A DNA stretch of 64,000 nucleotides from Schmidtea polychroa (lineage: Eukaryota). This document shows positions 1-64,000 of the stretch, in pieces. Under the pieces are notes generated by a model. It was not told the DNA's origin and made no database searches. It worked only from the letters and a program-made list of their open reading frames with translations. The translations under genes were made by a program, and so were the position numbers. Numbering within the stretch: position 1 is the first letter of the stretch; the number at the start of each line of letters is the position of its first letter. The DNA is taken from positions 107,632,001 through 107,696,000 of the forward strand of contig CM097886.1 of the NCBI GenBank assembly GCA_044892525.1. Reading direction: 5' to 3'.

Positions 1-10384: not shown

Positions 10385-10619
10385 TATTAGGAGGTTCATC
10401 CTGTAAAACATTAAAATCAGTTTTTGTTTCCATAAATTTTATTTCAATAAATATCAAAATCAAATTATAACTTCTTTAATCTTTCTTATTTAAACAAATT
10501 TTCTACGAAGATATTTTTAATTAAAATATCTTCTTATTTTGTTTTTTTAAAAATTAATCTAAACTTTAATTTTTAAAATTTTCAATTTAAAAATTTCTTC
10601 ATCATAAAACTTCCTCATA
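10385..10619 (-). repeat. 3' LTR (235 bp)
   Basis: Matches 14725-14955 except for a 1-nt and a 3-nt indel. Minus-strand ends are TATGAGGAAG...CCTCCTAATA. Confidence 0.95.
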
Positions 10620-10630
10620 TCCCCCTTCTT
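10620..10630 (-). promoter_or_regulatory. Polypurine tract AAGAAGGGGGA
   Basis: Immediately upstream of the 3' LTR on the minus strand. Confidence 0.9.
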
Positions 10631-13600
10631 AAGAAATTTTTAAGTTTTTCCACATTTCTTTCTATCCTTTTTCCATCTTCATTTCTTAAGATGTATCGTC
10701 TGTCATGCACTTTCTCTATCACTTTGTACGGACCTTCATACCTGTCCTGGCCTTTGTGGCGTGTTTTACTTTTACTAATACTTCTCCTACATTGAATTTT
10801 CTCCTTGTTTGTTCTTCTAGTTCTTCCTTTATCGGCATTTCTTTGGACCCGTACCATTTTTCCCTGCTAATCTTTTTTCCAAAAACTATCTCTGCCGGGC
10901 TTTTCCCTGTCGTTTTTTGTTTGGTTGCATTTAAAGTGAATTCGACTTCTGGTAATATCTCTGCCCAATCCGTCTTCTTTCTATCCTGTAAAGTAGCATT
11001 TATCAAATCCCGTATTGTCCTGAATTGTCTTTCTATCTGACCGTTTGTTTGGTGATGGTATGGACTCGAAAAACATAATTTAATATCTAGCATCTTTGTG
11101 AATTCTCTCATCATTCCTGATTCAAACGCCTTTCCGCAATCAACTCTTATCTCCTTTGGGCATCCAAATCTTAAAATCCACTTTTCTAAAATCGTTTTCT
11201 TTATTGTTTCTTCGTCTTGTTTTGTTATCGCTGTCAAGACTTGATACTTACTATACTGATCTATTATGCCCAATATATACTTCTTACGTCCTTTTGTTTC
11301 TGCTAACGGTCCACATATATCTACGAATATAATTTCGAACATTTCCTTCGAATCTTGTCTTTTTACTGGTTCTTTCGTTGTTATTGTTAAAGCCTTGGTT
11401 TTTTGACAAATCTCACAACTTCGAACAATCTCCTGAATCTTACTCCACAGGTGTTTTCCAACATATCTATCTTTCATATAATCGGCTATCTTCTCGACTC
11501 CAGCATGACACAATAGTCTATGTATTTCCTTTATTGTTTCTTGTTACTCATTTTCAGGTATCATCGTTTTCTTTCGTACTTCTTCTAAAATTCCATGTTG
11601 GATGTTGCTTCTTCCCTCTTCTCTGATCGAGTCTAGTAATCTTGTTTTTATCTTTCCTTTCTTAGCTTCTTCGTGGGCCATTTGACATTGAACACACGTG
11701 TCACATTTAGTTCTCGACACCATGTCTGCATTTTGGTGATTAATACCCTTTCTGTATTCTACTCTTATATCTAAACTGCTCAAATAATTGATCCATGTTT
11801 GGAATTGTGAAGTAATCGGCTTCTTGGTTGTCATCATAAACGTGATTGCCTTGTGGTCTGTCCTGAGCGTGAATCTTCTTCCGTAGAGATAGTGCTTAAA
11901 ATGAATGCAAAAATAATATACCGCCAATAGTTCCTTTCTTGTAATACAATATCCTTTCTCGTGGCTCGTCATCGAGTGTGATCCATACGCAATTACTCTT
12001 TCCTTTCCATCTTTATCTCTTTGTGAAAGTACTGCTCCAATGGTATCGAAACTAGCGTCGGTATCTAAAATGAACTCCTTTTTCAGATCCGGAAAATAAA
12101 AGATTGGCGCCGTCGTGAGTGCTAATTTCAATCCCTCAAACACGCTATTCGTTCCTTCACTCCATTCTAATTTTTTGTTACTTGGTCCGCTACATAATTG
12201 TTCTAACATCCTTGCCTTCTTTGCATAATCACTGATGAATCTTCTATAATAATTGCAAATACCTAAAAAGCTTCGGAGTTTCTTTACGCAATTAGGCTTC
12301 CCAAAGTTCTGTATGGCCTGAATTTTAGATGGATCTGTCTGTACTCCTTCCTTGCTGATTATGTGTCCTAAGAATCTGATTTCTTCCTTTATTATTTGGC
12401 ATTTTTCTGGATTAATCCTTAGGTCTGCTTCCTCAATCGCCTTTAACACTTCTCCGAGTATTGTATAGTGTTTCTCTTTACTGCTTGAATAAATCAAGAT
12501 GTCGTCCAAATACACCATTGCTCCCTTTATTTTGCCTAATACTTTTGTCATCATTTCTTGGAACGTACCTGGTGCTGCTGCAATTCCAAACGGCATTCTG
12601 TTGAAACAATATTGTCCGTTCTTTGTTGAGAAAGCTGTTTTCTCCTGTGATTCTTCTTCTAGTTCCACTTGGTAATATGCATTACCTAGATCGATTGAGC
12701 TGAAAAAGACGGATCCTCCTAACAAATCCAACATCTCGTCTATGTTTGGCATTGAAAATGCCTGCCTCTCTGTTACCGCGTTCAGCTGTCTAAAGTCCAA
12801 GCATAGTCTAATATCCTTTTTCTCTTTTTTCCATACACATATTAGCGGTGTATTCCATGGAGAGTTACATTTCCGTATCTTTCCATTTTTGTACAAATTT
12901 TGTATTGCTTCTTCAATCTTTGATTCCAAATTTAGTGGTTGGCGATATGGTTTTATGTTTATCGGCTCACCTCTTGTAACTATCTTGTGTTTTACCAAAT
13001 GTGTGCGACCCACATCCCATTTATCTGCCATAAACACGTTTCCACTGTTTGTTATAATTTCCTTTAATTTGCTATCTTCATTGATCTTTAACTGCTCCAA
13101 CGCTCGTATCAATCGTTCTTCATCCTTTATTTTTCTGCCAAATTTTGCTTCAATGTTACAAATATAGTTCTTGTCTTTTTCACTAGCCTCGATATCTTTA
13201 ATTTTTAACAGTCTAAATCCAAATGTTTCTTGTAATTCGATTCCTCCAATCACGTCTGGTGTCACTTTCTCCGCCACAATGAATATAACTTCCTTCGAAA
13301 CATTTCCAATGGTTACTTGCACCTTCGTTTTTCCTATTGTCTCGATCGTACTCTCGTTTGCGCATCGTAACTTATCGTCACTTTTCGTCAATTGTTGTCC
13401 TCGTAGCTTGTTGAAACAGTTCACACTCATTACATTGATTCTTGCCCCAGTGTCTAATAAACAGTCGAAATTTTCCCCATTCATCCTTACTGTTATACTA
13501 GGCCTTCCTTGCATTCTGTTATACAAAATTTCAACAACCTGCTTCGTTTCAATGGTTCCAATTCTTTCCACTTCCTCTTCAAACATTTTTCTCTTTAGGA

Positions 13601-13678
13601 ACCTGTATACTTTCTCGCTTACCCTTCCAACATTCTCCCACTTTTCTGCCCCTTGAGGATATCCCATCAAATTTTCTG

Positions 13679-14773
13679 TTAGAATATGGCTCCAACCAAC
13701 TCCTCTACTGGTAGAGCCCTGTTGTTTGGGTACGTCTTCCTAAAATTATCTTCATTTGTCTCTACACACGATTCCCTTTCTTCTTCTTCCTCGATACCAT
13801 TTATCCGACTGTATCTGTTTCCCGTGAATCTTTGTCTCTCCGTCGCTCTCCCGTACCTCATCTTTGTATAACACTCCTCGAATCTATGACCATTTCTGCT
13901 ACATCTTTCACAACGTATTTCCTGACACAATCTTCTTATATGACCTTCTTTCCCACACCCAAAACATCTTGGAGCTTTTTTATCTGGACAGTTTCTACTT
14001 ATATGTCCGCTTCTATGACATGTCCAGCATTCTATTTTACCTTCTTTTGGACAATCAATTTTCGTGTGTCCTATTTTGTGGCATAACCAGCATTCTGGTA
14101 TTTCTCTTCGGATACTTTCTTTTCTCTGTTCTTTCTTCTTGTATTGTACTCTTCCCTGTGGTTCCTGATAGACCACTCTGGCGTAACTTTTCATACTGTT
14201 TATCTGCTCTCTTTGCTTGTCTACTTTGTCCATCAGAGTTAGTGTTTCCTTTATTTCTTCTGTGCTTTTTATCTTCCGTAGTATCACTTCTTTCTCAACT
14301 TCTTTATTCTCCGCACATACTATTAACATCCTTGCTGTTAATTTCTCTTTGGTAAATTCTTTATTTTCGAACAACCTATCAACAAGGTCCTCCACCTTTT
14401 TAAAATACGTTTCTATTTCTTCACCCTTCCGCTTGTAATTCAACAAGTTTTGTAGATCCTTTGAAACATCTCTTTCACGATCGAATGCCAATCGCAACCT
14501 AACCTGGAATCCTTCGGCTTTTTTCAGTGTTTTGGCGTACACTTCCAGGAGATCCTCATCAATCATGCAAGATGTTAATCTTTCCTGGTCTTTCTTCTTC
14601 GTGATTCCCTTGGCGTCGAAATAAATTTCGCATCTTTTAATGAATTTTTCCAAATCGTCCCCTTGGCAGAATACCTTTGGTAGCAATCTTTCGGTGATTG
14701 CGTCCGTGTTTACCGCTGCCACCATATTAGGAGGTTCATCCTGTAAAACATTAAAATCAGTTTTTGTTTCCAT
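13679..14773 (-). CDS. gag: Gag, 364 aa from the ATG at 14773, with four CCHC zinc knuckles
   Basis: Intact ORF containing CWLCHKIGHTKIDC, CWTCHRSGHISRNC, CFGCGKEGHIRRLC and CERCSRNGHRFEEC. Confidence 0.95.
   Translation of the reverse strand: METKTDFNVLQDEPPNMVAAVNTDAITERLLPKVFCQGDDLEKFIKRCEIYFDAKGITKKKDQERLTSCMIDEDLLEVYAKTLKKAEGFQVRLRLAFDRERDVSKDLQNLLNYKRKGEEIETYFKKVEDLVDRLFENKEFTKEKLTARMLIVCAENKEVEKEVILRKIKSTEEIKETLTLMDKVDKQREQINSMKSYARVVYQEPQGRVQYKKKEQRKESIRREIPECWLCHKIGHTKIDCPKEGKIECWTCHRSGHISRNCPDKKAPRCFGCGKEGHIRRLCQEIRCERCSRNGHRFEECYTKMRYGRATERQRFTGNRYSRINGIEEEEERESCVETNEDNFRKTYPNNRALPVEELVGAIF
13688..13730 (-). promoter_or_regulatory. Candidate -1 ribosomal frameshift signal
   Basis: C CCA AAC in gag phase (13730-13724), 5-nt spacer, then the hairpin GGCTCTACCA...TGGTTGGAGCC (13718-13688). 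The pol frame is -1 and open from 13739. Confidence 0.7.
14712..14724 (-). promoter_or_regulatory. Primer-binding site TGGTGGCAGCGGT (tRNA-Leu type)
   Basis: Directly abuts the 5' LTR and is complementary to the ...ACCGCTGCCACCA 3' end typical of tRNA-Leu(AAG/TAG). Confidence 0.8.
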
Positions 14774-14955
14774 AAATTTTATTTCAATAAATATCAAAAT
14801 CAAATTATAACTTCTTTAATCTTTCTTATTTAAACAAATTTTCTACGAAGATATTTTAATTAAAATATCTTATTTTGTTTTTTTAAAAATTAATCTAAAC
14901 TTTAATTTTTAAAATTTTCAATTTAAAAATTTCTTCATCATAAAACTTCCTCATA
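14725..14955 (-). repeat. 5' LTR (231 bp)
   Basis: Direct repeat of 10385-10619. Confidence 0.95.
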
Positions 14956-15039
14956 TATATATTTTTAATATTCGTAATATAAGCATAAAGGATGCGTTAA
15001 ATCATTGTTAGATGTATCTAAAACATTATCATTGATCAT

Positions 15040-16100
15040 TGTAGGTAAAAGAGTCTCAAGTCAACAATTTCTAATAAGAATGAATCTGTGTCGCCCTCAA
15101 CAATATTGACACTGTAATTGAATTGACTTCGATATTTAGCTAATTCCACATATTAAAGCTCATACATTCGTAGTTTAGTTAAATCCAAAACTGTTTTACA
15201 GGTGTAACTTGTTCTGTTTAGACATACTGATTCAGTATCGCTGCAATAAAGTCATCCGAAATTTTTATACTTTTTCGGAAAGTTTGATTTGAAGCTTATG
15301 TAATCATTTTCTGTTGGATATTACATAATCTTAAGTTCATTCTTTTCTTTAAATTTTCTACAGTCTAACCGTATAGACTATTACTGAGCAGCCTGTAATA
15401 ATTTTTATCCAAACTATCTATTGGTTCAGCTCTGAGTTTGGTATGAGTATCGACATAACTTTTGAAAATATGATCTTGCTTGAACCTGATAGCCCGATGA
15501 ATCTCGACAACTTGAATCCCTAACGATTGATATATCTTCAGTATTCGCCAATGAATTACATAATTCTGTCGTGGATAATGTGTCAACAATCATTTCTCCA
15601 CACTTTATACGCACTTCATTTCTGCAGCTATTGGAAAATCATCCAATAAATCATGAAAATCATTCAGTATTTCCAAATCAACCTGTAAAGTATATCCATA
15701 CAAAAGTGATTCTATGTCCGAATGCTCAAAATCTTCCAAAGTACTATCAAGATTGTAATGAATCCAACTAAAGTGTCCACTGGGTAAACTTTGACTTAAT
15801 ATCCACCCATAAACGTTATTAATGTTAGATTTAGTTTATCGAACAAATTAAATTTGTTATTTATTCAAGAAAAAGATAGTATATAAGGTAAGGTTAGAGA
15901 TCATGATCATTTTTACGGAAAAGTATATTGATCCTGCTTCTAAAGTGTGATATATCTAGAAATATCATAGAATTATTGCCTTTAGTTTTTCATAATTTAC
16001 TTTTTATTTTTATTTGAATTCATTATGTATCCAATAAGTAGTGCGAAGTTCTTGTCACTTATGGCATATGTTGATGGGCTTAGAATATGGTTTATTAATT
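15040..16100 (-). pseudogene. Decayed protein-primed family B DNA polymerase fragment (Polinton type)
   Basis: NNVYGWILSQSLPSGHFSW, GYTLQVDLE, NYVIHWRILKIYQSLGIQVVEIHRAIRFKQ and NYYRLLSNSLYG-KTVENLKKR follow the Polinton pPolB motif order, with many stops and frameshifts. Outer bounds are approximate. Confidence 0.85.
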
Positions 16101-16849
16101 CATACCAGTTTGTAAATGACTCATTTGGTATGAGCTGTTAAGACATTGAACAGTTTACCATTGACAAAATTGGTATTTAATGTAGCTATAGTTGATTCAA
16201 AAGGCATATTCCCATATAATTTCGAGACATTTTGAAGTTTTGGAGACCACATATGAATTACCACCAATTTGGAAAAGAGTTACAGCTAAATATCAAAGTC
16301 ATATCAATTGTAGTATCAACATTGATGCGGACGACACAGATTCATTCTTCTTAGAAATTAGAAATTGTAAACTTACTTAAAATGATCAATAATAATCTTT
16401 TAGATACATATAACTATGATTTAACGCACTAATGTATAGCAAAGCATTAGACTCTGTGATCGGAAAGTTTAATGAAAGTAAGGTTTTAGTTAAAAGAGTG
16501 GATATTTCTGTGACCAAAATATTATAATTTACTAGGTAATACGAATACGACAAAAGCGAAAGGTGTAACATTGAAATAGACAGACATTACACATGTTTTA
16601 TCTATATTGTTACAATGGATTGGAAATATCTAGAGTGTATAGAATAGGTACCTGCAACCACCAGTTGTATAGTTTTGAAACTAGTAAAATCACGCATACA
16701 AATAATGATGATAAAAGGGTTTTGATTGAAAAGAATGAAAGCCTAGCACATGATCATTATATGATAAAGAATAATGGAAAATTTACAGAATATGGTATAT
16801 GTTGATTAATATATCATTGATTAACTTGTGATTATTATTGTTATTTTTG

Positions 16850-17600
16850 AAGATGGAAGTTTGTTTAAATAACAAAAAATTAGAAGACAGATAATTTTTA
16901 GTGCATTTTTATATTAAATAAAGTTTATGGAGTTATTTAATGATTTACAAAACGTTGTTAATGTTTTAACGGATGAGGATCCTGATATGGTGGCAGTGGT
17001 AAACACCGACGCAATCCCTAAAATATTTCTGCCAAAAGTGTTTTGTCAAGGTGATGACTTGGAGAAGTTTATTAAGAGATATGAGATTTATTTCAATTCT
17101 AAGGGCATCGCACATAAAAGAGAACAGGAAAGATTGACAGCATGTATGATCGACGAGAATCTATTGGAGAACTATGCAAAAACACTTAAAAAGGCAGAAG
17201 GATTTCAATCCAGGTTACGAATGAAATTTGATTACGAAAGAGACATAATAAAGGCGAAGAGATTGAAACAAATTTAAAAAAAAGGTGGACCTTGTTGACA
17301 GGTTATTGGAGAATAAAGAATTCACCAAAGCGGAGTTAACAACAAAGATGTTGATAATATGTGCTGAGAATAAAGAAGTTGAGAAAGAAATAATATTAAG
17401 GAGGATAAAAGCACAGGTGAGATAAAAGAAACATTAATTCTTATGTATAAAGTGGAGAAACAAAGAGATCAGATAAAAGTTATGAAAATTTACGCAAGAG
17501 TGGTCTATCAGGAACCACAGGGAAGAAAAAAGACAATAGAAAGAGAAGAAAGCAGGTAAATAGAAGACCCATAGTGCTGGTCATGGCACAAAATAGTTCA
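16850..17600 (+). mobile_element. gag: Truncated Gypsy relative: partial LTR, PBS (TGGTGGCAGTGGT) and degraded gag
   Basis: ORF 16927-17277 aligns with gag, and frameshifted gag similarity continues to about 17600. Confidence 0.9.
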
Positions 17601-17689
17601 TATTGATTTCAAGCATTTTGGTCTTATTATTTTTTTTAATTATTGTTATAATTTTAAATAATAATTATGGTATATAAACTGATTAGCCA

Positions 17690-17830
17690 CCAGGTACATA
17701 TTATGAATAATAAAAATATATAAAACACAAAATAATAATAGAAATAATAATTAATACTATTAATTATAATAAAAATGGAAAATAAATAATATAAATAAAA
17801 TGAATTTAAATAAAAATAAATAATTACTTT
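17690..17830 (-). repeat. AT-rich dispersed repeat; empty-site paralog of the Gypsy insertion target
   Basis: Its reverse complement matches 10270-10384 joined directly to 14961-14980. Confidence 0.8.
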
Positions 17831-19818
17831 TAGTCGTAACATTGTTGGTCATTGTTATACGTTGTCTTTTAATTTGAAAAATAGTGTATTATTTGTTAAT
17901 TATTTTAGAAATTATAATATCAAGTATGTAAAGAGTTAGTAAGCCCCTATATAGAATTATTATGGTTAAATGGTAGAAGTGAGATCAGTTAGTAGAAATA
18001 ATTATTTCTGTTAAATTTTTATATTTAAATTCTATATTAAATTATATCATATTATATTAAATTATATTAAATTAAATCAATTAAATGTATGACCAATAAT
18101 TACATTAATATTAATAATTATCACGCCTCGGTGTTTAAATACACTAGTAAACGAGACAGATTTGAAGTTGTTATAAAAATAAATGCTTGAAGAAGATTTG
18201 AATTTAATTGCGTCTAACAAAGTATTTGCTTATCAACGTGTTTATAAATATATATTTTAACATAAAATCAAAAATCAAAAAATTTATAAAAAGTCATTGT
18301 TGGATGTGACAAAATATCAATCCTAAAATAATTAATTTGGTTAATTCAAAGGATGTCTTTGATACTAAAAGGACAGTAACTAATAGTGTTAAAAACATGT
18401 CTTACTTATTAATAAATGGAATTTTCATTCAATTGGTATCGCCATAACTATGAAAGGCGTTCTAGTTTGATTTTTAGGATTCTAGCAATAAAAATATTGT
18501 CTAAGCCTTTTTTGATAAAGTATTTCAACAATTTCTTTTATTTCAATAGTCCTAATCTTTGTGATAATATTTAGAAAGTGTGGTTTTGTTTTAAAATAAT
18601 TTAATTTATTTTTATTTAGTCAGTTGCAATCTTCAAGAGTAAAATTACTTGTAAATTCTGCTAGATCCCTTTATAAATACCGCCAATAATATGCCGGTTG
18701 TCCTTATAAGGAAGAATATGTATTAATGTTTCAAACTATAATCTACCAACATTTACAGTTGTGCACAGGCCACTACTAGGACATTAAAATTTTACTTTTT
18801 GTATGACAGTCAATGATTCCAATTCTCTAAAATACAACAAATTCATTGAACTTAACAAAATTTTTCCATCGGTATTTTTAAAAAAAGTTATAAAAATTAC
18901 TGGAGTAGCTCGCATAAATAAAATTATTTGACAAAATCATAAATTAATATTTTTTTAAATAATTACAAATAAAAATTAAATATAATAAATTACATTGTCA
19001 ATTCTGCTTCTTAGATTCTGAAAGACAATAATAAAATAACATCTTAAAGTAAATTGTAAAAATTTAGTTATGATTTTAAATATTCTTAAGGTGATATATA
19101 AAAATAGAGATATTTTAAAATTTAAATATAATTATATTCTAATAGAAGACAACAAAAATTATATTCAACATCTACCAATAGTGAAAATTCTGTTTTGTCA
19201 ACTTTTTGGTGCATGACTAATGACTGTCTCATGTAATATATAAATGAAAAAACTAAAGATACATTTATAAAATAGCAGTACACAAAGTTGATGGATAAAA
19301 TCAAGATTATTCCAAATTAAAATCAACGACTATTTGTTTTAATGATTTAAAATTTCGTAGATGGTTTTCGAAAATCTCAAAGCGATAAAAATTTGAATTA
19401 ATTGTTTAAATTAATAAAATATATTGTTATTGAATTTAACTGAATCGATAATATAAAATTCGAGTAAAATATTTATAAAAAAAATTAAAATTCCATTAGA
19501 CATGAGTCTAAATATTAAATGTACCAAACTCACAGAATAGTTGTTAGACGTGTTTAGAAGAAAAATTGAAATCAAAAAATTAAAATAAGTTAAATTAAAT
19601 TAACATTAATTTTAATTTTTTTTAAAATCCTTTAAAATATATTAACAAAATAGAAAAAAGTAGTATGTGTGAATATAACATTCTCGTGTTTATTGAAAAT
19701 CAATATTTAAACAATAAAAGAAATGCAGTGATTTTAAATGTGTTGAAATTATATTTTTAGTAAAAAATAAATTTCAAACAACACTTGGAAAAAGAATTTA
19801 AACATAAAACCTTTAAAC

Positions 19819-22589
19819 CAGTGGAGCGCAAACTGTAGCCGTGATAGTCCTAAATGGCGGCTGTAAACAAACTATCTAATTATAAGATATTGGCGGCCAT
19901 GTGTGTATTAATTAATAAATATATTTTTATACGATCATTTTAAAACTGAGGCAGTATTAATAATTTTGTTGTTTGCTTCTGTCTGAGTATATCAGTATAT
20001 GAATTTGAACCACAGGCGTTAAACTGATACATACACTTAGAAACACATTTCGAATGTCTATTGTAAAACGTAGACAATGTTACACAAGTTTTTCACAGAA
20101 GCAAGTACTAAAACACACAGGTTTGTGTTCATGTCAGTCGAAAATTGTACACCCAAACATACCATGACTGGCCTTATTCGTCACTAAGTATCATTTCCGC
20201 CTCTCATACACACTGGAGACCACCTTTATTTTCACAGACACCATATATAAACTGCATGTCTTACCAGAATTCATCAAATACAACGAAGCTGACAGTGAAA
20301 TGTAGAACAGAATAGCCAATGAAATTGAACAATGTGCAAATGATTTGAGTATGTAGTGCAAATAGGCAGTGGTGATAAACTAGGATGAGGGGACGGGAAT
20401 GCCTCAGCTTTTATTCATGTAGCTACGATTGATGTGAATATGGTATTCCTAGCGACTGCGTATAGGAGAGGAATAACAAGGCTCAATTTTCATTTATTGT
20501 TTTTCTTCAAAGCATTAAATGTTGCATATCGTCTAGTTAAGTTTTTGAAAAAAAAAATCTTTTGAAGAAGAGAAAAGAACTTTTAAAGTGCAATGGGAAT
20601 CGGATTTCTTTATCGTGGCGACAGAAAATCATTCAATGAAATTCTTCATCTGTAATGAAGTGGTGAAAGCTAATAAAGGAGATAATTCCAAGCAGCATTT
20701 TCACCGTCGTCACGAATCTCATCTATATGTGAAACTACAAGGTTACTCTAGGAATATTTGCGTGGAGAATTTGAAGAGATAGTTTTATCAGCAGACTTCC
20801 CTCATGACCACATTCGTATAAACTACAAATATTCGTAGCGAAGCTTCATATAGAGTTGAATATCGTCTCAGCGGTGCTGGAAAACCACTTTCAGATGGTG
20901 AACTCGTAAAAGACTGTATTTTGAATGTAATTATATGTAATTATGCATTCTGGAAAAGAAACTGAATATTAAACAATCCCTCTCTCACGTGACCCTGTAC
21001 AACGACGTCAAAGTGATATCGCTGAGCAGTTAAAACTACCCATGCAGAAAAAGATTAACAAAGAGGATAGTTTATTTGCGATGGCACTCAATGAATCAAC
21101 GGATATGACTGACTCGGCGCAACTGCTCATTTTTATTCGCTCTTTGTCACCTAAGTCTGAGGTGTGCGATGATGATCTTCTCTCCACGGACACTTCCTAC
21201 TCGTACAAATGGAGTACAAGTGATGTACTTACGAGCCATTTGTATTGACGGCGCTCCAGCTATGGAAGGTAAACAGAAAGGTTTCGTATCCAGATTTACT
21301 GATTATATGCCAACAGAGCATGTTAACCAGAATCTCGTCAATCTGCACTGCATTATTCATCAAGAAGCACTGTGCTTTAAAACAGCTGTTTTGGAGACTA
21401 TTCTACAGGATGTGAACCAATTAATTTTCTTCATTCGCTCTAAACTTCTTAAATATATTCTTAAAAATATTGTCAGTTACAGGAAGTTCTGCAGACCAGC
21501 GAATAACCTGCTAAGGACATACTTTACCAAACCGATGTTCGTTAGCTGTCAAAAGGAGAAAATTCTCGTACGTAAGGAAATTGTGGATTTTTACTACACA
21601 AAGAATAAAAAGTGTCCCTTAAGTGAAGCATTTTTAGTTGATTTATTACCCTTTTGAATACTCTGAATCAGTCACTGCAAAGCAAAAGTACAACTGTTTG
21701 CTTTATGCATCAAAAGGTGCAAGGGTTCTAAGACAAATGCCTTCTTCTAAAATATTATCTTCTGCAAGGCAGCTAATACTTCCCACAATTGACATCTCTG
21801 ATGGAAAACGATGAATTACAACGGAATGACATTCCAACAACATCTTTTACCGCCATTATTGATGCTCTACTGCAATAATTCACCAAACAATTCCAGGACT
21901 TGAACAACATTACACCAGTACTTCGCCTTATTGCTTCTCCTTGTCTGGTGGAAACTGAGAACCTGCCCCTGTACCTTCAAATGGAATTGGTGGAGTTGAA
22001 AAACAATGAACAGCTCATCAGGAATTTCAAGGATAAACCCGATTTGCTAAATTTGTGGAAATTGGCAGTGGAATACTCTAAACTGCGAGAATTGGCAAGT
22101 ACCATCCTTATTCTCTTCGGAAGCACCTATGTATGTGAAGCAGCTTTGAAATACTTAAAGTACTTGAAAAAAAAACTGGAGTCTGGAATAAGGCTTAAGG
22201 ACTCGAGTGAGTCTCCAGATTTTTCACACCTCTCGGCAAATATCCAAAAGCAGCCATTAATTTGGAATATTGTTATGGCCAAATCACATTAACAATACAT
22301 TTGAGTGTGATCAAACCTGCATGATTATCTTATGATTATCTTTATTTATTTTGTCTGGAAAAAATAGTATTGTAGCTCATGGAAAAGGATATGTGGAGGG
22401 TAGTAAGCATGTTTGTAAGAGTAAAAATAGGACGTTGTTTGTGTTTTCAAAATTAAATCAAAGCATTTAAGCCTGTGATTCTAAAACAGTTTTCCTTCAA
22501 TAACCTAATAACAAAAATATCTTAGCGGCCGTGAAGAGAATAGAAAGATTCAATACGGTCGACTTATAGCAAAAGGTTGTGCACTCCTG
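19819..22589 (+). mobile_element. Decayed hAT (Buster/SPIN-like) transposon
   Basis: TSD CTTTAAAC at 19811-19818 and 22590-22597; degenerate CAG...CTG TIRs; fragmented transposase (FAMALNESTDMTDSAQLLIFIR, ICIDGAPAM, HCIIHQEAL, LFGSTYVCE). Confidence 0.92.
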
Positions 22590-22735
22590 CTTTAAACAAT
22601 TAATATTACATTTTAATTCTGAATTGTTTTTTTATTCATCTATTAGTGTGAATTTGAAATTTATTAGTGTTTAATTCTAATTGAATATATTTATTTCAAT
22701 TTGATTATGTTGATTTAAATGATTTATTTTTATTA

Positions 22736-23253
22736 TGTTGTGCCTAATAAAAATACCAAAAAAATTATTATTTTTTAAAATATGTATAAAAATAAATAAA
22801 AAGTACTGGAAAAAATAATAAAAAGTTCTTCTGGAACAGATACATTTTACGTCTTATTGCTTAGTATTATAATATCTGCGCTGCGATTCTTTTTATATAG
22901 CCTTTAGACCCCTATGCGAAGCTAAATGGACCTCTTCAACGCATACAACTTTCTTTGGATCATTGTAATCTTCAATATATTCTAACAAAATATTATTTTC
23001 CATAAAAATTCTGTTATTTAAAATCTTCATTCTAGTTGTTTTTTTTTTAAATAAATTTCGTTGTGATTTTGTATCGAAATCAGGTAAATTTCCGTTAACC
23101 ATAAAGTTTACATAAGAGTTGTATTCTGCATCCGTATTTATTTGAATTCTTGCAGGCATTAGAATTATAAAAAAAAATATTATATCTTTAAAATCGATTT
23201 ATAATTTATATTAAAAAATTATAATTATTTTGGTATTTTTATTAGGCACCACA
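22736..23253 (-). mobile_element. Internally deleted Ginger-like (integrase-type) DNA transposon
   Basis: TIRs TGT(T/G)GTGCCTAATAAAAATACCAAA...ACA. The internal ORF 22893-23159 ends ...VEEVHLASHRG, resembling an integrase zinc-binding N-terminus. Imperfect 4-bp flanks ATTA/TTTA. Confidence 0.7.
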
Positions 23254-25345
23254 TTTACATTTTTATTATTACATGATTATAAACTAATATATTGTTTGAC
23301 TTTCTATAAACTAATTATTTTTCATAAAAACATAAAATTTACTCAATAAATAATTAATGACAAGAAAAAAGTAAAAATAATTTTAAAATATGATAATATT
23401 TTCTGATTACATTTATGCTTTTTTAAAGTTTATATGTGGAATAAAAAAAATATATAATAGTTGATAATAGAACGAAGGTTTATGGCAATTAAATATGAAT
23501 ATTAAAATAACAAACAACGTATTTTTGTCAAAGTGACCATAAAAGGACATCATAAAAATAAATACTTCAAAAAAAATTATTATTAATTTAAAAATAACTT
23601 GAAAAATTATTAATTAATTACGTTGATTGGCGTAGTGAAAGTTTTAAGCTGGCTCTGTGAAATAAATAAAATTGCATTTTCATTCACATAAAAAATATTA
23701 CTCTTATCATGTTTGCCTTCGTAGACTTAAATTAAAAATGACATATTAATTTATAAAATATCGTGCTATTAAAAATATAAATTCTTTTACCCGTTCACTT
23801 CTAAACGCGGCTTTCTAAATATATTATGAATTAAAATTATATTTAAATCGATAGTTATAAAAATTAAATTATTTGAATTGAGTCTTTACACATAATGTTT
23901 TTGCACATAATTACGAAAAATTATAATAAAGAAAATTTGAAAAAATCAATAATGAAAAAGATAAAAGGTTTTTCGTTAGTATGAAGAATATGTATTTTAT
24001 TATATGGACTATAGTTAAAATGAAACCACCCATATTGTGAAAAACTGTTACTCATTATATCGAGGTTTTGTATTAATTTCAGAGTAAACTCGAATAATAA
24101 AAGATTACAGTAATATCCGAAGAACAATCAAAAGGTGACCTCTGATAGTCTATATACGTAGATTTTTTATGGTGTTTACGCTGAGCTTCTACAAAAAAGG
24201 CTTAGAAATAAGCAATTGTTACTTCTATTAATGATTTTAGTGATTTTAACTAATATTAGTAAATTATTTGCTTTAAAAGAATTTATAAAATATATTAATA
24301 CAGCACAATTATTTCACATTAAAAATTTATTCAAACACCGTTAATCGAAACTCAGACTTTTCCTTCAAATGAAACAACCTTTCTTTCTGATAAGTTTTAT
24401 TTATTTTTTGTCAGACCACATAGAGTTAAACCTACTATAATGAGATTAATTCGTACCGTGTTACAGAAAGGTTCACTGCATAGCAATATTGCCTATGGCA
24501 CGTCAGTGTATTTTATATAACCCGAGAAAAACGACGTTAAACCGACTGAAAAGCTACAGATTGTTAGAAAACATAACAACATCAGATTTTACAGCAAACG
24601 GAATACATTGCAATTTCAAATCTCATAAAATTTTATTTAACTTAAATGTGAATTTAATAGCTTATTTTTTAAATTTTAGTGAAAAGACCATTCGAAAACC
24701 AAACCAGAAATGTTATAAATATAATTACATCTGTACTTAGGCGTTCTAGATTTTCCTAGATTTTTTTAATAAATATTATTATTAACATATAAAGAATTTT
24801 ACAAAGAGAATTGACCCAGCTCTTGATTCCTAAGCAATGAATAATATATTTACAAGAGACCAACCAACTGAAATGCTTACTCGAACTGAAACTCGAGTGT
24901 ATTCGTCCTTTTATTAATGAAATATCAAACAATTATTATTTTAAAAGAGATCTCTACTCGATACACAGGAGTTATATCCTATAAATATAAAGAATATTAT
25001 ATATATATATATTTTCATTGTAAAATTCAAAACATACTCTAGAAACGTAGGTAGAAGATGACTGGTCCTATAATGAAAATGATTAGTTTATATTATATAT
25101 TTAAAATATTATTAATAAAATCTTTTTTTATTTATATCTATGATCCAATTATTTTTTTCCTGTAAAAAATGCTTGAGATTTCACTTGTCATGGTTTATAA
25201 AACTTCAAATAGTCGGATATATGTAAAAATACAAAATACAAATGGTAACAATTCTTGGAGAAATTTCGTTTTTGTAGAATTTATAGGTAAACCTAAAAAT
25301 GATTCTTTGCAGGTTTCCTTGTATATTTCTTTAATATATCTCAGA

Positions 25346-25875
25346 CTAGCTGTTGTACCCGGCTTCGCCCGAGTTTACATTTATTATAATAATTCATTTA
25401 AATTAATTTTTTGTTTAATGATTACAGTATTAATTTTATAACAGCTTCAATTCCATGTTTAATTCACAATAAGAGAAGCTTTCAAAATAAATTTCAATTT
25501 GTAAAATCGAAAACGCACTCCAATTTAAATCGAAAAATAACTGGCAATATTTTTCCAATTGCAAACTGGTTCACTAATCAAATAAAATTCAAATTCTCCA
25601 TGTTTGAATTTTGATTTGAAAACTTTTTTAATAAATTATATTACTTTCAACTGCAAGTAGCAAGCAGATAATAAATTATAATTTATATGGTAAATTGCTG
25701 ACCGGACAGACAAACAAACTGACTTAGGGTACCCTAGGGGGCTGAAACATAGCATATGACCCGTCCGGAGTCAAATGAGGGTCACATGGAAATTTTCAGC
25801 ACCCTAGGTCCAACGGTGTGGAATTCATTGTGTAACAAATAAACAAACTTTTCATTTTTATATATTAGAAGAAGA
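25346..25875 (-). mobile_element. Non-autonomous Helitron (Lep1/HINE-like), 530 bp
   Basis: On the minus strand it starts A|TC TTCTTCTAATATAT and ends with the hairpin CTCGGGCGAAGCCGGG followed by CTAG|T. Confidence 0.75.
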
Positions 25876-26423
25876 TTATGAAATGAAATGGCCAATCTAC
25901 TCAGTCAAACAATTAATATATTTGTAAGAGATATGTATGAAACATATAATTATGTCAGTATTTTACCTCAAAACTAAAAGGCTATATAGAAAACAGTTTA
26001 GAGAATATCCTAGATTTACTTTGTCCTTCTATATCTCATATTATCTAATATAATATAAAAACCCTTTAATTGTCCTACATAAAATGAGGAAAGATCATAC
26101 AAAATTAAATTGTATGGCACTTATTGTTTTAGTCGCCGACCTCCAAAACTAATCTATCTGTTATTCTATTTGACATTAAATTATCTGTGACAGGTGTGAT
26201 AATACTAAATCATATATCTAATATAATATAAAATAATATATTTTTTAATAAATAGTTAAACATACATGGCAATGATTTCATTATAAGATAACGCCAATCA
26301 AACATTCTTTTCGCGATTAATTTCGACAGTTTTCCTGTCATCATCAGGTGGGATATAATAACTCATTAAATTAAGGATTTTAAACAAATTTATTAATTAT
26401 ATATAAAAAATTTTTTATTTTAT

Positions 26424-26864
26424 AAAAAAAATATATTATTTTTTTAAAATTTTAACATTTAAAATTTAATTTAATAATTTAAAAAATTTTTTATTAATTA
26501 TTTAATTTAATACAACAATCAATACATACAATATAAAAAATTGGTGATATATAAATTGGTGAGCACAATAAGGGCTGTAAGATTAAAATAGGTATGTCTG
26601 ATTTTAAAATTTTATTAAAAAATTTCGATAATTATTGGGAACGTGTGATTTGTGAGGCGTTGTTGATAAAGTCATTGAATCCGAAAATTAATGTGCAGAA
26701 TGCAGTAAATACTTGTGTTTTGAGTGTTTTTAAATAAGTTTTTAAATAGGTTTTTTATATTGTATGTATTGATTGTTGTATTAAATTAAATAATTAATAA
26801 AAATTTTTTTAAATTATTAAATTAAATTTTAAATGTTAAAATTTTAAAAAATAATATATTTTTT
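26424..26864 (+). mobile_element. 5'-truncated Penelope-like element with inverted pseudo-LTR
   Basis: Near-perfect inverted arms of about 115 bp (26424-26540 / 26751-26864) flank a 60-codon frame (26555-26737): IGEHNKGC...DFKILLKNFDNYWERVICEALLIKSLNPKINVQ...LSVFK*, typical of a PLE GIY-YIG C-terminus. Confidence 0.8.
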
Positions 26865-27718
26865 GTTTTAATTTTCTAAAATATATCGAACTATTGAAAT
26901 TTTAATAAATGATTTAATGAATGTTTTCACATTTTTTACAAATTATTAATAATGCGTATAAATTTTTCATTTATTTTAGACATGGCTTAAAGAAGAGTTA
27001 GTGTATCCTTTAACTTCCTGTAAATAATATTCTCACTAGCAACTCATTTATACCCAATGCAAGTTAATTCCCAATTCTAATGACAACAAAATTAAGAGAA
27101 ATACTTATAATTTATAAATTAATGGATGTAATATTACCGAGGAACTCAAATTTCGAGCCTAGACATGAAAAAGTTAAAATATTTAAGAAACAAAAATATA
27201 AAATATACCCGTGTCGAATTTCTTGTGTCCTAGGTTGTTGTTATTATTAATATTCATATTTACAATTTGACTTACAATTACTGAGCTGATTCTTTGTTGC
27301 TAAAGTATTTGTTAGGAAATAATAAATTAATAAACATATAAAATAATAAATTATTAATTAACAACAACTAGAGGAAAGTAAAATACAGTCCATCATTATT
27401 AGCAGTAAATGTTAATAAAAGTTTTTTGTCCAATAAGAACGCAGTATTTTTACAAGCTCCGCAACTTTTACAATAGCACTGAGAAGATTATGAATTACCT
27501 AGTAGATAAATATTTTAAAGAAAAATGAGTCTTAAAAAATTTGTCTCTCTAGCCCAGCCCCACCACAACATAATTTCCTAAATTATCAACTGGTTTTTAA
27601 AAAGTTTCCACACATAAACATTTATTATACAATTTCACACAAAACCTGAAAATGATCGGCACAGGAAATACATATTACTGAAAATATTGTTTTCATTATT
27701 AATTCATCCCTTACCGAG

Positions 27719-27952
27719 TTACGGTACGCATACTACAGATTGGGAAAATTGTTTATGATAAACATTTAAGTTACTTACTGCATGATTACTACAGAAAATA
27801 TCAAAAATAGTTTTTAAAATTGAAACATTTCCTGCAAGGGTAGAATAAAAGAGTAGCCCTATTGTCTGAAAGTGATTTGTTTTAGGAATTCCTATAAGCT
27901 CTCCCCCATAAAAGAGTATTAAATCACATACAATTGTTAGGAATCTAGTCAA
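27719..27952 (-). other. Unassigned 77-codon open frame, possible host exon
   Basis: Higher complexity than its flanks, but no ATG and no convincing phase-1 acceptor. Confidence 0.2.
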
Positions 27953-28773
27953 ACAATAACAAATAATTTATTTATATTATTGCTAAAATTATTATGAAGT
28001 CATTACTTAAGGTTCTTATGTAATAGATGTTATAATGGAAATATTAAAATTATCAGGGTACTAATTATGATTAGATGCTTTTTACACATTTTTTGTTGAC
28101 CTGGTGTAATCAGTTTATTTTTATTAAAAATAAAATAATTTTAAAAAGTTGTTGAAAATTTGATTTGAATAATAAATTAACTTACAGCAACTTCTAGAGT
28201 GATTTTGTCTCTCTGGACTCGTTTCTAATTAATTAAAATAAAAACAATTATTTTAATTAAATTTTATTGAGTACTACTAGCATTTCCTCCCTTGGAATTA
28301 TCTAAAATATTTGTTAATATAATTTTAATTTCAATTTTGATTACATCACTCGGCTTTTCTTCGTCATGAACAATCACATACATCTTAATGAAAATTTCAA
28401 TCTAGCAACTTACGTCATGCTTAGAATTAACCTGTCTATTCAATTTGTCTTTTTTCTTCTTTTCTTTTAATGCTTTCAATTCTTCAATATAATTGTATGA
28501 TGCAATCAAGTCAGATATATTAAATAATTTACTTCTAATTCTTCTCTGCCTTTGAATTTCTCTCTACAAATCATTTGGACAATTTATAAAATTTATAAAA
28601 TTTTAAAATTAAAAATAAAAAAAATTCAGTTAAACAGAATATTAAAAAATGCTTTATTTAAAAATATATAAAATGGATTTGAATTTGGCTTGAAGCTGAC
28701 TTATTGTGAAATACATACATTTATAGTATGGTTTTGAAGGGGAGTGTTAGAAGGAGTTGTGCGGGTAGAAATA

Positions 28774-29335
28774 ACGGATATCACCGAATAGTATCAGTGA
28801 TACTATAAAAATAATATCATCAAAAAAAAACATAGTGATATTATTCACTGCTTTGGTCATTTTAATAAAAAATAAGTTTAGATAATTATCAAAAATTTAT
28901 TCATCATCATCATCCAAATACTCAACGTCCTCATAATAATCATTTTCATCAAGTATAGACTCGTTATTTAATCGGGATTCGGTGTTTGAAGAAATCCACG
29001 CCTTACAGAACTCCACTCCATATACATCGTGTTTGGCAATATGCCAATCCTCATAATTTTCGCTAAAACCTGCTGCTGTTATTGAATTTTTAAGAGTTTC
29101 GATTTTCATATCATCCCAAGATTCCCTAACCCACGAATTGACCAATGAAAATGTTGGTGGTTTTGGATTCCCATTTCTTGTATACTCAACAGACTCTGAA
29201 TTCTTCCATTCATTTATTTCAATGTTTTAATATAGTGATATTATTTAAATAGTATCACTAAATATAAATGAATTTAGTTATGGTGTAGTATTAATGATAC
29301 TATTAGGTGTAGTGATACTATTTGGTAATATACGT
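28774..29335 (-). mobile_element. Internally deleted pogo-like element
   Basis: TA-flanked TIRs ACG(G/T)ATAT(C/T)ACC(G/A)AATAGTATCA, with a transposase C-terminal remnant (NSWVRESWDDMKIETLKNSITAAG). Confidence 0.75.
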
Positions 29336-29543
29336 TAGTACAAATTTTGTTATGTAATACAGTCACGGATACGTTATTAAGAAACGTCGCGTTGTAGGAG
29401 GCTTTACTGTACACATACATTTCTGTATTTATACACTGATTTTTTTAAAACGCGTTGTAGAAGGCTTTACTGTACAGACAAACAAAAAAGCAAAAGCATT
29501 CGGCGTTTAAACGGATGAAACTTATTTGAACTTGTTTCAAACA

Positions 29544-31154
29544 CAGTCGATTCCGCTTAATTGGGAAACATCGGGACTTGGACATTTTGTCCCAATTAAA
29601 CGAATTTCACATTTTTTTAATTCATTGATTTGGTTTTGGCAACTAAGTCCATTAACCAGTAATACACACATAAAATTAAACAATGCATAATTTTTTTTCA
29701 ATAGTTTTATTTTATAAACTCTTGGAAACTGTCAATTACATATAGGTAGTATAAATTATCATATAAATTACAAATAAACTTTTAAGAAAAAAAATATTTC
29801 CTAATTAAAATAATAAATGGGTAGGTACATACAATTTAATTCAATTCAAAAATGAGTCAAGTGTAGCCTCTTTTTTTGTCTTTGTAACATTTCACTTGTA
29901 CAAAATCAGCATAGATATTCAGTGCGGATGTATGGGCTCCCTTCATTGCCTTCCTGCATAAAATAACGCTGTAACACGGCCATACATTTTTTTGCCTCCT
30001 GGTTAGTCACAGACACTGATGATTCATCATCATCGTCATCTTCGTCTAATTTTTCATGTTTTGATTTATTACCTTCTAAAATTGAATCCTCACAGTCTTC
30101 ATTATCACCGTAACATGGTAAATTGTTATCTATTGTTGAAAATTCTTCATAGTTATTAATAGCAACTTTCTTCATTGCTTAAAATTTCGGAAATATCTAA
30201 GGGTTTAAAGCCGCAATTAGTAAAACAGTTAAATATTGTGGTGGTTTTTATAGCTCTCCAACTGTCAGCGACAAACTGTATTGCTTGCAAAAGGGAAATT
30301 TTTGAACTAATCTCTCTGGATGTTGTGGAATTTGTTAATAAATTTTCATCAATGGATTCTAATATGTAATTAACAAATTTTCCACGATACAAAGTCTTAA
30401 AAAGTTTTATTACCCCCATGTCCATTGGTTGCACTAACGATGTGGTATTAGGAGAAAGAAATTCCAGCTGTATATTTTGTAGATTGTCTAAATAAGGGTG
30501 TGCCGCACAATTGTCAACAAGCAGCAAAATTTTTCTTTGTTTAAGTTGTAAATTTTGGTCCTAACTAGTAAACCAATTTCGAAAAATTGCAGAAGTCATC
30601 CATGCGTTTTTGTTTGCATGGTACTCCACTGGTAAACCCTCCATTCTTAACCCCTTAAAGCATTGATGTCTAGCACTTTTTGTCAGTACCTGATATATTT
30701 GTACTGCATAACACAGTAATGCGGTCCATTGCCTTTTTATAACCCAACAGTGCAATGTGTTTATAGCATAAACAACCATCTGGCGTAGCATGATAATGGA
30801 GGCCGGTTTCATCAGCATTGTAAATGTCATCAGCACAAAAATTCTCTTAAAAAGTAGGAATTTTCGTAGTATTCTACTGTTCGGCACTTTCGATGTCGGC
30901 ACTGCCATTTTCACCGTGCGCTTTTTCAAATTTAATATTGCGTCTTGCTTTCCATCGTAATAACCAACCATCAGTTGCTTTGAAATCGTTGCGGCCCAGT
31001 TTTTTAGCTAACTCCTCTGACTTCGTCTTCAATATTGGGTCATTGATATTTACGCCTCTGCCACTAACAATAGAAAACCATTGATCTATGAGAATATGTG
31101 TAACATAATATGTGCTGTGATCTTAAATTTACTGTCCTTAAGCGGAATCGACTG
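29544..31154 (-). mobile_element. Decayed Tigger/pogo (CENP-B-like DDE) transposon
   Basis: TIRs CAGTCGATTCCGCTTAA; frameshifted ORFs with YHANKNAWMTSAIFRNW, DNCAAHP and PNTTSLVQPMDMG. Confidence 0.92.
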
Positions 31155-33966
31155 TATATAAAATCTTTATTTGGCTAGAAAATAATGTGCATAATAATAA
31201 ATGAGTCGAAAAAAAACAAAATTCAGTATTTGGTCTACGAAAGTAATTACGAAATCTTAAACTTAAGGATATTTTTCACTTTATGCAGCTATCATATTAC
31301 TTAATCGAACTACGGATTTCATTTCGACATCCTAGTATATTTTGAAACCTTTGGTAATACGATATATCTTGAACATTTCGCATCACTCACATTGCTCAAT
31401 AATCATCGCAAAGTTCATTCTAAAGAAAAAAGAAATGTCTAAAAAACAAGAAACTAACCTCAAAGAATTTCTTGAAAGCGAGAGGATGAATATATGGTTA
31501 TCCCTGAAGGATATGGAGGATTAGAGAATTGTGAATGAGTTGATGAAAATCATTGGAATTTAAGTAATACCAAATTTTAGCGTGTATAACTCTGGGATTA
31601 TACACGATTTTTAGTTTTTATAATTGTTTTGAAGGCAAAATGGGGGTAAAAGTGGTTTTAAATATTTTTTTAATTTAAAATTTAAATTTTTATTTAAACT
31701 CATTGTTTTTAACAAAATTAAAATTTATTATATTTCTGCCATTTCAGAATTATCACTACTTGAAAATCGGTTAGCAAATATAAACAAACAATTTTCTTAA
31801 TAAACACGTTTTCAAAAAAGAACTCATTTTGGATATCATAAAATTCTATTTTTTAAAAAAAAACAAATAAAATCTCATTGTTTTTTATTTTAAGATTTCT
31901 TTTATTTCAGATATTTAAAAGAAACTTCTCTTAAAGTATTCAAAAAGCTATTAATGTGTACATTTTCGATTTCGAAATTTGATCAAACGTTACATAAAAA
32001 CACGTTTCAGTGTAAAAAAATATTTTTTTCAAAATAATACAAAATAAAAATTTTAAAAAAATTTAAAAATTGATTGTCAGTGTGGTTTTTAAATTGTTAA
32101 ACTTTTTTAATGCGGTTTTTAAGAGCTAAAATACGGTACATCAATTTCCTATTGTAAATTTGGATAAAAATTTTCAGTGTCCATGGGAAAATAAATAATT
32201 ATGTAAAATAAAATAGAATATTGAAAAATAATGAAAATACAAATACATAATAGTTTCATTTAGAATACAATTTTAATCCAGATGTGGAGTGACGGTCAAA
32301 ATTTTATTNNNNNNNNNNNNNNNNNNNNNNNNNNNNNNNNNNNNNNNNNNNNNNNNNNNNNNNNNNNNNNNNNNNNNNNNNNNNNNNNNNNNNNNNNNNN
32401 NNNNNNNNNNNNNNNNNNNNNNNNNNNNNNNNNNNNNNNNNNNNNNNNNNNNNNNNNNNNNNNNNNNNNNNNNNNNNNNNNNNNNNNNNNNNNNNNNNNN
32501 NNNNNNNNNNNNNNNNNNNNNNNNNNNNNNNNNNNNNNNNNNNNNCTTCTGGTCATTTGTCTAATATTTTGTTGGTTTATTCTAATTAATGTAAAAGATG
32601 ATTGCATTTCAGTTATATTTATTCAGTAATGGTTATTAGTGGCTATTGAATTATTACTGTTATTACATATATCATAGGTGGCCAAAGCGCCGACCGCAAT
32701 TTTGTCTTGCTGTTTAGGATTCAAACTTGTTTTAATCTTTAAACATTCAGATCTTACAGTTGATAAACGTATATAATGCAATAAAAACGAAACTTCGCTC
32801 ACGGTTGATAAATGATAATTTGACTGTATACTTACAGATATACTTACAGAATATTTAAAAGTTGTTGAAACTATGAAAATTCTGATGGAAATAAAAATTA
32901 ACTTTTAAGATTTAAAATATTATAGAAAATTTTCTGTCTTTCATATGATTTTTTTGTATTGGTTTTTACTTTTATTTGTTTGTATACAATATCCGTTGTT
33001 AAAATAGACACAGTTGAATATGCATCATAAAATTAGTCTTTATTATTGTCTTATCAAAAAGGTTTAAATTTCAATATTAGTCGAACACCATCATTATTTC
33101 TATTAACTAGTTGCTCCTGGAATCGAAAATTGTGGCCACTTATGGCATATGACTTATTAGAAAATATATGTTATTTCTTGTTTCTTCGTATTGTAAATTG
33201 ATACAATATTATTTTCCTATATATTCTTACGGAAAAACCCTAAAATTAATAAATTAAATAAAAAATTTTTAAATCAATGATTGGCGTAAAAATTTGTCAA
33301 TATATAAGCTAATGCCAGTGTCTAATATTTATATGACTAGAAAACATTAGATTTATATCTAATTAAGAATCTATAGTTTTATGAAAATGAAGAAAAAAGA
33401 AATTTTACTCATTTTACAGACATTGAAATTTTATTTTTCAATTTTTGTTTATTTTGTCGTTATTCTTAATAATTGTATTGATCTGTTAGCACTTAATGTT
33501 TAAAAATATTTTCGTAAAAAATCATAATTCATTACGTAAATCTGAAGTTGTTTTTCAGTGTTTTCTTTAATGGCTTTGAAATCGGCTGGATTTCCAATTA
33601 GGACGTATTTTTTATGGATTTCACTCTAAAATAAATATACAATTAAATTTTTTAATTTAAAAATCTTTACACTTACTTTTAACACATAACATTTAAAAAA
33701 TAAATGTAATCTAAAATACAGGAAATTCTCATATTGCATGGAATAAAAAGACTTGAATTGATATATTCTTATGAGTTCAAAAAAATAAGCGTAAATTAAC
33801 AGCGCCCAAATAAATATTAAAAACAAATATTTATGAATTACCATAGGAATATTTATAGCTAAATAATCAAAAGTACCTGAATAAAAAATCTAGCTAAGAT
33901 AATCAAGGTAATGAAATTTTAAATATTGAAAATTAAAGTACGCAACACTATCATTATCCTTTACAC

Positions 33967-34373
33967 CAGTGGTTCTCAAAGTGGCGTTTGGCGGACTGAT
34001 ACCAGTCCGCAGAACATTTTTGTAAATATTTATTTTATTTTTAAGCGTTAAAATATTTACAATAGCACAAACAGGCAATATTTAAGAAATAAGCACAATA
34101 GTACCAAGATATATCACAAGGTTTATTTGCCATAAACTAAAAAGTTAACTTTAACTGAAATGCTGGGTGCTGACGTGTGCTTTCAATAACTCTTCTATTT
34201 ATTTCAAATTTCGATGTATTTTTTAGGTATTATTTTTAATTTATTTCATGCAAACGAAACCTAATTTCGTTAATATTTTTTTATTTTGTTTATTCGTTAC
34301 TAATTAAAATTTATGTTTTTGGATTAGAAAAAAAATAACCGGTCCGCGACACAAAAAAGTTTGAGAAGCACTG
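33967..34373. mobile_element. hAT MITE
   Basis: TIR CAGTG(G/C)TTCTCAAA; TSD CTTTACAC/CTTTAAAC (7 of 8 match). Confidence 0.85.
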
Positions 34374-34774
34374 CTTTAAACCACTGCAATAAAGCAAGAT
34401 TGGCTAGATATTTTATATCACAATTATGTCTTTGCTGCAGATTGTTAATAAAAATCAGTTTTTCAAACACATCTGAAAGTCAAAACATGTCAAAACGTGT
34501 TTCCCAATCTCCATTTTTGTTTAAAAGTGATACAATTCTCTAATGATCCAATAAAATCTTACGACAGATATTCAGTCAAATCTTATCTTTTCTTTCTAGG
34601 CATGATCTATGGATAAAATGAAAACAATAATAATATTACTAACTTCAAATATATAATCATTAAATTTAAATTTTACAAACAATAACACAAACAATAGATT
34701 TCACCACAACTATTCCGATTAATGGAATGGCTGCATCTGCTTGACTTACTCTTTCTGGTTTAGTCGGTACTTAA

Positions 34775-35013
34775 CACTCTCAGTGCCTTGTCAGTCATTT
34801 TTGACTGACAGTGCCTTGCAGTGATAGCAAAGAAAGAGAAAATACGTAAATATTTTAGTCTACTGTGATTTTCGTAATAGGTAAGTTCATTTGCATAAGG
34901 TCGATCAGGTCGATTTGTCTGACAGAGACTTTTTTTAAATAAACTTGTCAAGGTTAATGTGTCTGACAATAACATGTTAAAAAAGGCCTGTTTTTTCTGT
35001 GGCACTGTGAGTG
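34775..35013. mobile_element. piggyBac-type MITE
   Basis: TTAA on both sides; TIR CACTC(T/A)CAGTGCC. Confidence 0.85.
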
Positions 35014-36291
35014 TTAAATATTGGTTTCTTCGAGAAATATTTTACAGAAAGAAATATTTTTTATGTCAACTAAAGTTTCCAGAAAATACGAAGATTTTCT
35101 AACTCGAACACACGCAAACATGTAGAAAACTAAATAAAGATTATTATCTCTTTTTACTTTTGATGGTCTTCATCTTTTTTTCTTCTAATATTTGCTGCTG
35201 ATGGTGGAATACAGAGTTTTAATCTTAATTCAGTGCCTAGTATGTGTTTATAAAATAGATTTTTCAAAACTCAAGACGATTGAATTTAGATTTTCACCGT
35301 TCAACCTCAATATATGCCAAGCAATCACCAGAGGTCTTTTAAAAATGTTTTTTTAAAAACTATAATTTTGATATCTTTTTTTTCTAATAATCTGACCATA
35401 TTTTCAATCTAAATATCCAGTTCTATGTAGATTTGTGTTAAAATAACTTTTATTTTACTAACTTGACACCTTTCACTATTTAATTCATCAGCTATTTTGT
35501 TATTTATTTTCATAGATTAAATTGATTAATTTTAATAACTTCTGTAATTAATTAATTTAATTGGTTTTAATTGGTTTTAACATGATAGTTTAAAATGTGA
35601 GCGTTTGAAAAATATTATGTCCTAACCAGAGCTAGATTTACTCTTGAGGGCGTCCAAGGCTAAAGATTTTTTGGGGCCGTTTTATAATTTTTTTTTAACA
35701 AAAAGGTCAATTTTTTCCTGCTGTTATATAGTTATAATAATTTTTTTTAATTTTCTATTTTAATGCGCTATTTCTTTAACAATTATTATGGGAATGTTTT
35801 ATATTTAATTTTTAATTATTTTTTTTCTTAAATTTTACACTTTTTGTCATAGCTTCTTCGTATGTAAATATGAGCCAAAACATTCCTAATTAACTTGATT
35901 GTGGTTCTTCGTATGTAAATACGACCAATAATCATTCTTAATTTTTGATATTATTAATTATTTATTTTATTTATTATTCTCTTCTTTTCGAGTTGACAGA
36001 TTTTTGAATGAGTTCTTTCTTTCTTAACTTTGTTAGTGATTGTAATTTCTCGTGTTTATCCTTTTTATGATATGTGTTTTATTTATCCCAAAGTATAGTT
36101 TGCTTTACTTTGTATTACTTGATGTATAATCATAGATTTTAATTCCAATTGGTGCGTTTTCCATGCTATATATTTCGGACTCATTTAAACAAGTTTTCAA
36201 TTTCTCGAATCTAGCCCAAAAATGTATTATGTTGATGTATTAATGCATAAACCTTAAAACTTTTATATTAAAAATAAAAATAAATATTTAC

Positions 36292-36582
36292 TGAATGGTA
36301 TTTTAAAAAGCTGATTTGTCCACTCGGGATAAAAATTCACAGTTTGTATGAAACATCTACAATATAATATTTCTTCTTGTATAAATACGTCGTACATTAT
36401 TATATTTTTAGTGACATATGTATTTTCACAAACTTCCTTATGATGATCAGTTAAGTTAGGGTTTAAACAAAATTCACAGATCCAATTTCCATCAGAATAT
36501 CCAATGCCATACCTAGGTTTACATGTTATATTTCGTCCAAGTTTGGGAAACCTAGGAAACGTTGTCAATAAAGTCACCTTGG
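36292..36582 (-). CDS. Module exon (291 nt, phase 1-1) of the unannotated Cys-containing family, six-Cys subtype
   Basis: TTTTAG acceptor at 36584-36583 and GTAAAT donor at 36291. Aligns almost without gaps to 57208-57495 (KL---I-C---Y, W-CEFC--P-L, LYC-C, K-P). Confidence 0.7.
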
Positions 36583-36879
36583 CTAAAATGATAAAAGTAA
36601 AAGTAATATTAATATAAAACTAAAATTATTACTATTTTTATTTATTTTAGATTACAAAACTTTTCACGTTGATACAAAACCTAATTTTATCTTTGAGTAC
36701 AAATGCAGAATAATATTAAAAAATTTCAAAGGAATTGAAAAAATATAAATTTTTTTTATTGAAGGATTTCTATTTTAAACAAAATGTCATTGAAAAATAT
36801 TAGAATTTTCATTGTTATCAAAAATTATTTATTTTATTTACGTGGTTCAATAAGTAGTTAGACTCGTAAAGAAAGAAAA

Positions 36880-37640
36880 AAATAAACGCAAATATATTTC
36901 GTTTTGCAATGAGGAATTCCTGTAGTGTTTATTTCTCAAAATAATTTTCATTTAGAATTAATAGAACTCACATTTGTTTCTTATGTAAGTTTGAAGTATT
37001 AGATGGTATTAATTGGAACACCACATTCTGCAAAATTAGCTAAAAGAATGTCTTTGGAATCCTAAAACTTAGTCAAAATGAGGGCTTTCGGTGACTTGTT
37101 TATGACATCATCTTTATAAAACAGAACTATCCAATCAGGTTTCTCTTTACAGATTCCAGTTTACACTAAGGCAACATATAATGAAAGTAGCGTCTCATCC
37201 ATAATAATAATATTATGCAAAACTACTCTCCAACATCGTTCAAAATCTGAAGGTTCCCTTTGCAGCACTGCAGACATCGATTTCGCATTTTAGCAGTTAA
37301 AAAACGTAATACAAATCGAAACCATAATTTTCGTATACTCCTTTCATTGAGTAATACATAAATAGTGCTTTAACTTAATTTCAGGTGCATTGTTAAGTCA
37401 CTGGTTGTAATTTTACTCTCAGTTTGAACAACATTTTTAAGTTTTCTGTTAGGTTTACTTTGATTTTAAAAAGGACTTCCTGTTTTTTCACCATAAAACG
37501 AAGGTTCTACCACTCTGAAAGTAATTTTACCAACGAAATATTTTGCTTTTGATGAGCATTTAACACCATAAACAACACTCAACTCTGTATTGACTTCTTC
37601 TATACTCTTGCCTTTCATAAAAATGTAACGATATAATAAT
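36880..37640 (-). mobile_element. Degraded mariner transposase remnant
   Basis: Frameshifted fragments read in order YFQSGR, TIYVLLNE-RSIRKLWFRFVLRFLT, C-GNL, YF-HY and F-IPK, as in mariner HTH and DD34D regions. No TIR identified. Confidence 0.55.
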
Positions 37641-37798
37641 TATAACGATATTACTCCCTTTATATAGACATTTTAAAGTAAATGCTAAAATTTCTTAATT
37701 AAGTATTAACTAATTAAAGCAAATTTATTTACTTCTCTAAGAGTCTCAATACTTATTCTTTATCATCGTAATTCATTATAATAAAACAAATAGTAATA

Positions 37799-37863
37799 CA
37801 GGTAACCTTCCTACAACGCGGCATTTTTTAGGAACCTATCTACCGCGTTGTAGGAGGGTAGTA
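37799..37863. mobile_element. Small Tigger-type MITE remnant
   Basis: Inverted CCTACAACGCGG / CCGCGTTGTAGG; the same motif occurs at about 29390-29475. Confidence 0.5.
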
Positions 37864-38369
37864 TATTAATAAGTCTTATAAATCAAATAATAATAAATTT
37901 TAATATACCTTAATATATATCTTAATATATCTTAATAAATCTTATATATAATTGTGAATGTAAGTATGTATGTATGTTTGTTACAATTTCTAAATACGGA
38001 AATTTTTAAATTGAATCCAATATAAAAATCCTTATAAATCTTTATTATTACAAAAATATCACTTTACCCAATTTAAATTCTTAGGTTAAATCTGTTCAAT
38101 TCAGGTCAGCATTAATGTGGGTGACCATCAAAAAAATCCGGTAATGTAGTATTTTATTTTTGTCTAATCGTTCACCAAATACCTTTATTGCATTACATTA
38201 ACATTAAGCATTATGCCTTGCAATATATAAAACTGTATCTGTATCTGTCCACTATTTTAATCTATAGATATAAAAAATTAGTTCTTTATTATCATAAATA
38301 CAAAACCCTTATTTTATATCTTGAACTCATGACAATTATGAACCATTAATATAATGTGGTTTAAAATTA

Positions 38370-39195
38370 ATGAACCACGTTTGGTTCCAGATACGCAAAA
38401 AGCTTACAACGAAATTCTGAAGTTGTTGACAGATAAAAAGGGTTGTCTTATTTTTCTAGATGTACCTAGAGGGACAGGCAAGACATTCTTTATCAATTAA
38501 CTTCTTGCCAAGGTTCGCCAACAAAACAAGATTTCACTTGCAGTGGGCTCCTCAGAAATTGCCTCAACTTTGCTAGTCGAGGGACGAACTGCACACTCTG
38601 CCTTTAAATTACTACTAAACTTAGCTCAAGAAGAACAGCTTATTTGAAATATTGCCAAAGGATCAGGATCAGCTAAACTTTTAGAGAGGTGTAAGATCAT
38701 TGATTGGGAGAAGTGCAAGCGAGTGCTAAAAGCTATGGATCGAACACTTCAGGATTTGAGAGACAATAAGTCACTGATTGGAGGACTATTAGTTGTTTTA
38801 GCAGCTGACTTTCGTCAAAGTTTGAAAGCCATTCCAAGAATAACACAAGCTGATGAATAAATTGCTTGCCTGAAAGCTTCAGTTTGAGGCATGAAAAAAA
38901 TGTCTCAAAATTTTCCTCAAAACCTTTGTACATTCTATTCAATATATGTTGTCAATGGTTTTTCTAAACGCTAAAAACCACTATCAAAACCATGCCTGGC
39001 CTTGTGAAAAAGCTATCTTAGCACCAAAAAATCAGAAAGTCAATGATATAAAAGCACAGACTGTAAATCAATTGCAAGGGGAGACCAAAGTTTATAAGTT
39101 AATTGATACAGTTACGGAGAAAGCTCAAGCTGTCTTTTATCCAGCTGAATTCCTTAATTCATAGGAAACACCTAGCTTACCTTCCCACACCCACT
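38370..39195 (+). pseudogene. Helitron PIF1 helicase fragment
   Basis: FFLDVPRGTGKTF, GRTAHSAFKL, AMDRTLQDLR...GGLLVVLAADFRQ, AILAPKN and YPAEFLNS, with several stops. Confidence 0.92.
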
Positions 39196-39434
39196 GATTC
39201 ACGCTACTTTTAATAGAGTTTTTTATTGGTGTACATTATAATTATATAATTTAATGTTTCTCAATCCATTTTAAGATAATAATTTGATTTAGAAATAGGA
39301 GAAATTGAATGAAAAATAATAAAACTTTGAGAAAATTTAACTTTTAAAATTAAAAAAAAATTAGGAGACTATTCATACAGCTCGAAAAGAATTAATGTCA
39401 ATGACTGATGATTTCTTACTTTTATTTTTAGTAT

Positions 39435-39663
39435 TATGAGGAAGATGAAAGATTCTAAAAATGTTAATTAGAAATTTTGTTAAATTTTAAAAATATTTTT
39501 ATCGAGCAATATTTTAAAGAGAAGATTGAAATTTAGCATTTTTAAAAAAATATTTTTATCGAATAGATAAGTTTTGAGTGTATAATTTATTAAATAAAAT
39601 TTATGGAATTATTTAGGTATTTGTAAACCGATATTAATGGTTTAACGGAAGATAATCCTAATA
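39435..39663 (+). mobile_element. Solo LTR related to the 10385-14955 Gypsy family
   Basis: 229 bp, starts TATGAGGAAG and ends CCTAATA, with internal similarity to the LTRs. No PBS follows; the TSD is not clean. Confidence 0.75.
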
Positions 39664-40089
39664 ATCATAACGTCTATAGTGCATAAATGAACTTTTAATC
39701 TTATTGATTTTTAAGATTGCGTGTCAATTAAATTAAAAGTTTTTTTTTGTTTAAATGATTCAAATAAATGTGACACTCTTATAAAATAAACGATATTTCT
39801 TTCGTGAATTATACAATTATAAATGAGTGATCTTAAGAGAATATATAAAAAGATTTCATAATTGAAAAAGTTCAGGACCTATTCGAACAAAGTTATACAG
39901 GCAATATTTAGCCATTGGTACTTGCGGACTAAAAATTTATCATTAGCTTTGTAAAAGGTTACAAGGTATTCTTGAAATTAAAGAAATAGTGCAAAAAATT
40001 ATGATGTATCAAAACTATTAAAAACAGTGCCGGATCTTAAAGTATAAATTTAAAAAATCTATTTCATTTCACAAATAGTCATAACCTAC

Positions 40090-40398
40090 TTTTTAAAGGA
40101 AGATAAAAGTTTTCTTCGGTTTCCTTATCGTAAGGAGACAAATCCACTTTAGCCAAACAAGTACATTGGAAGGAATAATTCATATACATATAACTGTATG
40201 AAATAACGCCATCTTTAAAATAAATATTATCTAAAATATATTTATCCTGAGGAGACAAATTTGTCGCTGTGGCACCAATTGGTACAATATACTTTGTTCT
40301 TCCTATTTGACAATATAAAAATTTAGTATAGACGCTAGGTACATTTGTACAATGCCAGGCTGTGTCATTATATGTAGCATACCTCACTTGAGGCCAGC
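40090..40398 (-). CDS. Module exon (309 nt, phase 1-1) of the unannotated family
   Basis: TTTAAG acceptor and GTAGG donor. Same length as, and aligns with, 55349-55657 (ND(T/S)...CT, C-C--K----PY--E---NF-LP). Confidence 0.7.
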
Positions 40399-40632
40399 CT
40401 TAAAAAATTGAGTATTAAAAATAAAAAATGAATTTATTGATAACGGTTAAAATTCTATTAAGGATTTTAGAATTATTTAACTTTATTTTTGTTTTAAATA
40501 TAAAAATAATTAAATATGATTCGATTAATTTACATTATAATTTATGAACAAATGACAATTTAGTAGGTATAGTTAGCAAATACTTTGTCTATGATTGAAA
40601 GTTTTCTTTTTAATAAGTTACAATTTCTTTAA

Positions 40633-40872
40633 CCCTCTCCGTGTAAAAATTAATGCTGATATTTATAGTGACCCGTTCTATTACCACAAAAACGGTTACA
40701 AAATGTGCCTTCAGCTTCATCCCGATGGATTCAAAGCTGGAAAAGGGACACATCTTTCTGTTTTATTTTTCATAATGCGCGGTGAAAACGATGTACTTTT
40801 GCAATGACCTATGAAACTGAAAGTGACATCTTGCTTTAATGTCGAATATATTCGACAAATATACGGAGAGGG
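40633..40872 (+). mobile_element. piggyBac-type non-autonomous element carrying a TRAF MATH-domain fragment
   Basis: TTAA at 40629-40632 and 40873-40876; perfect TIR CCCTCTCCGT. The interior reads IYSDPFYYHKNGYKMCLQLHPDGFKAGKGTHLSVLFFIMRGENDVLLQ*PMKLKVT. Confidence 0.85.
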
Positions 40873-42232
40873 TTAATGTAAGGTATTTTCATTCGAGGAT
40901 TGAATATTTCAAGTGATTTGTAAAAAAATGATTTAAAATGAATTTAAATAGTAAATAACTAAAATTAGGAATAAAAATTTTATTAAATAGTAGAAAGATG
41001 TGTGGACTCAAGCCCAACAGGAATCCTCGACTCTCACAAACATTTTTTGGGTTAATAGGGGGTACCCGCTACTTTTTTTGAAACCCAAACCCCCATAAAA
41101 TTTTTGTTTTAACCAGCGATTACATAATATATTTAAATATTTTTAATCACCAATTACGTAATAATTTAAAAAACTTTAAATCGCTAATTACTTCATTAAT
41201 TTTAGTTTTTTATAATAACTATTTATATAAATATACTTGAAATTAAATTCTCTATTATATAAAACTATGACGTAATCAAAATTGTGAAAATTCATTTTTA
41301 GTTCACCAATTTTCAATTTACTCATATTTTTAAACAACTTGAGATATTTTAACTCAGAGAATATATAGAATTTAAATCTCCACAAAATGATATTATTATT
41401 TATTTCAAATTCATACTCATAACACCTTAAACAATGCCATTTTCAGCCAACCTTTACATACACACATTTCCAACATTTATTCATCTATACTTAAGAAAAC
41501 CCATTCTGTTATAAAAATATCATAATAAAAGACATTAAAAACTAAAAATTTATTAAAATCACAGAAATATTCTAGCGCTATTTACTCTCCAAATTGGTGA
41601 TATGACATATTTATCATCCATTTTATATTTACAAACTAGCTTTCCCCATCTTTATATTCAAATTCTTCAAATGCATCATGAAAACGTGAATTTCGGTTAT
41701 TGATGAATATATTTTCATTGCAACTTAGAATCTTGTTGATTTTACCTAACACTTTATTTACTGCAACATCTTTTTTTGTTATATTAAAAATGAAACTTGA
41801 ATACTGCGACTTGATCAATTTCAATGCATTTGATAATTTAAATGGAATTTCACCTCCCAAGAAATATATCTTATGGTTATGACACATGTGTACTGGTTTC
41901 ACATCTTTCTTGATTTGAACCTGTTTCACTCATTTTCTTAATTGCAATTGTTTCTTTGAATACAATAAATCTAAGAAATAATATTACTAATTATTTTTAT
42001 TAAATTTTATTATTAAATTTTATCAATCATTAATTAGTATTTTATTAATTGATATTAATAATTTTATTTCATTTTCATTCTTCTTTTTCTTATTATATAA
42101 TAATATTATTATTATTAGTGTCACTCATCGTGAAATATTTAATACTCAAAGTTCGAATTTAATAATTCATATAAAAATAAAGTATGTCAAGAACTCTTCA
42201 CCAAAAATAATTTAAATAGCTGAACACATTAA

Positions 42233-42234
<2 letters not shown>

Positions 42235-42281
<47 letters not shown>

Positions 42282-42282
42282 T
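42235..42282. repeat. (TTA)n microsatellite
   Basis: Seen directly. Confidence 0.9.
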
Positions 42283-42449
42283 CAAAGTATCGACCGAAAC
42301 CATGTACATCTTAAAAATTATTATTTAGAATTAATAAAATTACGACATAATATTTTCAAAATTAAATTCTATTACTCACCGTTGAAAATTAAATATCTAT
42401 TCTTCATTAAAAATCAATCAAATAATTTAACTAGATGTAAACATTATAT

Positions 42450-42580
42450 CAGTGGTACGCAAACTATGTGTCGCGGCATATTAGTGTGCCGTAAAAGAAT
42501 TTAAAATACATTCTTTCTATTTGTGCCTTGACTTTTTTTTTCTATTTTGTGCCGGGAGGTAAAAAGTTTGCGTACCACTG
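42450..42580. mobile_element. hAT MITE (131 bp)
   Basis: Perfect 16-bp TIR CAGTGGTACGCAAACT; flanks CATTATAT/AGTTATAT (6 of 8 match). Confidence 0.85.
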
Positions 42581-45289
42581 AGTTATATATTACATAATTG
42601 TTCCGAGAAATCTGTTTTAATTATAATTATTATTTCATTTAAATTATATTTAAAGTCAGCATGTTTTAATTACAATAAATTCATGATAACATTAATTAAG
42701 ACTATTTTCTTAATAAATTTCTGTCTATTAGATACAAAGATTATAGATGTAGTGCCTCTGACTAGCACTTTTATTAATTTAACAATTGAACAAGAAAACT
42801 ATATTATTGAATTAATTAAATTAAAATTAAAAATAAAAAACAATTGTTTAAATAATCTTTTACTTTCTCTTTTTACAAAATCATTATCAAATTCAATATA
42901 CGAAAATCATTATCAAATTCAATTTAAAAAAAGCATCAAATTCAAACATGTCTAACGAAGTAACTGAAGTTGTCACTGAAGTCGAACAAGTTGAAGAATC
43001 ATCAAATCGAGTCAAAATAAATGGATCAAATATATCAGAAATATAGAAAACAGAGACCTTCATCGTATTCACAATGATGTCTCTAGTGATGTTCAAGTTC
43101 TTCGACAATGTTAATAACAATAAATTATTTGTTCAAATTAATTGTATGTCTCTCCAATAGACTATATGTGTTAGCACTGTATGTAAAACTATTCATATTT
43201 TTATGGTTTATTATAGTGTTTATATTTGGGGGTACATGAAAAGATGTTCAATTTTATATCAGTGTATTAAATATTTATATATGATATCAATTCGAATTTC
43301 TGCTTGTCACAGTAAATATAAAATAAATATTATCAATTATTAAATAAAATTTCTCTCGCTTTTATGAACTTAAAAATAAATTATTATTGAAAATAATAAA
43401 TCTTTTATTGATAAATAATAAATATATTATTTAAGTTTGTTCATTTATCAACTGTGTTTGATATTTAAATATTCTATAAATTGATAATCTGTAAAGTTAA
43501 ATTAATTTGATGCACTACTAAATTTAAAACTTACTGATTTCTGGAACTAATTCATAATTATTTCGAATAACCTGTTAATTTTAGAATTCTAAAATTGAAT
43601 AAAACTTATGATTTTGAATTTATAGCTTAAATATTATTTTGAAAATATAATTTTAAAACTTATTTAGTTGTAATAAATAAAGTTTTTATAATTTTACTTG
43701 AAAATTAACCCTACACTGCATGACTTTTTATATTTGTTGTCTAAGTACTTTGTACACTTTCACTTAAACTGTAAGACGTTTTAAAAATTGATTTGGTAAT
43801 ACAAAACTATTGAGAATTACATTACGGTTTTTTGTATTATATTGTAAATATAGCCAATACAATGCAATATGAGAGTACAATTACTTTTTATTCTAATAAG
43901 ATAATTGTGTATCACCAGTGATACAATATGCAGTGTAGAGTTAAGATTTTAATTGAGAATATTTAAAATTTTCGGTTTGAGGATCATAAAACCATCACAG
44001 ATTGTGTTCTTCTAAAATGTGTAATATTAGTGGGTCAAAAATGCAAGTAAACAGACGGGTCAATCATGCGTATTATCTGAATTAGTTTTGCATACATGAG
44101 TCATGTCTATATGTCAAAATTTGTATAAATACTTAATAAATATAGTTAATGAATCAAGAAAATATTATCACCAATGGTTTGATGTCAAATAATGACATCA
44201 CATATAGTCTAAATATCTTAGTAAATGACGCAGAGATTCAATGCAATTGATTGCTTGTGGATTTTAAACCAAAACACAATAACTATCAAGAAACATGCAT
44301 TCGAAGGTGTTATTTACTCACTTTTCGATGAAAACATGAATTATTCATGTAATATTGTGACATTCATGTACATGAAACAAATATTAAATAATTCATAATT
44401 AGATTACGAAAATTATTTTCAATGATCGGTACATGTATACATTTTTAATTAATTAGAATAATAACATCATTTTAGATGATTCAAAGTGAAATAAGTCCCT
44501 GGATTCAAGAAAACGGTCAATTGGAAAATATAAGAGAATTGGCTGAAAAAATACAAACATAATCAAACCATTGAAATAATCAAAATATCTTTATGTATCT
44601 GTAGTATTTATATTATTGGAACTTTAATTTTCCGAAATTCAATTTTTAAACTTTTGTTAGGTAATTTTCTGAAAATAAATGTATGTTTTTTAATTTGTGT
44701 TTAAAAAGAAAAATCTTTCCAACTAATGTTTAGTGATGTAATAACATTATTAGTCATGCACGTAAATTGCATCTGCATTGTTTAGTGACTAACATGAGAA
44801 AATATGAGAAAATGGATAATGGTTTCTAATTATTATTGAATATTATAAAAAATCGGATAATATCTAACTAGAATTAGTAAACTAATTAATTAATTAGGGT
44901 AAGATCAAGTAGATTCATCATCAAAGATATATGATAGTTCTAAACATTAGATGGAACACGATAGTAAAATGATTTTCTTATGATTTCAATATGTGTTTTA
45001 TTGTAAACATGTTTCAAACACAAAAACCATAATAAATTCTACATCTAATGTTTTGCTACCAGTGTTTTGATATTAGTCACGCATATGTAATATTTTGTCC
45101 TTGTAAAACATACTTTTCACAATCTAGTGGTAACAGACATAAAAATATTATTTAATTGAAATTATTGAAGTAAAATATGGAAATTTACTGGATGTCATTG
45201 AAAACATTCATTTTTATGTAGATATAGTGTATTCAACAACTACGCTGACTCCAAAAGTATCAATTATTATAGTAAAAGTATAGATAAAG

Positions 45290-47270
45290 ATATGAAGAAT
45301 TCAGAGGTAGCAGAAGAATGTAATTTGGAAAATAAACAGATTTATAAGGAAGGAATTTGTGGAAAGAAAAAGAGAAAAAATACAAATACTCGCATTAGAT
45401 GAATGGGAAAATGATATTATCATGATGATAAAATGCATGGTCGGCCAAATGTGACTATTAGAATACAAGATCAGAAGATGGAGTGTTTGCTCGATACATG
45501 AGCTGCAGTAAATGCCATGAGTTAGAGTAAATTCGAGAAACTTAAAGATATAGAACTAATTAATACAAAGGATACATTGAGATGTGCCAATAACAGTTTT
45601 TTAGAAACGAAAGGGAAGGCAATATTACAAATTGAAATAAATGGCAGAAAAAGAAGCTCAAAGTTTACGATAGTAAAATATATAGAAACTCAGATGGTCG
45701 TATAGAGTTGGTGGTATAGTTGCAAAAAAAAAGTGATTAGTAGAAGATGATCAGATAACTCTTTATCTGCTCCATATATTCTTCTGTATTCATAACTTGG
45801 TTGTGGTTTGACTATCATTCCTAATATTTATTTTTTAAACAATACTTATGCTGTATTATTTTTTATTGTGTTTTGAATTGTTGAATTAAGCACAAATTCC
45901 ACTTATGATAACTCTACTCAGTTTTCTTATAATTTTATCTTTTAAGTAAATTTGGATGGCGTCTCGTATTGTTTTTAATTGTCTTTCATTCAATTAGCTG
46001 AATGATGATAGTCACTTGAACAGACTATTTTAATTCGATGAATTTTCATTAAATATTTTATTAATTTGGCTTCAAACGATTTTCTTCTGTCACAATTTAT
46101 AACCGTCGGTGCTCAATATTTTTATTTTCAAAAAAAAATTTCTGTAAAACATAATCCTGGATTTTCTTTACATCTGCATAACATCAATTTGATCAGTATG
46201 CTCTATAAATTACCTCATCTCTTATTTAGTATCCATATTTTATTGTTGTTTTTCTTTAAAACATTTCGAACATAGTCTTTTTGTATCTTAAGATAGGATA
46301 TTTTTTCCTTATTTTATTTCGCACAATAATGACACTAGTCTTCAGGTAATAGTGTAGTATTAGAATTTAATTGAACTGCAAATTAGTAGAAGCCAAATAA
46401 CTGTATAATGAAATAAATGCACTTACAAACCCATACATAGAAGAAATTTTGCAATCATTCAAATAGAAATTAATTATTAAAGAAAAGAAAAAATGGTTTG
46501 GTAAGGAAAAATGCATGAACATGGCATATCTATACGAAATCACAATTTATGAATTTTAATGACATTAAATAAGAGTCAGTGAATTATGTAAATGCAGTTA
46601 TTTGAAATCACTATCTTTATGATAAATACTTGTGAAATATATCAGAAAAGAAAAGTTTTACCATCGGAAATTCATGAAATAGTTTACAGATTATAGCCAA
46701 CTGAACTATTTGAAAGTAATTTCATTAATTTTTGTGGACCACTAAAGATAACTTATAGTGGAAAGACATATATTATGGAAATGATTGACCAATTTAGTAG
46801 ATGTTTTAGATTTCTACCGAATAAATAGATATTAAAATTTGGTTCAGCAAAAAAAATTTAGATTGATAGAAAAAAACTTTTGAATAAGAGGAATTAAAAC
46901 CATTAGTAATTGAACATAATATCAATTTAAATTTCTCGAGCTCATAACATTAATAACCAAATGGCCAATGGGAAAGACAATTTCGAACAATACGACAATG
47001 GATACAATGTAGTATTAATGATAATTTCTATAAAAACTCGGAAGAGGCAATTCGACAAATACAATATATATTAAAGGACACAGTTCAGAAGACTACTAAA
47101 CATTCTCTGATAGAAATTATATCTGGCAAATGCATAAACAAGCATTATTTTGTGCAACGAGACATAAAGATAAATGAAAATATTTCGAAAAATATCGATG
47201 AGTAATGAAAGGAATGAAAACATCAATATTTACAACAATTGAAAAAGTAAAATGGTGAAGGACTTATCCA
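45290..47270 (+). mobile_element. pol: Heavily degraded Gypsy internal remnants (protease and integrase) of the same lineage
   Basis: MHGRPNVTIRIQDQKMECLLDT*AAVNAMS, ...GPLKITYSGKTYIMEMIDQFSR and PNGQWERQFRTIRQ. Bounds are approximate and the region may be more than one fragment. Confidence 0.75.
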
Positions 47271-48073
47271 ATGCATTCCAAAGAAAATCCCAACTAAATA
47301 AAAAAATGATGCCAATTTTTATAACCATTTAGACACTTTGTTGTAACTATCTAATATCTTTTGCAGTCTGGTTTATCTAAAACGTGTTTTCGTACTAATT
47401 AAATGTTAATATAGTAATAAAAACAAATGTATATTAAATTAGAAAATAACACTGTCTTGCATAATGTCATTTTTTCATATTTCTCACACTTTATTATCTG
47501 TGTATTGTGGTGCTCTCATATGACTGCTTAGAGTACCATATAATTCCCAAGAAGACTAAATATTTATCATAAGGAAGAAAACGTAGTAAATTTTTACCAA
47601 AGGAAGAGAATACTAAGGGGGCCTATAAATATTTAGTAAAATTAACTTTTATTATTTAGTCTATATTTAGTAAATAAATATTTATCTTTCTTTTGCATTA
47701 TATATGTGTAGGATAACTGTAAATAAAACCTGTTTGAAAAATTATTATTTGTATGTATGTCTGATTATTATGTAATGTATATCTGAATGTCAAAGGTGTA
47801 ATATTGTATTATGGATGCATTTGTGTATCTTGCTCAAGATATTTACAATACAATTATTTCCTCGAGAGGGATAATAAATTATAATAAATTGAAATATTAG
47901 TCTTCTAACAATCGTCAAAAACAAATCTAAAAAATTATTTAAAATAAATAAAGAATATAATTATTGGAAAAAGTTCGTTTAAAATTTGATAATAAAATGA
48001 AAGAAATTGAATTTTTCTTATTCAATGCATTATAATATTAAAAATAATTGTGTATATTTCACAAAAATGAGAA

Positions 48074-48540
48074 TTAATTAAAAAATGAAAAATTTTCCAA
48101 ACTTGTTGTTGGCAGAACTCCATCATCGGTATAGACAGTCCCATTGATGGTTACTTCACATTTTACTGGAATGTCATACGGAGAAAACATTAAAGCAACT
48201 CTTAACAGATTCCCACCATAAACCTTAAAATTACGTAATACATATCGATTGTCAAATTCGTCTAATTGTGGATGTGATCTTTTAGGTAGTTCAATTAATA
48301 TTTGTTTTATTGTGCAGTAGAATACAACTTTGTCATAACTATCATAACCAAAGATTTTACATGTTACACGTGATTGGTAAGTTAAATTTGTTAGTTTGAC
48401 ATACACTCCTGAAGTTTTATATAAATTTTCAAAAAAACATTGTGAAAAACAAATTTACCTGACACGGACAGCACAAAAAAGTTAATAAGAATAGCAATAA
48501 CAATACTTGAATACTTAAAACCTAAACTCACTAAAATCAT
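48074..48540 (-). CDS. Signal-peptide exon plus module exon; putative secreted or surface protein
   Basis: Exon 48540-48459 encodes MILVSLGFKYSSIVIAILINFFVLSVS-G, followed by a 50-nt GT-AG phase-1 intron (48458-48409). Exon 2 is open to the stop at 48074 (138 aa total) or to a possible phase-1 donor at 48102. Paralogous to 54395-54712. Confidence 0.8.
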
Positions 48541-49476
48541 TGTGAAAAATACAAAAAATATATAAATTTACTCTGACTGTCATGATCTACTGAAATGACC
48601 ATTTCTATTTTGATCCATATATAATAGGGTTCCTGAACTAATGATAAAGGAAACGATCCTGATAAACTATTAAAACTATTTCAGTTTAATAAAAAATATA
48701 TATTTATATTGATTTTCAATTCAAACAAATGTAGAAATATTTTAATTTCAATTTCTTATTGAGTGATTTTCAATTTTTTTACATTTTTAATTTTAATAAG
48801 TAATATATATATATATATATATACAGGGCCGTAACAAGGGTGGTGCGAGTGGTGCAGTCGCACAGGGCGGACATCTGAATGGGTCGCAAAATTGTAATGT
48901 AACATTTTTTTCATGTTACCAGAAAATAACAAAATATAAATAAAAGAAATTATCAAATGGCCTCAGGAAAGAAACGACACATTAACTAGCCTATCTTTAA
49001 CATTGCTGATTGGATTGGTTCATTAGCGTGCCTTCATAGGTGTGTATTTTGAAAAATGTTAGTCCACAAAATAGGCTCCTGTAATTATTTCAATTAGCAA
49101 CAGCATTTTAAGAGCATTACTACCTATTATAATAGCTGGAAATGAATACATAGTTAACAATATAAAAACATGAATATTATAATTATTATAGTAGGCTGAT
49201 ATGAATTCGGGTTTTAGAGGCCTAACCCAACATAGAATAATTTTATTAGACTTCAATTAAAATTACAATTCGTCACTATATTTGCGTCTTTCTCTCTAAA
49301 TAAATATTGCTCGCTAAGGTAGACAACCCAAGGGCAATCATATTTTCTGCTACGAGAGTTAAATTCGCTTTGAATTACTAGATTTCGTCTTCTGATCGCT
49401 AACTGCCTTCAGAGCTCGGGTTTCCCATGGGCTCGGGCTTCCCATTACGGATTAATTAGCTTTTATTAATTTTTTC

Positions 49477-49680
49477 GGATTCTAGGACAAAATGGTAGAG
49501 GACAATATGGTACGGGCAAAATGGTACTAGGATTATAGGATTAAATGGCATGGACAAAGTGAATAAAACAATAGTAAAATACCATGTCACTTTAGATAGA
49601 CCATTGTATCGGTACTATTTTGTTTTCTATCATTTTGTCTCACCACCATTTTTTCGTTATAACTTTCCCTGTAAACCATT
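49477..49680. mobile_element. Foldback/MULE-like MITE with GGACAAAATGG-type subterminal repeats
   Basis: Repeated GGACAA(A/T)ATGGTA on the left and inverse CATTTTGT on the right; no clean TSD. Confidence 0.5.
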
Positions 49681-49841
49681 TATTAAATTTTCTTTATAAT
49701 TTCTGTATTTGTCTTTCAATTTGGCGTTCAGCCGTACTCGTTCCCCCCGTTCAGTATTGATTTTCGATTTTCAGTAAATTTTTAATTAATTTTGTACTTT
49801 TGTTGTTTGGACCTTTTTATTGATTTTAACAACATTTGTTA

Positions 49842-52800
49842 TAGGGTTCGGAATCCCGGGATCCCGCAATTTTTGGCAATCCCGAAATCCCGGGATCGAG
49901 CACTTGATCCCGGGATTTGACTTTTTAAGCCTAAAAAGAAAAATACCTTACAGTTTCCTTAAAAATTCTTTAAAACAATCGTTTTTGGTTGAACATTTTC
50001 AAATTTAAATTTTTTCGGTTGAGATTTGAATTTTGTCATATAGAAAATACTTGGAATTTTTTTTTGCATTCAAATTCTTAAAATATATAAATTTTAAAAA
50101 TCGAAATTCTTGGAACTTTTTTTTTCAATATTCAATTTGTAATTATATTCTTAAAATTTTTTGTTGGCGCTCAGACGTAATTAGTATATAATTGTTTTCA
50201 CGTGTTATTGTTTTTGATTATTTTAAAGTGTAGATTTAATTAAATTATCATTCGCACTATTTGAACAACAAATTTTAAAAATATAATGGTTTCTTACATA
50301 GACCATGAAAAGAAAAGTAATTCTGCTGTTTGGAAACATTTTTTACGAGAAGAAAAAGGACAGACAGCGATGTGTAAGTATACCGACTGCAAAAAAATTC
50401 TAAAAATTGGGGGTGGGTCAACGAAAGGTCTCCATACGCATCTACTTTCCGTCCATAAAATTAACATCACAACAGCTACTACTTCGGCTAACACATCAGA
50501 TGAACCACCAACAAAAAAATCGAAAACGTTAACCAAGTATTTTCCGATGCTGGAACGAGAAGAAAAATCACTTCCTGCTACACTTGCAAGGTTAACCGCA
50601 CTTGATAGGATTTCATTTAACGTTATATGCCAACGGTGGGCAAATGCGGCTCTTCGTTGAGTAAACTGCGGCTCTTTGATAATTGAATTTTTGATAATTG
50701 AATTTGAAAATTGAATTCGATTTTTTTATTTTGAAATTTTTTCAACTGAATTTTTAAAAAAAAATTTTTTGTTGCAATTGTATTTTCATGGTTAGTTCAT
50801 TTTTACCTGTGTCACAAAATAGGTGTAAACAGAATTAAAATTTATAGTGTCATTCGATGGCGGTATTTAGAATCAAAATTTAATATTTCCTTATTACATT
50901 CTACCTTGTTTCATTCTTTTTATAAGCAATATTTAAATAATACATGTCTCACTACACTATATACCAGGGGTGGGCAAGTGCGGCTCTTTGATGAGCCATG
51001 TGGCTCTCTAGGACCTCATGCGTGCCCACCCCTGTTATATGCCGTTCTTCTGATTTAAGTGCAGGTCTTATAGCAACATGATTCAAAATTTTACCTACAA
51101 CAGTCAACACAGTGCGCAAAATAGTTGTAGATTACAGCAAAAAAATTAAGAATTCATTAATTACGGAAATAGATGGCAAAAAAAACCACAATTCGGTGTT
51201 GGTGAGAGATTTTCCTTATCGTTTGATGAATGGACATCACTACGTAACCGTCGGTACATGAATATTAATTTACATGCTCAAAATTGTCAGTTCTGGAGCT
51301 TAGGCCTAATTCGAATAACAGGATCAATGCCTGCAGATAAATGTATTGAGCTCCTAGAACAAAAGCTCGCAGAATATGGACTTGATTTGCGAAAAGATAT
51401 CGTCGGAATTATGACTGACGGAGCAAGTGTAATGACAAAAGTTGGGAGATTATTACCTGTAAATCAACAATTATGTTTTGCCCATGGTGTGCAACTGGCC
51501 GTAATTGAAGTACTATATCAAAAGCAAAATATAGAAACAGATCAGCAATTCGACGAAGACGAACAATTAGAAGTAGAACACGATTTTTCGGAGAGTAACG
51601 ACGATGAAAATTTTACTGACAACGAAGAATTGGTTGATCTCGATTCTGGTCATAGGCATGGAGGAAACCAAAGTGATGTTACTGAGATAAATTCCGCTCC
51701 AGTGATCAAAAAGGTACGAAAATTGATAGTAATGTTCAGACGATCGCCAACAAAAAACGATATCTTGCAGAAATATGTTGCGGCTGAATTTGGGAAGCAA
51801 ATAACTCTAATAAAAGATTGCAAGACTAGGTGGAACAGCCTTTTGTCAATGCTTGAACGTATCTATTTATTAAAAAATTGTATTCAAAAGGCATTGATAG
51901 ACATAAGTCTACCTGAAGGTGAATCATTTGCTTTATCTAATGATGAGCTTAAAATGATATCTTCTATCATTAGTGCTCTAGTACCAGTAAAAGCAACAGT
52001 CGAGGCCCTTTGTCGTCGGGATGCTAGTCTGTTCACAACTATAACTTTTATGTTAAAAAACTTAAAGATTCTAACAACGTTATATGTCAAAAATTGCATT
52101 CAGCTCTCATTCTTCGCATGCAACAAAGGCGCACAGATATCAGTGGTGTACTTCAGTATTTACATAATGGTAGGACAAACGTTCAGTCCAAATCTGAAAT
52201 AGCGCTCGTAACAGTTCCATCTGCCGTAAAATGTCGCAAAATAATAGTTGAGTTACTCGAAAGATTAGATGCTGCAAATCCAGCTACAGCACTAACAGCT
52301 CATGAGTCCGAAGTTGAATCTTCTGTTTCAAATGAGGCACCTATCGAAATTGTTTCAGATTCTTCTGATTCTCCATCTGAATCTCTTTCCTTTTCTCTTG
52401 AACAACCTTTAACTATTGCAGACGAGCTCAATAAAGCTATAAAACAAGCACATTTTCCGAGGATGCCAATTCGATGTGAGATGCTGTCAGCGAAAATTCA
52501 AAAGGAAATGGTATTGTTTGAAAATGGAGGAACACGTGGTGATTTTTTGCAAAGAGCGTAAGATTTTCTAATGACAATCAAACCAACCAGTGTAGAGTCC
52601 GAACGTGCCTTTTCTGCGGCCGGACTTTTTGCAACGAGAATAAGAAGTCGTATGGGCGATGAAACTTTGGATGCACTATGCTTTCTTAAAAGTTATTTTA
52701 AAAATAACAAAGAATAATTAGGTATTTTTTTATAATTATTTAATAATTAAAAATGTAACTTTAACAATGAACTCTTTATAATTTATTAATTAAGAATATT

Positions 52801-53117
52801 ATAAACATAATGAATTTGATGTATAATATTATAAAAACATTTATTTTCTTTATAATTTAATAAACTAGTTTTTATAAACTTATTTTTGAATGTGTCATTT
52901 TTTTTAAATACCTGTTCTTGAAATATATTAACGGGATTTTTAAATACCTGTTCTTGAAATATATTAACATATTATTTTAACAAAATTAATCACTTTCTTT
53001 TTCTATTAATTTGGTTAAAATAGCATGTTAATATATTTCAAGAACATGTATTTAAAAATCCCGGGACTAATCCCGAAATCCCGGGATTGAAAATATAGCA
53101 CGGGATTGCCAACCCTA
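49842..53117 (+). mobile_element. hAT (Ac/hobo-like) transposon, near full length, inactivated
   Basis: TIR TAGGGTT(CGG/GGC)AATCCCG; perfect TSD ATTTGTTA at 49834-49841 and 53118-53125. BED finger (VWKHF...CKYTDCKK...HTHL), FDEWTS, DGAS, CFAHGVQL, TRWNS and PTSVESERAFS motifs are present, with stops and frameshifts. Confidence 0.96.
50631..51034. mobile_element. hAT MITE nested in the hAT transposase gene
   Basis: Perfect TSD TTATATGC at 50623-50630 and 51035-51042; ends CAACGGTGGGCA / TGCCCACCCCTG; a second left-end copy at 50965. Confidence 0.9.
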
Positions 53118-53446
53118 ATTTGTTATAGTTTCCATTTATATATTATTTTATTTCTGGTTTAAAAAACCAATTACTAGTCTTACTCTGAGCGTGTTATTTA
53201 ATAATGACAATGACAAGTTCCATTGACAAAAAACTTTATTGATTATCACAATTGATTACAACGAATTCAACGATACCAATTTTCAACACACCTCAACGAT
53301 TTCAAATGCTTATTACAACCCTTTGAGAAGAATAGCGCAACAATAATAATATTCTGAGAACACAAGCACTTGACTACTGCCGATAACGGGCGATTCACAA
53401 AAATGATCTAATCGTCTTTTTACTTGATTTGAATTCATCATCTAAT

Positions 53447-53790
53447 TCTGATGGTGGTCGGACAAAATGTTACCGGACAAAATGTCATGGACAAAATGTC
53501 GCGGACAAAATGTCATGTGGACATAAATGTGGTATAAATGTTGTTGATAATATACCATTGCGACATGTTGAGTGTGATCAGTACCTTTGCAACCAATACC
53601 CAAAAAAATATTTTGTCGGATAAACTCTGAGTATGTATATTTTGTCCACGACATTTTGTCCGCGACATTTTGTCTAAGACATATTGACCATGACATTTTG
53701 TCCGCGACCTTTTGTCCAATGACATTGTGTCCACATGACATTTCGTCCGGTGACATTCTTGTCTCTCGTCCAACTGTTTCCCTGACTCTC
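53447..53790. mobile_element. Foldback MITE built of GGACAAAATGTC / GACATTTTGTCC repeats
   Basis: The left-arm repeats are inverted in the right arm. The ORFs called here are translations of the repeats. Confidence 0.75.
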
Positions 53791-53953
53791 AATAATATAT
53801 TCTCAATAATAATCTCTTCTTAAATTTAATTCTCCTATAAAATTTATCCTTTAGCAAATTTCCCTCGTTGTAAGTTCCAGGACAACATCCCATTCACTTA
53901 TCATCATTTTACGAATTTAATAATTATTTTTATTTATTATACCAGTATTTTCA

Positions 53954-53954
<1 letters not shown>

Positions 53955-54015
<61 letters not shown>
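53955..54015. repeat. (CA)n(TA)n microsatellite
   Basis: Seen directly. Confidence 0.9.
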
Positions 54016-54020
<5 letters not shown>

Positions 54021-54282
54021 AAAAACCTATAGTTTAGCATATTGATATTATATTGAGTTTAAGATATAATTATTTATAATTATTAATTATGCAAATCTTA
54101 TATTGGAAATAATTTTTTTAATTATGAATTAATTTAATGAATACAAAATGGCATTTTTAAAATGAATTATATTATTTTTTTAGTTATTTAACAAAGATTT
54201 ACGATAACAATTAAAAATCTTAAACAAAAATTGAAGTGAGTTTTTATAACTTTATTTGTGAATTAATAATAGATGACAAATA

Positions 54283-54759
54283 GTGATAAATATCAAGAAT
54301 ATTTGTTTTAATATTATTTTCCTGGGAATGAATTTCTTCAATTTTAGTAAGGAATTTTAATTGTGAATATTATTTTGAAAAGCATAATTCTAAGAAAATT
54401 TGTTTGAATGTGATGAGTCGTTATCTATTTACAATGTCAACTTTAATGACACAGCTTTTTGTTTATACGGAGGAAGTATTCCAAATAAACAGGTGAAATA
54501 CAGTATCATCATTAGGAATATTTCTGTTCCAATCCCATTTCGTAAACACCCAAAATTATCAGATTATGAAAATTTTTACATTTTGCCGATGTTTAAAGCA
54601 ATTTTCCCAAATTTACTAAAAATATCTTTGGTATTCAGTCCGATTACAATTAGAGTATCCTGTACATTAAAATATACAAATCTTTATGCTGAAGATTATT
54701 TACAGGGAACAGGTTTTTTAATAATATTTCTTACAAAATTTTCCGTCATCTTAATTTAA
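54283..54759 (+). CDS. Paralog of the 48074-48540 gene; hydrophobic first exon lacks an in-frame upstream ATG (GTG start or pseudogene)
   Basis: Hydrophobic frame 54283-54346, 48-nt GTAAGG...TAAG phase-1 intron (54347-54394), then exon 2 containing P-R-HP-L--Y-N-Y-L--FK----NLL---L-FSP--I-V-C. Possible donor after 54712. Confidence 0.65.
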
Positions 54760-55348
54760 AAATTTTTCATATAATGCTTTGTAATTTTTGAAGTGTGTCA
54801 ATCAAAACAAACATTTATTATAATAACATCTGATCATCATATAAACAATTGTTTATTTATTATAAGAACCTGTTTCATATTTCACCACTGATTTCTTTTC
54901 AATTGACATTTTGTAATTTGTTTAATGTATATTGCACTTTGGTGTTTTGTTAGGTAAAATCAGAAAAGGATTATACTCGTTTTTTCCTATCCTTGTTGTT
55001 TACAATCTCTTTACTCCCTGAAACTCTTTAAGAAATTTGTCAATTATCAAAGATTTTGACTTCTTTGCAGTTGTAGTTGTCAATCTGTGGGTTGTAGAAT
55101 TTTGAGGGTAATAATTGACAAATTTATGCTGCAAGAAGAAATAATACCAAGAAAAACCTGAGGCTAGAAATTAGAAGTCAAAAGGATAAAAAGAAAAAAG
55201 CTTTTATTGGTTCTGAAGGACATAAAACATTCTCCACTTGAAAGGTTTATTTCAAAAATTTTAAATTATAATTTATTTAATTTCTATCTAATACGAATAT
55301 CTGAAACATGTTGTGTTTAAATAGTACTACAGTTTGATTTTTATTTAG

Positions 55349-55657
55349 AATTTCCATTACTTATTGAAGAACGTGTAGCAAACGATTCTCTAAAATGTAC
55401 AAGCAAATGGAATTATTATAATATATCTTTCATGTGTATTTTTAATAACATTAAAACACAAATTGGAAACTTTCCTGTTCCGTTTTATTTATCGAATGAT
55501 TTAATTTATATCTACAAAACTGTTAATGTTTTAGATAACATTGTTTTATTTAATTATATATTTTTGAACCTTTCAATAAATTGTCAATGCATTGGGAAAT
55601 TGGAATCTGAACCTTACAAAATTGAAAAAGACTTAAATTTCACCCTTCCTAAAAGAG
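55349..55657 (+). CDS. Module exon (309 nt, phase 1-1), paralog of 40090-40398
   Basis: TTATTTAG acceptor and GTAAAT donor. Reads FPLLIEERVANDSLKCTSKW...INCQCIGKLESEPYKIEKDLNFTLPKR. Confidence 0.7.
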
Positions 55658-55868
55658 GTAAATGTAATTATAATTAGTAGTAAAAAAAATTAATTATTCA
55701 CTTTTAAATTAATTAAATATAAATTAATAAGATTAATATGTATTATTCTATTTAAGAAAAAGAAATCTAGTCAAGTTTAATAATTATCGTTTTACATGCG
55801 TCGATAATTCACACGTTTTTCTATATTTTAAATAATTTATGAGGATATAATATAACATTTTTACAATA

Positions 55869-55950
<82 letters not shown>
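55869..55950. repeat. Palindromic (AAT)n(TTA)n microsatellite
   Basis: An AAT run of about 40 nt directly followed by its inverse. Confidence 0.9.
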
Positions 55951-57207
55951 TATATTTAATTATAATATTAAATTTCTTGGTAGCGACATAAACTAAATGT
56001 TAATGAAATAAATTATGTGATGGGACTTTTGCTATAAAATATGTACTGAATGAATGAACATTTGATTATATGACAATATTATTATTATTCCATTATTTTA
56101 TAATTATTTTTACAAAGATTTTTTAAACTTTAATCCCATTGTGCATCAAACGAACCAAGACCCACAAAAAACGATAAGTGATACCCTGCCCAGAAAATAT
56201 TTTCAATTTAAATTAATTTTAAAAGGCACGCCAAAAATCTTTAAACAAAAACATATTCAAAGCCGCTATATAAGAGTTTGCAGGAAAATTAAAACAAACG
56301 GGAAAACTTTCTTCGAAACACCCGAATCAACGGATTTTGTTTTTATCAATGCGTCGGAGGAATGTGTCTAAAAGCTATTATATCATTTAATCGACGCCGC
56401 CGCATGTATTAACTCAAATAGAAATTCATCATTGAATGGTGTATCCCACAGCTTCGACGATTTCCGGCTTTTGTAAACATTCTAAGTCCATTTAATGGTA
56501 TTTGTACCAGTGTCATCATTAGAATCTAATTTTTTCCAAAGATTGGAAAGAAATTAAAAAAAGTCAAGTAAAAGTACTAATCGATCTAATTAGGATGTTG
56601 AAGCCGAGCTTACCTTTTAAATGTATAACTTTACAATAATTTTTCGAATTCATTAATTCAATTTATTTTGGATTTGAAAGAGAAAGTTTACATTTGAACA
56701 GTTATGGAGAAATTTAGCGGCATGCAAAATGATCCTAAGAAAGTCATACTATGCAAATAATAGTATTAAAAAGAAATTACTTTTTTAGGAGCTTCAATCA
56801 GTGCTAGACCTGTCTAAACTACGGATATAAAGATTTCAAAAAAAAAGATTGGTAAACAGTTGAGTAAGAGAGACCCGATGATTATTTACCGTTCTTATTT
56901 ACCAATATGCTTCCCTAACTTTTCACCCTCAAATTAGCATTTGTTTCGATTTTTACACGATTCTCTTAATTGTTAAATTCGAATTCCCTTCAAACCTGTG
57001 AAATTGATCCATCAAAATTCATTATTCATTAAAGAGGGATTCTTCGAGGTATAGTCCATGAGATTACAGAGGTTGTGAATCAAAATTACCAATATATTAT
57101 TTAATAAGACTCTTTTTGTTAACAAAATTTCTATCGTTTTTACAATTTTAGTAATTTCATAAATTAATTATTTTGACAATTTATCATTTCGTATATCTCG
57201 GATTCAG

Positions 57208-57495
57208 AGCCTCAGTTGATGACAATTAGTCAGCCACAAAAATTACGTCAACCCATATCCTGCATTTTTCTATACACTAAATTCAAGGTATCAATCCAAT
57301 GGGTTTGTGAATTCTGTCGAAAACCGAAATTAGATGAGGATGAAAAAAATATTTGCGGTTACTATAGGGTTGTTCAGAGTGAAATTACATTTAATTTCGA
57401 CTTCCAATTTCGTACAGATTTGTATTGTAAATGCATTTGTTATATTAGTGATTTCTTCCTTCCATACTCATTCGCTATGCTAAAAGTCCCAATAG
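57208..57495 (+). CDS. Module exon (288 nt, phase 1-1), six-Cys subtype, paralog of 36292-36582
   Basis: TTCAG acceptor at 57206-57207 and GTAAC donor at 57496; six Cys with conserved spacing. Confidence 0.7.
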
Positions 57496-57549
57496 GTAAC
57501 ATTATTCAATTTTACAATTAATAATGGTGAAGGAGCGATTGCCATTTAA

Positions 57550-58120
57550 CCCTTTCAACACTGAATTTTATTTATTCAGAAAATGATTAATTTTTTATAA
57601 TAAAACTATTAGTTACTAACATCATTAGAACTTTGTAGAAGACTTTCTTCCACCATTTAGCTGTCCTTCTATTCAGGTCGTAAACGGCCACAAGTTGGTC
57701 ACAGAGGTCTACACCGCCCATTTTCTCATTATAAAAAAGATGACAGAAATAATTTTTCAAAAATGTTTGGGATATAAAATATCCCAGAAGTGTTGTAAGG
57801 TTTAAACCTTTATAACAAGTTCTACTAAAAAAATTAATTAAATATTCAAATGTATTTTTTTCTCCGTTTAATAAACACAAATAAGACCAAGTACGGTGAC
57901 GAGTTTCAGAATTCAGTTTTATTCATAAAAAAAATTTAATTCAAAGATTTATGAGAAAATTTGGGTGTCATTATGTAGCACACAGAAAAATATTCAATAT
58001 GTAATATTTAGCACCAAAATTTGTCAGAGCATTCGAATCCATATAATGTAAGGAATCATTTTTGTGAAAATGAACCTTAACAACAACCAATTTCAAGGTT
58101 TATTTATGGACGAAAACCTC
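57550..58120 (-). mobile_element. piggyBac transposase remnant with one intact terminus
   Basis: TTAA|CCCTTT at 57546-57555; FYNEKMGGVDLCDQLVAVYDLNRRTAKWWKKVF. The other boundary is uncertain. Confidence 0.8.
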
Positions 58121-58714
58121 TAAAATCAACCCAGATGTATCATGATATAATTATGGATCGTATTAAGTAAACTTAAAACAACTGAAAAACAAATACAAGT
58201 GAAAATTTTTTAAAATTTAATTTTAATTTTAAATTTAAATTTATATGTTACTCTGGTTTGTTTCATGGGAAAATAATTTTGATAATTAATTCTTTTTATC
58301 GAATTGTTCACTTCTTTCATATTTATTTATAATATAAAATGAAATAACCATGTCAATGATTCAATAATTAAAAAATATCACTCAAGCATCATTTTAAGAT
58401 ATATTTCGACAGTCTCATTGTCATCATTATAAAGAATAGAAATAAATAGATATTATAAATTAATTTTAGATTACAAAACCATTTTGCAGTTTTACCTAAG
58501 CGTTACTCGGCCACAAATTTTTTTCGCACACAAATCCGAGTCTTGTTCAAGCAAATCTTGTTTCAACTTGTTGATAGTTGTTCGTAGTCCTTAGTCGTGT
58601 TACGGTGTGTGTTACGGCATTGTGTATCATTGTCATATTCTAACTTGAATTTAACCACTTTTCTGTTATTTTTATTCACATTTTAGACAGAAGTACATAA
58701 AAAATAAGTATATA

Positions 58715-60470
58715 CAGTCAAACCCCGCTTTATCGCCATTTGAGAAAAAAAATATTTTTGGCGATAAAGCGGGGTGGGTTTTGAATAAAATAATTAAAAA
58801 ACAAATAAAAAATCAACCTTGTTTATTAATAAATCTCATTATGTCATTATTTCAAAGTCATTTTCTCCTTTTAATCAAATCTTTCTAAAAATCCTTTAAT
58901 TAATTTCAGTGATTGTGATATTTTCGGCCTTGATTTTTTAGATTGATCAATAAATTTCAAAATAACTTCCAAAGCACATTGAGCTTCTTCAAATTTTATA
59001 TCTGGAAGTTCTGGTGTTGCTTCAATTTCAATCATTGAAATGTCAGTAGTTTCAATGTTATCATTTGTACATATTCAATGAACTCTTGATCATTTAATAT
59101 ATTTGAAGATGTTAAGACTTCATCAACTGACATAAAACTCTCAAATGAAATCACGTTTTCAGGGCCCAATCTATTTGCCATTTTTGCGTATAGCAATTCT
59201 AAGCTTGAATTAGATGTTGATATTTCCTCAGTAGCATTTCGTTGAGGTTCAATGGGTAATAAATTAGATTTTCTCCGTGAATTATTAATTGTTTCGGGTG
59301 TTACACTGCATGACACTATGACACCATCTTATAACCTCATCAAAAGGTAATCTGTATTCAATATTATTATCTATATTATTAACTTTTTCAATAGTTGTTT
59401 TTTATAATAATGCTTAAAGTTTTTTATTATACCTTAATCCATTGGCTGAACATATTACGTAAGTTATGGATCAAAAAATAAAAGTTTAATATTTTCAAGT
59501 GACTCATTTAAATGACTATGAGATGAAGTATTATCAACTAACAATACAATTTTTTTATTCCTATAGACAAGTTCTTCATCAAATTTAAGACCCAATCCTT
59601 AAATAGGTCAGCAGTCATCCAAGCCTTTTTATTAGGTTTATAATCACAATGAGCTTACAAAGACGTTTTTAAATGATCTATGTTTTTTAGATCTACCAAT
59701 GATTAGCATTTCTCTTTTCTCTGTTCCTGTGGCATTGGAACATTAAGCTATAATAGTTCTTACCTTTGGCTGCTTAATAGCCTGGATTATTCCATTGATA
59801 CTTAAAGACTTTTCTCCTCGATATTCAATGAACAATCCTGTTTCATCTATGTTAAATATGTTTCCTGGCTCATATACTGATAGTCCAACCTTTAATCTTT
59901 CATGACATTAGCTTAAATTTTACTTAGAAACCGAACCAGATTCTCCGGATAAAGAATAGCATTTTATTCGATTCCTTTTTTTAAATCGAGTTATCCATCC
60001 ATTTGATAACTTAAGATCGGAAATATTTAGTAATTTGGCAAAGCTTTTACCTTTTTCAACTAATAAGTCTTGATTAATTACTGCATTTTGCTCTCTTCTC
60101 TGAACAAACCTACAAATAAAGCGCCTCCTCAAGTTCAGGATATTTTGGACGTTTAATAAAATCTGTGTTTTAATTAAACGTCGTTTGAAACTACTTTTCT
60201 CGGTATGTTTTATTATCACCTATTGTACGCCTAATATCCATGGAAAATTTGGCAGAAAAATGTGTTGCAACTTTTTTTTTTAATTAGAAACTCCACGACT
60301 TCCTTCTTTTCGGCTCGGAATTAAACGACTTCGTGTTCTTTTCTTAGTCATATATGGGTATTTTAACTATGGGGGTAAAAATGTAAAATGGCGGTAAAAT
60401 TGGGTAAAAACATTAAAAATAAATTAAAACAAATTATAAAGCGGGATGGCAGTATATCGGGGTTTGACTG
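58715..60470 (-). mobile_element. Decayed Tigger/pogo transposon
   Basis: TA-flanked TIR CAGTCAAACCCCG; CENP-B HTH (LSNGWITRFKKRNRI...SGESGSV); fragments AWMTADLF, LLVDNTSSH and QPMD. Confidence 0.92.
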
Positions 60471-60550
60471 TATACTTATTTTTATAATTGATTTTATTTT
60501 AGTTTTAGCCCAAAATGTTCTACGCCAATTATGAATATTTCGAGGATATA

Positions 60551-60723
60551 CAGTCGAATCCGCTTAATATCACGGGGTGCGGCCGATATATAAATGTGAT
60601 ATAAACCGAATGTGCTATTAAGCGAATATTCGAGTGTATTATCTACGGTTTTTGTTCTACATCTTGGCGTGATAATAAGCGTATTGTGATATAAAACGAT
60701 GTGCTATTAAGCGGATTGTACTG
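60551..60723. mobile_element. Tigger-type MITE
   Basis: TA-flanked TIR CAGT(CG/AC)AATCCGCTTAATA. Confidence 0.85.
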
Positions 60724-61150
60724 TATTGATAAGTGAATCAGGCAATAAAATAAAGTTTCAAAACATACCATAACAAAAAAAACTTATTGAATACTTATAC
60801 TATAAAATAATAAACATTGTATTAATATTATTTGTTAACCATATTTTAATAAAATGTAAATAAAAAATTTGGCAATTATTGGACACCTTTCGCACTGAAA
60901 TCCATCTGCTATGTGGTTAAAATACTTATTTAAACATTCATTACATTTGAAAATTACAACAACAATACATATACTGTCAATTTAACATCATTACTATTCA
61001 GAAACATTCAACACATACGTTTTGACAATATTCTGCAAGTTAATTTTGGATCCAACGATCTTATTAATGATGCTTCACATATCTCACTTTCTCAATAATT
61101 ATTAAAACTTTTTAATAGATTTTCGTGATACATATCTTTATTTTCCATAG

Positions 61151-61831
61151 GAGAACCAAAAATGACCTTCGTTCCTCCAGTCTTTATATTTGATCATTTC
61201 ATTGAATGTCGCATAATGTATTATAAATTATTCATTCAATTCTGGAGATGTCAACATAAAAGTAATTTCATTGTTTTGAATGAGTCCGTTAATATTGGAA
61301 TAACTGACTATGAATTGAAATACTTTTACAATTCCTTTCAAGTGAAAAAGAAGCTATTAATTGTAAAAAGATCATGGCTCAAAACTAGAGTACACTGTCA
61401 ATGTTTCCTCCAATTGATCAACCCAATCACAATTTTAAACCAATACATTCAGTTCACAGTCCCGAATTTCGGTATGTTTAAAACGTTAAAAATGTAAAAT
61501 TAATATTGTAAAAGATCTATTTAAATCCATTTCTATTAACTGTTCTTATCATTGCCAATACAATGTCTTTCAAAAAAATGTAATTAAAATAACAGCCAAT
61601 TATAATTTTCCGGAAATATTGAAATATTCACAATTTCTGATTGGTTTGTCCGATATTAATTTTACGGTAGTTTCAACCAATCCGGAATCGCATTTTATTT
61701 ATCCGATTATTTCCAATGTTAGTGATTTTGGAATGAGATGTTCAAGACTCTCTTGGAAGGTTACTTGGATTAATACAAATAATAGTTTACTTAGTGGAGC
61801 ATGGCCAATCATGTTTTATAGTACATTCTAA
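61151..61831 (+). CDS. Two consecutive module exons of the unannotated family (61151-61471 and 61515-61820/61831)
   Basis: CCATAG acceptor; 321-nt exon (EPKMTF...IECRIMYYK...WRC...HCQCF...FTVP); 43-nt GTATGT...AAAG intron; second exon open for about 105 codons, with a phase-1 donor giving 306 nt. First exon not identified. Confidence 0.7.
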
Positions 61832-64000
61832 TATTTTTGCACTAATTCATTAACTCACATTGAAAATTAATTGATAAAAAATTAAGAATTACAAAAATCA
61901 AATTCTTAACTTATTGATATTATCACAAATTAATTTCTTTGGAGTTCATGTATAAGTGCTTGTTACTATGACCAGGGGTGCAATCAAGGGTGCGAATGTA
62001 AAGAACATCCTCCTGAAAAATTCTGGAATTTAAAAAATCTTATTTAATTATCGACATATTATATCGAAATATAGCTAGAATATTCTATGAAAAGTGTTTT
62101 CATACAAAATTATGTTCAATTATTATTTGTTTCTGATTGATTACTTGAATTTATAGGTCCCCTAAGAATATAAGGACAGTGATGTGAAAATGTTCTCAAT
62201 AACAACTCGAGGGTAAATTTCCAAATGCATATTGCAAGCCTATCCACATCCAAACTTACGTCATTAACATAGTCCAATATATTACATTTGACCTGTTAAG
62301 CGTAATTTATGTTAAAGATATTGCTTTACGGAAAATAGTGAGGAAACATTTAGATATAAAACAAACATTTTCTGTCTAATTTAAATGTCAAGTAGAGATT
62401 AAAAATAAAAATGTATGAAAGGCAAGGGATGATATCAAGAGACGATGACCTCAAAATTCTAAAAATAAAATATAACGTTAAGATGGAAGCAAGATACTTA
62501 AAACTTCAACGAGATTATTTGATGCACTTTAGAGAAGTAAAAGTTGTTATCTGATGTTTGATCCAACTTTAACTTTAAGTTGATTTCTAAAATTATGGTT
62601 ATTAAAAGACATTTTAAAAAATGTTTTCCGGTTTTCGCATAAATTTAGCGTTTCTTTTCCTAAAGATTTGATTGATTTGAAGATTTTTTTTAAAGATCTT
62701 TTTAAATTCATAACAACCTTTAATATTAGATTTTAATTTTTAAATTTTAAGTTTAAAATTAATTTTTGATCTTTTGTCATAATGAAAATATAAGAAATAT
62801 CAATATATTTTATACAAAATTACAATATTTTGAAATAATAACAGAAATACCACGAAAAAGGAATCCAAAATGATTTTGTAAATAAACATAAATGACAAAA
62901 TTTTGACAAAAAATAAATAAATATTTTTACTATTTTTACATTTAGAGTATTTTTAGTTTTGTGTTACAATATGGCATATTGAATATGCTATCAGAAAGCC
63001 ATAAATATTTTTATTCTTTATTATAATGGTTGGTTACAGGTACCGACATTTTACATTTTGTACTGTTTCCAGCGTAACCTAGTTTACAATGTGTTTTACA
63101 CCCATTGAGTGAACGACATTGATAATGTGTCAAATGAAGGAATATTAGCGAAAAGTGAGCGCATTTCAGTGCACTATAATGGCAAATATTCAAAAAGACT
63201 CGCGGACCATTCATAGAAGGTATATGTCGTTCTTCTTTTAAAGTTCCAATTTAATATGTAAATTTATTATGTTTCACTATTAAAGTCACGAATCAGTGAT
63301 TTCAGTTACATCAAAAATATTATGGAAGGCGCCATTCGAACTCGATCGAAGCCTGAAGTTCCGTTGCTTCCAGCTGTCTAATCCTGATTTTGAGCGCCCT
63401 TATCTTCATTTGGTATTCAAAGGTTTTGCTATCGTATGAAAAATAATGATGATATCAAAGTTGATAACGTCACATTGGGAATAATACCAAATTATATTAT
63501 TTCTCAAATTTTATATTTTATTTAAATTTTATTAATTGCGACTCCATAATAGATTTTGCATTTTCATTTTAGTTTTCCATCACTCTTTGATTATTTCTCG
63601 ATTATCTTTATTTCTATTCATTTTTCTAATTTTATTTTTCTATTATTTAACTAAATATTTTATTCTTAATTCTTATTTTTACTCTTCGGTGTACATTTCA
63701 ATTCGTATTAATTGTGTCATTTATTCATGTTTTATTTATGTTGATTTCGTGCTATGCGTCTTGCGTTTGTTATTTATTTTAATTTTATTTTTGTTTCTTG
63801 ATTTTTACGTTATGTTTGCTCATTTTCCGTGTTTTCATGATGTTTTTTTACATGTTTTGATTTTAAATCAACATAAGGTTCGTTAGATCGGCATGTTGTA
63901 TTCACGCATTTTCGCCAAAATAAAATCTTGATTGCATCCTTGAATAAATCTGTAATAATATTAATTTTTTCTTTCAAGATCAACAAGATGTCATTTCGAT

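What the first reader, a model, noticed from the sequence alone, without database searches (positions are those of the whole stretch)
36292..61831. Dispersed unannotated gene family built from symmetric phase 1-1 exons of about 100 codons
Seen: eight open frames bounded by AG and GT in phase 1, all multiples of three: 291, 309, 306 (donor tentative), 318 (donor tentative), 309, 288, 321 and 306 nt. They form clear paralog pairs: 36292/57208 (six Cys, W-CEFC), 40090/55349 (identical 309 nt) and 48103/54395 (HP-L...NLL...FSP). Several begin with P-(K/Q/L)-(M/V/L) and end C-C...P. One member has an intact signal-peptide exon, and one locus has two modules in tandem. Established: phase 1-1 exons of this size are typical of shuffled extracellular modules such as Ig-like or FN3 domains. 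Inference: a fast-diverging secreted or surface protein family expanding in TE-rich DNA, for example variant antigens or receptors. The ORF track shows these only as truncated fragments.
Basis: partly seen in the sequence, partly recalled or inferred. Interest (0 to 1): 0.7.

Follow-up and report, generated by a model that had tools for sequence, protein, structure and literature searches.

The report
Planarian cluster of Ig-like secreted genes
The eight "modules" are the exons of two neighbouring, head-to-head genes that belong to a cluster of about 12-13 flatworm-only genes for proteins made of strings of very divergent immunoglobulin-like domains; they look like real coding genes, but no transcript evidence was found and their function is unknown.

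Summary
The open frames are real. Seven are AG/GT-bounded, phase 1-1 exons of 288-321 nt at the stated coordinates. The eighth is a terminal exon that ends in TAA.

They are not a dispersed set of single modules. They are the ordered exons of two old paralogous genes lying head to head:
- Gene 1 (minus strand): signal exon, then modules C, B, A.
- Gene 2 (plus strand): modules C', B', A', D, E, then stop.

Profile searches of the genome (Schmidtea polychroa schPol2) find 13 C, 11 A, 33 B-like and 11 E modules. Apart from seven B-like modules at 66.8 Mb, all lie at 105.8-108.4 Mb of one chromosome scaffold and keep the order C-B-A-D-E. This is a tandem cluster of about 12-13 genes with 3-7 modules each.

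AlphaFold models of the C and A modules (pLDDT 95 and 81) are beta-sandwiches, and their best structural neighbours are Ig domains of adhesion molecules. Pfam, a profile search of 1.84 billion proteins and two further searches found no sequence relatives.

Gene 1 has a good signal peptide and gene 2 has no membrane segment, so the products are probably secreted. Contigs of three probable RNA runs cover only repeats here, so expression is unshown. Each window gene also lacks one canonical part: gene 1 lacks D-E and gene 2 lacks a signal exon.

Verdict: a new, lineage-restricted family with an Ig-like fold. Its function is inferred only.

The parts
48459..48540 (-). Gene 1, exon 1: ATG plus a 27-codon signal peptide (h-region IVIAILINFFVLSV, then SVS|G) with a phase-1 donor GTAAAT
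48103..48408 (-). Gene 1, C-type module exon (306 nt, phase 1-1). The 50-nt intron after the signal exon precedes it
40090..40398 (-). Gene 1, B-type module exon (309 nt, phase 1-1)
36292..36582 (-). Gene 1, A-type module exon (291 nt, phase 1-1; six Cys plus Trp). It is the last module found for this gene. Reading through the donor reaches a stop after 9 codons
54395..54712 (+). Gene 2, C-type module exon (318 nt, phase 1-1). No signal exon was found upstream
55349..55657 (+). Gene 2, B-type module exon (309 nt, phase 1-1)
57208..57495 (+). Gene 2, A-type module exon (288 nt, phase 1-1)
61151..61471 (+). Gene 2, D module exon (B-like, 321 nt, phase 1-1)
61515..61831 (+). Gene 2, E-type terminal exon (317 nt including the TAA at 61829-61831), separated from D by a 43-nt intron
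57590..60219 (-). Transposon debris inside the 3.6-kb A'-D intron of gene 2: a piggyBac-type transposase fragment (57590-57922) and a Tc5/pogo HTH fragment (59923-60219). Not part of the coding sequence
50265..52561 (+). hAT-like element (zf-BED ORF plus long ORFs) in the 5.8-kb spacer between the two divergent genes. Not part of the family

Best explanation
The region holds two adjacent, divergently oriented members of a planarian-restricted tandem gene cluster of about 12-13 genes on one chromosome of Schmidtea polychroa.

Each gene encodes a signal peptide followed by a chain of 3-7 modules of about 100 residues, with one module per symmetric phase-1 exon. The canonical order is C-B-A-D-E. 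C and A, the two modules modelled, are highly divergent disulfide-containing Ig-like beta-sandwiches. B-like and D are related to them by sequence, and the fold of E is unknown.

The products are most likely secreted soluble proteins that act as extracellular binding or recognition molecules. The family diversifies by tandem gene duplication, by exon (module) duplication and loss that the phase 1-1 symmetry permits, and by rapid amino-acid change around a fixed Cys/Trp scaffold.

Shown: the exons, phases, order, family census and fold; the signal peptide in gene 1; and the absence of a TM segment in gene 2.

Inferred: splicing, secretion of all members, and the binding or recognition role.
For: Exon and phase structure:
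- Searches show it in the window and across the family.
- Across the family, C exons are 297-318 nt with one outlier of 345 nt, and A exons are 285-294 nt.

Gene order and spliced frames:
- The order is C-B-A on the minus strand and C'-B'-A'-D-E on the plus strand.
- The spliced frames stay open: gene 1 gives 329 aa, and gene 2 gives 516 aa then a stop.

Whole-genome profile census:
- It finds 13 C, 11 A, 33 B-like and 11 E modules.
- Almost all are stop-free.
- Apart from seven B-like hits at 66.8 Mb, all lie on C2 at 105.8-108.4 Mb in the same order.
- D and E are always about 45-50 nt apart.

Sequence conservation:
- Cys, Trp and Pro columns are invariant at 25-35% identity.
- C and B types are homologous by hhalign (probability 92.6%, E 5e-7).

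Fold:
- AF2 gives the C module pLDDT 94.9 and pTM 0.85, and the A module 80.7 and 0.70.
- Structural neighbours are almost all Ig domains: NCAM Ig1 at Z 9.2, rmsd 2.5 A over 85 residues, and MDGA1 Ig3 at Z 7.5.

Secretion:
- Gene 1 has a signal peptide.
- Plausible phase-1 signal exons lie upstream of four other members.
- Gene 2 has no 19-residue hydrophobic segment.

Diversification:
- Module number varies among paralogs and their similarity is mosaic.
- The B exon of one young pair is more diverged than its flanks (85.8% versus 91.6%, p=0.03).
- Nominal dN/dS is about 2 in two young pairs.
Against: - There is no transcript evidence. Contigs of three probable RNA runs of this species cover only repeats in 53900-57700. 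These runs are small, and their RNA label is itself a guess.
- Neither window gene has the full canonical set. No D or E module or remnant follows gene 1's A exon. No signal exon was found for gene 2.
- The dN/dS values do not differ significantly from 1, so they fit relaxed constraint as well as positive selection.
- The structural Z scores (7.5-9.2) are only at or slightly above the tool's stated background.
- No Ig Pfam model matches, so the Ig-like fold does not prove IgSF homology.
- The E module is not detectably related to the others and was not modelled.
Confidence: 0.7

Rival explanations
1. The cluster was once functional, but the two window copies (and perhaps many others) are now silent, decaying pseudogenes: gene 1 is a 3'-truncated copy and gene 2 a 5'-truncated copy.
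For: - Gene 1 lacks D and E.
- Gene 2 lacks a recognisable signal exon, and a hAT element sits in the spacer.
- No RNA contigs cover the exons.
- dN/dS is not below 1 in young pairs.
Against: - All nine exons are stop-free in a genome where 8.5% of random codons are stops.
- They keep every family-invariant Cys, Trp and Pro.
- Their AG/GT sites are intact and in phase.
- One young C-exon pair is significantly more conserved than its flanks (p=9e-4).
Confidence: 0.2
2. The proteins are membrane-anchored receptors (true 'surface' molecules) whose TM or GPI exon was missed.
For: - Several E-type paralogs carry 10-17 mostly hydrophobic residues after the conserved W-IM-YS motif before their stop. 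This could be a GPI signal.
- Many multi-Ig recognition families are membrane proteins (PMC9546547).
Against: - Gene 2 ends in TAA five codons after that motif, with no hydrophobic tail and no in-phase donor.
- The maximum 19-residue hydropathy in gene 2 is 1.56.
- No further family module or exon was found after E in any member.
Confidence: 0.07
3. The modules are cargo or coding parts of a transposon or an integrated virus (for example the Polinton-like element at the start of the window), or are chance open frames.
For: - The region is full of mobile elements.
- The structure atlas lists phage proteins with Ig-like domains among its neighbours.
Against: - Copies are confined to one chromosomal interval, in a fixed module order, with introns of variable length.
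- They are 25-35% identical, not near-identical.
- They carry no transposase, RT or capsid domain.
- The TE ORFs lie in introns or spacers, on either strand.
- Chance is excluded by the mutual similarity and the copy number.
Confidence: 0.02

Closest known systems
Hydractinia Alr genes of the allorecognition complex (Huene et al. 2022, PMC9546547)
   Same: - A large family clustered in one genomic interval.
- Extracellular domains that lack the diagnostic Ig sequence motifs and were recognised as Ig-like by structure prediction.
- Invariant cysteines, and highly diverse sequences among paralogs.
   Different: - Alr proteins are transmembrane, with ITAM/ITIM tails and a V-set domain 1. Here no TM or cytoplasmic part exists in the one gene with a complete 3' end.
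- The phylum differs (flatworm versus cnidarian).
- No sequence comparison with Alr was made.
- Nothing here shows polymorphism or a role in allorecognition.
Canonical I-set/C2-set Ig domains of adhesion molecules (NCAM, MDGA1, nectins, sDscam, VCAM-1)
   Same: - Best structural neighbours of both modelled modules.
- One domain per phase-1 exon, as is usual for IgSF genes (general knowledge).
- The A-type pattern C-x12-W ... YCxC has the spacing of the Ig B-strand Cys, C-strand Trp and F-strand Cys.
   Different: - No Pfam Ig model matches, even at E<=1.
- Sequence identity to the structural neighbours is 8-18%.
- Extra cysteines are present (CxFC, CxC).
- A helix replaces part of the C'-D region in the models.
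- These genes have no FN3, TM or GPI parts.
Schistosome micro-exon genes (MEGs) and other flatworm secreted orphan families
   Same: Lineage-restricted, secreted, made of symmetric exons that allow modular variation, and clustered.
   Different: MEG exons are tiny (general knowledge) and encode no folded domain. Here the exons are about 300 nt and each encodes a full beta-sandwich domain.

Membership tests
Immunoglobulin superfamily (Ig-like fold) | Two-sheet Greek-key beta-sandwich of 7-9 strands and about 100 residues | tested here: met
   AF2 models of the C and A modules have 8 strands plus one helix. Nearly all top PDB neighbours are Ig domains: Z 9.2 to NCAM Ig1 and Z 7.5 to MDGA1 Ig3. 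The B, D and E modules were not modelled.
Immunoglobulin superfamily (homology) | Significant match to an Ig sequence profile (Pfam ig, I-set, V-set, C2-set) | tested here: not met
   There are no Ig family hits at E<=1 for any of the eight modules, and no PDB sequence hits with the A-type profile.
Immunoglobulin superfamily (homology) | Conserved B-strand Cys, C-strand Trp and F-strand Cys forming the core disulfide | tested here: inconclusive
   The A type has invariant C20, W33 and C74/C76 with Ig-like spacing. The B type has C16, C29, C78 and C80. The C type has C16 and C83 but Phe where the Trp would be. Disulfide geometry in the models could not be inspected.
Exon-shuffling type modular extracellular genes | Each domain on its own exon with phase 1 at both ends | tested here: met
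   Seven window exons are phase 1-1. In-phase AG/GT pairs are present at all C-type and A-type paralogs, giving exons of 285-345 nt.
Secreted proteins | N-terminal signal peptide and no membrane anchor | tested here: inconclusive
   Gene 1 has a clear signal exon, and four other members have plausible ones. Gene 2 has no TM segment but also no signal exon found. No dedicated predictor was available.
Hydractinia Alr-type allorecognition receptors | Single-pass TM and a cytoplasmic tail, often with ITAM/ITIM | tested here: not met
   Gene 2 terminates right after module E with no hydrophobic segment.
Transposable element or viral gene | Linked transposase, RT, integrase or capsid domains; dispersed near-identical copies; terminal repeats | tested here: not met
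   The modules have no such Pfam domains. Copies are confined to one interval and are 25-35% identical. TE ORFs lie in introns or spacers only. Terminal repeats were not searched for.

The most novel reading that the evidence does not exclude
The cluster is a planarian-specific, rapidly diversifying locus of secreted Ig-like recognition proteins. Its modules are swapped, duplicated and positively selected. It would serve immune, self/non-self or mating recognition, as a flatworm counterpart of Hydractinia Alr or snail FREP systems that arose from Ig-like domains too diverged for sequence methods to recognise.
Probability: 0.15. Interest if true: 0.7.

Novelty: new variant of a known kind. Interest (0 to 1): 0.42.

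Why it matters
Planarians are a major regeneration and stem-cell model, yet their extracellular recognition and immune molecules are poorly known and many of their genes are orphans. This is a family of about a dozen multi-domain Ig-like proteins that no sequence method recognises. It is organised like classical exon-shuffled IgSF genes and diversifies by module gain and loss.

If the genes are expressed, they would add to the small set of 'cryptic' invertebrate Ig families and give candidates for planarian pathogen, self or mate recognition. It also shows that reading open frames exon by exon can turn two ordinary multi-exon genes into an apparent 'dispersed family'. If the genes are silent, the finding is a modest note on gene-family turnover.

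Tried and rejected
- **Pfam on all eight modules.** Only noise came back: Kinase-PolyVal at E 0.11 and TRA-1_regulated at E 0.07.
- **A-type profile against 1.84 billion representative proteins.** The two hits (E 1.6e-5 and 6e-5) are Cys-rich or W-CPxC repeat proteins and were judged spurious on inspection.
- **The search for homologous proteins.** The C-type alignment and a 252-aa D-E open frame both returned nothing. The tool's length window of 0.55-1.75x means full-length relatives of about 500 aa could have been missed.
- **ESM atlas by features.** Nothing usable for C (best 0.82) or E.
- **PDB sequence search with the A profile.** Noise only.
- **RNA support.** Contigs of the probable RNA runs X5-X7 laid on 53900-57700 cover only repeat bins, while DNA run X3 covers the whole stretch. 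This counts as no support, not as evidence of silence.
- **Signal exon for gene 2.** None was found between 48600 and 54394. The only hydrophobic candidate (53538-53580) lies in a stretch whose opposite-strand ORFs resemble those of a repeat seen elsewhere in the window.
- **D/E modules or remnants for gene 1.** None found by HMM or tblastn.
- **E module versus B or C by hhalign.** Not related (E 0.28 and 0.4). A versus B is only weak (E 3e-3, probability 9.5%).
- **Positive selection.** dN/dS is 2.1-2.2 in two young pairs but not significant.
Full report
**Setting.** The window is G000:C2:107632001-107696000. It has about 27% G+C.
- Contig C2 is 189,691,935 bp long. That is exactly the N50 given for the Schmidtea polychroa assembly schPol2 in Table 1 of PMC11410931, which lists 781 Mb in 1013 contigs.
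- The genome searched here has 781,270,316 bp in 1012 contigs. The species name in earlier scan notes is therefore confirmed.
- The window is rich in mobile elements: Ty3/gypsy pol, a Polinton-type double-jelly-roll capsid, a hAT zf-BED ORF, and piggyBac and Tc5/pogo fragments.

**Checking the observation.** Seven of the eight frames are as described. Each is open only in phase 1, preceded by AG after a T/A-rich tract, and followed by GT.
- The lengths are 291, 309, 306, 318, 309, 288 and 321 nt.
- The eighth frame begins at the acceptor 61514|61515, after a 43-nt intron, and runs to the TAA at 61829-61831. It is the last coding exon, not a GT-bounded cassette.
- The signal exon at 48540-48459 (-) has an ATG, 27 codons with a 14-residue hydrophobic core and an SVS|G cleavage-type end, and a phase-1 GTAAAT donor. 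A 50-nt intron separates it from the next exon.
- The three paralog pairs are real: 26-30% identity, E 1e-11 to 2e-15 in the small all-against-all search.
- With stops at about 8.5% of random codons, a 100-codon open frame has probability about 1.4e-4. Chance is excluded.

**What the eight frames really are.** The pairs are arranged as a mirror image.
- On the minus strand the order is C (48.1 kb), B (40.1 kb), A (36.3 kb).
- On the plus strand it is C' (54.4 kb), B' (55.3 kb), A' (57.2 kb), then D (61.15 kb) and E (61.5 kb).
- These are two genes lying head to head, each reading C then B then A.
- An HMM scan of all six frames of the window finds exactly these eight modules and nothing else.
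- Joined at the proposed sites, gene 1 gives an open 329-residue frame: signal peptide plus three modules.
- Gene 2 gives 516 residues followed by the stop, with no internal stop.
- At 26-30% identity, the two genes are old paralogs and not a recent inverted duplication.

**The family in the genome.** Single-sequence and profile searches of the whole assembly give these counts:

| Module type | Copies |
|---|---|
| C | 13 |
| A | 11 |
| B-like | 33 |
| E | 11 |

- Nearly all copies are free of stops.
- All lie on contig C2 at 105.82-105.87 Mb and 107.46-108.37 Mb, except seven B-like modules at 66.80 Mb.
- Sorting the hits by position gives about 12-13 genes with the same order, C-B-A-(B-like)-D-E. 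Most are on the plus strand.
- E always follows a B-like 'D' module by about 45-50 nt.
- Three members were fetched in full. They have four modules (C-B-D-E), six (C-B-D-E-D-E) and seven (C-B-A-B-B-D-E).
- Module number therefore changes by exon duplication and loss, which the phase 1-1 symmetry allows without breaking the frame.
- In-phase AG and GT sites are present at all C-type and A-type paralogs. C exons are 297-318 nt, with one outlier of 345 nt, and A exons are 285-294 nt.
- The family is a tandem cluster, not a dispersed one.

**What the modules are.** Within each type the paralogs are 22-39% identical but keep invariant columns:

| Type | Invariant or conserved positions |
|---|---|
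| C | N7, C16, P41, N53, L57, F74, C83 |
| A | C20, W33, C35, C38, C51, C74, C76, P95 |
| B | C16, C29, C78, C80 |
| E | invariant N8, C75, W80, W84, G94, W96; the N-terminal INCSxPC Cys pair is present in most copies |

- C and B types are homologous by profile-profile comparison (probability 92.6%, E 5e-7 over 101 columns).
- A versus B is weak, though it aligns over the full length with the cysteines matched (E 3e-3).
- E is not detectably related to either.
- AlphaFold2 with only ten paralogs gives confident models. The C type has pLDDT 94.9 and pTM 0.85, and the A type has 80.7 and 0.70. Both have eight strands and one short helix.
- Foldseek hits are weak (E about 1e-2, TM 0.4-0.6), but nearly all hits in the PDB are Ig domains.
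- The exhaustive aligner puts NCAM Ig1 first for C (Z 9.2, rmsd 2.5 A, 85 residues). It puts MDGA1 Ig3, NCAM Ig1 and VCAM-1 first for A (Z 6.9-7.5). Nearly all of the top 50 in both lists are Ig domains.
- These Z values are at or only slightly above the tool's stated background. I therefore claim an Ig-like fold, not proven IgSF homology.
- The A-type spacing C20...W33...Y-C74-x-C76 is what an Ig B-strand Cys, C-strand Trp and F-strand Cys would give.

**No sequence relatives.**
- Pfam finds nothing.
- The A-type profile against 1.84 billion representative proteins returns two Cys-repeat false positives.
- Word-seeded searches with the C alignment and with a D-E open frame return nothing.
- The atlas and PDB sequence searches return nothing usable.
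- The two word-seeded searches have length limits, and the sister-species genomes could not be searched. 'Planarian-restricted' is therefore the cautious reading.

**Secreted or anchored.**
- Gene 1 has a good signal peptide.
- Plausible phase-1 signal exons, or a fused leader, lie upstream of four other C exons.
- Gene 2, the only window gene with a complete 3' end, has no 19-residue segment above 1.56 on the Kyte-Doolittle scale. It stops five codons after the conserved W-IM-YS motif.
- Some E paralogs have 10-17 hydrophobic residues before their stop, so a GPI anchor in some members is not excluded.
- Both proteins are rich in Cys (13 and 21) and in N-x-S/T sequons (7 and 11).

**Are they alive?** There is evidence on both sides.
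- *For.* About 70 exons stay open across very old divergence in a stop-rich genome. Structural residues are invariant and splice sites stay in phase. One young C-exon pair is more conserved than its flanks (96.8% versus 90.9%, p=9e-4).
- *Against, or neutral.* Contigs of three probable RNA runs of the species touch only repeats in 53900-57700, while a DNA run covers it all.
- In two young pairs dN/dS is about 2.1-2.2 (9N:1S and 40N:5S), not significantly different from 1. In one of them the B exon has diverged more than its flanks (85.8% versus 91.6%, p=0.03). That pattern fits diversifying selection, but also relaxed constraint.
- Each window gene lacks one canonical part. No D/E modules or remnants follow gene 1's A exon. 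No signal exon precedes gene 2's C' exon, and a hAT element occupies the spacer.
- I therefore give about 0.2 to the reading that the two window copies are no longer functional, even though the family as a whole has clearly been under coding constraint.

**Mechanism proposed.** These are secreted chains of disulfide-stabilised Ig-like domains that act as extracellular binding or recognition proteins.
- They diversify through tandem gene duplication and through module duplication and loss.
- They also exchange segments. One fetched member is closest to a second in its C exon (93% nt) and to a third in its B and D-E exons (88-98%).
- They change surface residues on a fixed scaffold.
- The target (microbe, mate, self or matrix) is unknown.

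**Comparison with what is known.**
- The closest analogue in concept is the Hydractinia Alr family. [quoted passage not shown]
- Those proteins are transmembrane with ITAM/ITIM tails, which is not the case here.
- A literature search for planarian IgSF families found nothing comparable.
- Another reader of this scan noted a different 'Ig-like A+B exon' array 17.5 Mb away. My profiles did not hit that region, so at the sequence level it is probably a separate family.

**Verdict.**
- This is a new sequence family, so far seen only in this planarian, of a well-known kind: multi-Ig-like secreted proteins built from phase-1 exons.
- Interest is moderate, limited by the lack of expression and functional evidence.

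Noticed in passing
G000:C2:66798575-66807437 (locus L019 covers 66800196-66803381): A separate locus 41 Mb away holds at least seven B-like modules on the minus strand. Two of them lie in one uninterrupted 244-codon open frame, so the intron between them is lost or open. This may be a distinct gene of the same superfamily built only from B-type modules.
   Followed up: partly
G000:C2:107753001-107777000, 107863001-107879000, 107947001-107971000 (L041-L048): Three cluster members show mosaic kinship. The middle gene's C exon is 93% identical to that of the third gene. Its B exon (89%) and D-E pair (97-98%) match the first gene. It also carries a tandem duplicate of the D-E pair. This suggests unequal crossing-over or gene conversion inside the cluster.
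   Followed up: partly
G000:C2:105841109-105841423 and 105872940-105873254 (L009, L010): Two C-type exons 31.8 kb apart give identical open frames and flanks in the fetched loci. This points to a very recent segmental duplication at the distal sub-cluster.
   Followed up: no
window 307-891 and 4608-5381 (-): ORFs with a double-jelly-roll capsid-like domain (PF21738, E 2e-11 for 4608-5381), flanked by N-masked blocks. This is a Polinton/Maverick-type element, as other notes on this window say.
   Followed up: partly
window 10722-14815 (-): A largely intact Ty3/gypsy-type retroelement: a 731-codon open frame (11547-13739) carries protease, RT and RNase H, and a gag-like frame (13682-14815) and an integrase-like frame (10722-11543) flank it. 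Gag-like fragments of the same family lie at 7619-7888 and 16918-17274.
   Followed up: partly
window 1637-1960, 3056-3367, 53445-53819: A repeat family gives similar ORF fragments in three places. Two of them abut N-masked blocks. The third lies 600 bp upstream of gene 2's first module and contains the only hydrophobic ATG-started mini-frame there, so it could mimic a signal exon.
   Followed up: no
The site lies inside the 7.7-kb C-B intron of gene 1 and is unrelated to the family.
   Followed up: no
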